Origin: Vicinamibacterales bacterium
Lineage (GTDB): Bacteria > Acidobacteriota > Vicinamibacteria > Vicinamibacterales > 2-12-FULL-66-21
Length of the DNA: 34,924 nt
Assembly (NCBI GenBank): GCA_046594705.1
Contig: JBKJRJ010000396.1
Span: forward strand, 1-34,924
Direction: 5' to 3'
This document shows positions 1 through 34,924 of the stretch, one piece after another; position 1 is the stretch's first letter, and the number at the start of each line of letters is the position of its first letter. The notes below the pieces were generated by a model. The model was not told the DNA's origin and did no database searches. It worked only from the letters and a program-made list of their open reading frames with translations. Both the position numbers and the translations under genes were made by a program.

Positions 1-1214
1 AGCATGCCGTCCCTGACGACCTTGTCGTAGAGCGCCGTGCCCGGGTAGGGGACCGCCGGATAGAAGTTCGCGAAGTCAGGATTGAGCTCGATCGCGTATT
101 CGATGGTGTGCTCGATGGTCGCGGGCGTCTCGCCGGGGTAGCCGAGGATGAAGAACGCAAAGGACCGGATCCCGGCCTCGCGCATGTTGTTGAGCGCGGC
201 CTGGATCTTCACCCGCTCGAGCCTCTTCACCATGTCCTTGCGGATTTCCTCGGACTCGGTCTCGATGCCCATCGCCAGCATCCAGCAGCCGGACTTGCGC
301 AGGCGGTGCACGAACGCGGGATCGGTGAGGTTGTCGGCGCGGGCGTTGCCGAACCACTGGATCGGCAGGTTCCTGGCAATCAGCTCGTCGCAGAACGCCG
401 TGAAGGTCTTGACGTTGAGCGTGACGGTGTCGCCCCAGAGGTAGAAGAAGTCGACACCGAACTCGCGGTAGCTGCGTTCGATCTCGTCAACCAGCGCCTT
501 CGGGCTGCGCTCGCGGAATTTATGCCCCTGGTGGATCGGCGCGACGCAGAAATCGCACGAATACGGGCAGCCGCGGCTGGTCTCGACGATGACATACGGC
601 CGATTCACGAGCGGCAGCGAGTACAACGACCGCGGCACGAGGTCCCACGCCGGATACGGCATCGTGGCAAACCCCGCGTATGACCCTTTCGCCGTGTGCG
701 CGACGATGGTGCCGGCTCGGCGCCAGGTGAGGCTCGGAACCGCGTGCAGGTGATCGATCGAATCCAGCAGCGCGAGTTCCAGCGCGCCGTCCTCGGGCTC
801 GCCGACGAACATGCCATCGACGTCCGGCGCGCGCAGCATCGACGCCTGCGGGGTGGTGGAGGCGTGCGGCCCGAAGCAGAACATCGGCGCGCCGAAACGC
901 TTCTTGAGTTTCGCGATTTCGACGACGTCCACGTCGAGCGTAGGGGTGGTGCTGGGGAAGAGGATGAGCGTGGGCCTGAAGCCCTCGCGATCGAGCCGCC
1001 CGATCAGGTCGTCCACGCTTTTCCGCTCGGCGGTGAGATCGACCAGGCGGACAGCGCAGCCGGCGTCGCGGAGCAGTGACGCGAGCAGCGCGAGTGTGTA
1101 GGGAGGCTTGGTCGTGCCCAGCACTTCCTCGCGCTCCTGGCAGCGCCCCTGGCGCGTAAAGGCGATGCCGTTGACGAGCGGCGGGTTGACGAGGAGGGTG
1201 CGCTGGCCGATCAC
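1..1214 (-). CDS. B12-binding-domain radical SAM enzyme (class B type), C-terminus beyond the window edge
   Basis: Absent from the ORF track because it has no in-window stop. Hand translation from GTG (1214-1212) gives VIGQRTLLVNPPLVNGIAFTRQGRC...LILFPSTTPTLDVDVVEIAKLKKRFGAPMFCFGPHAS...YVIVETSRGCPYSCDFCVAP...MGIETESEEIRKDMVKR...FFILGYPGET. This shows an N-terminal B12-binding-like domain followed by the CxxxCxxC cluster motif (CPYSCDFC). The GTGA start overlaps the stop of the upstream gene at 1211-1214. Confidence 0.8.
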   Translation of the reverse strand, partial: MIGQRTLLVNPPLVNGIAFTRQGRCQEREEVLGTTKPPYTLALLASLLRDAGCAVRLVDLTAERKSVDDLIGRLDREGFRPTLILFPSTTPTLDVDVVEIAKLKKRFGAPMFCFGPHASTTPQASMLRAPDVDGMFVGEPEDGALELALLDSIDHLHAVPSLTWRRAGTIVAHTAKGSYAGFATMPYPAWDLVPRSLYSLPLVNRPYVIVETSRGCPYSCDFCVAPIHQGHKFRERSPKALVDEIERSYREFGVDFFYLWGDTVTLNVKTFTAFCDELIARNLPIQWFGNARADNLTDPAFVHRLRKSGCWMLAMGIETESEEIRKDMVKRLERVKIQAALNNMREAGIRSFAFFILGYPGETPATIEHTIEYAIELNPDFANFYPAVPYPGTALYDKVVRDGM

Positions 1215-2440
1215 GTGTGCACGACCGTCACGGGAATGGCGCGGCGCCGCGGCAGGTCGGCGGTGGCGACGGCCGGCACGGGCGAGAGTTCGACTTTGCA
1301 GCACCGCCGGCACACCGGGAAGATGCCGTGTTCGAGCAGGCGACGCCGCAGCTCGACGTAACGTTCGCCGTTCCAGACCTGCTCGAGCGTGGACTCCGTG
1401 AGGTCGCCGACTTCGACCCGGATGAACGGGCAGAACACGACCTTGCCGGAAAACGACACGCGCGCGTGCAGGAAGGGATAGAGGCAGCGGCCCTCCAGCT
1501 TCGTCCCGGGCGTGTAGTAGCTGTCCATCAGCTGGGTGTGCACCTTGGGGCGGAAGTCGAACAGGATGTTGCGGTCCTTGCACTTCTGCGCCAGCGCCGT
1601 GACCTTCCGGCGCACCTGCTCCACGTCCAGTCCCGGATCCCGGGTGACGAACGTGGCGATCACGGAGGGATCGGTCGCGCCGATCATCTTCACCGTCTCG
1701 GCCACTTCCTCCGGCGTGCTGAACATCAGGTGGTTCAGGCCGATGGCGTCCACCCCGAGCTGTTCCGCCACGTCGACCATCTGGTCGAGTGCCTCGAGGC
1801 TCTCGTGCGCGACGGTGGTGTTGATGCTCACGCGCAGCGGTGCGCCCTTGCGTTTGGCCGCGCTCTGCAGGCGGCGGAGCCCTTCCGTGGTCCGCTCGAA
1901 GGTGCCCTGCAGCCCGCGCGCCGCGTCGTGCAGTTCTTTCGGGCCGTCCACCGACACGCTGATGTGTTTGAGGAAGCCCCTGGCCGCGAGCTCGGCCAGC
2001 GCCTCGGCGCGTTCTTCCGTGATGATCGTGCCGTTGGTGGTGAGATAACCGGCCGCGTAGCCCTTCTCGCGGAAGAGATCGAGCACGGACATGATGTCCT
2101 TGCGCATGAAGATCTCGCCGCCGGTCAGGCTGATCTGGAAGTCCTTCTGCGCGGGGAACGCGTTCGACAAGGCCTCGAGCGTCAGCTCCTGCCGCCATTC
2201 CCCTTCGAGGTTGAGCAGGTCGCCCACGTAGCAGAACTCGCAGTGCAGGTTGCACCGCATCGTGGCTTCGTAGACCGCGCCCATCGGCAGGCGGTCGGCG
2301 CGGCCGGTGGCCTCTTTGAGGAAGCGCTGGATGCGTCCCTCGTAGCGATGCCGGCGGAACCGCGCCCACGCGTGCCGGGCCAGCGGCATCGACCGGGCCG
2401 TTGTCTTCAGGCGCTCGCGCAGTTTACGAACCAGGACCAT
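1211..2440 (-). CDS. radical SAM enzyme with reduced SPASM/twitch-type C-terminal domain
   Basis: 409 aa ORF. CNLHCEFC is the CxxxCxxC motif. The C-terminus has C-x12-G-x4-C (CLYPFLHARVSFSGKVVFC) followed by CRRCC. ATG at 2440 is preceded by GGCGGA and overlaps the stop of the upstream gene by 17 nt. Confidence 0.85.
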   Translation of the reverse strand: MVLVRKLRERLKTTARSMPLARHAWARFRRHRYEGRIQRFLKEATGRADRLPMGAVYEATMRCNLHCEFCYVGDLLNLEGEWRQELTLEALSNAFPAQKDFQISLTGGEIFMRKDIMSVLDLFREKGYAAGYLTTNGTIITEERAEALAELAARGFLKHISVSVDGPKELHDAARGLQGTFERTTEGLRRLQSAAKRKGAPLRVSINTTVAHESLEALDQMVDVAEQLGVDAIGLNHLMFSTPEEVAETVKMIGATDPSVIATFVTRDPGLDVEQVRRKVTALAQKCKDRNILFDFRPKVHTQLMDSYYTPGTKLEGRCLYPFLHARVSFSGKVVFCPFIRVEVGDLTESTLEQVWNGERYVELRRRLLEHGIFPVCRRCCKVELSPVPAVATADLPRRRAIPVTVVHT

Positions 2441-4208
2441 CTATCCGCCAGATTTCCACGACCGGACCGGGGCGCTCGAGCGTCGCCGCGATCCGGGCAT
2501 CGCTGTTGTGCAGGAAGGGCTCAGCCGCGGGGGTCTTGTCGCCGGCGGCGTGTGAATACGGTGAAAACACGGCAATACGCCGGCCCTTTCCGGCCAGGGC
2601 CGTCAGGAGCGTCATCATTGCTGGGGCCGCGTCATTGTACCGTTTCAAGACCAGGAACGCCACGTGTTCCCGCCGGAGCGCGGCGAGCGGATCGGCAACG
2701 CCGAGCTGTTCATACGGCAGGTAGAGCTTGTCGACGTCCATGCCCCGGCCCAGATAGATCAGGCGGTAAGCGGGGGCGGGATACGGGTCGCGCGCGATCT
2801 GCAGCCGGGTCTTGGTCGGCAGCTCGCGCCCCGAGCGGGCCACCGCTTCTTCCAGCACAGCGGCCGTTGGCTCCAGCGGCACCGAGTACGGCTGGGTCAG
2901 GATGGTGGCCCCCGACGGGATGTGGCTGTGGATGTAGTGGAGTGCCAGCGTGCGCGTGTCGGTCTGTCGGATGAAGGCGCCGGTCCGCAGGCACTCGAGC
3001 CCCGCGACCGCAAATGCCGTGACGAACAGGACCTGGGCCGCGAGGCGCTGCCGCTGCCACAGCCACGCCACCGCGATGGCGGCGAGGATCGCCATAAACG
3101 GGGCGAGCGGCACGAGGTAGCGGCTGGCCGGAAAGGTGCCGGCGATAAAGAGCAGGAACGGTACCGCGAAGGCGAGCAGCCAGGACGCGCGAAGCGGATC
3201 CTTCCGGAGGGCGATCACGAGTCCGGCCAGGCCCAGCAGCGCCGAGGGCAGGCCCACCGTGTCGAACAGCAGCAGCGTCGCGTAGCGCGCGGCGCTGGCC
3301 ACGTAGCCGAGACGCTCGACCGCCCGGTCGACCACGATCTGCCGGTTGGCGGCGATGTCGCGCAGCGCCGTGCCGGGCTCCACCAGGAGGAAGGGAGAGA
3401 GCAGAAAGAACACCGCCGCGCTCACCGCCGCCGCCATCGCCACGCGCCGGACCACGTCGCGTCCGTCGCGGGCTCCGCGCGCCGCCGACCAGGCCAGCGG
3501 GAGGGCCAGGAAGATGGCGTAATAGTGCGTGGAGAACGCCGCGCCGGTGATCGCCGCGGCGCAGAGTAGTGGTCCTTCCGGCTGAAGGCGGAAACTCCGG
3601 ACTGCCCCCTCAGGCCCTCCACCGACCTTGTCCCAGAGCCGCGCATACGCCAGGTACGCCAGCATGATCAGGAACGTCACCGGCACGTCGTGCTTCACGT
3701 AGTGGGAGTTCAGCACGTGCAGCGGCGCGACCGCCAGCAGCAGGGCGGCCAGCACACCCACGCGCGGCGACCACAGGCGCGACCCGAGGATTCCGGTGGC
3801 CACGACCGTTCCGGCGCCGAGCAGCGCCGTCAGCAGCCGTCCCGCCACGAAGACGCGCGTCGGATCGAGAAAGAACTCCCGCTGGAACGCACCGAACGAC
3901 GCCACCGACCGGGTGGCCACCGCGGCAAGAGCGGTGATGCCCTGCCAGGCGAACAGCGCGTAGAAATAGAACGTCGGGTAGAGGAAGTTGTGCGGATTGA
4001 AGTCCCATTTCGCAAAGGCCAGCGTGCGCGACATGATGGCCACTTCGTCGGGGTTGTAGACCGCCGGCAGGCCGTAACGCAGCCCGATCAGCCGCAGCGC
4101 CAGCGCCACGGCGAATATCAGCCACAGACCAACACGGAACGACACGGATCTTCTCTGTGTTTGTCGGTGTTGGTCCGTGGCGGAAGGGCCGTGGTTGTCT
4201 GTGGCCAT
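2424..4208 (-). CDS. GT-C fold membrane glycosyltransferase (GT39/ArnT/PMT_2-like) with a C-terminal soluble domain
   Basis: 594 aa. Many hydrophobic spans. The acidic motif YNPDE lies in the first predicted external loop after TM1, as in ArnT/PMT-type enzymes. A soluble tail of about 170 aa follows. A TAATG 1-nt overlap links it to the upstream flippase gene. Confidence 0.75.
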   Translation of the reverse strand: MATDNHGPSATDQHRQTQRRSVSFRVGLWLIFAVALALRLIGLRYGLPAVYNPDEVAIMSRTLAFAKWDFNPHNFLYPTFYFYALFAWQGITALAAVATRSVASFGAFQREFFLDPTRVFVAGRLLTALLGAGTVVATGILGSRLWSPRVGVLAALLLAVAPLHVLNSHYVKHDVPVTFLIMLAYLAYARLWDKVGGGPEGAVRSFRLQPEGPLLCAAAITGAAFSTHYYAIFLALPLAWSAARGARDGRDVVRRVAMAAAVSAAVFFLLSPFLLVEPGTALRDIAANRQIVVDRAVERLGYVASAARYATLLLFDTVGLPSALLGLAGLVIALRKDPLRASWLLAFAVPFLLFIAGTFPASRYLVPLAPFMAILAAIAVAWLWQRQRLAAQVLFVTAFAVAGLECLRTGAFIRQTDTRTLALHYIHSHIPSGATILTQPYSVPLEPTAAVLEEAVARSGRELPTKTRLQIARDPYPAPAYRLIYLGRGMDVDKLYLPYEQLGVADPLAALRREHVAFLVLKRYNDAAPAMMTLLTALAGKGRRIAVFSPYSHAAGDKTPAAEPFLHNSDARIAATLERPGPVVEIWRIDGPGS

Positions 4209-5794
4209 TACTCCGGCCTTCCGAAGTCGGTGGCGACGATTTCGCCGGCCCGCTCAGTACTATCGGGCGCGGCCGCAGTGGTCGCGACCGGCGCGCTGCG
4301 GCGGCGGATGGACCCCAGGCGGCGCAGTTCGTCGGCGTGGAAAAAGCGCGTCACCACCAGCAGGCCGCCAAACACCACGATCACGGTGATGCCGCGGAGG
4401 ACGAGGTCGGGCAACGGCGCGATGGTGGAACGAGGATCGACCGACAGCTCGATGGAGGGCACCAGCCGCGCCGCGATGTACGCCGCGAGCCCCGCCAGGC
4501 AGACCCGGACGATCCGGCCCCACTCGTACGCGATCGGGTAGCAACGCTGCGACAAGACGTAGCCCAGCGCTGCCTGCACCGCGTAGGCGGCGCCGTTGGC
4601 CCACGCCGCACCCACGATCCCGTAGCGGGGGATCAGCAGGAGATTCAATCCGATGTTGGTCGTCGCCGCGGTGATCGTCGCGAGCGGATAGTACTGCGTG
4701 CGTTTCGTGATGTTCAGGCCGATCGAGGTCAGCAGGTAGACGCCCTGGAGGAAGACTCCGATCGCCGTCCAGGTGATGACGGTGGCGACGTCGTTCCAGC
4801 GCGGGTCGTCGGGCGCCAGGAGGCGCCCGTGGGTCATCGCCTCGGCGGCCTGACGGCCGATCGCCGACAGACCGGCCGTCAGCAGCGCGAGCACCGCGAT
4901 CCCATACGTCGTCACGGTGCGGAACACCCGGGGCGCGTCGGGCTCGCGAATGGCGGCGTAGTAGAACGGCGCCCATGCCGATTCGAACGCGCTGAGGAAC
5001 AGCTTCTGCGTCAAGCCGAACGACACCGCCATCGAGTAGATCCCGACAGTCTGCAGGGTGCCGTAGATGGTGAGCAGGAACTTGTCGCCGACCGCGATGA
5101 CCTGCTGCGCCGCGGCATGGGGCACGCGCGGCAGCCCGAAGGCCAGCGCGTCCCGCAGCACCGTGGCGGAAAACATCGACCGGATGAGCGGCGCAAACCA
5201 GCGCGCCAGGAGCGACAGCATGACCAGGGTGACGACGATGTCCGCGAGAAACAAGCCCGTCACGCCGAGGCCGAGCGACATCACGAACACCAGGCGGAGC
5301 GCGATCGTCAGCGCCGCGCGCACCAGCGTCATCAGGCTGAACGTCACTGTCCGCCGTTCCATCCGGAGCACGTGGAAGGGGATGAAGGTGAAGCCGATGC
5401 CGAACGTGTTCAGCAGCATCAGCCGCAGGGCGGCCGTGTGGTGCTGGCTGCCGAGGAACAGCTCCCCCAGCCGCGGCGCCGCCAGCATCAGGATGGTCAC
5501 GAAGGCACCGTTGATGGCCAGCAGGAAGAAGAAGATCGTGGAGGCCAGCCGGCGCCGCGCCGCGTCGTCCGGGCAGTCGTAGAACAACCGCATGAACGAG
5601 CCATCGAGCCCGAACCGGAAAACGATCTTGGCGATCACTTCCATCGCGCCGAGCACGCCGATGACGCCGTAATCCTCGGCGTTGAAATAGGTGACGTAGA
5701 CGCCGAGCAGGAGGAAGTTGACGATCGAGACCGCGACGTCGCCGAGTCCGTAGACGGTGACGTTCTTCGAGAGCTCGCGGATTTTCAGGAACAC
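4208..5794 (-). CDS. Wzx-like oligosaccharide/polysaccharide flippase (MOP superfamily)
   Basis: 528 aa polytopic protein with the typical Wzx-like N-terminus (LSKNVTVYGLGDV...) and many TM spans. The start codon is GTG at 5794-5792, since the track M is a GTG. It has a hydrophilic C-terminal extension. Confidence 0.8.
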   Translation of the reverse strand: MFLKIRELSKNVTVYGLGDVAVSIVNFLLLGVYVTYFNAEDYGVIGVLGAMEVIAKIVFRFGLDGSFMRLFYDCPDDAARRRLASTIFFFLLAINGAFVTILMLAAPRLGELFLGSQHHTAALRLMLLNTFGIGFTFIPFHVLRMERRTVTFSLMTLVRAALTIALRLVFVMSLGLGVTGLFLADIVVTLVMLSLLARWFAPLIRSMFSATVLRDALAFGLPRVPHAAAQQVIAVGDKFLLTIYGTLQTVGIYSMAVSFGLTQKLFLSAFESAWAPFYYAAIREPDAPRVFRTVTTYGIAVLALLTAGLSAIGRQAAEAMTHGRLLAPDDPRWNDVATVITWTAIGVFLQGVYLLTSIGLNITKRTQYYPLATITAATTNIGLNLLLIPRYGIVGAAWANGAAYAVQAALGYVLSQRCYPIAYEWGRIVRVCLAGLAAYIAARLVPSIELSVDPRSTIAPLPDLVLRGITVIVVFGGLLVVTRFFHADELRRLGSIRRRSAPVATTAAAPDSTERAGEIVATDFGRPE

Positions 5795-5835
5795 GAGCGG
5801 GGGGTCCTGACGGGGTCACTCGGCAATGTCGTGGG

Positions 5836-6549
5836 TCAGCCTTGCGGCTTGCGGAAGGTCAGCAGGTTCAGGAAGCACCACCCGGGCACGGGCAGCCATC
5901 GCGTCAGCGCGCGGTGCAGCGGCGCGAGCGCCCGCGGATGTCGGCGCACGAGGTGCGTGAGGACCGGAACCGTCGGGAAGATGCCGTGGCGCCCGACCAG
6001 CGAGAACCCGGCCCGCCGCCCGAGCTGCAGGTACTCGGCGACCGGTCGATCCCCGGGATGCTTGTACTCGGAGGCGGTGCGGATCAACCGCCCGCGCAGC
6101 AGGAAGTGAATGCGGGACTGCAGGTGCGCGAGGTTCGGCACCGACACCAGCAGTTCGCCGCCGGGCCGCAACACGCGAAAGAGCTCGGCCAGTGCCCGCG
6201 GCTGTTCCGCGTAGGCCAGGTGCTCCAGCACATCGAGACAGAGCGTGCGGTCGAAGGATCCATCGGGGAAGGGCAGCGCCGTCACCGACCCGAGCGTGAC
6301 CCGCGCCGACGAATAGTTCGCGTCAACGCCCGTGATGTCGAGACGGCCGGCATACTCCTCCACCAGCACGCCTTCGCCGCATCCGGCATCCAGCACGCGC
6401 GACGCCGCCGGCAGCGCGTTCAGATAGCGGCGGACCGCATCGAGCTTGGCGAGGTAGGTCGGGTAATAGTCCCAGGAAGGATCGAGCGTGCGGTGATAGT
6501 CGCCGCGCGCCGCGTATTCGCCCTGGCGAACCATCTCGGGCGTGGGCAT
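5836..6549 (-). CDS. class I SAM-dependent methyltransferase
   Basis: 237 aa. Motif I is VLDAGCGEGVL. Downstream are LCLDVLEHL and LRPGGELLVSVPN, typical of Methyltransf_11/23-type enzymes. ATG at 6549. Confidence 0.85.
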   Translation of the reverse strand: MPTPEMVRQGEYAARGDYHRTLDPSWDYYPTYLAKLDAVRRYLNALPAASRVLDAGCGEGVLVEEYAGRLDITGVDANYSSARVTLGSVTALPFPDGSFDRTLCLDVLEHLAYAEQPRALAELFRVLRPGGELLVSVPNLAHLQSRIHFLLRGRLIRTASEYKHPGDRPVAEYLQLGRRAGFSLVGRHGIFPTVPVLTHLVRRHPRALAPLHRALTRWLPVPGWCFLNLLTFRKPQG

Positions 6550-6564
6550 TGAGGGCCGATTGTA

Positions 6565-6665
6565 CTAGGCCTTGGGCCTTTGGCCTTGGGCTTTGGGCTT
6601 TAGGCTTTAGGGAGCTGGTGGGTTTCAGGGCGCCCAAAGCCCAAAGCCCAAAGACTAAAGCCTAG
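6565..6665. repeat. long imperfect inverted repeat built from tandem heptamers (GGCYTTN x6 on the left, CCCAAAG-type x4 on the right)
   Basis: Left arm 6565-6597 is ctaggccttgggcctttggccttgggctttggg. Right arm 6633-6665 is cccaaagcccaaagcccaaagactaaagcctag. Hand alignment of the 33 positions gives 27 Watson-Crick pairs, 3 G-U pairs and 3 mismatches on the minus-strand RNA. The loop is 35 nt. Tandem heptamers span 6568-6609 and 6633-6660. The right arm contains the TAG stop (6662-6664) of the upstream gene. Confidence 0.85.
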
Positions 6666-7384
6666 ATTCCAGGCCCGCCGCCGCGGCCGCCGGTGCCGGG
6701 GGGACGGATGATCGGCTGGTACGGATTCGGGACGCCCCCGGGAACCTGCTGCGGCGGGACGGCGCCCGGACGCGGGAGCGTCAGCGGCGAGGTCTGACCG
6801 GTCACCGCCGGCTGTCCAGGCTGCGTCATCTGCGGCATCTGGGGCATCTGCATCTGCGGCATCTGGCCGGGCTGCTGCGGCGGCATGCCCGGGAACTGCC
6901 CGACCACGGGGTTTCCCTGCTGCAGCGGCATCACGACGTTGATCGGCTCGTCGCTCTCGTCGATCGGCTGCGGCGGCCGCTGGAAGGTCGGCGTCGGCCC
7001 CGAATTGCCGGCCGTCACCGCGGGGGCGCGGCTCGTCGGCATGATCGTGACCCGATCGTAGAAGGCCGCATTGGCCATGGGCACCGGCCGCGGGGCCGCG
7101 ATATATCCGCTCGCGGTGCGCAGGAGGATGTCGAGCGCGTCGCGCTCCGACGCGTTGATCAACTGCAGTGTGACTGACGGCCCGTTCATCTTGTCGGCAT
7201 TGACGATCTTCGTCTGGCCGACGCGCGCCCATTCCTGCAGGATCTGCCGCAGGGGCACGTTGTCGGCCATGATGGTCACCCGCCCGTCCTGCATCGTCAA
7301 TGTGAGCTCGCCGGCGGAGGCCGGCGCGGCAAGGCCGCCGGCCACGGCCGCGGCAAACGCGCAGCGAAGAAGGGTGTTTTTCAT
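6662..7384 (-). CDS. secreted protein: signal peptide, STN-like (secretin/TonB N-terminal) domain, S/T/P linker, P/Q/M-rich low-complexity tail
   Basis: Start re-called to ATG at 7384, with GGGAG 6 nt upstream. The product is 240 aa. MKNTLLRCAFAAAVAGGLAAPASA|GE looks like a Sec signal peptide. VTIMADNVPLRQILQEWARVGQTKIV...VTLQLINASERDALDILLRTASGY matches the STN pattern by eye. The tail reads GMPPQQPGQMPQMQMPQMPQMTQPGQP...GGRGGGPGI. Confidence 0.7.
   Translation of the reverse strand: MKNTLLRCAFAAAVAGGLAAPASAGELTLTMQDGRVTIMADNVPLRQILQEWARVGQTKIVNADKMNGPSVTLQLINASERDALDILLRTASGYIAAPRPVPMANAAFYDRVTIMPTSRAPAVTAGNSGPTPTFQRPPQPIDESDEPINVVMPLQQGNPVVGQFPGMPPQQPGQMPQMQMPQMPQMTQPGQPAVTGQTSPLTLPRPGAVPPQQVPGGVPNPYQPIIRPPGTGGRGGGPGI
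6827..6865 (-). repeat. in-frame imperfect tandem repeat (catctg units) encoding the (MPQ/MQ)n stretch
   Basis: catctg occurs at 6827, 6836, 6845, 6851 and 6860 on the plus strand. On the minus strand this reads cag atg ccg cag atg cag atg ccc cag atg ccg cag atg. Confidence 0.8.
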
Positions 7385-7392
7385 AGGGATCT

Positions 7393-7450
7393 CCCGCTTC
7401 AAAGTATACGCCGGTTCAGACGCCCGGAAGCGGGGGACAGTCGGCGTCTG
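7393..7450 (-). promoter_or_regulatory. candidate interleaved (H-type pseudoknot-like or alternative) 8-bp stems in the 99-nt spacer, touching the Shine-Dalgarno of the STN-protein gene
   Basis: Stem A pairs 7393-7400 (cccgcttc) with 7427-7434 (gaagcggg). Stem B pairs 7417-7424 (cagacgcc) with 7443-7450 (ggcgtctg). The arm order on the strand is A, B, A-prime, B-prime. On the mRNA the last arm, GAAGCGGG, runs into GGAG 6 nt before the AUG. Confidence 0.35.
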
Positions 7451-7483
7451 GCTGAGCCGACCCGCGGAGCATCCCACCGGCCG

Positions 7484-8431
7484 TCAGACCAGTTTCGTGA
7501 TCCACAACGGCGAGTCTTTCCTCGGCAGATCGCAGGCCCGGCAGATGTCCGGGCCCCCGCTCTCGAGGTGTTGGCGGCGGACATCCCGGAAGGGCTCGGA
7601 ATTCCAGACCTCGGCGATGGATTGGGAATTGAGATCGCCGAGGATTATTTTTCCGTCGAAATCTGCGCAGCACAACGAGACGCGGCCATCCCACAGCACG
7701 GTGAAGGTCAGCCACGGGCGGTAGCACGGGTAGTTGACGTCGGATTCGTGGTTGAGCGTACCAGCCCAGTTGTGGAGCTCGGTGATATGAATCTTGTCGG
7801 CCACGTTGCGCCAGTGCTCGATGAAGGCCTGCTCATCCGCGGAGTTGTTCTGCCGCACGAACGACAGGATGAGTTTGGGTCGACGCTTGCCGAGCTCGGC
7901 GCGGATGCGAACCAGGCGCTCGATGTTGGCGATCACCTTGTCGTAGTTCAGCCCGATGCGGGTTTCTTCGAAGACTTCCTTGCCGCCGGCGTCGACGCTG
8001 ATGTTGATCGCATCCAGGCCGGCTTCGATGATGCCGCGCGCCACCTTCTCGGTGATCAGCGAGCCGTTGCTGATCAGGCCGACTTCCTTGATGCCTTTGT
8101 CCTTGGCGTAGCGCACTTTCTCGGTGAGGTGGCGATCGAGAAACGCCTCGCCGTAGTTGTGCATGCGCACGTGCGTGATGTTGAGCGCCGCGCACTCGTC
8201 CACGACTTTCCTGAACAGGGCGACGCTCATCACCCCCTGGCGGCGGTGCATGTCGTCGCGCGGGCAGAACACGCACTTCGCGTTGCAGATGTTCGTGCTC
8301 TCGATCTGGACGATCTCGGGGAGGATAGGCGAGCGGTCGCGCCCGGTCGCGAGCAGCAGGTTCCGGATCGGCTTCGCCTGGCTGCGCAGCATCGATTCGG
8401 CGGCCCGGCGCGCGGTGGCTTTGAGCTTCAT
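7484..8431 (-). CDS. radical SAM enzyme with reduced SPASM/twitch-type C-terminal domain (paralogous architecture to 1211..2440)
   Basis: 315 aa. CNAKCVFC is the CxxxCxxC motif. C-x12-G-x4-C is present (CYRPWLTFTVLWDGRVSLCC), followed by CRAC. An ATGA overlap with the upstream SDR gene lies at 8428-8431. Confidence 0.85.
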   Translation of the reverse strand: MKLKATARRAAESMLRSQAKPIRNLLLATGRDRSPILPEIVQIESTNICNAKCVFCPRDDMHRRQGVMSVALFRKVVDECAALNITHVRMHNYGEAFLDRHLTEKVRYAKDKGIKEVGLISNGSLITEKVARGIIEAGLDAINISVDAGGKEVFEETRIGLNYDKVIANIERLVRIRAELGKRRPKLILSFVRQNNSADEQAFIEHWRNVADKIHITELHNWAGTLNHESDVNYPCYRPWLTFTVLWDGRVSLCCADFDGKIILGDLNSQSIAEVWNSEPFRDVRRQHLESGGPDICRACDLPRKDSPLWITKLV

Positions 8432-9390
8432 GCGGTCTGCAACGACGCGATCACCCGCGTCAGGATTTCGTCGAGCTCGACGGTCGGCTCGTAGCCGATC
8501 AGCGCCCGGATCTTGGCGATGTCGGGCACCCGGCGCGGCATGTCCTCGAAACCGGACTCGTAGGCCTGATCGTAGGGGATGGTGACGATTGTCGAGCTGC
8601 TGCCCGTCAGCTGCTTGATCCGCTGGGCCAGGTCGCGAATCGAGATTTCGTGACCGTTGCCGATATTGAAGACCTGGCCGACCGCGCGCGGTTCGTTGAT
8701 CAAGGCGACCACGGCCCTCACCACGTCCCCGACGTAGGTGAAGCTGCGCGACTGGGTGCCGTCCCCGAACACCGTGATCGGCTCGTTGGCGAGGGCCTGC
8801 CGTACGAAGTTCGGGACCACCATGCCGTACTGGCCGGTCTGGCGCGGGCCCACGGTGTTGAACAACCGCACGACGATGACGGGAAGCTTGCGCTCCTTCC
8901 AGTAGGCCAGCGCCAGGAACTCGTCGATCATCTTGCTGCAGGCGTAGGCCCAGCGGTGCTTGGAGGTCGGGCCGAGCACGAGATCGTCGTCCTCGCTGAA
9001 CGGCACCTTCGCGCTCTTGCCGTAGACCTCGGAGGTCGAGGCGATGAGCACCAGCTTTTTCTTCTTGTTGGCGACCTTGAGGACGACTTCGGTGCCGTGC
9101 ACGTTGGTCTCGATGGTGCGGACGGGCGACTCCACGATCAGCTTCACGCCGACCGCCGCCGCGAGGTGCGCGACCGTGTCGCAGCGGTCCACGAGTTCGG
9201 CGAGCAGCGGCTCGTTGGTGACGGTGTCGATGGTGTAATGGAACTTCGGGTTGGTCTTGAGATGCGCGATGTTGTCAATCGAACCCGTGGACAGATCATC
9301 GAGCACGTAGACATCGTCGCCCCGCGCGAGCAGGGCCTCGGCGAGATGCGAACCGACGAAGCCTGCCCCGCCCGTAATCAACACACGCAT
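8428..9390 (-). CDS. NAD-dependent epimerase/dehydratase (extended SDR; UDP-glucuronate decarboxylase/ArnA-C-terminal-like)
   Basis: Start re-called to ATG at 9390, preceded by agaggggg. The product is 320 aa. MRVLITGGAGFVGSHL carries the GxxGxxG motif. ASTSEVYG and YACSK give a canonical T/YxxxK triad. FGDGTQSRSFTYVGDVV resembles UXS-type enzymes. Confidence 0.85.
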   Translation of the reverse strand: MRVLITGGAGFVGSHLAEALLARGDDVYVLDDLSTGSIDNIAHLKTNPKFHYTIDTVTNEPLLAELVDRCDTVAHLAAAVGVKLIVESPVRTIETNVHGTEVVLKVANKKKKLVLIASTSEVYGKSAKVPFSEDDDLVLGPTSKHRWAYACSKMIDEFLALAYWKERKLPVIVVRLFNTVGPRQTGQYGMVVPNFVRQALANEPITVFGDGTQSRSFTYVGDVVRAVVALINEPRAVGQVFNIGNGHEISIRDLAQRIKQLTGSSSTIVTIPYDQAYESGFEDMPRRVPDIAKIRALIGYEPTVELDEILTRVIASLQTA

Positions 9391-9406
9391 CGTGATGGTT
9401 CCCCCT

Positions 9407-11212
9407 CTATCCCGGTCCGGAGCGCGCCAAGCCGAGAATCGCCTCGGCCGATCGGGCCGCAGCCTGCCCGTCATTATGAGCCGGATGCACGGCGCGGCTG
9501 TGGAGACTGCTGCGGAACTCCTGATTATACAGGACGTTGGCGAGGCCACCCCTGATTTCCTCCGGCGCCGGTCCCGCCCCGGCCATCCGCCCGGCCTCCA
9601 CGAAAGGCGTCAGGTTGTTCGGCAGGCCGATGACGAGCGACGGCACGCCGAAGGCCAGGGCGTCAATCGCCACGGTCGAGTTGATGGTGACGATGGCGTC
9701 GGCGGCGGCCAGCAGTGACGGGAGCGGCACATCTGCCGCCACGCGCACATTGCGGACGCCGGCGATGACGCTCGCGTAGACGCCCGGGACCTCGGCGGGA
9801 TGCGGCTTGATGACGAGCTGCACGTCGGGCATGCCGCGGACCGCATCGAGCAGCGCGGGCAGGAACGGCCGCGCCTCGCGCTCCTTCGCAGCCAACAGCA
9901 CGAGCGCACGCGGCGCCGTGGCGTCGTAGGCGGTGCGCACCCTAACCGTGTCCTCGGGCGTGACCGCGCGCATCGCGGCCGAGAGCTCGTCGAGGCGGGC
10001 GCTGCCCGTGACCGCGAGCGTGGACGCAGGATAGCGGCCCTTCGACAGGAGATGCTGCGCGGCGTGCTCGTCGAACAGCAGCGTCGCGGAAGGGCATGGG
10101 AAGCCGCGGTCGGATGGATTCGCGGGATCCGCGATCATTTCGTCGGCCTCGTGCCGGTAGTTGAGCCAGTGCCGGTAGATGAACCCATGCTGCAGGCCGG
10201 CGAGCGGCACGCCGCGCCGCCGGCACTCGAGCGCGAGCGCGCGACCCCATCCCCCCGCTTCCGCGTAGGTCACCGCCACCTCCGGCGCGAGGGCGTCGAG
10301 CGCCGCGGCGGCCTGGTCCATCGATCGGGCCGACCAGGGGAATTGCAGCAGCGCGATGCCGGCCAGCTGCTGGCGGACCAGCGGCCAGCAGTCGCAGCCG
10401 CGGATCACCGCGTGCGCGCGCAGCGCCGCGCTCTGCCACATGCCGCGGCGCGCGCGGTGCCGATCGCGGTAGACGGCGCGCGACCCGGCGAGCGCGGCCG
10501 CCGGCGCATAACGTTCGATCGGCACGATGGTGGTCCCGTCGCGCGCGACGATCGGATCCCACCAGCGGCGGGCGCGGAAGTTGCTGCGCGCGCCGATGCC
10601 GACATACCGCATGGCCGCCGCCGTCGCGCGGGTCTCGAGCGCGCGGAGCACGGGACCGATGTACGACTCGGCGCCGCCATCGGCGCCGTCGGCGCGCCAG
10701 AACGCGGTGTGCACGAACGCCGCGATTCGTCCCGGCCGCGCCGCCGCCGGGGCCGCGCGCAGCGTCGACAGCCGCGCCCCCACGGCGAGTGCCGTCGCCC
10801 GCGCCTCCATCCGCAGTAACGCGAGGCGCGGTGTGGCGGGCCAGCCGGGGCCGCTGTAGCGCACCTTGCGAGCGGCGGCCGCCTGGGCGACTACCCCGGG
10901 ATTGCTGCCGTCGACGTATCGAATCGTCAGCGGCCGTTCGCGTTCGACCAGCGCGTCGAAGGCGGCGATGGTGCGCAGGGCCTCGAGGATCACCCGCTCC
11001 TTGTGCAGATAGAGCTCGGCGAACCACCAGAGCGAGTCACCCCGGAAGGTGAAGCGGCGACGGAATGGGACGCCGTCCACCTCGAGGTGCCGCACCGCCT
11101 TGATCCACGCGTAGGCCTCGTCGTGCGCCTGTTCCTCGTGCTGGGGGTCGAGGTACGACCGCAGTGCCACCCGCCTCGGTCCTGAGCCCGAGTCGATGTC
11201 GAGCGTGATCAT
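9407..11212 (-). CDS. hypothetical protein with a C-terminal GT-B-like (TagF/KpsS-type) half; family unresolved
   Basis: Start re-called to ATG at 11212, in an ATGA overlap with the GT9 stop. The product is 601 aa starting MITLDIDSGSGPRR. The N-terminal part of the 757-aa track ORF is R/G/P-rich and overlaps the real GT9 frame. The C-terminal half has VQLVIKPHPAE...VTINSTVAIDALAFGVPSLVIG, reminiscent of the KxHP and nucleotide-sugar-binding region of TagF/capsule-type transferases. Confidence 0.55.
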   Translation of the reverse strand: MITLDIDSGSGPRRVALRSYLDPQHEEQAHDEAYAWIKAVRHLEVDGVPFRRRFTFRGDSLWWFAELYLHKERVILEALRTIAAFDALVERERPLTIRYVDGSNPGVVAQAAAARKVRYSGPGWPATPRLALLRMEARATALAVGARLSTLRAAPAAARPGRIAAFVHTAFWRADGADGGAESYIGPVLRALETRATAAAMRYVGIGARSNFRARRWWDPIVARDGTTIVPIERYAPAAALAGSRAVYRDRHRARRGMWQSAALRAHAVIRGCDCWPLVRQQLAGIALLQFPWSARSMDQAAAALDALAPEVAVTYAEAGGWGRALALECRRRGVPLAGLQHGFIYRHWLNYRHEADEMIADPANPSDRGFPCPSATLLFDEHAAQHLLSKGRYPASTLAVTGSARLDELSAAMRAVTPEDTVRVRTAYDATAPRALVLLAAKEREARPFLPALLDAVRGMPDVQLVIKPHPAEVPGVYASVIAGVRNVRVAADVPLPSLLAAADAIVTINSTVAIDALAFGVPSLVIGLPNNLTPFVEAGRMAGAGPAPEEIRGGLANVLYNQEFRSSLHSRAVHPAHNDGQAAARSAEAILGLARSGPG

Positions 11213-12378
11213 CGCGCCGCCCCGCCGCCGAGCGTCTCGTCGATCGCCGCGAGCACGTCGGCCGGGCTGATGCCCGACAGGCAATCCGGGGTGTGACCGA
11301 TGCAACGGGCCGGGGGCTGCCGGATGCGGTTGCACGGGCTGCACGGCAGATCGATGCGGACCACGACGTCGCGGGTGCCTTGCGGCGCATAGCGCCGCGG
11401 ATCGGACGGGCCGAACACCGCGACGACCGGCGTGCCGACCGCGTTCGCCAGGTGCATCGGCCCGGTGTCGCCGGTCACCAACAGGTCCAGCTGGGCGATC
11501 ACCGCGGCGGCCCGCAGGAGACCCGGGTCGCCGGAGAGATCCAGCACACGGTCTGGCGGCAGCGCCGCCAGGACGATCTCCACCTGCGCGCGATCGGCGG
11601 GCGTTCCGGTCAGCACGACCGCCGCCGATCGGTCGCGCACGAGGCACTCGGCGACCTCGCGGAAGCTGGTCTCGGGCCACTGCTTGATCGCGCGTCCGCC
11701 GCTGACGTGCATCCCCACTGTCAACCCGCCCGCGAAGCGCGCCAGCAGGCTGGTGGCATCGGCCCGGGCCTCCTCGGGTATCCGCAGCGCCCAGCGGGCG
11801 GGGGCCTCCGGCGCGCCTCCCATGGCGGCCTGCACCAGCCGCCTGGCGTTGTCGATGGTGTGCGCCGTCACGTCGTAGTCGAGCGCGAGGTCGAGCAGCG
11901 CGCCGCCGCCCCCGCTGGCGAAGCCTGCCGTGCGCCGCGCGCCGGCCGCCGCCATCGCGATGTTGGTCCTGATGTCTGGCTCGAAATTGATCGCCAGGTC
12001 GTAGCGGCGCGACCGCCAGCGCGCCGCCCGGCGCGCCAGCCCAAGCGGACTGAGACCCGCGCCGCCGCGGGCGAGCCAGTCCGCGTCCAGGATCTCGATG
12101 CCGTCCACCTCGGGGATGGCCGCCGCGATCTCGCGGTTCCAGCTGCCGACCGCCAGATCAATCGACGCCTCCGGGGCCAGCGCGCGCAACGCTGCCAGCG
12201 CCGGACCGGTCATCAGCAGGTCACCGATCCGCTCGAGGCGGAAACAGAGAATCCGTCGCGGCGGCGGGTGACCGGCCGCCGCGAACACCCGCCGCAGCGA
12301 CAGCGGCGCCAGCAGGATGTCCGCCGCGGTCACCAGCGCGCGCTCTCGCGGGTGTTCGATGTTCAGGCGTGCCGTCAT
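11209..12378 (-). CDS. GT9 family glycosyltransferase (heptosyltransferase-like)
   Basis: Start re-called to ATG at 12378, in an ATGA overlap with the upstream stop. The product is 389 aa. ILCFRLERIGDLLMTGPALAALR and LLVTGDTGPMHLANAVGTPVVAVFGPSDP are hallmark GT9 motifs. Confidence 0.8.
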   Translation of the reverse strand: MTARLNIEHPRERALVTAADILLAPLSLRRVFAAAGHPPPRRILCFRLERIGDLLMTGPALAALRALAPEASIDLAVGSWNREIAAAIPEVDGIEILDADWLARGGAGLSPLGLARRAARWRSRRYDLAINFEPDIRTNIAMAAAGARRTAGFASGGGGALLDLALDYDVTAHTIDNARRLVQAAMGGAPEAPARWALRIPEEARADATSLLARFAGGLTVGMHVSGGRAIKQWPETSFREVAECLVRDRSAAVVLTGTPADRAQVEIVLAALPPDRVLDLSGDPGLLRAAAVIAQLDLLVTGDTGPMHLANAVGTPVVAVFGPSDPRRYAPQGTRDVVVRIDLPCSPCNRIRQPPARCIGHTPDCLSGISPADVLAAIDETLGGGAAR

Positions 12379-14861
12379 CGCACCGCCACGCGATCCACCA
12401 TCACGCCGAGGTCCCGATCGTCGGAGGTGCCCAGCATCACCTGCGGGTTCCACGTCGATGTCCGCAGCGTCATGCGGACGGGTTCGCCCGCGGCGGCCGC
12501 GGCGGCTGCGAGGTCCGCGGGAATCGGCACGACATACTCGTTGAAGCCGGACGTCACACGCACGGTCGCCAGGATGCGGTCGCCGATGAGGACTGTGACG
12601 TCCGCCGCCGGTGCGGCCGAGGGACGGCCGCCGTCGTTCATCCAGATCGACAGCGAGCGGGAGCTGTCGCGCAGGCCATCGACCAGCACGAACGACTGCC
12701 GCTGCGACCACCGGAAAGTGCGCCCTCCGCTCGATTCCTTGGCATGGAAGCGGACGACGTTCAGGTCGTCGTTGATGCCGACGTCGAGATCGCCGGCGTC
12801 CCGGCGCGCGGCCGGCGGCCCGAACGCGTAGACGCTGTAATCGAATTCCTTTTGCCTGACGTAGCGGGGAAATGCGTTCCGCGCGGATTCATACTCCGGC
12901 ACCTGGAACCGATCGCTCGAGACCGGTGCGACACTCCAGCGAGACGACAGCAGGTCCGTGCCGCCGCCGCCGAGGAACAGCACCCGGCGGTAGTGGGCCC
13001 GCGCCTGATCCAGGAACGCCGCGAACATCACCTTGTCGGGCGCCGCATTCGACAGGACCAGCACGGCCCTGGCGTAGGTGTAGGCCAGCGGCAGCGCGAG
13101 CACGTGAACGTCGGAGCCCGCGTCCTTCGACTCGACGATCAGCAGGTCGTCGTCTCCCAGCTGCGCGGCGAGCGCCTCGAGCCGCGGGATGATGCCCGCG
13201 TATTCAACGTGCTCCACCACCGGGCGCGCGGCGCGCGCGTACTGGGTGGCGAGCAGCGCCAGGAAGACGACCCCGATCGGGCCCCGGATGGCCCGCGTGA
13301 ACAGCGACCGGCCGCGCACGCCGGTCAGCGCGGCCGCCGCGACCAGCAGCAGGCCGCCCGGCAGGATCATCGGCAGGAAGCGCCGCGACGCCCAGAAGTG
13401 CTCGGGGACAATGCGGATCTTGTAGAAGAAGAACAGCGAGAAGGCCGTCAGCGTGATGATGAACGCCGGATCGCGCCAGAACAACCTGCGCACGATCAGC
13501 ACGTAGCCCACCAGCGCGGCGATTAAGGCCGCTACGGTGAAGTAATACTGGCCGAAGGTGCGCAGCGCGAACGCATCGTAGTCCGTGAGCTTGCCGCCCG
13601 GCTGCCTGGCGGTGAGCGCGTAGAGGGCGAGCGCCACGACGACGACGCTGAGCACGGTGGGAAACAGCGCGACGATGCGCCCCGACCGGGCCGGCGAGCG
13701 GCGGCCGATCGCCAGCAGCGCCAGCAGTCCCGCGCCGCCCGCGCCGAGCGCGACGTACTGCCACCACGGCAGGTTGGCGATGAAGACGCGCGGCAGCTCG
13801 AAGTACTCACGCATGGGTCCCATCAGGTAGCCGAGGCACAGCGCGCATCCGGTCGCCAGCGGCACCCAGAACGTCCAGCGCACCCGATGGCCCGCCACCA
13901 ATCCGAGCGCAAGCGCCGCAATCACCGAGCCGACCGCGAGGACCGCGTCGAAGCGCAGAAAGAGCAGCAGTACCAGCAGCGTGCCGGCAACCGGCGCGAA
14001 GAACGGGTCGTCGTCAACGTGGGCCCGGGCGTTCGCGAGCAGCGCGCCGAACAGCATCGCCTGCATGACGATGTCGGCGTTCGGGTAGCGTGACCACCAG
14101 ACTTGGACAACGTTCAGCGCGAGGAGGGCGGCGGCCGCCGCCGCGGCCGGTCGGCCCAGCAGCCGGGCGCCGAGAAAATACACCGACAGCAGCCCCAGCA
14201 CACCCCAGAAGCCGAACACCCAGCGCGCGCCAGTGAGTCCGCGCAGGCCGTAGCCGATCGCGATCGACGCCGGGTAGACGTGCGGGAACTGGCTGACCAC
14301 CGCGCCGCTGTCGGGGTCGAGGATGTAGAAACCCATGAAGCGCGGCGCGACGTAGCGGGTGCGGTTCTTGTCACGTGGAAAGAACAGGTCACGCGCAAAA
14401 GCCGGGACCGCCGCGACCACCGGATCGTGGACGACGAGCGCGCCGCGCTGCGCGATCTGGATCCCTGAGTTGACGTAGACGCCGGGGTCTTTGCCGCCGA
14501 TGATGTATTCCGACGGCGGTACGAATCGCCACGCGCCCAGCAGCGCCAGGGCCAGCGGCAGGCAGAGGGCGAGGCCCGGACGTGGCGCCGTCGGGCCCAG
14601 CCGCAGATCGAAGCGAGCGAGCACCAGCAGCGCGCCCGCGATCAGCAGGTCGGCGATGACCAGACGCGTGAAGCTGTAGCGATGGAGCGCCGCGAGAGCC
14701 AGCACCAGCGAGAGCGAGATAGCCAGGCTGAGCACGACCGTCCAATAGGCCCGCTCCTCGGCGGGCAGGGCGGCGCGCCGCGCCCGGTCCGCGAAGGGTA
14801 TCCGGAAGAGCACCGCCCCGGGCAGCCAGGCGACGGCGAGAAGTTGGAGCAGCGCAATCAT
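12375..14861 (-). CDS. large polytopic membrane protein, GT-C-like putative glycosyltransferase/polymerase with a C-terminal soluble beta-rich domain
   Basis: 828 aa. More than 12 hydrophobic spans. The first large loop carries GGKDPGVYVNSG. A C-terminal domain of about 270 aa contains FRWSQRQSFVLV...DDRDLGVMVDRVAV. A TGATG 1-nt overlap links it to the MBOAT gene. Confidence 0.6.
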   Translation of the reverse strand: MIALLQLLAVAWLPGAVLFRIPFADRARRAALPAEERAYWTVVLSLAISLSLVLALAALHRYSFTRLVIADLLIAGALLVLARFDLRLGPTAPRPGLALCLPLALALLGAWRFVPPSEYIIGGKDPGVYVNSGIQIAQRGALVVHDPVVAAVPAFARDLFFPRDKNRTRYVAPRFMGFYILDPDSGAVVSQFPHVYPASIAIGYGLRGLTGARWVFGFWGVLGLLSVYFLGARLLGRPAAAAAAALLALNVVQVWWSRYPNADIVMQAMLFGALLANARAHVDDDPFFAPVAGTLLVLLLFLRFDAVLAVGSVIAALALGLVAGHRVRWTFWVPLATGCALCLGYLMGPMREYFELPRVFIANLPWWQYVALGAGGAGLLALLAIGRRSPARSGRIVALFPTVLSVVVVALALYALTARQPGGKLTDYDAFALRTFGQYYFTVAALIAALVGYVLIVRRLFWRDPAFIITLTAFSLFFFYKIRIVPEHFWASRRFLPMILPGGLLLVAAAALTGVRGRSLFTRAIRGPIGVVFLALLATQYARAARPVVEHVEYAGIIPRLEALAAQLGDDDLLIVESKDAGSDVHVLALPLAYTYARAVLVLSNAAPDKVMFAAFLDQARAHYRRVLFLGGGGTDLLSSRWSVAPVSSDRFQVPEYESARNAFPRYVRQKEFDYSVYAFGPPAARRDAGDLDVGINDDLNVVRFHAKESSGGRTFRWSQRQSFVLVDGLRDSSRSLSIWMNDGGRPSAAPAADVTVLIGDRILATVRVTSGFNEYVVPIPADLAAAAAAAGEPVRMTLRTSTWNPQVMLGTSDDRDLGVMVDRVAVR

Positions 14862-16288
14862 CAGAACTGGAAATAGATGAAGTCGGAGCCGCCGAAGTTT
14901 CCAAACAGCAGGATCAGGTAGAGCGTCGCGACATAGATCGCATAGCGCGGGCCGACACGCAACCTCGGCACGATCAGCACATCATCCGCCCGCGCTTCGA
15001 GGAGGTGCACGGCCAGCAGCGGCGTGGTGTAGAGCAGCAACGGTAGCAGGATTCCCGCGACCTCGATGCTCGAGGGGGCGAACCCGCTCACCAGGCTGCT
15101 GGAGAGGCCCCACAGCGTCCCCAGCGATGGCGCCCGGAAGATCAGCCATCCGTAGCAGGTCAGGTGAAACATCACCAGCCATGCCGCGAAGCGGCTGGCG
15201 CGCCGCCACGGCGCCAAGTCGGGCGTCAACCGCCGGTAGAGGATCAGCAGCAGGCCCTGATAGAGCCCCCAGAGGATGAAGGTCCAGGCCGCGCCGTGCC
15301 ACAGCCCGCCGAGCAGCATCGTGATAAGCAGGTTGCGCCGGGTCTGTGACGCCGTGCCGCGGCTGCCGCCGAGCGGCTTATACAGGTAATCGCGCAGCCA
15401 GGTCGAGAGGCTGATGTGCCAGTGGCGCCAGAACGCCTGCGGCGTGAGCACCAGGTAGGGGAACCGGAAGTTCTCGATCAGCTCGATCCCCATCAGCTTA
15501 GACGTGCCGCGCGCGATGTTGGAGTAGCCGGCGAAGTCGCCGTAGATCTGGAACGCGAAAGCGTAGGTGGCGAGCAGGACGTTCACGCCGGTCGGATGCG
15601 CATCGCTGGCGAACACGTGCGACACGATCGGCGCCAGGTTGTCCGCGACGAAGATTTTCTGGAACAACCCCCAGGTGACGAGCCACGCGCCCTCTCGCAT
15701 CTGCGTCGCCGTGACCCGGCGGGGCATCGCGATCTGGGGCAGCAGCGCCGTGGCGCGCAGGATCGGTCCGGCGACCAGGTGCGGGAAGTACGCCACGAAC
15801 ACCGCGAAGTCCACCAGGTTGCGGGTCGGCTCGATCTCGCGCCGGTAGACATCGATGACGTAGCTCATCGTGACGAAAGTGTAAAACGAGATCCCGATCG
15901 GCAGCAGCACGCGAAGGGTGACGACGTCGAGCTGCCAGCCGAGCGCGCCGAACAGCGCGTGCAGGTTGTCGGCAAAAAAATTGAAATATTTGAAGAAGCC
16001 GAGCAGCGCCAGGTTGAACCCGATGCTCAGCCCCATCACCAGTCGGCGGCGGCGTCCGTCCGTCATTCGCCCCAGCACGATGCCGCACGAGTAGTCGACC
16101 AGGGTGGACGCCGCCAGCAGGGCGACAAAACGATAGTCCCAGGCGGCGTAGAAGTAATAGCTGGCGATGAGGAGCAGCCAGTTCTGGCTGCGGTGGGCCG
16201 GCCCGGCCGGCAGCAGCGACGGTAGCAGCCGGTAGAGCGCGTAGACGACGATGAAGAACCACGTGAAGTGCAGGGAGTTGAAGACCAA
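14861..16288 (-). CDS. MBOAT family O-acyltransferase (AlgI/DltB/PatA-like)
   Basis: 475 aa. The N-terminus (M)VFNSLHF resembles the AlgI N-terminus. The conserved His block is LLGGLWHGAAWTFILWG. The first codon is TTG (16288-16286), 3 nt after the upstream stop. Confidence 0.85.
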   Translation of the reverse strand: MVFNSLHFTWFFIVVYALYRLLPSLLPAGPAHRSQNWLLLIASYYFYAAWDYRFVALLAASTLVDYSCGIVLGRMTDGRRRRLVMGLSIGFNLALLGFFKYFNFFADNLHALFGALGWQLDVVTLRVLLPIGISFYTFVTMSYVIDVYRREIEPTRNLVDFAVFVAYFPHLVAGPILRATALLPQIAMPRRVTATQMREGAWLVTWGLFQKIFVADNLAPIVSHVFASDAHPTGVNVLLATYAFAFQIYGDFAGYSNIARGTSKLMGIELIENFRFPYLVLTPQAFWRHWHISLSTWLRDYLYKPLGGSRGTASQTRRNLLITMLLGGLWHGAAWTFILWGLYQGLLLILYRRLTPDLAPWRRASRFAAWLVMFHLTCYGWLIFRAPSLGTLWGLSSSLVSGFAPSSIEVAGILLPLLLYTTPLLAVHLLEARADDVLIVPRLRVGPRYAIYVATLYLILLFGNFGGSDFIYFQF

Positions 16289-16291
16289 CGG

Positions 16292-17374
16292 TCAGAGCCC
16301 CTGCGCCCGGATGAACGCCTCGAGCGCCTCGGCGAGGATCGCGTGGCCGCGCGGGGTGAGATGGACGGTCTGCTGGAAGAACACGTCCGCGCCGGGTAGC
16401 GCCGCGCGTAGTACCGGCAGGGCGTCGAATCGCGGAACCTGGACGGGCGCGAGCGCCTCGCCGAACCGGGTCGTCGCGGCGTCGCGCACCAGCTCGCCGC
16501 CGGCGCCGGCGACGGTCGCCGCGAGCCGGCCATAGTCGGGGTCGTCCACCTGGAAGCGCGCCGGCATCAGCATCACCATGGTCCGCGCACCCGCGGCGCT
16601 CGACTCACGGGCGATGGCCTCGATGCATTCGCGGGCGATCCGGAGCCCCTCGCCGATCCGCGGCGCCGGCCGTGCCGCATACGACTGCAGCGGTGGTTCC
16701 GGTGGCGCGCCAAACCTGGGGAGGCGGTCCGTGACGGCGACGGCACGCAGCCGGAGCACCTGCAACACCATGCTTCGCCGGACGAGCCGGCGCAGCCGCG
16801 TCACGATCGAATCGGAGAGGGCATCGGCCGAGGGGCGGGCGGCTCCCTGCAGCCGGAACGCCGACGTGACCGACTCTTCGGCGTCGTTGCCGACGAACAC
16901 GGTGGCGATGACCAGGTCGGGCTCGAAGCCACGCGCGACCTGTCGAAAGAACAGCAGCTCCTCGACCGGCCCGTAGCCCTGCACGCCGGCGTTGATCACC
17001 CGGTAGCGGACCGCACCGCCGCCGCGGTTGAGGCGATCTTCGAGCAGGCGGCAGAAGGTCTGGCGCTCGTCGACCTGGACCGAGAGGACCAGGGAATCTC
17101 CGAGGACCACAATCCGGCGTTCGTTGGCCGGCTTCGGTCCGATCTCTTCGTCGTCGCGGACGCCCTGGCCATTGATCGCGATCCGGGTATCGAATTCTGC
17201 GGTCACGAAGCGGCTGCGCGCGTTGGGTCGCAGCCGGTAGCCGATTGTCGCGTCGGGCATGAAGAGGGTCTGGAAGGCCGGGGCCGCCTCGGAATGACCC
17301 CACGCGCGAAGCGCCACCTCGAAGAGCGCGAACTGCGCGGCAGCGATCGCGAGCAGGAGGAGGGCGCGTCGCAT
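16292..17374 (-). CDS. SGNH/GDSL-type hydrolase-fold protein, likely the periplasmic acyl-transfer partner of the MBOAT (AlgJ/AlgX/PatB-like role)
   Basis: Start re-called to ATG at 17374, giving 360 aa. MRRALLLLAIAAAQFALF is a signal peptide or membrane anchor. Block I is VVLGDSLV, block III is VFVGNDAEE, and the C-terminal block is VHLTPRGH. The alternative ATG at 17431 would overlap the upstream gene by 35 nt. Confidence 0.65.
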   Translation of the reverse strand: MRRALLLLAIAAAQFALFEVALRAWGHSEAAPAFQTLFMPDATIGYRLRPNARSRFVTAEFDTRIAINGQGVRDDEEIGPKPANERRIVVLGDSLVLSVQVDERQTFCRLLEDRLNRGGGAVRYRVINAGVQGYGPVEELLFFRQVARGFEPDLVIATVFVGNDAEESVTSAFRLQGAARPSADALSDSIVTRLRRLVRRSMVLQVLRLRAVAVTDRLPRFGAPPEPPLQSYAARPAPRIGEGLRIARECIEAIARESSAAGARTMVMLMPARFQVDDPDYGRLAATVAGAGGELVRDAATTRFGEALAPVQVPRFDALPVLRAALPGADVFFQQTVHLTPRGHAILAEALEAFIRAQGL

Positions 17375-17396
17375 CACGGCGCGGAACTCGCGGGAC

Positions 17397-18482
17397 TCAC
17401 GTGGCGGTCGCCGCCTGCACCGCCGCCGCAACCTCCCCGATCGCCTCGCGGGTCATGCCCGGGTGCAGCGGCAGCGACAGGACCTCGCGGCACGCCCGAT
17501 CGGCGGCCGGGCACTGCACCGGCCGTTCGGAGGCGAGCGCCGGCTGACGCGGGATGGGGACCGGATAGTGAATCAGCGTCTCGATGCCGCGCGCCTGCAG
17601 CGTCGACTGCAGGGCATCGCGCGCCGGGCTCAGGATGGGGAACAGGTGATAGACGTGGCCGGGATCGCATTCCGGTGGGATCGTGAGGGACGCCCCGGTC
17701 AGGCGCAGCCGGTACTCCGCCGCCAGCGCGCGTCGCTCCTCGGTCCAGCCCGGCAGCCACGCCAGCCGCGCTCGGAGAATCGCCGCCTGCATCTCGTCGA
17801 GCCTGGAGTTCACGCCGAACTCGCCATGGTGATAGCGGTCGGTCTGGCCGCCGTTGCGCAGCCGGCGCAGGTGCGCCGCGATGGCTGGGTCGGCGACCGT
17901 GATCGCCCCGCCGTCGCCGAGCGCGCCGAGGTTCTTGGTCGGATAGAAGCTGTAGGCGGCCGCCGCCCCGAACGATCCCACCGGCACACCGCCGCAGGTC
18001 GCGAGGTGCGCCTGGCAGCAGTCCTCGACCACCAGCAGGCGATGCCGCGCCGCCACCTGCATCAGCGCGGGCATGTCGGCGGGCTGGCCATAGAGGTGGA
18101 CCGGCATCAGGGCTTTCGTGCGCGGCGTGACCGCGGCGGCCGCCGCGCGCGGGTCGAGCGTGAACCGTGCCGGATCGATGTCGGCGAACACCGGCCGCGC
18201 GCCGACCATCATGATGGCGAGCGCCGAGTAGGCGGCCGACAGCGGGGAGGTGATGACCTCGTCGCCGGGACCGACCCCGAGCACCCGCAGCGCGAGGGCC
18301 AGCGCATCCGTGCCGGTGCCGACGCCGACGGCGTGCGGCGCGCCGCAGGCGGCCGCGAACTCGGTTTCGAAGGCGTCCAGCTCCGGGCCCAGCACGAACC
18401 AGCCGCGCTGCACCACGCGGTCGATCGCGGCGCGGACATCCGCCGCGTCGACGCCGGGCTTCAGCGCGAGAAATGGAATCAC
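17397..18482 (-). CDS. DegT/DnrJ/EryC1/StrS-family PLP-dependent sugar aminotransferase (ArnB-like class)
   Basis: Start re-called to GTG at 18482, in a GTGA overlap with the upstream stop at 18479-18481. The product is 361 aa starting (M)IPFLALKPG. SFYPTKNLGALGDGG contains the PLP lysine. The extra 90 aa of the track ORF overlap the SDR gene and are R-rich. Confidence 0.85.
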   Translation of the reverse strand: MIPFLALKPGVDAADVRAAIDRVVQRGWFVLGPELDAFETEFAAACGAPHAVGVGTGTDALALALRVLGVGPGDEVITSPLSAAYSALAIMMVGARPVFADIDPARFTLDPRAAAAAVTPRTKALMPVHLYGQPADMPALMQVAARHRLLVVEDCCQAHLATCGGVPVGSFGAAAAYSFYPTKNLGALGDGGAITVADPAIAAHLRRLRNGGQTDRYHHGEFGVNSRLDEMQAAILRARLAWLPGWTEERRALAAEYRLRLTGASLTIPPECDPGHVYHLFPILSPARDALQSTLQARGIETLIHYPVPIPRQPALASERPVQCPAADRACREVLSLPLHPGMTREAIGEVAAAVQAATAT

Positions 18483-19498
18483 GCCGCCTCCACGTAGCGG
18501 GACAGGTTCGCGCGATAAAAGGCGATCGTCCGCTCGAAGCCTTCCCGCAGCGCGACGCGCGGCGCCCAGCCGGTTGCCGCGGTGAACTTCGACGAATCGG
18601 AATAGAAGCTGCCGATGTCGATGATCTTCTTCTCCGGCGGCCACGGCACGTAGGTGACGCTGCCGCTGCCGGCGACCTCGATCAGGATCTCGACGAGATC
18701 GCGGTGCGCGATCGGCTCGCGGCCGCCCACATTGAAGACTTCGCCGTCGCACGCGCCGCAGGCGCCGGCCCGGAGGAACGCCTCGGCGGCGTCTTCGACA
18801 AAGACGAAATCGCGCATCTGCGATCCGTCGCCGAAGATCTGGATCTCACGCCCTTCGAGCGCCAGCCGCAGGAACCAGCCGATGAACCCCTGGCGGTTGT
18901 GTTTGATGAGCTGCCGGGGTCCGTAGACGTTGGTCAGCCTGAGCGACGTGGCGCGCACGCCGAAGGCATTGTTATAGAGCAGGTGGTAATACTCGCCCGC
19001 GGCCTTGTTCACTCCGTTGACGTCGATCGGCCGCACCAGGTGCGATTCGTCGACCGGCAGCCGGTCAGGTTTGCCATAGACCTGACGGGTGCCGGCGAAG
19101 ACCACCTTCACCGCGGGGTTGAACTTCCGGCAGGCCTCGAGCATCGAGAGCTGCGCCCGGCAGTTGATGTCGAGGTCGGTGAAGGGATCGCGCATGCTGT
19201 CGATGTGGCTGACCTGCCCGGCGAGATTGAAAATGATCTCGCGATCGCGCACCAGGACATTCATGATCGTCTCGTTGCGCACGTCGGCGATGTTGACGCG
19301 AAGGCGGTCTTCCAGGCCGTCGATGTTGAACAGGTTGCCGCCGTAGTCGGGGATCATGGCGTCGACCAGCAGCACGTCGGCGCCCAGCTGCACGAGCTGG
19401 CGCGCCAGATTGCTGCCGATGAAGCCCAGGCCGCCGGTCACGAGCACGCGGCGGCCGCGGTAGAACTCCCGGTAGGCGGGAACCGGTTCAGGCGGCAT
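18479..19498 (-). CDS. extended SDR NAD-dependent epimerase/dehydratase with an apparently non-canonical triad (T...N-x3-K)
   Basis: 339 aa. VLVTGGLGFIGSNL carries the GxxGxxG motif. FAGTRQVYG provides the Thr. The position expected for YxxxK reads NGVNK (codons 19018-19004, AAC in place of TAC). FGDGSQMRDFVFVED follows. Confidence 0.8.
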   Translation of the reverse strand: MPPEPVPAYREFYRGRRVLVTGGLGFIGSNLARQLVQLGADVLLVDAMIPDYGGNLFNIDGLEDRLRVNIADVRNETIMNVLVRDREIIFNLAGQVSHIDSMRDPFTDLDINCRAQLSMLEACRKFNPAVKVVFAGTRQVYGKPDRLPVDESHLVRPIDVNGVNKAAGEYYHLLYNNAFGVRATSLRLTNVYGPRQLIKHNRQGFIGWFLRLALEGREIQIFGDGSQMRDFVFVEDAAEAFLRAGACGACDGEVFNVGGREPIAHRDLVEILIEVAGSGSVTYVPWPPEKKIIDIGSFYSDSSKFTAATGWAPRVALREGFERTIAFYRANLSRYVEAA

Positions 19499-20222
19499 GC
19501 TTGTGTTGGCCCCGGATGACCAGCGAGTACCACAGCTTCATGACGTCGATCGCCGTGCGCACCAGCCGCCGGTAGTTGAAGAACTGCGACTTGCCAAACG
19601 CACGGTGATAGTGGTGCACGGGCACCTCGGCGATCCGGAAGCCGCCGTCGGTGATCTTCTTCATCATCTCCAGACAGATGACGCCGCTGTTTTTCTCCAG
19701 ATGCACCGTGTCGAAAATCGACCGGCGCATCATCCGGAAATCGCAATCCACATCGCGGACTGTCAGGCCGAACAGCAGCTTGACCGTGTGATGGTAGATC
19801 CGTCCGATCACGATGCGGTGGAGCGGGTCGGAGCGGCTGATCTTGTAGCCGTTCACCAGGTCCACATCGTCGCCGAAGCGGTTCCAGAGCACTTCCATTT
19901 CGGCGGGATCGTATTGCGCGTCGCCGTCGGTGTAGAACACCAGCTCGCGCGTGGCGCTGGCGAACCCCGTGCGCAAGGCGCCGCCATAGCCGCGGTTCTG
20001 CGCGTGGTGGACGATGCGGACCTCAGGGTAGGTGCCCGCCAGTTCATCGAGGATCTCGGCGGTGTTGTCCTGGCTGCCGTCGTTCACCACGATGACTTCG
20101 TGGTCCGGCGTCAGCTTCCGTGCCGTGCGCAAGGCCGTGATCACGAGGCTCGCGATGGTCCCGCTGTCGTTGTACGCGGGAAAGAAAATGCTCAGACCCG
20201 TCGCGGGTCCCTGCTTGGACAT
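19488..20222 (-). CDS. GT2 family glycosyltransferase, polyprenyl-phosphate sugar synthase-like (ArnC/DPM1 class, no C-terminal TM)
   Basis: 244 aa. LSIFFPAYNDSG, VIVVNDGSQDNT, YTDGDAQY (DxD) and RNRGYGGALRTG are present. Confidence 0.8.
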   Translation of the reverse strand: MSKQGPATGLSIFFPAYNDSGTIASLVITALRTARKLTPDHEVIVVNDGSQDNTAEILDELAGTYPEVRIVHHAQNRGYGGALRTGFASATRELVFYTDGDAQYDPAEMEVLWNRFGDDVDLVNGYKISRSDPLHRIVIGRIYHHTVKLLFGLTVRDVDCDFRMMRRSIFDTVHLEKNSGVICLEMMKKITDGGFRIAEVPVHHYHRAFGKSQFFNYRRLVRTAIDVMKLWYSLVIRGQHKHAA

Positions 20223-20236
20223 GGAAGAGCTAAATC

Positions 20237-21484
20237 TTATCGGGTGAGTGAGTTGAAGGCAAGAGCGCGATCGTAGGCGGCCTCGAATCGCGCCGCCGCC
20301 GCTCCCCAGCCGAAGCGGGCCTCGACCAGCGCACGCCCGCCGCGGCCGAGCGCCGCTCCGCGGACCGGATCGCGCAGCAGGGCGCCGAGCGCCGCGGCCA
20401 GCGCGGCCGGGTCGCGCTCGGGCACGATCACGCCGCTCTCCCCGTGCTCGACGACGGCGGTGATGCCGCCCGCGGGCGTGCTGACGAGCGGGGTGCCCGA
20501 GGCCAGCGCTTCGAGCACCGTGTTCGGCAGGCCGTCCACGTTCCCGCTGTCGTCACGGACCGAGGGGACGACGGCCGCGTCGGCCGCCGCAAACCACTCG
20601 GCGACCTCGTCCTGCGGCAGGTCGCCGAGGAAATGGACTCGCGACCCGACATTCGCGGCACTGGCCCGTGCGCGCAGCTCCGCGGCGAGGTCGCCGCCGC
20701 CCGCAATCGCCAGATGCGCCGGCGCCAGGCCGGCGCCGGCGTCGATCAGTGCGAGCGCCTCGATCACGTACTCGAAACCCTTCTTCCGCACGAGACGACC
20801 GGCGGTGAAGATGAGCGGGGCGCCCGGCGCCAGCGCGATCCGCGCCCGGACCGCGTCGCGCGTGCCGGCCGCGGGCGTAAACCGCGCGGTGTCGACGCCG
20901 TAGGGCACGACCTCGAGTCGCTCGCGCACCGCCCCGAGCCCCACGGCGCGCTCCGCGAGGTCCTGACTGCACGCCGTCACGAATCCGGCGCGCTGGAATA
21001 CCCGTCGCGCCGCCAGGCCCGCGACAGCGGTGCGCTCGGCGACATACACGTCCGAGCCGTGCAGGCTCACCACCAGCGGCAACGCCGGCCGCGCGGCCGC
21101 CGCCATCACGCCACCCGGAACGACCCAATGACCATGCATGACGGTCGCCCGCTTCTTCTGCGCTACCCGCAGCGCCTTGAACCAGCCGGCCGTCATCGCC
21201 AGCGGCGCCGCCAGCCAGGCGGCCGTCTTCAGCTCGACGTCGGCGCGAAGACCCGCCGCGTAGCCGAACACGTTCAGCGCCGGCACCGGAGCGTAGTGAA
21301 AAAAATGAAAAAAGACGCCGTCCTCGACCTTGGCGCGGGTGATCCGCGGGTGCCACGGCGCCACGATATGCACCTCGTGGCCGCGCGCCGCCACCTGCTT
21401 GGCAATCGGCTCCATGAAGGTGCCGACCGAATCCCCGGGAAACCTGGGGTACGACGTCGTCACCATCACCACGACGTGGCGCAT
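20237..21484 (-). CDS. GT4 family (GT-B) glycosyltransferase
   Basis: I prefer ATG at 21484 (MRHVVVMVTTSYP), 1 nt after the upstream stop, because the track start at 21508 is a TTG. The product is 415 aa. The EX7E-type region is DGLPNTVLEALASGTPLVST. Confidence 0.8.
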   Translation of the reverse strand: MRHVVVMVTTSYPRFPGDSVGTFMEPIAKQVAARGHEVHIVAPWHPRITRAKVEDGVFFHFFHYAPVPALNVFGYAAGLRADVELKTAAWLAAPLAMTAGWFKALRVAQKKRATVMHGHWVVPGGVMAAAARPALPLVVSLHGSDVYVAERTAVAGLAARRVFQRAGFVTACSQDLAERAVGLGAVRERLEVVPYGVDTARFTPAAGTRDAVRARIALAPGAPLIFTAGRLVRKKGFEYVIEALALIDAGAGLAPAHLAIAGGGDLAAELRARASAANVGSRVHFLGDLPQDEVAEWFAAADAAVVPSVRDDSGNVDGLPNTVLEALASGTPLVSTPAGGITAVVEHGESGVIVPERDPAALAAALGALLRDPVRGAALGRGGRALVEARFGWGAAAARFEAAYDRALAFNSLTR

Positions 21485-21485
21485 G

Positions 21486-22196
21486 TCAGGAGCGGGAGCG
21501 GAAGACAAGGCGCCACGGCATGATCAGCGACTCGAGCAGGACGTGCGAGGACAGCTTGGACTGACCGAGCCGGCGCTCGACGAAAATGATCGGCACCTCG
21601 CCGATGCGGAAGCCGCGCTGCTTGGCCTCGTACATCATTTCGACCAGGAAGGCGTAGCCATCCGAGACCATCGCGGCCACCGGCAGGCGCGCGAGCGCCT
21701 CGCGCCGCCAGCAGCGATAGCCGCTGGTGCAGTCGCTCGCGGCCAGGTTCGTCACCAACCGGATGTAGCGGTTGCCGAAGGCGCTGAGCAGGATGCGATG
21801 AATCGGCCAGTTGACGACGCTGACGCCGCCATTCATGTAGCGGGAGCCGATCACGAGATCGTGCGTGGCGGCGGCGCCCACCAGATGCGGCAGGTAGGTC
21901 GGATCGTGCGACAGATCACAGTCCATCTGGCAGATGAAGTCGGCGCGACCTTCCGTGACGGCGCGCATGAGGCCGTCCACGTACGAGCGGCCGAGACCGC
22001 GGGGTCCGGTCCGGTGTATCACCTCGACCCGTCCGGCGTGGTCGAGCGCCAACTGGTCCGCCACCGCGCCGGTCCCGTCGGGTGAGCCGTCGTCCACCAC
22101 GAGCAGCCGGAAGCCCTCGTGCGCGAGCACGCCGGCCGCCAGCAGCGGCAGATTGTCGCGTTCGTTATACGTGGGCGTGACGACGAGTACATTCAT
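21486..22196 (-). CDS. GT2 polyprenol-phosphate mannosyltransferase-like (Ppm1/DPM1 catalytic-domain type)
   Basis: 236 aa. MNVLVVTPTYNERDNL, LLVVDDGSPDGT, QMDCDLSHDP, LVIGSRY and TSGYRCW are present. An ATGA overlap with the upstream GT-C gene lies at 22193-22196. Confidence 0.8.
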   Translation of the reverse strand: MNVLVVTPTYNERDNLPLLAAGVLAHEGFRLLVVDDGSPDGTGAVADQLALDHAGRVEVIHRTGPRGLGRSYVDGLMRAVTEGRADFICQMDCDLSHDPTYLPHLVGAAATHDLVIGSRYMNGGVSVVNWPIHRILLSAFGNRYIRLVTNLAASDCTSGYRCWRREALARLPVAAMVSDGYAFLVEMMYEAKQRGFRIGEVPIIFVERRLGQSKLSSHVLLESLIMPWRLVFRSRS

Positions 22197-23482
22197 TTAT
22201 TTCGGAGACCGGCGAGCAGCGCGGCCGACACGATCAGGGCGGGATCGATCACGGGGATGCGAAACCGCTCCTGGGGAAAAAACACCAGGCCAGCCGCGAC
22301 CGTAGCGGCGGCCATCAGCCAGAGAGCGGCGGGACCGCCCCGCCGGCCGCTCACGCGCCAGCGCCACGCGCCCACGATCGCCGCCGGCAGAATCAGCAGG
22401 TACGAGAGTACGGACGCCACGCGATAACGCTCCGAGTGTAGCGCATACGACGGGCCGAACGGCACGACGGTATAGAACGCTTTGCGTGCCATGAGCCCGA
22501 GCCACGCGGCGGGCTCGCGGCGCATCCAGGCCAGCGCGTCGCGGTAGTAGAGCGGCTCGAGTTGTTCGGGCGTGAGATTCGGGTGGGCGCCGCGGAACGT
22601 CAGTTCCGCGCGCTTGATGTCGAGATTCGCCGCCAGGTCGCCATCGCCGCGCGCGAGCGGGTGGTTGCCGGTCCAGAACGTGACGCCGCCCTCCGAGGCG
22701 ACGGCAATCCAGCGTCCATAGACCCGGTGGTTGCGCATCGTCCAGGGTGCGACGCAGAGGATGGCGACGAGGACGAACACGCCGGCCGCCAGTGGGCGGC
22801 GGCGCCAGAAGAACCACAGCGCCGCGAGCGGTACGAAGAAGATCATCGCCGGGCGGGTGAGGATAGCCACCCCGGTGAGGACGGCACCGGCGAGGACGCG
22901 GGAAGGCGGAGGCTCGAGACTGGAGTCTGGCACCGGGTCGGGGGCTCCGCCCAGTTCCACTCTCCACCCTCCAGCCTCCTGCAGCACGAGCGCCGCGGCG
23001 AGGGCGAGCGTGGAGAAGAGCGTCTCGCTCAGCACGTACGACGGCATCCAGATGAGCGGCGGGTAGCAGGCGGCGATCGCGGCGGCGGCGACGGCGGCGC
23101 GCGGCCCGGCGGCGCGCCCCGCTATGGCGGCGATCAGCCAGATCCCGATCGCGCTGACCACCGCCTGCGCCAGCTGCACGCGGCGCGGCGCCTGATGCAC
23201 CGGGAGCGGTTCAATCACGGCCGCGAGAAAGAGGGGGTAGCCGGGGGCGCGGCCGAACTGCTGCGCCGTGCCGGGCGACGGCTCGTCGGCGGGATAGCGG
23301 AACCCTTCACCGCGCGCGACGCTGCGGGCCAGCGCCAGGTACTCACGTTCGTCGTGCGTCAGCGGCTGTCCCACCCAGTAGAACAGCGCGAACGCGACGC
23401 GGAGCGCCAGGCCGGCCAGCACGCACGCGATCACCCAGCGCCGGCAGGTCGGCGGGTGGTGCGTCCGCCGCGGCGGTATCAC
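22193..23482 (-). CDS. GT-C fold membrane glycosyltransferase (ArnT/PMT_2/GT39-83-like)
   Basis: Start re-called to GTG at 23482, in a GTGA overlap with the upstream stop at 23479-23481. The product is 429 aa. TM1 is followed by QPLTHDEREYLALARSVARGEGF, a DE..Y loop motif typical of ArnT-like enzymes. The protein is polytopic. Confidence 0.75.
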   Translation of the reverse strand: MIPPRRTHHPPTCRRWVIACVLAGLALRVAFALFYWVGQPLTHDEREYLALARSVARGEGFRYPADEPSPGTAQQFGRAPGYPLFLAAVIEPLPVHQAPRRVQLAQAVVSAIGIWLIAAIAGRAAGPRAAVAAAAIAACYPPLIWMPSYVLSETLFSTLALAAALVLQEAGGWRVELGGAPDPVPDSSLEPPPSRVLAGAVLTGVAILTRPAMIFFVPLAALWFFWRRRPLAAGVFVLVAILCVAPWTMRNHRVYGRWIAVASEGGVTFWTGNHPLARGDGDLAANLDIKRAELTFRGAHPNLTPEQLEPLYYRDALAWMRREPAAWLGLMARKAFYTVVPFGPSYALHSERYRVASVLSYLLILPAAIVGAWRWRVSGRRGGPAALWLMAAATVAAGLVFFPQERFRIPVIDPALIVSAALLAGLRNK

Positions 23483-24339
23483 CGGCGGCCTTCGAAGCGG
23501 AGGGCGGAGATCTGTTCTGAGACCAGCCCGACGAGGAAGACCACGACGGCGAACAGGATGAGCAGCACCGAGGAGTTGGTCACGTGCTGCTGCGTCGCGA
23601 CGGTCCACACGGCATAGGCCGCGCCGGCCACGAACGAGACCAGGCTGATCGGCATGAAGATCCGCAGCGGGCTGAAGAGGGTAATCATCTTGAAGATGAT
23701 CATCAGGAACTTGGCGCCGTCGCGCGCGAGGCGGATCTTGGATTGGCCGCTTCGCTGGCGGGCATGGATCGGTTCGAAGGTCACGCTGTAGCCGCCCTTC
23801 AGGAACGCCAGCGTCGTCGTGGTCGGCGTCGAAAAGCCGTTGGGCAGGAGGTGAAGAAACTCGCGCATGCCGGAGGCGCGGGCGCCGCGGAATCCGGAGG
23901 TGAGATCCGGGATCTCGCGTCCGGTCAGGTAGCTCGCCAGCCGGTTGAGCGCGCCGTTGCCGGCGCGGCGCGCCTGACTCGCCTGCGTTTCGATCGAGCG
24001 CGCCCCGATCACCAGGTCGTAGTGTCCGAGTTTCGCCACCAGCCGCAGCGCGTCTTCCGGCGGATGCTGGCCGTCGGCGTCCACGATGAGCACGAACTCG
24101 CCGGTCGCGCGGCGGATCCCGTTCTTCACGGCCGCGCCGTTGCCGATATTGTAGGCGTGACGGACGACGGTGGCGCCGGCGGCGGCGGCCTGCTCGCCGG
24201 TGCCGTCAGTCGAGCCGTCATCGACGACGATGATCTCGTGCCAGGCGGCGGCCCCGCGCAGGACGCCGATGACTTCCGCGATCGACTCGCTCTCGTTGAA
24301 CGCCGGAATGATGATGGAGACGCTGGCCGGATCCGCCAT
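23479..24339 (-). CDS. GT2 polyprenyl-phosphate glycosyltransferase with two C-terminal TM helices (GtrB/ArnC-like)
   Basis: 286 aa. VSIIIPAFNESESI, IIVVDDGSTDGT and IVDADGQHPPED (DxD) are present. The C-terminus has two hydrophobic helices (PLRIFMPISLVSFVAGAAYAVW and VLLILFAVVVFLVGLV). Confidence 0.8.
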   Translation of the reverse strand: MADPASVSIIIPAFNESESIAEVIGVLRGAAAWHEIIVVDDGSTDGTGEQAAAAGATVVRHAYNIGNGAAVKNGIRRATGEFVLIVDADGQHPPEDALRLVAKLGHYDLVIGARSIETQASQARRAGNGALNRLASYLTGREIPDLTSGFRGARASGMREFLHLLPNGFSTPTTTTLAFLKGGYSVTFEPIHARQRSGQSKIRLARDGAKFLMIIFKMITLFSPLRIFMPISLVSFVAGAAYAVWTVATQQHVTNSSVLLILFAVVVFLVGLVSEQISALRFEGRR

Positions 24340-24345
24340 GGGCCG

Positions 24346-25356
24346 TCAGTGCTCCCAGCGATCAGCGCGATCGTTCGCGCGCGTGACGACGGGGCGATCC
24401 CGTTCGGGCTCGCGCGGCGGCAACTCGAGCCCGCGTACGCGGTAGAGCAGGTCCTCGAGCAGCTTGCGGTTGCCCGCGTTGACGTCCGCCAGCAGCCCGA
24501 TCACCAGCACCTGGAACCCCACAATCATCAGGATGCCCGACGCGTTCAGCGACGCGATGTGGCGGAAGGCCTCGCCCTGGAAGTAGTAGTAGACGAAGCG
24601 CAGGAAGCCGAGCAACCCGGCGCCGGCGATCAGCAGCCCGAGATACGTGAACACCTTGAGCGGCTCGTACATCACGTAGATCCGGACGATGGTCGCGCCC
24701 GAGCGCTTGATATAGGAAAACATGCTGTCGAACAGCCGCGACTCCCGCGTGCGGAGGTTCACCGTGATCGGCACGTGCGCGATCGCCATCCGCTTCTTGC
24801 CGGCCTGGATGATCGATTCGAGCGTGTAGGAGAATTCCGACACGATCGTCATCCGCAGCGCCGCCTCGCGGGTATAGGCGCGGAAGCCGCTCGTGGTGTC
24901 GGGCACCGTGGTGTTGGACACCTGCCGCACCACCCAGCTGCCGAGCCGCTGCAGCTGGCGCTTGCGCCACGACATGTGCCGCAGGCCCTGGATGTTCCGA
25001 TCGCCGATGCAGATGTCGGCCTCGCCCCGCAGCAGCGGCGCCAGCAGCTTCGCGATGTCCTGGCCGGCGTACTGATTGTCGGCGTCGGTGTTGACGATGA
25101 AATCGGCGCCCGCCTTGAGGCCGGCGTCGATCCCGGCGGTGAACGCCGCCGCCAGTCCCTTGTTGCGGCGCAGCCGGACGATGTGATCGACGCCGCAGGC
25201 GCGGGCGACGTCCGACGTGCCGTCACGTGAGCCGTCGTCGATCACCAGCACCTCGATGACATCGACGCCGGCGATCTGCTTCGGCAGATCGGCGAGCGTC
25301 GCCGGCAGCGTCTGCGCCTCGTTGAGGCACGGGATCTGGATAATCAGCTTTTTCAC
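24346..25356 (-). CDS. GT2 polyprenyl-phosphate glycosyltransferase with two C-terminal TM helices (second GtrB/ArnC-like paralog)
   Basis: 336 aa. The first codon is GTG (25356-25354), in a GTGA overlap with the upstream stop. IIQIPCLNEAQTL, VLVIDDGSRDGT and NTDADNQY are present. The C-terminal helices are VFTYLGLLIAGAGLLGFL and ILMIVGFQVLVIGLLA. Confidence 0.8.
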   Translation of the reverse strand: MKKLIIQIPCLNEAQTLPATLADLPKQIAGVDVIEVLVIDDGSRDGTSDVARACGVDHIVRLRRNKGLAAAFTAGIDAGLKAGADFIVNTDADNQYAGQDIAKLLAPLLRGEADICIGDRNIQGLRHMSWRKRQLQRLGSWVVRQVSNTTVPDTTSGFRAYTREAALRMTIVSEFSYTLESIIQAGKKRMAIAHVPITVNLRTRESRLFDSMFSYIKRSGATIVRIYVMYEPLKVFTYLGLLIAGAGLLGFLRFVYYYFQGEAFRHIASLNASGILMIVGFQVLVIGLLADVNAGNRKLLEDLLYRVRGLELPPREPERDRPVVTRANDRADRWEH

Positions 25357-26402
25357 GACACCAGCTTTTCGATCACGCCGTCCCAGGTGATGGTCCGCGC
25401 CCGCTCGTAGCCCGCGTCCCCCAACGACGCCGCGCGGGCCCGGTCGCGCGCCAGGAGATTGATGGCATCCGCGAACGCCTCAGCCTCCGGCGGCCGCACC
25501 AACCCGTTGACGCCGTCGAGCACGAACTCGTTCGGCCCTCCTGAATCGGTCGCCGTGACCACCGGCTTGCGGGACAGGAACGCTTCCAGCGTCACGTAGC
25601 CGAAGTCTTCGTCGTAGGGCGGGTAGAGGACGGCGAGCGCGTCGCGATACAGGGCGAGCAGCCGCTCGTCCTCGACCGCCCCGAGGAACTCGACCCGGTC
25701 GCTCACGCCGGCGTCCGCGGCCACGCGCTCGACGTTGGCGCGCTGCGTCCCGTCGCCGGCGACCACCAGCCTGATCGGTCTATCGACCCGAGTCATCGCC
25801 GACACCAGTAAATCCACCCGCTTGACCGATTCGATTCGCCCGACCGACAGCACGAAGTCGCCGTAGACGGGCCGCAACTCGCGGAGCCGCCCCGCCAGCT
25901 TCGGCGGATGGTAGAGCGCCTCGGCCGCGATGCCGTTGTACTTGCCGACGCGGGTGGCGGTGTTCCGGGCATTGGCAAACACGTGGCGGCACTCGCCCAG
26001 CATCTCGGTGTCCAGCCGCACCAGCGTGTCGCGCAGACCGACGTCCCCCTCGTGGTGCCCGAAGTCGCTATACGGCGTGCCGCAGAGCTCGTAGGCGGCG
26101 CGGTACTGGTGAATCAGCCACGCCACCTTGTTGGGATGGCGCACGAAATAGGTCGGGAACTTGGACGCGATCACGAGGTCGATGGACCGGCCGTTGCTCT
26201 CGCTCAGGTCAAGCAGCCGCCAGGCCGCCGCGTGCGGAAGGATTTCCTCCTTCGGATACCACTTGAACGGCACGCTCACCAGCTCGGTGTCATACCCCCG
26301 TTCCCGCAGCTCCCGGACCAGCTCCCGAACGTGCACTTCGGCCCCGCCGTGCACGAACGGCACCTGCGCCTCGCAGACGACGACCGTTCGAATAGGCGGC
26401 AT
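25353..26402 (-). CDS. GT4 family (GT-B) glycosyltransferase; first gene of the minus-strand operon
   Basis: 349 aa. VVVCEAQVPFVHGGAEVHV is the typical GT4 N-terminus. The C-terminal region is EDFGYVTLEAFLSRKPVVTATDSGGPNEFV. ATG at 26402 is followed upstream by a 173-nt lower-G+C intergenic region. Confidence 0.8.
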   Translation of the reverse strand: MPPIRTVVVCEAQVPFVHGGAEVHVRELVRELRERGYDTELVSVPFKWYPKEEILPHAAAWRLLDLSESNGRSIDLVIASKFPTYFVRHPNKVAWLIHQYRAAYELCGTPYSDFGHHEGDVGLRDTLVRLDTEMLGECRHVFANARNTATRVGKYNGIAAEALYHPPKLAGRLRELRPVYGDFVLSVGRIESVKRVDLLVSAMTRVDRPIRLVVAGDGTQRANVERVAADAGVSDRVEFLGAVEDERLLALYRDALAVLYPPYDEDFGYVTLEAFLSRKPVVTATDSGGPNEFVLDGVNGLVRPPEAEAFADAINLLARDRARAASLGDAGYERARTITWDGVIEKLVS

Positions 26403-26507
26403 TTACCGGGTGGGAAGGCCGACGCTCAGCATCTCGGAACTGCACATGCTAGCACGCGTTTTGGGGCGAAAATAAAGCGTAAGTCTAGGAGGCTCTGCAT
26501 TTTGCCG

Positions 26508-26536
26508 TTGACACGACAAGGACCCAGCCCTACTAT
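26508..26536 (+). promoter_or_regulatory. sigma70-type promoter candidate for the dcw operon (Pmra-like)
   Basis: TTGACA at 26508-26513, an exactly 17-nt spacer, then TACTAT at 26531-26536. It lies 40 nt upstream of the mraZ ATG, in the only AT-enriched intergenic region of the window. Confidence 0.55.
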
Positions 26537-26540
26537 CGCG

Positions 26541-26565
26541 GTGGACTTTTGTGGAGCAAAGTGGA
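26541..26565 (+). promoter_or_regulatory. three direct GTGGA boxes at 10-bp phasing: candidate MraZ operator
   Basis: The sequence is GTGGActtttGTGGAgcaaaGTGGAgtaaa, with boxes starting at 26541, 26551 and 26561, immediately downstream of the -10 element. This matches the known arrangement of MraZ-binding direct repeats (TGGGN/GTGG-type pentamers with 5-nt spacers) near Pmra. The third box supplies the GGAG ribosome-binding site of mraZ. Confidence 0.65.
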
Positions 26566-26575
26566 GTAAATAGTC

Positions 26576-27016
26576 ATGCTGCGGGGAAATTACGCCGCCA
26601 AAATCGACGATAAGGGGCGGCTCAAAATCCCGAACGCTTTCCGTGCGCTTATCGACAAAACGCATGGGCCTGAGCTGTTCGTGACGAGCCTGACGGGGGA
26701 GTTTGTACGCCTGTATCCCATGCCCGTCTGGCTGGCCCTCGAAGACCGGCTGGCGCGCGCGCCCTCCACCCACCCGTCGCGTATCAAGTTCCTCGACCGC
26801 GTGAATTACTTCGGCCAGACCGCGGCAATCGACGCCCAGGGCCGCGTCGTCATTCACCAGCGGCTGCGCGACACCGCCACGATGGCGGGGGAAGTCGACG
26901 TCTTCGGCAAGGTCGATCAGCTCGACGTCTGGAATCACGAGCGCTTCGTCGCGCGTCTCGCCAGCGACCCCTATACCGATGACGACGCCAAGGCGCTCTC
27001 GGAGTTCGGCATCTGA
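26576..27016 (+). CDS. mraZ: transcriptional regulator MraZ
   Basis: 146 aa. MLRGNYAAKIDDKGRLKIP and a second DAQGRVVIH give the duplicated DxxxR SpoVT-AbrB-like halves. It is the first gene of the dcw cluster. Confidence 0.9.
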   Translation: MLRGNYAAKIDDKGRLKIPNAFRALIDKTHGPELFVTSLTGEFVRLYPMPVWLALEDRLARAPSTHPSRIKFLDRVNYFGQTAAIDAQGRVVIHQRLRDTATMAGEVDVFGKVDQLDVWNHERFVARLASDPYTDDDAKALSEFGI

Positions 27017-27018
27017 TC

Positions 27019-27906
27019 ATGTCCATCGCGCACGAACCTGTCCTGGTGACCGAAACGCTGGCGCTGCTCCAGCCGTCGGATGGCGGCGTGTTCGTCGACT
27101 GCACTGTCGGTCTCGGCGGCCACTCGCGCGCCTTGCTCGAAGCGGGGGCGGCGCGGCTCATCGGGCTCGACCGCGACCTCTCGGCGCTCGCCATCGCGCG
27201 GGACGGGCTGGCCTCGTTCGGCGATCGCGTCGAGCTGGTGCATGCCGATTACCGCGAGCTCGACCGCGTGCTGGACGAGCGTGGCGTCGCCCACGTGACC
27301 GGCATCCTGGCGGACCTGGGCGTCTCGTCCATGCAGTTCGACGCGGAAGGCCGCGGCTTCAGTTTCCGCCGCGACGAGCCGCTGGACATGCGGATGGACC
27401 AGAGCCGCGGGCCGAGCGTGGCGGACTTGTTGCGCGACGTCGAGGAGACGGAGCTGGCCGACGTGATCTACCGGTTCGGCGAGGAGCGCGCCTCGCGCCG
27501 GGTCGCGCGCGCGATCGTCTACGCCCGCCGCGAATCGCCGATCGACACCACCGGCCGTCTCGCTGCGATTGTCCGCCGCGCCGTGCCGCACCGCGGCCAT
27601 CAGCGGATCGACCCGGCCACCCGTACCTTCCAGGCGCTGCGCATCTGGGTGAACCGCGAGCTCGACGGGTTGGATGGCTTTCTCGCGAGCGCGGCGCGAC
27701 GGCTGCTCGCCAACGCGCGTCTCGCGGTCATCACGTTTCACTCGCTGGAAGACCGCATCGTCAAGCACACGTTCCGCGCGATGGACAAGGCGGGCGACGG
27801 CGTCCGGATCCTGACCAGGCGGCCGCTCGTCCCGGCCGACGAGGAAGTCGCACGGAATCCGCGGGCTCGGAGCGCAAAGCTGCGCGCGATTGAGAGGTTC
27901 GCATGA
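27019..27906 (+). CDS. rsmH: 16S rRNA (cytosine1402-N4)-methyltransferase RsmH (MraW)
   Basis: 295 aa. HEPVLVTETL, FVDCTVGLGGHS, LADLGVSSMQFD, FHSLEDRIVK and RARSAKLRA are hallmark RsmH blocks. Confidence 0.95.
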   Translation: MSIAHEPVLVTETLALLQPSDGGVFVDCTVGLGGHSRALLEAGAARLIGLDRDLSALAIARDGLASFGDRVELVHADYRELDRVLDERGVAHVTGILADLGVSSMQFDAEGRGFSFRRDEPLDMRMDQSRGPSVADLLRDVEETELADVIYRFGEERASRRVARAIVYARRESPIDTTGRLAAIVRRAVPHRGHQRIDPATRTFQALRIWVNRELDGLDGFLASAARRLLANARLAVITFHSLEDRIVKHTFRAMDKAGDGVRILTRRPLVPADEEVARNPRARSAKLRAIERFA

Positions 27907-28295
27907 GCGGGATGGACTTCGAGTACGCGATCAAGAAGGACATTCGCAACAACCCGATCGTCCGCGAGGTGGACGAGGCGCGGCAGCGGCAGCTCTGGCG
28001 GACGATGGGGATCGGTCTGTTCCTCGTGGTCGTGCTGCTGTTCTCCGCCTGGCAGCACTTCGAGATGTTGCGCCACGGTTACCAGATCGAGCGGATGCAG
28101 GCGGATCGCGCGGCCGAGGAGGAGATTAACCGGCATCTCCGCCTCGAGATCGAGACGCTCCGCGCACCCCGCCGCATCGAGCGAATCGCGACCGAACAGC
28201 TTCACCTCGTCGCACCGGTGCGCGGCCAGGCCATCGTCATCGAGCGCGTCACGCCCGCCGCGCCGCCCGAGAAATCCATCGTCGCCGCCCGCTGA
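27903..28295 (+). CDS. ftsL: cell division protein FtsL
   Basis: 130 aa. It has a single TM (MGIGLFLVVVLLFSAW) followed by a coiled-coil-like region. It sits between rsmH and ftsI, with an ATGA overlap with rsmH. Confidence 0.75.
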   Translation: MSGMDFEYAIKKDIRNNPIVREVDEARQRQLWRTMGIGLFLVVVLLFSAWQHFEMLRHGYQIERMQADRAAEEEINRHLRLEIETLRAPRRIERIATEQLHLVAPVRGQAIVIERVTPAAPPEKSIVAAR

Positions 28296-28300
28296 CCCGG

Positions 28301-30394
28301 ATGGGAACCATGGGCACCAGGTTGCAGTCGCTGCTCGGACGGGTCCGGCGCGGACAGTCGCCCCCCCGGCGCCGCGAACCCGCGCCGCTCGACTGGCGGG
28401 CGACGGTGCGCGCGCGCGTGATCGTCTGCGCCATTGCGCTCGGGCTGTGGACGGCGGGCATCGAGGCGCGCCTGGTCTATCTCCAGGTCATCCAGCACGC
28501 CGACCTGATGAGCCGTGCCGACCGTCAGCAGATGCGCACCCCGGTGGTGCCTGCCAAGCGGGGAGACATTGTCGACCGCAAAGGGCGTCTGCTCGCTTAT
28601 AGCGTGGACGCCGACACCATCGCGGCGGTGCCGTCCGAGATCGACGATCCGGCGGCGGTCGCCGCCGAGGTGTGCGCGGTGCTCGACGGTTGCGGCGCGG
28701 ATCGCCGCGCGTCGATCGCGAAGAATCTGACCAAGCGGGGGGCGTTCGCCTACATCGCGCGCCAGGTGACCCCGGAAGAGGCGAGGCGGGTTCGCGCCCT
28801 GGCGTTGCCCGGGATCACGCTGCTGAAAGAGAGCCGCCGCTACTATCCGAACAGCGAGCTCGCGGCGCACGTGGTGGGCTACGTCGGTCTCGACAACGTG
28901 GGACTCGGCGGCATCGAATCGGCCTACGACTCGCAGATTCGCGGCAAGGCCGGCAAGGTCGTCATCCAGACCGACGCCAAGCGGCACGCGATCTTCAGCC
29001 GGGTCGAACGCCCCGCCACCGCGGGAGCCGGCGTCGAGCTGACCATTGATCAGTACTTGCAGCACGTCGCCGAGCGCGAGCTGCGGGTGGGCGTCGAGGA
29101 GAACCGCGCGGCCGCCGGCACCGCCATCGTCATGGACCCGCGCTCCGGGGAGATCCTGGCCCTGGCGAACTGGCCGACCTTCAATCCCAACGCGTTCACC
29201 AGGGCGGACGACGACAATCTCAGGAACCGGGCGATCCAGAGCCTCTACGAGCCGGGATCGACGTTCAAGATCGTCACGGCATCAGCCGCGCTCGAACAGC
29301 ACGTCATCACGCCCGAGACCATGGTCGACACCAGTCCCGGGTCGATCACCTTTCCGGGACGCAAGCCGATCTACGACACCCACCACTACGGCACGATCGA
29401 CTTCACCGACGTGATTGTGAAGTCGAGCAATGTCGGCGCGATCAAGGTGGGTCTGCGGCTCGGGCCGCAGCGGCTCGGCGACTACATCACGCGCTTCGGT
29501 TTCGGGCAGACGCTCGGTCCCGACTTCCGGGGAGAGACCGCCGGCATCGTCTGGGATCCGGCACGGCTGAACGACAGCGCGCTGGCCTCGGTGTCGATGG
29601 GCTATCAGGTCGGGGTCACGCCGTTGCAGATGGTGACGGCGGTCAGCGTGATCGCGAACGGTGGCCTGCGGCTTCAGCCGCGCGTCGTGCGCGCCTTCAT
29701 TCGCGACGGCCGCCGGGTCGAGGTGCCGCACAAGGAAGTGCGGCAGGCGATCACCGCCGAGACCGCCGCCATCATGACGACGATCATGGAGCAGGTGGTC
29801 GAGCGCGGCACGGCTCGCGCCGCGCAGATCCCCGGCTACACGATCGCGGGCAAGACCGGCACCGCCGCGAAGCTGGTCAACGGCCACTACCAGAAGTCGG
29901 ACTACAACGCCTCGTTCATCGGCTTCATTCCGTCGCGGAAGCCGGCGCTCGCGATCCTGGTCGTGCTCGACTCTCCGCACGGCCATGGCTACACCGGCGG
30001 CGCCGTGTCGGCGCCGATCTTCCGGCGCATCGCCGAATCCGCGATGACCTACCTGGGTATCGGCCCGAACCTCAACGCGCCGCCGCCGGTGCTGGTGGCG
30101 CGGCGCCAGACCTCGCGCGACGGCGACCCGGTGGCCCAGACCGTCCGCACCGCGAGCGTGCTGTCGGCGACCGTCGAACCGGCCCGGCACGGGCTGATGC
30201 CGGACCTGCGCGGCCTGAGCGCGCGTGAAGCGCTGAAGGCCCTGTCGCGCATCGGGATGACGGCCCGGCTGACCGGAGACGGCTTCGTCGTCGAGCAGAA
30301 CCCGGGCCCGGGCGCCGCGCTGGTACGCGGTGACGTCTGCGCCCTGACACTCGACCGGCGCGCGCTGGGCATTGTGACGGGTGGCTCGCAATGA
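28301..30394 (+). CDS. ftsI: peptidoglycan D,D-transpeptidase FtsI (class B PBP) with a C-terminal PASTA domain
   Basis: 697 aa. It has an N-terminal TM anchor and the motifs STFK, SSN and KTGT. The C-terminal LMPDLRGLSAREALKALSRIGMTARLTGDGFVVEQNPGPGAALVRGDVCALTL is PASTA-like. An alternative ATG lies at 28310. Confidence 0.9.
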   Translation: MGTMGTRLQSLLGRVRRGQSPPRRREPAPLDWRATVRARVIVCAIALGLWTAGIEARLVYLQVIQHADLMSRADRQQMRTPVVPAKRGDIVDRKGRLLAYSVDADTIAAVPSEIDDPAAVAAEVCAVLDGCGADRRASIAKNLTKRGAFAYIARQVTPEEARRVRALALPGITLLKESRRYYPNSELAAHVVGYVGLDNVGLGGIESAYDSQIRGKAGKVVIQTDAKRHAIFSRVERPATAGAGVELTIDQYLQHVAERELRVGVEENRAAAGTAIVMDPRSGEILALANWPTFNPNAFTRADDDNLRNRAIQSLYEPGSTFKIVTASAALEQHVITPETMVDTSPGSITFPGRKPIYDTHHYGTIDFTDVIVKSSNVGAIKVGLRLGPQRLGDYITRFGFGQTLGPDFRGETAGIVWDPARLNDSALASVSMGYQVGVTPLQMVTAVSVIANGGLRLQPRVVRAFIRDGRRVEVPHKEVRQAITAETAAIMTTIMEQVVERGTARAAQIPGYTIAGKTGTAAKLVNGHYQKSDYNASFIGFIPSRKPALAILVVLDSPHGHGYTGGAVSAPIFRRIAESAMTYLGIGPNLNAPPPVLVARRQTSRDGDPVAQTVRTASVLSATVEPARHGLMPDLRGLSAREALKALSRIGMTARLTGDGFVVEQNPGPGAALVRGDVCALTLDRRALGIVTGGSQ

Positions 30395-31938
30395 CGTTGC
30401 GCGCGCTGCTGTCGGGGGCGTCCTTCCGCCCGAAGGCGGACGCCACGACCGTTGGTGAATCCGGTGGCTTCCGCCTTCAGGCGGCCGGAGACACCGAGGT
30501 CGCCTCGATCGCCTACGACTCCCGGCAGGTCACGCCGGGCGCGCTGTTCGTCGCGCTGCGCGGCGTCAACGCCGACGGCGCGCGCTTCGTTCCGCAGGCG
30601 GTCGCCAACGGCGCGATCGCGGTGATCGCGGAGACGGCCGCTCCTGCCGGGCTGTCCGTGCCCTGGATCCAGGTGCCGGCCGCGCGCGCCGTGCTGGCCG
30701 AACTGGCCGCCGTGTTCCACGGCCGCCCCAGCGAGGAGCTGGCGCTCGTCGGCATCACCGGCACCAACGGCAAGACCACCACCGCCTACGTCCTGGCCTC
30801 GATTTTCGAATCGGCGGGCATCAGGTGCGGCCGCATCGGCACCATCGGCTACCGGGTCGGCGGGCGGGAGCTCGACGCGCCGCGCACGACGCCCGAAGCG
30901 CCGGAGCTGCAGCAGCTGCTGCGCGAGATGCTGACGGACGGCTGCGGCGCCTGCGTCATGGAGGTGTCGTCGCACGCCCTGGCGCTGCGCCGCGCCGACA
31001 GCCTGCGCTTCGCCGCCGGGGTCTTCACGAATCTGACCCGCGATCACCTCGATTTCCATGGCGACATGGAGTCCTACTTCGCCGCCAAGCGGCGCCTCTT
31101 CGAGATCCTGCCCGACGGCGCGGTCGGCGTGATCAACCTTGACGATCGCCGCGGCGCGGACTTCGTCGCCGCCGCTCGCCGGCCCGTGACCTACGCGATC
31201 GACGCCGCCGCCGACGTCCGCCCGGGCCCGCTCACGTTTTCGCTCGACGGCCTGTCGTTCGAGGTGCGGACGCCACGCGGCACGTTTCACGTCCGCTCGC
31301 CGCTGGTCGGCCGCCCGAACGCCTACAACATCCTCGCGGCCTCAGCCGCGGCGATGGCGCTCGACCTGCCGTTCTCCGCGATCGAGGCCGGCATCCGCAA
31401 TCTCGAGAACGTCCCCGGACGATTCCAGGTGGTGTCCGAGACGGGCGACGACGTGCGGGTGATCGTCGATTACGCGCATACCGACGACGCGCTGAAGAAT
31501 CTGCTCGAGACCGCCCGGCCGCTGGCGCCCGGCCGCCTGGTCACGGTGTTCGGCTGCGGCGGCGATCGCGATCGGACCAAGCGGCCGCTGATGGGCGCCG
31601 TCGCCGCGCGCCTGAGCGATCTCGTGATCGTCACCTCGGACAATCCGCGCAGCGAAGAACCCGAAAAAATTATCGAGGAGATCCGCCGCGGCATCGTCAT
31701 GCCGGCCGATCGCATCTCGCCCAAAGGACAGCAAGGCACGCCGTCGCTGGCGATCAGCGACCGCCGCGAGGCGATCGAGAAGGCGGTGCGAGACGCCAGG
31801 AGCGGCGATCTGCTGCTCATCGTCGGCAAGGGGCACGAGAAATACCAGGTGATCGGCGACCGGACGCTGCCGTTCGACGATGTCGAAATCGCGCGCGCCG
31901 CGCTGGCGCGCCGTCGCAGCGGCGCGCGGGTGATGTAG
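30391..31938 (+). CDS. murE: UDP-N-acetylmuramoyl-L-alanyl-D-glutamate--2,6-diaminopimelate ligase MurE
   Basis: 515 aa. GITGTNGKTTT is the P-loop. The DNPR motif (TSDNPRSEEP) indicates meso-DAP specificity. An ATGA overlap links it to ftsI. Confidence 0.95.
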   Translation: MTLRALLSGASFRPKADATTVGESGGFRLQAAGDTEVASIAYDSRQVTPGALFVALRGVNADGARFVPQAVANGAIAVIAETAAPAGLSVPWIQVPAARAVLAELAAVFHGRPSEELALVGITGTNGKTTTAYVLASIFESAGIRCGRIGTIGYRVGGRELDAPRTTPEAPELQQLLREMLTDGCGACVMEVSSHALALRRADSLRFAAGVFTNLTRDHLDFHGDMESYFAAKRRLFEILPDGAVGVINLDDRRGADFVAAARRPVTYAIDAAADVRPGPLTFSLDGLSFEVRTPRGTFHVRSPLVGRPNAYNILAASAAAMALDLPFSAIEAGIRNLENVPGRFQVVSETGDDVRVIVDYAHTDDALKNLLETARPLAPGRLVTVFGCGGDRDRTKRPLMGAVAARLSDLVIVTSDNPRSEEPEKIIEEIRRGIVMPADRISPKGQQGTPSLAISDRREAIEKAVRDARSGDLLLIVGKGHEKYQVIGDRTLPFDDVEIARAALARRRSGARVM

Positions 31939-31941
31939 CGG

Positions 31942-33357
31942 GTGGCGGACCCGATCATGTTGAGCGCCGCCGAGATCGCGGCCGTGACCGGCGGCCGCCT
32001 GGTGTCGGGGCTGCCCGGCGCCCGCGTCGAGCGGTGGTCGATTGATACGCGCGCGCTGGCCGCCGGGGACCTGTTCGTGGCGATCCGCGGCGATCGCTTC
32101 GATGGACATGACTTCGTCGCCGCCGCGCTGGCCGCCGGTGCGGTCGGGGCGGTGGTGACAACGGTGCCGGCCTTGCCCGAGGCAGGAAGGGGAGGGCCGG
32201 CGCCGCTTCTGATCGAGGTCGGCGACACCACGAAGGCGCTGCAGGACGGCGCCCGAGAGGTGCGGCGGCGTTCGGGCGCGACGGTGGTGGCGATTACCGG
32301 CAGTGCAGGCAAGACGACGACCAAGGAGCTCACCGCGGAGTTCCTGTCGGCGAGATACACGGTGTTACGGAACAAGGGCAATTTGAACAATCACATCGGC
32401 CTGCCGCTGTCGCTGCTGGAGCTTTGCGCCAGGCCCGATGTGGCGGTGGTCGAACTGGGTATGAATCACGCCGGGGAGATCCGCTCGTTGGTCGGCATTG
32501 CGGAGCCGGAGGTTCGCGTCTGGACCAATGTCGGGGACGCCCACGCCGGATTCTTCGCGTCGGCTGACGCGATCGCCGACGCCAAGGCGGAGATCCTCGA
32601 GCAGGCCCGTCCGGGCGATCTGCTGGTCGCCAGCGCGGACGATCCCCTCATTCAGGCGCGCGCCGGGCGCTTCGCGGGCCGGATCCGGACCTTCGGTCTA
32701 TCGGACGCGGCGGACTACCGCGCCAGTGCGGTGCGCCACCGCGGTCTCGATGGCATGGCCGCCACGTGGTCGACGCCGCAGGGCACGATGCCGGTCGAAA
32801 CCCCGCTGCTCGGAACGGGCAACCTGCTGAACTTCCTGGCCGCTGCGGCCGTTGCGGCGGAGATGGGGGTGCCGCTCGCCGACATCGCGGCTCGCGCCTC
32901 CGCGATGAAGCCGGCGTCGCGCCGCGGCGAGCTGCGTCGGCTGCCGGGCGGGATTACGCTGATCGACGATTCCTACAATTCCAGCCCCGCCGCGCTCAAG
33001 ACGTCGCTCGAAACCGTCCGGGCGGCGACCGGCAGCGCCCGCAAGGTCGCGGTGCTCGGGGAGATGCTCGAGCTCGGCGCCCACGCGGATCGGCTGCACG
33101 AGGAGTGCGGGCGCGCGGCGGCGGCCGCGGGGCTCGATCTGCTGATCGCCGTTGGCGGCGCGCCCGCGGCGCGTATGGCCGACGCGGCCCGGCACGCCGG
33201 CATGGCGGCCGGCGCGGTCATCCACGTGCCCGCCAGCACGGATGCCGCCGACGTCGCGCAGCGGAAGGTGCGGCCCGGCGACCTGGTCCTGGTCAAGGGC
33301 TCTCGCGGCATCCGGACCGACCTCGTGGTCGACCGCCTGACGGTGGAGTTCGCCTGA
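31942..33357 (+). CDS. murF: UDP-N-acetylmuramoyl-tripeptide--D-alanyl-D-alanine ligase MurF
   Basis: 471 aa. [13 protein letters not shown] is present and the Mur ligase C-terminal domain reads [13 protein letters not shown]. The first codon is GTG at 31942, and an in-frame ATG at 31957 is an alternative start. Confidence 0.9.
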
Positions 33358-34448
33358 TGCTCTATCACCTGCTCTACGTGCAGCTCCATACCGCGGTCCC
33401 GGTATTCAATGTCTTCCGTTACATCACGTTCCGGACGGCCGGCGCGAGCGTGACGGCGCTCGCCCTGAGCCTGATCCTGGGGCCGATCCTGATCCGGCGC
33501 CTGCGTGCATTTCAGATCGGCCAGGTGATCCGCCAGGACGGGCCGCAGACCCATCGCGCCAAGGCCGGCACGCCGACAATGGGCGGCCTGCTCATCCTGT
33601 CCTGCGCGATCGTGCCCACCCTGCTGTGGGCCAACCTGACCAATGCCTACATCTGGATTGCGGTGATTGCGACCGCGGGCTTCGGCGCCGTGGGGTTCGC
33701 GGACGACTACCTGAAGATTGTGCGCCGGTCGCATCACGGCCTCTGGCCGCGCTACAAGATGGGCTGGCAGATTGTCATCGGCATCGGCGTCGGGCTGGCG
33801 CTGATGGCGCTAGGGCGCTTCGACCTCTACAACACGCACCTGCTGTTCCCCTTCTTCAAGCGGCTGATCCCCGATCTCGGCTGGGCCTACGTCCTGTTCG
33901 CCGCCTTCGTCTGCGTGGCGTGGACCAACGCGGTCAACCTCACCGACGGCCTCGACGGCCTCGCGATTAGCGTCTTTGCCGTCGCCGCGACGGCGCTGAC
34001 CGCGCTGACCTACGTGAGCGGCCACCGCGTCTTCGCCGAGTACCTCCAGCTGTCCACCGTATCGCCGCTCATCGGCGAGCTCACGATTTTCGGCGGGGCG
34101 CTGGTCGGGGCCAGCCTCGGGTTCCTCTGGTACAACTCGTATCCCGCCGACATCTTCATGGGCGACGTCGGCTCGCTCGGGCTGGGCGGCGCGCTGGCCA
34201 CCGTCGCGCTCCTCATCAAGCAGGAGTTCGTCCTCGTCATCGTCGGCGGCGTGTTCGTGATCGAGGCGGCGTCGGTGGTCCTGCAGGTCGGGTCGTTCAA
34301 GCTGACCGGCAAGCGCATCTTCCGGATGGCGCCGCTGCATCACCACTTCGAACTCATCGGCTGGAGCGAGCCGAAGGTCATCGCCAGGTTCGTCATCCTG
34401 GCGATCATCTTCGCGCTGTTCAGCCTCACCACCCTGAAGCTGCGATGA
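33357..34448 (+). CDS. mraY: phospho-N-acetylmuramoyl-pentapeptide transferase MraY
   Basis: Start re-called to ATG at 33357, in a TGATG 1-nt overlap with the murF stop. The product is 363 aa. MLYHLLY..., [30 protein letters not shown] and APLHHHFEL are present. The 560-aa track ORF is this gene plus an out-of-context extension across murF. Confidence 0.95.
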
Positions 34449-34924
34449 CCGCCAACCCTTCGTTCTCCGTCTCGGGCAAGCGGGTCGTGGTGGTCGGCGC
34501 CGCGCGAAGTGGCGTCGCGGCGGCGGAGCTGCTGGTGCGCCGCGGTGCCGCCGTCACGCTGACCGACCTGCGTGACCGCATCGCCGAGGACGCGCAGCTG
34601 CGCGGCGCCGGTGTGGCGCTCGAGCTCGGCGGCCATCGCGAGGCCACCCTGCTCGGCGCCGATCTGATCGTCCTCAGCCCCGGCGTCCCCTCCACCCAGC
34701 CCGCGATCGCGCAGGCGCGCGCGGCCGGCGTGCCCGTCATGGGCGAGCTGGAGCTGGCGTCGCGCTGGCTGCGCGGCCGGATTGTCGCGATCACCGGCAC
34801 CAAGGGGAAGTCGACGACGACGACGCTGACGGGACGGATGCTGGAGGCCGGCGGCCACCACGTGCTGGTCGGCGGCAACATCGGCCTCGCGCTCAGCGCG
34901 CAGGTCGACGAGTCCACCGCGGAC
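34445..34924 (+). CDS. murD: UDP-N-acetylmuramoylalanine--D-glutamate ligase MurD, N-terminal 160 codons (runs off the window)
   Basis: Absent from the ORF track because it has no in-window stop. Hand translation gives [35 protein letters not shown]...[20 protein letters not shown]. An ATGA overlap links it to the mraY stop. Confidence 0.9.

Follow-up and report, generated by a model that had tools for sequence, protein, structure and literature searches.

Known systems and the present locus

Systems built from a synthase, a flippase and a GT-C glycosyltransferase are precedented, also in versions with several GT-C enzymes; one of the flippases belongs to the MATE family, and for an Und-P-pentose donor such a flippase has a precedent (PMC11127046). 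A related case is the Ppm1/Pmt system of actinobacteria, in which a GT-C enzyme glycosylates proteins from polyprenyl-phosphate sugars. Here we describe a conserved block of genes in soil Acidobacteria which most likely builds and decorates a cell-envelope glycan at the outer face of the inner membrane, using lipid-linked sugars. Its genes would form a composite pathway for one envelope glycoconjugate of the Vicinamibacterales, with cytoplasmic assembly, several periplasmic glycosylation rounds and at least three transcription units, a reading to which we assign a probability of about 0.6. The mechanism would be of a known kind; the pathway itself, with its radical SAM enzymes, is uncharacterised.

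Gene content and layout

The window, i.e. the whole analysed stretch of 34,924 nt, has a GC content of 69% and raw ORF lists are therefore crowded with shadow ORFs. By codon-position GC (GC3 frame) analysis, 22 credible genes lie between the left edge and position 26402. All of them are on the minus strand, as an earlier note had stated, and all plus-strand ORFs in this part have GC1 below GC2, the pattern of antisense shadows. Since G1 is truncated by the left edge, the block is slightly longer than this range. After start-codon choice 18 of the 21 junctions do not exceed 22 nt, which agrees with the earlier description (ten 4-nt ATGA/GTGA overlaps, another eight overlaps or gaps of up to 22 nt). 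The three longer gaps are G7-G6 (99 nt), G6-G5 (112 nt) and G5-G4 (41 nt).

Every gene family named previously was recovered by Pfam: two GT4 (G22, G17), one GT9 (G10), four GT2 with a DxD motif in each (G21, G20, G18, G16), three PMT/PMT_2-like polytopic proteins (G19, G11, G3), one Polysacc_synt/Wzx-like protein (G4), MBOAT plus SGNH (G12, G13), DegT (G14), two SDRs (G15, G8), a methyltransferase (G5) and three radical SAM proteins (G7, G2, G1). GT-C and GT2 genes thus account for 7 of 22. Domains of an initiating phosphoglycosyltransferase (PGT), Wzy, Wzz or Wza were not found by Pfam in the 22 products, again as noted before, the sole PF00953 match being MraY in the right-hand dcw cluster. 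WaaL, a GtrA- or ArnE/F-type small flippase, WaaA and lipid A genes are likewise absent from the window. None of the 22 products reaches the NCBIfam equivalog cut-off for a characterised O-antigen, EPS, Arn or Waa protein, all matches being far below, and literature searches on the locus found nothing, in agreement with the view that this is not a characterised pathway. The earlier note had named three outcomes that would speak against it: membrane proteins other than GT-C, a match to a well-characterised O-antigen or EPS locus, and lack of co-conservation. All three analyses were run, none of these outcomes was obtained, and the finding survived.

Cytoplasmic transferases, flippase and MBOAT/SGNH pair

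Four products are predicted to be cytoplasmic transferases of the GT-B type:

25353..26402, minus strand: G22, GT4 glycosyltransferase, 349 aa, first gene of the array (Pfam Glycos_transf_1, 115 bits)
20237..21508, minus strand: G17, GT4 glycosyltransferase, 423 aa (Pfam GT4 N- and C-terminal domains)
11209..12378, minus strand: G10, GT9, heptosyltransferase family (Pfam Glyco_transf_9, 114 bits)
9407..11212, minus strand: G9, 601 aa, uncharacterised N-terminal domain plus C-terminal half-GT-B (Capsule_synth/surface-carbohydrate/2-epimerase-like)

In NCBIfam, G10 scores against WaaF (97 bits), WaaC (90) and WaaQ (84), all under cut-off. The earlier note had left two genes unnamed, G9 with its half-GT-B/Capsule_synth-like C-terminus and the secreted G6. 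G9 passes Pfam Capsule_synth (26.9 bits, gathering cut-off 20), stays under cut-off for Epimerase_2 (27 bits) and TIGR04396 (50 bits), and its profile matches UDP-GlcNAc 2-epimerases (E 1e-3).

Transport and acylation would be represented by three genes:

4208..5794, minus strand: G4, MOP-superfamily (Polysacc_synt/Wzx-like) flippase, ~12 TM (Pfam)
16292..17374, minus strand: G13, secreted SGNH/GDSL acyl-esterase type (Pfam Lipase_GDSL_2/ALGX, weak)
14861..16288, minus strand: G12, MBOAT (DltB/AlgI-type) membrane O-acyltransferase (Pfam MBOAT, 82 bits)

G4 exceeds the gathering cut-offs of Polysacc_synt_3 (32 bits) and Polysacc_synt (30 bits) and stays under cut-off for HfsF (54 bits) and matE (27 bits) in NCBIfam. 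The previous label Wzx holds for the family, but the Und-PP-oligosaccharide substrate that it implies is an assumption. Because a PGT and Wzy are not present, and given the MATE-family precedent (PMC11127046), G4 may flip lipid-P-sugar donors instead. G12 matches DltB in NCBIfam (155 bits, under cut-off), and G13 begins with a TM or signal sequence. Both form a variable cassette, found in 19 of 46 loci; a locus has either both genes or neither.

GT2 and GT-C enzymes

24346..25356, minus strand: G21, GT2 of the polyprenyl-phosphate sugar synthase type, 336 aa (Pfam GT2)
23479..24339, minus strand: G20, GT2 of the same type, 286 aa (Pfam GT2)
21486..22196, minus strand: G18, soluble DPMS-like GT2, 236 aa (profile to solved structure)
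19488..20222, minus strand: G16, soluble ArnC-like GT2, 244 aa (NCBIfam ArnC-like)

The solved structures nearest to G21 are DPMS 5mlz (E 4.5e-14), ArnC and GtrB sll0501, and its top NCBIfam models are AglJ and PpgS, under cut-off; for G20 these are AglJ (138 bits), PpgS and ArnC, all under cut-offs. G18 matches P. furiosus Dol-P-Man synthase 5mlz, its nearest solved structure, over residues 1-230 (E 7e-27), and overlaps G19 by 4 nt. ArnC is the top model for G16 (89 bits vs a cut-off of 529). The set shows TSGFR-type motifs besides DxD, which reads DAD in G21 and G20 and DCD in G18. Two C-terminal TM helices each are found in G20 and G21, none in G16 and G18, so the TM hairpins noted earlier in two of the four are confirmed. 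Judged by sequence, all four come closest to the DPMS/ArnC/GtrB polyprenyl-phosphate sugar synthases, the type proposed before.

22193..23482, minus strand: G19, small GT-C glycosyltransferase, 429 aa, ~8-11 TM (fold and profile)
12375..14861, minus strand: G11, large GT-C glycosyltransferase, 828 aa (AF2 and Foldseek)
2424..4208, minus strand: G3, GT-C (PMT/GT39-like) glycosyltransferase, 594 aa (Pfam PMT)

G3 passes Pfam PMT (32 bits, gathering cut-off 22.7) and its profile matches yeast Pmt1 6p25 (E 0.005). G19 has weak PMT_2/TMEM260 matches in Pfam and aligns with G3 in hhalign (probability 92.7) with the DE motif aligned, and G11 remains under the PMT_2 gathering cut-off with 21 bits. With the AF2 model of G19 (pLDDT 78, pTM 0.84) the top 27 Foldseek matches in the PDB were all GT-C, and with that of G11 (pLDDT 77, pTM 0.76) the top 24 (STT3, PglB, AglB, ArnT, EmbB, AftA, ALG12, Pmt4), all at probability 1.0; TM-scores were low (0.2-0.5), the match lists being uniform nonetheless. 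The first periplasmic loop of each protein carries an acidic motif that is invariant (G19 D44, E45; G11 E118, D125; G3 D54, E55). Pfam, profiles, models and this motif together identify the three polytopic proteins as GT-C enzymes, as had been suggested. In G11 the ~12 TM helices are followed by a periplasmic C-terminal alpha/beta and beta-sandwich domain with weak likeness to CBM51/BcsB-type sandwiches (Foldseek E ~0.02-0.1). Its relatives are named GT39 by NCBI.

Sugar-tailoring enzymes

The predicted tailoring enzymes comprise two SDRs, an aminotransferase, a methyltransferase and the three radical SAM proteins:

18479..19498, minus strand: G15, extended SDR of the amino-sugar module, 339 aa (Pfam Epimerase/GDP_Man_Dehyd)
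17397..18482, minus strand: G14, DegT/PLP sugar aminotransferase, 361 aa (Pfam DegT, 366 bits)
8428..9390, minus strand: G8, extended SDR, UXS/ArnA-C-terminal/LegB-like (Pfam)
7484..8431, minus strand: G7, BtrN-like radical SAM/SPASM enzyme (Pfam Radical_SAM and SPASM)
5836..6549, minus strand: G5, class I SAM methyltransferase (Pfam Methyltransf_11/25/23)
1211..2440, minus strand: G2, radical SAM/SPASM enzyme (Pfam)
1..1214, minus strand: G1, B12-binding radical SAM, N-terminal 404 aa, cut by the window edge (Pfam B12-binding and Radical_SAM)

All NCBIfam matches in this group are under cut-off: dTDP-glucose 4,6-dehydratase is the top model for G15 (141 bits), PseC (203 bits) and ArnB (181 bits) match G14, LegB (180 bits) and UDP-4-keto-pentose/UDP-xylose synthase (169 bits) match G8, and BchE (162 bits) and HpnJ (151 bits) match G1. 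The YxxxK tyrosine of G15 is replaced (NGVNK at that site), also in its orthologue in the distant locus L164. We infer that G16-G15-G14 form an Arn-like amino-sugar module together with G11; compared with Arn, the proposed branch lacks the formyl steps. G8 overlaps G7 by 4 nt and has a mean identity of ~78% across relatives; no protein of the block is better conserved than G7 (~79%).

BtrN and AprD4 are sugar-modifying radical SAM enzymes of aminoglycoside pathways. They are the nearest solved structures for G7 (BtrN 4m7t, E 3e-17; DesII E 3e-3) and G1 (AprD4 6fd2, E 1e-21), which, with the DegT aminotransferase and the SDRs, would fit a cluster whose product is not a structural envelope polymer but a natural product, either a secreted or membrane glycolipid or an aminoglycoside-like compound. 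We consider this very unlikely, as 2-deoxy-scyllo-inosose synthase, a resistance gene and a regulator are missing, G1 scores higher with the BchE and HpnJ models than with AprD4, the polyprenyl-P GT2s, GT-C, GT9 and MBOAT/SGNH are envelope machinery, and the locus keeps its place next to the dcw genes by vertical inheritance. For G2 the nearest solved relatives, SkfB (1e-8), PqqE and anSME, act on peptides and not on sugars.

Transcription units and the secreted protein G6

26446..26454, minus strand: candidate extended -10 TGCTAGCAT of a G22 promoter, tentative
7403..7409, minus strand: conserved -10 box GTATACT of the G6 promoter, 18 nt ahead of the G6 ATG
6662..7384, minus strand: G6, secreted, with signal peptide, secretin-N0-like domain and Pro/Gln/Gly-rich tail
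6565..6665, minus strand: heptamer-repeat hairpin directly 3' of the G6 stop codon, with 34-nt imperfect arms
6559..6564, minus strand: conserved -10 box TACAAT of the G5 promoter, 9 nt ahead of the G5 ATG

Of 60 distinct regions downstream of G7 in relatives, 46 contain GTATA[AC]T (background 0.007 per 250 nt in 2 Mb of loci), and the G6 ATG has a GGGAG Shine-Dalgarno sequence. The hairpin behind G6 has an MFE of -56.4 kcal/mol (z -4.1); in relatives its place is taken by other repeat hairpins or by canonical intrinsic terminators. TAnAAT ends 5-13 nt ahead of the G5 start in 45 of 52 distinct relatives and was not found upstream of G4, G7, G8, G9, G11, G12, G14, G17, G18 or G20; with the box this close to the ATG, the G5 transcript should be leaderless or nearly so. 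Tentatively, TGCTAGCAT may be the extended -10 of G22, since TGnTAnnAT recurs 5' of G22 in those relatives whose mraZ-G22 spacer is direct, e.g. TGGTACCAT. The single 22-gene operon proposed earlier is not upheld by the promoters before G6 and G5 and the hairpin or terminator behind G6; these signals divide the block into at least three units: G22-G7, G6 by itself, and G5-G1.

G6 has no Pfam match; its profile from 13 orthologues matches the PilQ N0 domain 4ar0 (E 1e-4). Nearly all loci have a G6 orthologue. Its presence inside the locus, its own strongly conserved promoter, its signal peptide, its Pro/Thr/Ser/Gln-rich composition and its conserved Pro-rich tail with Thr/Ser beside Pro would suit a dedicated acceptor in protein O-glycosylation on the Ppm1/Pmt model, where PMT/GT39-like GT-C enzymes and polyprenyl-P-sugars act on secreted proteins. 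The Pmt1 and TMEM260/PMT_2 matches of G3 and G19 and the Dol-P-Man synthase-like G18, overlapping G19, are consistent with this. We regard it as improbable, however: the PMT_2-type GT-C family also holds ArnT and many glycan- and lipid-directed enzymes, a GT9, two GT4 and a MOP flippase suit a lipid-borne oligosaccharide and not the attachment of single sugars to proteins, the C-terminal domain of G11 has a weakly carbohydrate-binding look, and no G6 homologues were seen in the four distant G11 contexts described below.

Proposed pathway

For the envelope glycoconjugate, G16, G18, G20 and G21 would each charge undecaprenyl phosphate with a different sugar, four in all, and the loaded donors would be flipped, possibly by G4. 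In the periplasm G19, G11 and G3 would move the donor sugars to a lipid-anchored glycan, which the G12/G13 pair would afterwards O-acylate. G15, G14 and G16 could feed G11 as the Arn-like amino-sugar branch with G16 as the donor-loading step, G18 and G19 could act as a Ppm1/Pmt-like pair, and the radical SAM enzymes might produce unusual sugars (oxidised, deoxygenated or C-methylated). An LPS-core-type glycan, or another lipid-linked one, is the most likely acceptor; pointers to it are the GT9, the weakly CBM-like C-terminal domain of G11 and, in the cluster of a distant relative, a KdsD-like gene. From the multi-donor periplasmic decoration system of the earlier note, the GT-C and GT2 enzymes stand, while the mechanism is one that we infer.

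Conservation in Vicinamibacterales and beyond

Vicinamibacterales loci share the gene order G22..G1 at G11 identities of 44-81%. Gene-neighbourhood conservation holds across this taxonomic order and in part beyond it. G17 and G10 are each found in 44 of 46 relatives and G18 co-occurs with G19. The variable cassettes are G12/13, G14-16 and G3, the last in ~18 of 46 loci, a count kept low in part by locus edges. Past G1 the glycan region continues, since relatives have further GT2/GT-C genes to the left.

Such cassettes, together with the GT4s, the tailoring enzymes and a G4 that passes Polysacc_synt/Polysacc_synt_3 and is weakly HfsF-like, are typical of an ordinary Wzx/Wzy O-antigen or exopolysaccharide locus, in which case the PGT, polymerase and export genes would lie elsewhere and the GT2/GT-C enzymes would be side-chain modifiers of the seroconversion type. 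This appears doubtful. PGT, Wzy, Wzz, Wza and WaaL were found neither in the window nor in ~10 kb of left extension in relatives, and 7 of 22 genes is above an accessory share. O-antigen loci are usually hypervariable, but here the core is syntenic order-wide and partly beyond.

The block is divergent to mraZ-rsmH-ftsL-ftsI-murE-murF-mraY (dcw), with mraZ directly adjoining in at least 17 relatives. Peptidoglycan O-acetylation by PatA/PatB has an MBOAT plus SGNH architecture, which G12/G13 resembles. A role in peptidoglycan modification or cell division nevertheless has little probability in our view, since adjacency inside one order may be merely inherited gene order, many relatives have an extra gene between mraZ and G22, the MBOAT/SGNH cassette is missing from most loci, and none of the four distant G11 contexts lies beside dcw.

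The envelope-glycan reading gains from these distant contexts. Where G11 identity is only 25-30%, orthologues of G10 and G14-G22 still adjoin G11-type GT-C genes. L161 reads G22-GT4-G11like-G21-G20-KdsD-like-flippase-like-G19-DegT-G18-G17, L162 reads G11like-G21-G19, and L164 has G16-G15-G14-G11like, then G17-G10-flippase. The radical SAM enzymes, G8 and G9 were not found in these four contexts and may therefore serve a separate branch. Orthologues of G22 (41-47%) adjoin the G11-type gene in L161 and L163 and that of G21 (60%) in L161 and L162; in L164 the G16 orthologue (69%) heads the GT2-SDR-DegT-GT-C unit and the G17 orthologue (49%) adjoins that of the GT9. In P0448, DegT and the G11-like protein are fused in one gene call, or adjacent.

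Gene content and enzyme classes

The window has a G+C content of 69%, at which most entries of a mechanical ORF list are shadow ORFs; the gene set was chosen by codon-position GC analysis. One consistent set resulted, consisting of 22 genes on the minus strand from 26402 to the left edge, which truncates the last gene, G1. Inspection of start codons revealed 4-nt ATGA/GTGA overlaps at ten junctions and distances of 22 nt or less at eight others. Three junctions are longer (G7-G6, 99 nt; G6-G5, 112 nt; G5-G4, 41 nt). Thus, the co-directional block with mostly short junctions described in the earlier note is real, and each family named there was recovered with Pfam and NCBIfam; G9 and G6 were not named in it. 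On the plus strand, the dcw cluster starts at 26576 (mraZ, rsmH, ftsL, ftsI with a PASTA domain, murE, murF, mraY).

Products of the 22 minus-strand genes, by family (Pfam/NCBIfam, except G9 and G6)
G22, G17: GT4 glycosyltransferases
G21, G20, G18, G16: GT2 glycosyltransferases
G19, G11, G3: polytopic PMT/PMT_2-like proteins
G10: GT9 glycosyltransferase
G4: Polysacc_synt (Wzx-like) protein
G12, G13: MBOAT and SGNH proteins
G14: DegT protein
G15, G8: SDRs
G5: methyltransferase
G7, G2: radical SAM/SPASM proteins
G1: B12-binding radical SAM protein
G9: half-GT-B domain at the C-terminus, similar to the Capsule_synth, surface-carbohydrate and 2-epimerase families
G6: secreted protein

None of the 22 products reached the NCBIfam equivalog cut-off of a characterised protein. 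Therefore, the pathway is an uncharacterised one, and no description of this locus was found in the literature searched. A match to a characterised O-antigen or exopolysaccharide locus, named in the earlier note as evidence against its reading, was not found: there are no equivalog scores and neither a Wzx/Wzy nor a waa set. A Wzx/Wzy-type polymer, which we rank second among the rival explanations, could draw on the Wzx-like G4. This is the sole component, as the 22 products contain no Bac_transf, WecA-type, Wzy_C, Wzz or Poly_export domains; the absence from the window of an initiating phosphoglycosyltransferase, Wzy, Wzz and Wza had been noticed before. With regard to an LPS core (waa) locus, G10 is a GT9 protein by Pfam (114 bits) that stays below the equivalogs (97, 90 and 84 bits against the WaaF, WaaC and WaaQ models, with cut-offs of 135, 185 and 170), and neither WaaA nor WaaL is present in the window. 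Weak HpnA/B/H/J/R matches, which might suggest a hopanoid pathway, lie far below cut-off and indicate superfamily membership only. A nonulosonic-acid pathway, considered from LegB/PseC/TIGR04396-like matches, was rejected, there being no NeuB-type synthase or CMP-transferase among the products. Rfam and tRNA scans of the window gave no matches, nor did a lookup of the exact G2 sequence in public assemblies.

All four GT2 proteins have a GT-A domain with a DxD motif (DGD in G16, DCD in G18, DAD in G20 and G21), share TSGFR-type motifs and are closest to DPMS, ArnC and GtrB; their pairwise identity is 23–32%. In the PDB comparison, which covered G18 and G21, the best solved relative of G18 is the Pyrococcus Dol-P-Man synthase (DPMS; E 7e-27), and those of G21 are DPMS, ArnC and GtrB. 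G16 and G20 were placed by NCBIfam, with ArnC and AglJ/PpgS as the respective top matches. All scores are far below the curated equivalog cut-offs (e.g. ArnC 89 versus 529, AglJ 138 versus 325). According to hydropathy, a C-terminal TM hairpin exists in G20 and G21 and none in G16 and G18; soluble members of this enzyme type exist, such as eukaryotic DPM1 and the catalytic domain of actinobacterial Ppm1. The proposal of four polyprenyl-phosphate-type GT2s, two of them with hairpins, is supported by these similarities at the level of the class.

The three polytopic proteins have approximately 9–11 (G3), 12 (G11) and 8 (G19) TM segments by hydropathy, within the 8–13 helices of GT-C enzymes, and the AF2 helix bundles of G11 and G19 are consistent with this. 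Invariant acidic residues follow TM1 (D54-E55 in G3, D44-E45 in G19, E118/D125 in G11; 12–39 homologues), in the predicted first extracytoplasmic loop where GT-C enzymes have their conserved D/E motif. G3 matches Pfam PMT with 32 bits (cut-off 22.7), and its family profile matches yeast Pmt1 (6p25, E 0.005). Hhalign of G19 against G3 gave a probability of 92.7 with the DE motifs in register; the G11-G3 profile comparison was not significant. Since no PDB match was obtained with the sequence profiles of G11 and G19 by themselves, their folds were predicted from alignments of database homologues (G11, pLDDT 77 and pTM 0.76; G19, pLDDT 78 and pTM 0.84). In Foldseek the best 24 matches of G11 were all GT-C enzymes (STT3, PglB, AglB, ArnT, EmbB, AftA, ALG12, Pmt4; E down to 2e-5), as were the best 27 of G19, including PimE and ALG3/9; the TM-scores are modest (0.2–0.5), though the match lists are uniform. 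This confirms the earlier view of all three as GT-C proteins, for G3 by Pfam PMT and Pmt1 and for G19 and G11 by Foldseek together with the acidic motifs. The one argument for their putative use of polyprenyl-phosphate sugars is adjacency to the GT2 synthases. G11 (828 aa), whose homologues are named GT39 by NCBI, has in addition a C-terminal domain of ~260 residues (alpha/beta plus beta-sandwich) with weak CBM51/BcsB-like Foldseek matches.

Radical SAM enzymes and putative sugar tailoring

Among solved structures G7 is nearest to BtrN (E 3e-17), a radical SAM dehydrogenase that acts in the formation of butirosin; DesII was also matched. G7 overlaps the SDR gene G8 by 4 nt, and both products are the most conserved of the block (~79%). 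A homologue search with G7 returned only relatives of at least 83% identity and no distant context. One database protein, P0360 (494 aa), combines SDR (Epimerase/GDP_Man_Dehyd) and Radical_SAM/SPASM domains and may represent either a fusion of G8 with G7 or an artefact of gene calling at their 4-nt overlap. For G1 the nearest solved relative is AprD4 (E 1e-21), with higher HMM scores against BchE and HpnJ, and G2 weakly resembles SkfB, PqqE and anSME. For G7 and G1 we infer putative sugar-tailoring roles. A natural product as the end point, for which the likeness to BtrN could be quoted, ranks third among the rivals; here, these enzymes share one array with four GT2 and three GT-C proteins.

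The SDR G15 (18479–19498, minus strand) has NGVNK in place of the YxxxK of extended SDRs, i.e., the catalytic Tyr is replaced by Asn. The same motif is kept in a distant orthologue at 59% identity (L164:7871-8878). This suggests non-canonical chemistry, for which the Met-containing PseB/CapE-type dehydratases provide a comparison.

Conservation within and beyond the Vicinamibacterales

Homologues of G11 with 44–81% identity were found only in Vicinamibacterales MAGs. The order G22 to G1 is kept in the 46 loci whose 10-kb flanks are complete, with a core of G20, G19, G18, G17, G11, G10, G9, G8, G7, G5 and G4, plus G6, whose N-domain is present in nearly all loci. G12 and G13 are a variable cassette, always found together (19 of 46 loci); a G14/G15/G16 mosaic and G3 vary as well. 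A one-to-one pairing of cassettes with particular GT-Cs could not be derived from the presence/absence patterns. The divergent neighbour is mraZ in at least 17 loci. This proximity of the dcw cluster might bring to mind a modification of peptidoglycan, which we rank last among the rivals; the features favouring another acceptor are discussed below. Directly upstream of G22, a co-directional gene ending in ...GDVINFRHAT and a stop codon, which looks like the C-terminus of YchF, was observed in L013, L016, L019, L022, L027, L030, L049, L051, L052, L064, L066 and L076; in the window G22 faces mraZ with no gene between.

In loci fetched with G1 the co-directional array ends at this gene and is followed by a convergent DPMS-like GT2, then PMT-type GT-Cs, methyltransferases, GNAT, polysaccharide deacetylase and GT4. 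Therefore, the glycan region of these relatives extends past the position of the window's left edge. Approximately 1.5–10 kb downstream of G1, L148, L098, L085 and L147 share a recurrent module of a GT2, one or two PMT-type GT-Cs, methyltransferase, GNAT, deacetylase and GT4, which resembles the acylate, load, deacylate and transfer logic of ArnA/C/D/T or LgmABC. In one relative, a gene pair for a Phd/YefM-like antitoxin and a PIN-domain toxin (L098:4294-5079) separates G1 from the GT2/GT-C genes downstream of it and marks this junction as a site of insertion.

An exhaustive HMMER search with G11 yielded 451 representative clusters at E≤1e-30, including full-length relatives at 25–32% identity, at least one of which is labelled Acidobacteria. 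Four of the distant contexts are listed here.

Distant contexts with a G11-like gene (identity to the window proteins)
L164: G16 (69%), G15 (59%), G14 (51%) and G11-like in one unit; 7 kb on, G17 (49%), GT9 G10 (40%) and a Polysacc_synt flippase
L161: G22 (47%), GT4, G11-like, G21 (60%), G20 (55%), KdsD/KpsF-like, LPG_synthase_TM (flippase-like), G19 (37%), DegT, G18 (42%), G17 (40%)
L162: G11-like, G21 (60%), G19 (30%)
L163: Ugd, methyltransferase, G22 (41%), GT4, G11-like

Furthermore, DegT and a G11-like protein are joined in a single gene call (P0448). Together these contexts argue that the GT4/GT2/GT-C/GT9/DegT association is old and functional and not a local accident. Co-conservation, proposed in the earlier note as a test, thus holds for the 46 ordered loci and partly beyond. 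None of the four distant contexts showed the radical SAM enzymes, G8, G9 or G6, which therefore look like additions specific to the Vicinamibacterales.

Comparison with known systems

The logic proposed for the block is that of the three-component systems (GtrA/GtrB/Gtr* of Shigella and Salmonella; Citrobacter), in which a GT2 or another synthase provides an Und-P-sugar, a flippase moves it and a periplasmic GT-C transfers the sugar. The pentofuranose system of Citrobacter founded GT136, has a MATE-family flippase in place of GtrA, and was presented together with elaborated systems having several GT-Cs (PMC11127046). In contrast to these systems, our block unites four synthases and three GT-Cs in a single conserved array, adds cytoplasmic GT4/GT9 enzymes and three radical SAM enzymes to it, and lacks a GtrA/SMR-type flippase: the 22 products include neither GtrA (PF04138) nor an SMR protein. 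G4 belongs to the MOP/Polysacc_synt proteins and matches matE weakly.

An SDR, a DegT protein, an ArnC-like GT2 and an ArnT-like GT-C also make up the Arn pathway (ArnA/B/C/D/E/F/T, 4-amino-arabinose on lipid A) and Bordetella LgmABC. The corresponding parts here are G15 (or G8, which is ArnA-C-terminal/UXS-like), G14, G16 and G11, contiguous in L164 as G16-G15-G14-G11-like. The Arn equivalog level was not reached (ArnB 181 versus 631, ArnC 89 versus 529, ArnA 132 versus 777), and the window contains no formyltransferase, deformylase/deacetylase or ArnE/F. Unlike ArnT, G11 has the large beta-sandwich C-terminal domain, and unlike the Arn SDR, G15 is without the canonical catalytic Tyr.

In LPS-core galacturonosylation of Rhizobium, the RgtE synthase serves the GT-Cs RgtA-D; the Francisella counterpart is FlmF1/F2/FlmK. 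In both, polyprenyl-phosphate-sugar synthase(s) feed several periplasmic GT-Cs acting on LPS core or lipid A, with cytoplasmic core glycosyltransferases encoded nearby. The likeness rests on this shared logic of synthases and GT-Cs, not on sequence-level orthology, and the block differs from Rgt in having four distinct predicted donors instead of one, radical SAM enzymes and MBOAT/SGNH. In actinobacterial Ppm1/Pmt protein O-mannosylation, the synthases are resembled by G18 and the PMT by G3 and G19. The C-terminal sandwich domain of G11 recalls Emb of the mycobacterial PPM/DPA-dependent GT-C networks (PimE, Emb, Aft); the Emb proteins have a lectin-like CBM at the C-terminus (PMC3044687). The host here is a Gram-negative-type acidobacterium, and identities are 10–17%.

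Predicted transcription units and the secreted protein G6

In a generic scan for sigma-70 promoters and terminators the counts were at the level of chance, and the conserved -10-only promoters were missed. Three conserved signals emerged from the comparison of relatives. The sequence GGCGTATACT lies 18 nt upstream of the ATG of G6, a start codon with a GGGAG Shine-Dalgarno sequence. At this spot 46 of 60 distinct relatives have GTATA[AC]T, against a background of 0.007 per 250 nt (2 Mb of loci). A hairpin with 34-nt arms of heptamer repeats follows right after the G6 stop (6565–6665, minus strand; MFE -56 kcal/mol, z -4.1), and relatives have other repeat hairpins or textbook intrinsic terminators at this position. 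TACAAT is found 9 nt upstream of the G5 ATG, where there is no Shine-Dalgarno sequence; 45 of 52 relatives have TAnAAT there, and it does not occur upstream of G4, G7, G8, G9, G11, G12, G14, G17, G18 or G20. By implication, the G5-G1 transcript has no leader or almost none. Relatives repeatedly show a TGnTAnnAT box upstream of G22, which is tentatively its promoter. The idea of a single 22-gene operon could not be upheld: with -10 boxes before G6 and G5 and a hairpin/terminator after G6, the block is predicted to comprise at least three transcription units, G22-G7, G6 and G5-G1.

Intergenic hairpins with arms of tandem 7–9-nt repeats, (CTTTGGG)n/(CCCAAAG)n in the window, also occur in L022, L024, L046, L084, L085, L097 and L151. 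Their sequences differ between genomes, and architecture and positions (after G7, after G6) are constant; they may represent a lineage-typical terminator or REP-like element. A TAnAAT a few nt before the G10 start, inside the end of G11, is absent from the window and present in 12 of 58 relatives (L008, L021, L034, L037, L040, L041, L044, L049, L050, L067, L068, L080), which suggests an extra leaderless G10 promoter in some lineages.

G6 consists of a signal peptide, a domain of ~95 residues and a tail rich in Pro, Gln and Gly, in which the motifs TAPRPG and PNPYQP are conserved. The domain resembles the N0 domain of the secretin PilQ (4ar0, profile E 1e-4). The strong predicted promoter and the terminator of G6 itself suggest high and separate expression. 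One may speculate that G6 is a scaffold or a glycosylation target.

Proposed pathway

The block is best read as a composite envelope-glycan pathway. Cytoplasmic GT-B enzymes would build a lipid-anchored glycan, tailoring enzymes would make unusual sugars, and the four GT2s would load sugars onto undecaprenyl phosphate. These would be moved by a flippase, for which G4 is the only candidate; a MATE-family flippase plays that part in the system of PMC11127046. The three GT-Cs would attach the flipped sugars in the periplasm, and G12/G13 would O-acylate the product. G15, G14 and G16 would supply G11 as an Arn-like amino-sugar branch, and G18 would serve G19 as a Ppm1/Pmt-like pair. As acceptor we favour a lipid-linked glycan of LPS-core type, on the grounds of the GT9 protein, the KdsD-like gene in L161 and the C-terminal domain of G11. 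Protein O-glycosylation, possibly of G6, ranks first among the rivals; it could draw on the PMT-like G3 and G19, and these three grounds speak for the LPS-core-type acceptor instead.

The composite envelope-glycan pathway can be extended to an unusual, lineage-defining envelope glycoconjugate of the Vicinamibacterales. Four different polyprenyl-phosphate sugars would be its building blocks, and most of the assembly would take place outside the cytoplasm, much as in mycobacteria, though here in a diderm. Aminoglycoside-type radical SAM chemistry (the BtrN-like dehydrogenase with its SDR, and the B12-dependent enzyme) would provide part of the sugars, and the strongly and separately promoted N0-domain, Pro-rich G6 would be a protein acceptor or periplasmic scaffold. 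For all these parts together we would give roughly one chance in five.

Gtr, Arn, Rgt and the GT-C networks of mycobacteria already follow the principle, and multi-GT-C versions of it have been described (PMC11127046). New are the way in which these 22 genes are arranged and conserved in a soil order that is abundant and poorly cultured, the presence of three radical SAM enzymes, and the embedded N0-domain protein with its own predicted promoter. Since the mechanism class (polyprenyl-phosphate-sugar synthase, flippase and GT-C) is well established, any advance would lie in a new pathway, and possibly in new sugars, rather than in the principle. Vicinamibacterales are among the most abundant and least cultured soil lineages, Acidobacteria subdivision 6 (Vicinamibacteria) being among the dominant soil bacteria, and to our knowledge almost nothing is known of their cell surface. 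As it is conserved across the order, the locus probably specifies a core surface structure, which would bear on desiccation tolerance, aggregation, recognition by phages and predators, and soil carbon. Its pairs of a lipid-sugar synthase with a GT-C are defined and testable, and in it BtrN-like and B12-dependent radical SAM enzymes stand in the context of an envelope glycan, for which no report was found in the literature searched.

The adjacent dcw cluster

Between a -10 box (26531–26536) and the mraZ start (26576), three GTGGA repeats with 10-nt spacing are located at 26541–26565 on the plus strand, and resemble the MraZ operator repeats of E. coli; the promoter upstream of them is sigma-70-like (TTGACA-17-TACTAT). 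PASTA domains are more usual in Gram-positive PBPs and kinases; the FtsI/PBP3 homologue of this cluster (28301–30394, plus strand) has one at its C-terminus (Pfam, 38 bits).

Follow-up and report, generated by a model that had tools for sequence, protein, structure and literature searches.

What two radical SAM enzymes might do within a bacterial glycan locus is the question raised by a stretch of 34,924 nucleotides (the window) from a Vicinamibacteria (Acidobacteriota) genome. The minus strand of positions 1–26402 forms a single long glycan locus that diverges from a dcw cluster. Its co-oriented genes cover at least 26 kb within the window and, in relatives, at least 9 kb more past the gene for the larger radical SAM enzyme, which does not support the 'distal module' of the initial annotation. 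Both of the uncharacterised radical SAM enzymes lie in this large gene cluster, which in soil Acidobacteria serves a sugar polymer of the cell envelope, and the recurrence of the larger one across phyla, together with a small glycosyltransferase resembling lipid-sugar synthases, suggests that a radical reaction, so far unstudied, takes part in the making of an envelope sugar. No description of the cassette was found in the literature.

The larger enzyme combines a B12-binding-like domain with a radical SAM core, and its N-terminal 404 amino acids are encoded at positions 1–1214 of the minus strand, from a GTG start at 1214 to the window edge, where the gene runs off; in relatives the full-length protein has 495–504 residues (L001:11230-12717; L004:4149-5663). 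Upstream of it on the same strand lie SPASM1 (1211–2440, 409 aa), a radical SAM enzyme whose C-terminal Fe-S domain is twitch-like and has four cysteines, a PMT-like membrane glycosyltransferase of the GT-C fold (2424–4208, 594 aa) and a Wzx-type flippase of the MOP superfamily (4208–5794, 528 aa). The Wzx stop codon TAA and the GT-C ATG have one base in common, at 4208 (TAATG), in GAGTAATGGCC, the GT-C stop lies 17 nt within the following gene (2424–2440), and in CACGTGATC the GTG start of the B12-like gene overlaps the TGA stop at 1211–1214 (GTGA). These four genes and three junctions, with the cysteine patterns given below, match the initial annotation exactly when the open reading frames and the sequence are read directly, as does the class I SAM-dependent methyltransferase just upstream (5836–6549, minus strand, 237 aa; Pfam Methyltransf_11, 60.9 bits). 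Overlapping start and stop codons are commonplace in operons. Conservation nevertheless takes the arrangement beyond chance: in 70 of 77 loci, all from distinct species, the two radical SAM genes are neighbours.

The GT-C protein matches Pfam PMT with 32 bits (cutoff 22.7) and has about nine hydrophobic segments followed by a soluble C-terminal domain, with a 'PDE' motif after the first transmembrane segment. The flippase scores above cutoff with Polysacc_synt_3 (32.1 bits) and Polysacc_synt (29.8 bits), reaches 54 bits with HfsF and has at least nine hydrophobic segments. The radical SAM enzymes have no predicted transmembrane segments and are therefore taken to be cytoplasmic. Beyond the methyltransferase, still on the minus strand, come a secreted protein (6662–7477), a second twitch-like enzyme, SPASM2 (7484–8431, 315 aa), and an SDR-family NDP-sugar dehydratase, epimerase or decarboxylase (8428–9549; Pfam GDP_Man_Dehyd 200.8 and Epimerase 196 bits), whose NCBIfam scores, LegB-like (179 bits) and UDP-xylose-synthase-like (169 bits), are both under cutoff. 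The translation of the secreted protein, which probably starts at M32 (position 7384), has a signal peptide and a secretin-N/STN-like domain, with a tail rich in P and Q; it gives weak matches to the PilQ/HofQ N-terminus and matched no Pfam family.

Relatives of the SPASM1 gene were found in 508 stretches of GTDB species genomes, of which the best 80 loci, 67–93 % identical, were kept; the counts given here draw on 81 related loci, with denominators that vary with the available flank. The methyltransferase is present in 54 of 56 loci with enough flank (median 76 % identity), and SPASM2 and the SDR each in 50 of 56 (median 82 % for each). Cytoplasmic enzymes as a group have median identities of 75–82 %, against 49–57 % for Wzx, GT-C and the other glycosyltransferases. 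The GT-C gene adjoins the SPASM1 gene in 51 of 74 loci; in 11 of 67, including L001 and L003, two of the closest relatives, Wzx abuts the SPASM1 gene with the GT-C missing between them, and in 12 of 67 Wzx lies elsewhere in the locus. L004 has the same layout as L001 and L003, with an upstream flank too short for the 67-locus count, and the twitch enzymes of these three are 87–92 % identical. The GT-C is thus a facultative member of the unit, dispensable in close relatives. Downstream of the B12-like gene, just past the window edge, 44 of 51 relatives carry a small GT2; other frequent genes on that side encode a methyltransferase, a GNAT protein, a GT4, two membrane proteins of the PMT-like type and a protein resembling deacetylases.

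Orthologues of the B12-like enzyme with 44–56 % identity occur in Ca. Brocadia and other lineages. In 13 of 16 non-redundant outgroup loci the orthologue lies directly downstream of an orthologous small GT2, often with a 4–8 nt overlap, the outgroup and Vicinamibacteria GT2 proteins being 38 % identical (E 1e-66). GT-C-type proteins (PMT_2, DUF2079, AftD) are found near it in 12 of 17 outgroup loci, and further twitch or B12 radical SAM enzymes and methyltransferases also occur. The order in the Brocadia-type cassettes is GT2, B12-like enzyme, methyltransferase and radical SAM, the last of which also has the C-x12-G-x4-C...CxxC pattern. The best NCBIfam matches of the GT2s, all under cutoffs, are AglJ, ArnC, dolichyl-P-hexose transferase, PpgS and PgfS, by which they appear to resemble polyprenyl-phosphate-sugar synthases. 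No Wzx homologue was found among the 17 non-redundant outgroup loci, and the window GT-C has no BLAST-level similarity to the outgroup GT-C proteins.

The initial interpretation is therefore supported in part. The radical SAM enzymes lie within a glycan locus and are conserved along with it in hundreds of Vicinamibacteria species, and in the outgroup loci, too, orthologues of the B12-like enzyme have glycosyltransferases and GT-C-type proteins around them. That the radical SAM enzymes are 'hard-wired' into a GT-C/flippase unit is not supported, given the missing GT-C, the displaced Wzx and the outgroup loci, and the partner kept across phyla is the GT2 beyond the window edge. The distal position and a lean towards C-methylation are likewise not supported.

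That lean concerned the B12-like enzyme, which matches Pfam Radical_SAM with 76 bits and carries its Cx3Cx2C motif at residues 216–223. The B12-binding domain proposed earlier does lie above the Pfam cutoff, but is borderline (33.1 vs 32.1 bits). The best NCBIfam scores of the window fragment are BchE (162 bits) and HpnJ (151 bits; orthologues up to 211, cutoff 577.6), both far under cutoff. The nearest solved structure is AprD4, the radical SAM 1,2-diol dehydratase of apramycin (PDB 6fd2), with a sequence profile score of 102.8 bits; it is also the top fold match (TM 0.75/0.81 over the full length) of an AF2 model of an 81 % identical orthologue (pLDDT 87.5). In both proteins a Rossmann-like domain at the N-terminus precedes the radical SAM core, and AprD4 modifies a sugar. 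The two are only 23 % identical, however, the NCBIfam AprD4 model gives 96.8 bits where its cutoff is 500, and AprD4 belongs to an aminoglycoside cluster rather than an envelope glycan locus. No AprD3-like reductase partner was identified for the B12-like enzyme. The cobalamin-dependent methylases (TsrM, MgmA/QCMT, TokK, CysS and GenK-type) share its domain order and give significant fold matches at ranks 3–17 as well as profile matches, but with lower scores than AprD4, and their NCBIfam families reach 62–111 bits against cutoffs of 282–600. The nearest relatives in sequence and fold are thus AprD4, a diol dehydratase, HpnJ, for which a ring contraction is proposed, and BchE, a cyclase, none of the three being a methylase; since the B12-domain score is also borderline, C-methylation is not specifically supported by these sequence and model comparisons. 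AprD4 itself does not bind cobalamin (PMC12931638).

SPASM1 matches Pfam Radical_SAM (67.5 bits) and SPASM (42 bits), and its cysteines are arranged as C63x3C67x2C70, C319-x12-G-x4-C337 and C377xxC380. SPASM2 (Radical_SAM 72, SPASM 61.8 bits) has the identical reduced pattern (C49x3C53x2C56, C236-x12-G-x4-C254 and C297xxC300), and at 23 % identity (E 8e-13) the two are distant paralogues. The canonical SPASM motif Cx2Cx5Cx3C is in neither sequence. For 'SPASM-type', a four-Cys twitch-like domain is the better description, and in SPASM1 this is a BtrN-like twitch and not a full SPASM domain. BtrN, the twitch radical SAM dehydrogenase of butirosin, acts on a carbohydrate-like substrate and has the same single auxiliary-cluster pattern (C-x17-C...CxxC) as SPASM1, whose residues 311–387 align with its twitch region with marginal similarity (E 0.004). 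Unlike BtrN, SPASM1 has 409 residues, an N-terminal extension of about 55 residues and a long insert between core and twitch; the comparison is by sequence profile and cysteine pattern, the AF2 model being too poor for folds. SPASM1 reaches no NCBIfam cutoff, and with all radical SAM scores far below theirs the enzymes fall into no housekeeping or cofactor subfamily.

It is an even call, in our judgement, that the two radical SAM enzymes, the methyltransferase and the small GT2 together serve as a cytoplasmic cassette for tailoring a sugar, linked to a lipid or a nucleotide, which GT-C enzymes deliver afterwards. The GT2 would load polyprenyl phosphate with a common sugar. The radical SAM enzymes and the methyltransferase would then remodel the lipid-linked sugar, or its nucleotide precursor, through hydrogen-atom abstraction, leading to dehydration, rearrangement, oxidation or methylation. 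GT-C enzymes take their sugars from polyprenyl-phosphate-linked donors, and the GT-C-type transferases could use the modified lipid-linked sugar at the periplasmic face. Wzx flippases are not known to flip polyprenyl-monophosphate sugars, and Wzx would more probably carry the locus's main oligosaccharide, linked to undecaprenyl diphosphate, than the tailored monosaccharide. Here we infer the order of steps, the substrate and the reaction type; as all GT2 and radical SAM family scores lie under curated cutoffs, polyprenyl phosphate is only a putative acceptor. Several observations count against such a cassette: the window GT-C is dispensable in close relatives and not BLAST-homologous to the outgroup GT-Cs, no GT-C was found within 10 kb on either side in L086 (Ca. 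Brocadia pituitae) or in the 10 kb upstream in L090, a locus that ends just past the B12 gene, and the SDR–SPASM2 operon is no less in keeping with a nucleotide-sugar pathway of the classical kind.

By analogy, the cassette logic resembles that of ArnC/ArnD/ArnT and of HpnI/HpnK/HpnJ. ArnC/ArnD/ArnE-F/ArnT, GtrB/GtrA/GtrC and PpgS with its GT-C all decorate via polyprenyl-phosphate sugars, and the likeness lies in a small GT2 resembling ArnC/AglJ/PpgS, a tailoring step and a GT-C, with a deacetylase-like gene in relatives. The differences are that tailoring here would fall to radical SAM enzymes and a methyltransferase, that the flippase is Wzx-type and not ArnE/F or GtrA, and that scores stay under cutoffs. 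HpnI, HpnK and HpnJ carry out GlcNAc transfer to the hopanoid side chain, deacetylation and radical SAM ring contraction (PMC13459092). They and the calditol synthase Cds share a similar gene logic (GT2, deacetylase-like protein, B12-domain radical SAM, lipid-linked hexosamine), but polyprenyl phosphate is the presumed lipid here, and there are GT-C transferases.

A classical cytoplasmic nucleotide-sugar pathway is a possible though doubtful alternative. The SDR, the twitch pair, the B12-like enzyme and the methyltransferase would make an unusual sugar (deoxy, branched or epimerised) from a UDP-, GDP- or dTDP-hexose, for incorporation by ordinary Leloir glycosyltransferases, the linkage to GT-C, GT2 and Wzx being mere operon housekeeping. 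The SDR stop overlaps the SPASM2 start by 4 nt and both genes are highly conserved, GT-C and Wzx are variable, and in one outgroup locus (L088) the B12 orthologue has RmlA, RmlC and RmlD-like genes close by, together with a C-methyltransferase; the sugar radical SAM enzymes DesII, BtrN and AprD4, moreover, act on soluble substrates. Yet the minimal Brocadia-type cassettes contain only their four genes and none for nucleotide sugars, and the tight, often overlapping GT2–B12 pairing across phyla is left unexplained, as is the GT-C enrichment. That the product is a small glycosylated metabolite or cofactor akin to mycofactocin or an arsenosugar, instead of an envelope glycan, is improbable: the small GT2s weakly match MftF and TIGR04283, an arsenosugar-associated GT2, and the Ca. 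Brocadia pituitae locus has no GT-C nearby, both of which would suit it, but these matches are under cutoffs and no better than those to polyprenyl-P-sugar synthases, the Vicinamibacteria genes lie within the long co-oriented glycan locus, and most outgroup loci have GT-C-type proteins.

Characterised SPASM/twitch enzymes mostly act on peptides, SkfB is the best PDB sequence match of SPASM1, and the unit encodes a secreted protein, so that maturation of a RiPP-like peptide or of a secreted glycoprotein, such as the 6662–7477 product, might be considered. Against this, the gaps of 41, 112 and 6 nt are too small for a precursor-peptide gene, a RiPP recognition element, protease and transporter are all absent, and RiPP maturase families score far under cutoffs. 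The secreted protein, conserved in position, also evolves fast (median 44 % identity, compared with 75–82 % for the radical SAM enzymes), and such maturation is quite improbable. Acidobacteria are known for unusual lipids, and the enzymes might instead methylate or cross-link the polyprenyl carrier or membrane lipids; their weak matches to HpnJ, HpnR and TIGR04072, a lipid B12 radical SAM, and the presence of HpnJ-, HpnR- or ladderane-type enzymes among distant relatives, would agree with this. Every such score is far under cutoff, however, and subdivision 6 Acidobacteria have neither shc nor hpn genes and no hopanoids (PMC5462960). A lipid substrate is highly improbable, given also that the locus is without fatty-acid or isoprenoid genes and that the conserved pairing partner is a glycosyltransferase.

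The genes at the start of the window form a chain on the minus strand, which was defined by a six-frame ORF listing and translation in DNA with a G+C content of 65-75 %. It comprises an ORF for a B12-like radical SAM enzyme that runs off the window edge (1-1214), a second radical SAM enzyme of 409 aa, here called twitch1 (1211-2440), a GT-C glycosyltransferase of 594 aa (2424-4208), a Wzx flippase of 528 aa (4208-5794) and a methyltransferase of 237 aa (5836-6549), the last assignment also being supported by Pfam. The junctions reported in the initial annotation are all real: the TAATG between Wzx and GT-C (GAGTAATGG) produces a one-base overlap at 4208, the GT-C and twitch1 genes overlap by 17 nt (2424-2440), and the GTG start of the B12-like gene overlaps the TGA stop of twitch1 at 1211-1214 (CACGTGATC). 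The four domain assignments made at that stage are backed by Pfam, and the gene set is real and translationally coupled.

Family annotation of the window ORFs places the minus strand from 1 to 26402 in a single glycan locus. The first gene past the methyltransferase, towards higher coordinates, encodes an uncharacterised secreted protein (6662-7477). Beyond it are a second twitch radical SAM, twitch2 (7484-8431), which overlaps a gene for an SDR sugar dehydratase/epimerase (8428-9549), a protein with a C-terminal GT-B-like region (9407-11680), a GT9 (11209-12711), a PMT_2-like protein of 828 aa, an MBOAT and SGNH pair (14861-17431), a DegT aminotransferase, a second SDR, four GT2 and two GT4 enzymes and a TMEM260-like membrane protein (22193-23608), all on the minus strand. 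Divergent from the glycan locus is a plus-strand dcw cluster (27019-34924) with rsmH (27019-27906), ftsI (28301-30394), murE (30391-31938), murF (31942-33357) and mraY (to about 34448). Minus-strand ORFs at 26971-30391 were rejected as genes of the locus, being antisense artefacts of rsmH and ftsI. No family match was found for 26426-26938 on the minus strand, and Rfam and tRNA scans across the window returned no Rfam family and no tRNA.

Some of these ORFs overlap extensively. The GT-B-like (757 aa) and GT9 (500 aa) ORFs share ~470 nt, and the SDR ORF also overlaps the former. In relatives the GT-B-like, GT9 and SDR genes are called at 601, 388 and 320 aa, respectively, which indicates that, in DNA of such high G+C content, the window ORFs start too far upstream. 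The secreted protein probably starts at M32 (7384) and has a Sec signal peptide ending in ...PASA, followed by GE, a secretin-N/STN-like domain and a Pro/Gln-rich tail. No Pfam family was found for it; its position is conserved and its sequence fast-evolving, and it may act as a partner in the periplasm or be a target of glycosylation. The MBOAT (14861-16288) and SGNH/AlgX-like (16292-17431) proteins make up a pair of the AlgI/AlgX or PatA/PatB type, which implies O-acylation of the exported glycan. The pair is relocated beside the Wzx, GT-C and twitch genes in two relatives, L059 and L073.

The GT-C protein scores 32 bits with PMT against a cutoff of 22.7 and 22.3 bits with PMT_2, under the cutoff of 26.1, which makes it a PMT-like glycosyltransferase of putative GT39/GT83 type; it has about nine hydrophobic segments and an acidic 'PDE' after TM1. 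The flippase, with at least nine hydrophobic segments, falls within the MOP superfamily according to PF13440 (32.1, cutoff 23) and PF01943 (29.8, cutoff 28.2).

Twitch1 belongs to the radical SAM superfamily, with a C63x3C67x2C70 motif and a PF04055 score of 67.5 bits against a cutoff of 29.5. The cysteine patterns that had been described for 1211-2440 and 7484-8431 are exact, but the motif that defines the SPASM subfamily is incomplete in both proteins. A SPASM domain was defined as the seven-cysteine arrangement CX9-15GX4C ... CX2CX5CX3C ... C, with two auxiliary clusters, and a twitch domain of the BtrN/MoaA/SkfB type as a shortened SPASM domain that binds only a single such cluster. Both proteins contain C-x12-G-x4-C and CxxC and both lack the canonical Cx2Cx5Cx3C block, leaving four cysteines each as C-x17-C...CxxC, the arrangement known from BtrN for a twitch domain with just one auxiliary cluster. 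The pattern in twitch1 fits the BtrN/MoaA/SkfB class. The Pfam SPASM HMM nonetheless scores 42 bits in twitch1 and 61.8 bits in twitch2; judged by their cysteines, the C-terminal domains of the two are best called twitch-like. The proteins are distant paralogues (23 % identity, E 8e-13). Matches of twitch1 in the PDB are weak, with SkfB at 35.8-37 bits, and its residues 311-387 align weakly with the twitch region of BtrN (profile E 0.004). The AF2 model of twitch1, built from a shallow alignment (83-94 % identity), has a pLDDT of 54 and is for that reason unfit for a fold search. Its best NCBIfam match is AhbD at 93 bits (cutoff 500), followed by NirJ at 84 and the rest lower. The heme and cofactor SPASM identities AhbD, NirJ, PqqE, MftC and tungsten-cofactor oxidoreductase maturase were rejected, all lying far under their cutoffs, as were MoaA and BzaD on NCBIfam scores under cutoff.

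The B12-like enzyme is likewise a member of the radical SAM superfamily (C216x3C220x2C223; PF04055 76.3 bits, cutoff 29.5). Its relatives show that the full-length protein, the C-terminus of which lies outside the window, has 495-504 aa; a complete orthologue is encoded at L001:11230-12717. The match to the B12-binding family PF02310 is borderline, at 33.1 bits (cutoff 32.1), and in several orthologues it is weak or absent. Within NCBIfam the highest scores are for BchE (162 bits, cutoff 481) and HpnJ (151, cutoff 577.6), with ApyD (121), PhpK (111), BzaD (109) and AprD4 (96.8; NF033070, cutoff 500) behind them. Housekeeping and cofactor subfamilies were included in this comparison; neither the B12-like enzyme nor twitch1 reaches any curated cutoff, and neither is assigned to a curated NCBIfam family. 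In an exhaustive phmmer search over 1.84 billion representatives, the enzyme's own 50 % cluster is represented by a single full-length sequence; full-length relatives at 40-46 % identity come next and then a large cloud at 33-37 %. The 40-46 % relatives also miss every NCBIfam cutoff, HpnJ and BchE again being best. In the PDB the closest protein to the family is AprD4 (81.7 bits with a single sequence, 102.8 bits with a profile), after which come MgmA, OxsB and TokK. An AF2 model of an 81 %-identical orthologue (45-sequence alignment, pLDDT 87.5) also retrieved AprD4 as its top fold match over the full length (TM 0.75/0.81), ahead of TsrM, MgmA, OxsB, CysS and TokK.

BchE (TIGR02026) was rejected as an identity on its score and on a locus without photosynthesis genes. 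HpnJ (TIGR03471) was rejected on its score and on biology: subdivision 6 Acidobacteria are without shc, hpn genes and hopanoids (PMC5462960), so the B12-like enzyme cannot be HpnJ. HpnJ is proposed to catalyse the ring contraction of lipid-linked glucosamine, and Cds to act likewise for calditol (PMC13459092). AprD4 dehydrates a sugar 1,2-diol and binds no cobalamin (PMC12931638). The initial annotation leaned towards C-methylation, the chemistry typical of class B (cobalamin-dependent) enzymes, which is not safely transferable here since the nearest neighbours, AprD4, HpnJ and BchE, are non-methylases and the B12-domain score is only at threshold. The reaction of the radical SAMs could be a dehydration, a rearrangement, an oxidation or a methylation.

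Relatives of twitch1 are abundant. The best 120 clusters are 83-94 % identical, and a scan of one genome per GTDB species gave 508 encoding stretches; among the best 80 of these, which are 67-93 % identical, nearly all are labelled Vicinamibacterales, Vicinamibacteria or Acidobacteriota. When all window proteins were compared by tblastn with 81 non-redundant loci, the B12-like gene was directly downstream of the twitch1 gene in 70 of 77, and where flanking sequence was sufficient the methyltransferase (54/56), twitch2 (50/56) and the SDR (50/56) were nearly always present. The two radical SAMs are thus strongly co-conserved across the lineage with these three enzymes inside a glycan locus. Median identity to the window protein falls into two groups, with twitch1 (77 %), the B12-like enzyme (75 %), the methyltransferase (76 %), twitch2 (82 %) and the SDR (82 %) in one, and GT-C (49 %), Wzx (55 %), GT9 (57 %), the GT-B-like protein (51 %) and the secreted protein (44 %) in the other. 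This division identifies the cytoplasmic enzymes, rather than the GT-C and flippase pair, as the conserved core.

Gene order upstream of twitch1 was classified in 67 loci. The order Wzx, GT-C, twitch1 occurs in 31, Wzx and twitch1 with no GT-C in 11, GT-C and twitch1 with Wzx elsewhere in the locus in 12, GT-C and twitch1 with no Wzx in the locus in two, and other orders in the remaining 11. The class with no GT-C takes in two of the closest relatives, L001 and L003, and the same layout is seen in L004, which has too little upstream sequence to be included in the count; in these three loci twitch1 is 87-92 % identical. The proposal that the radical SAMs are hard-wired to the GT-C and flippase is not supported by these counts, nor do the four genes constitute a distal module, as the locus continues beyond the B12-like gene in relatives. 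In L001 this gene is followed by a convergent small GT2 of 254 aa (L001:12728-13492), a 527-aa polytopic protein with a weak PMT_2 match and a 567-aa PMT protein, and farther on by a UbiE-like methyltransferase and a GNAT, then by a polysaccharide-deacetylase-like protein and lastly by a GT4. Counts for these genes in the 51 loci that extend 8.5 kb or more past the B12-like gene are 44 (GT2), 40 (PMT protein), 36 (methyltransferase), 33 (GNAT) and 32 (deacetylase-like protein).

The association between a small GT2 and the B12-like enzyme extends across phyla. A search with P0123, a 46 %-identical representative of the enzyme, returned 28 homologues from outside Vicinamibacteria with 44-55 % identity to the window protein, some from sources named Ca. 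Brocadia, Ca. Wunengus, Ca. Poribacteria and a Flavobacteria-labelled bin. Contigs encoding homologues, together with a metagenome scan, provided 23 outgroup loci in 17 non-redundant groups. In 13 of the 16 groups for which the upstream sequence suffices, the B12-like gene directly follows a small GT2 gene, with which it often shares 4-8 nt. This GT2 is orthologous to the one found after the B12-like gene in Vicinamibacteria (38 % identity, E 1e-66). GT-C-type proteins (PMT_2, GT-C_AftD and DUF2079, which we take to be a member of the GT-C clan) frequently accompany the pair, in 12 of the 17 groups, and the loci commonly add B12-type or SPASM/twitch radical SAMs and class I methyltransferases. 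No Wzx homologue was found in the 17 groups. The window GT-C has no BLAST-level similarity to the outgroup GT-Cs, except for 24 % identity over 155 aa with one PMT_2 protein, so the association of radical SAMs with GT-Cs is one of enzyme class and not of orthology. Brocadia-type cassettes have the order GT2, B12-like enzyme, methyltransferase and a 343-348-aa radical SAM, which is 25 % identical to twitch1 and has the same C-terminal C-x12-G-x4-C...CxxC.

Within the window itself, the TMEM260/PMT-like gene overlaps a small GT2 gene (21486-22196, minus strand) by 4 nt, and this pair (21486-23608) resembles the PMT_2 (456 aa) and GT2 pair that precedes the B12-like gene in outgroup cassettes (21 % identity, E 7e-16; 30 %, E 5e-30). 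In L091, and also in L095 and L103, as many as six genes for B12-domain radical SAMs lie within about 15 kb, which suggests multi-step radical tailoring, along with two small GT2s, PMT_2, DUF2079, GT4 and a Wzy_C/TPR protein. In L092 (5438-10008) the GT2-B12 pair comes straight after genes for a GT2, a methyltransferase and proteins of the Polysacc_deac_1 and FemAB/GNAT-like kinds, a set that echoes the methyltransferase, GNAT and deacetylase genes downstream of the B12-like gene in Vicinamibacteria. The S-layer O-glycan of anammox bacteria is heavily methylated and has an unidentified 174-Da unit (PMC5088730); it is a circumstantial lead rather than evidence.

The genomic context supports well the earlier proposal of glycan-linked radical chemistry. 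For the partner GT2 and its outgroup counterparts the best NCBIfam matches are AglJ, ArnC, a halobacterial dolichyl-P-hexose transferase, PpgS and PgfS, with AglJ or ArnC on top for most; at 42-68 bits against cutoffs of 325-529, the likeness to polyprenyl-phosphate sugar synthases is a resemblance only. The GT2 would make a polyprenyl-phosphate sugar; tailoring of this sugar or of its nucleotide precursor would fall to the radical SAMs and the methyltransferase, and its delivery to the GT-C enzymes, while Wzx may serve the main undecaprenyl-diphosphate-linked oligosaccharide of the locus. The closest logical analogues are ArnC/ArnD/ArnT and HpnI/HpnK/HpnJ, although tests for membership of their families came out negative. 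A bolder and rather unlikely reading is a hitherto unrecognised cross-phylum pathway, with radical SAMs that remodel a polyprenyl-phosphate-borne sugar and GT-Cs that install it on the cell envelope or on secreted proteins. The sugar could undergo ring contraction to a carbocyclic unit as with HpnJ or Cds, deoxygenation as with AprD4, or C-methylation.

A pathway confined to nucleotide sugars is a possible alternative, if still an unlikely one. The other readings are considerably less probable and are given in falling order. That the product is a small glycosylated metabolite is highly improbable. Maturation of a peptide or protein is likewise highly improbable, and its RiPP form was rejected, as the locus has no space for a precursor gene and the accessory genes are absent. 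Modification of a lipid is the least probable of all. The cassette is rated as a glycan locus with the known logic of lipid-linked-sugar decoration, combined with uncharacterised radical tailoring; no description of it was found in the searchable literature, and no curated family covers it. With its GT2 and B12-domain radical SAM, twitch radical SAMs and methyltransferase next to GT-Cs, it is found in two phyla or more. In soils, Vicinamibacteria rank with the most abundant bacteria and, to our knowledge, nothing is known of their envelope glycans. Should the enzymes act on a lipid-linked sugar, they would bring new chemistry to decoration pathways of the ArnC/ArnT type, and a large uncharacterised branch of BchE/HpnJ/AprD4-like radical SAMs would gain a testable function.

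Two of the related loci have peculiarities of their own. L005 (JANNKK010000005.1) is a 4.4-kb contig labelled Gemmatimonadaceae whose twitch, GT-C and B12-like proteins share 93 %, 77 % and 80 % identity, respectively, with their window counterparts; a Vicinamibacteria contig placed in the wrong bin is the probable explanation, rather than transfer. In L004, a 92-93 % identical relative, insertion of a PhD/YefM-PIN toxin-antitoxin pair (L004:5719-6500) separates the B12-like gene from the convergent GT2.
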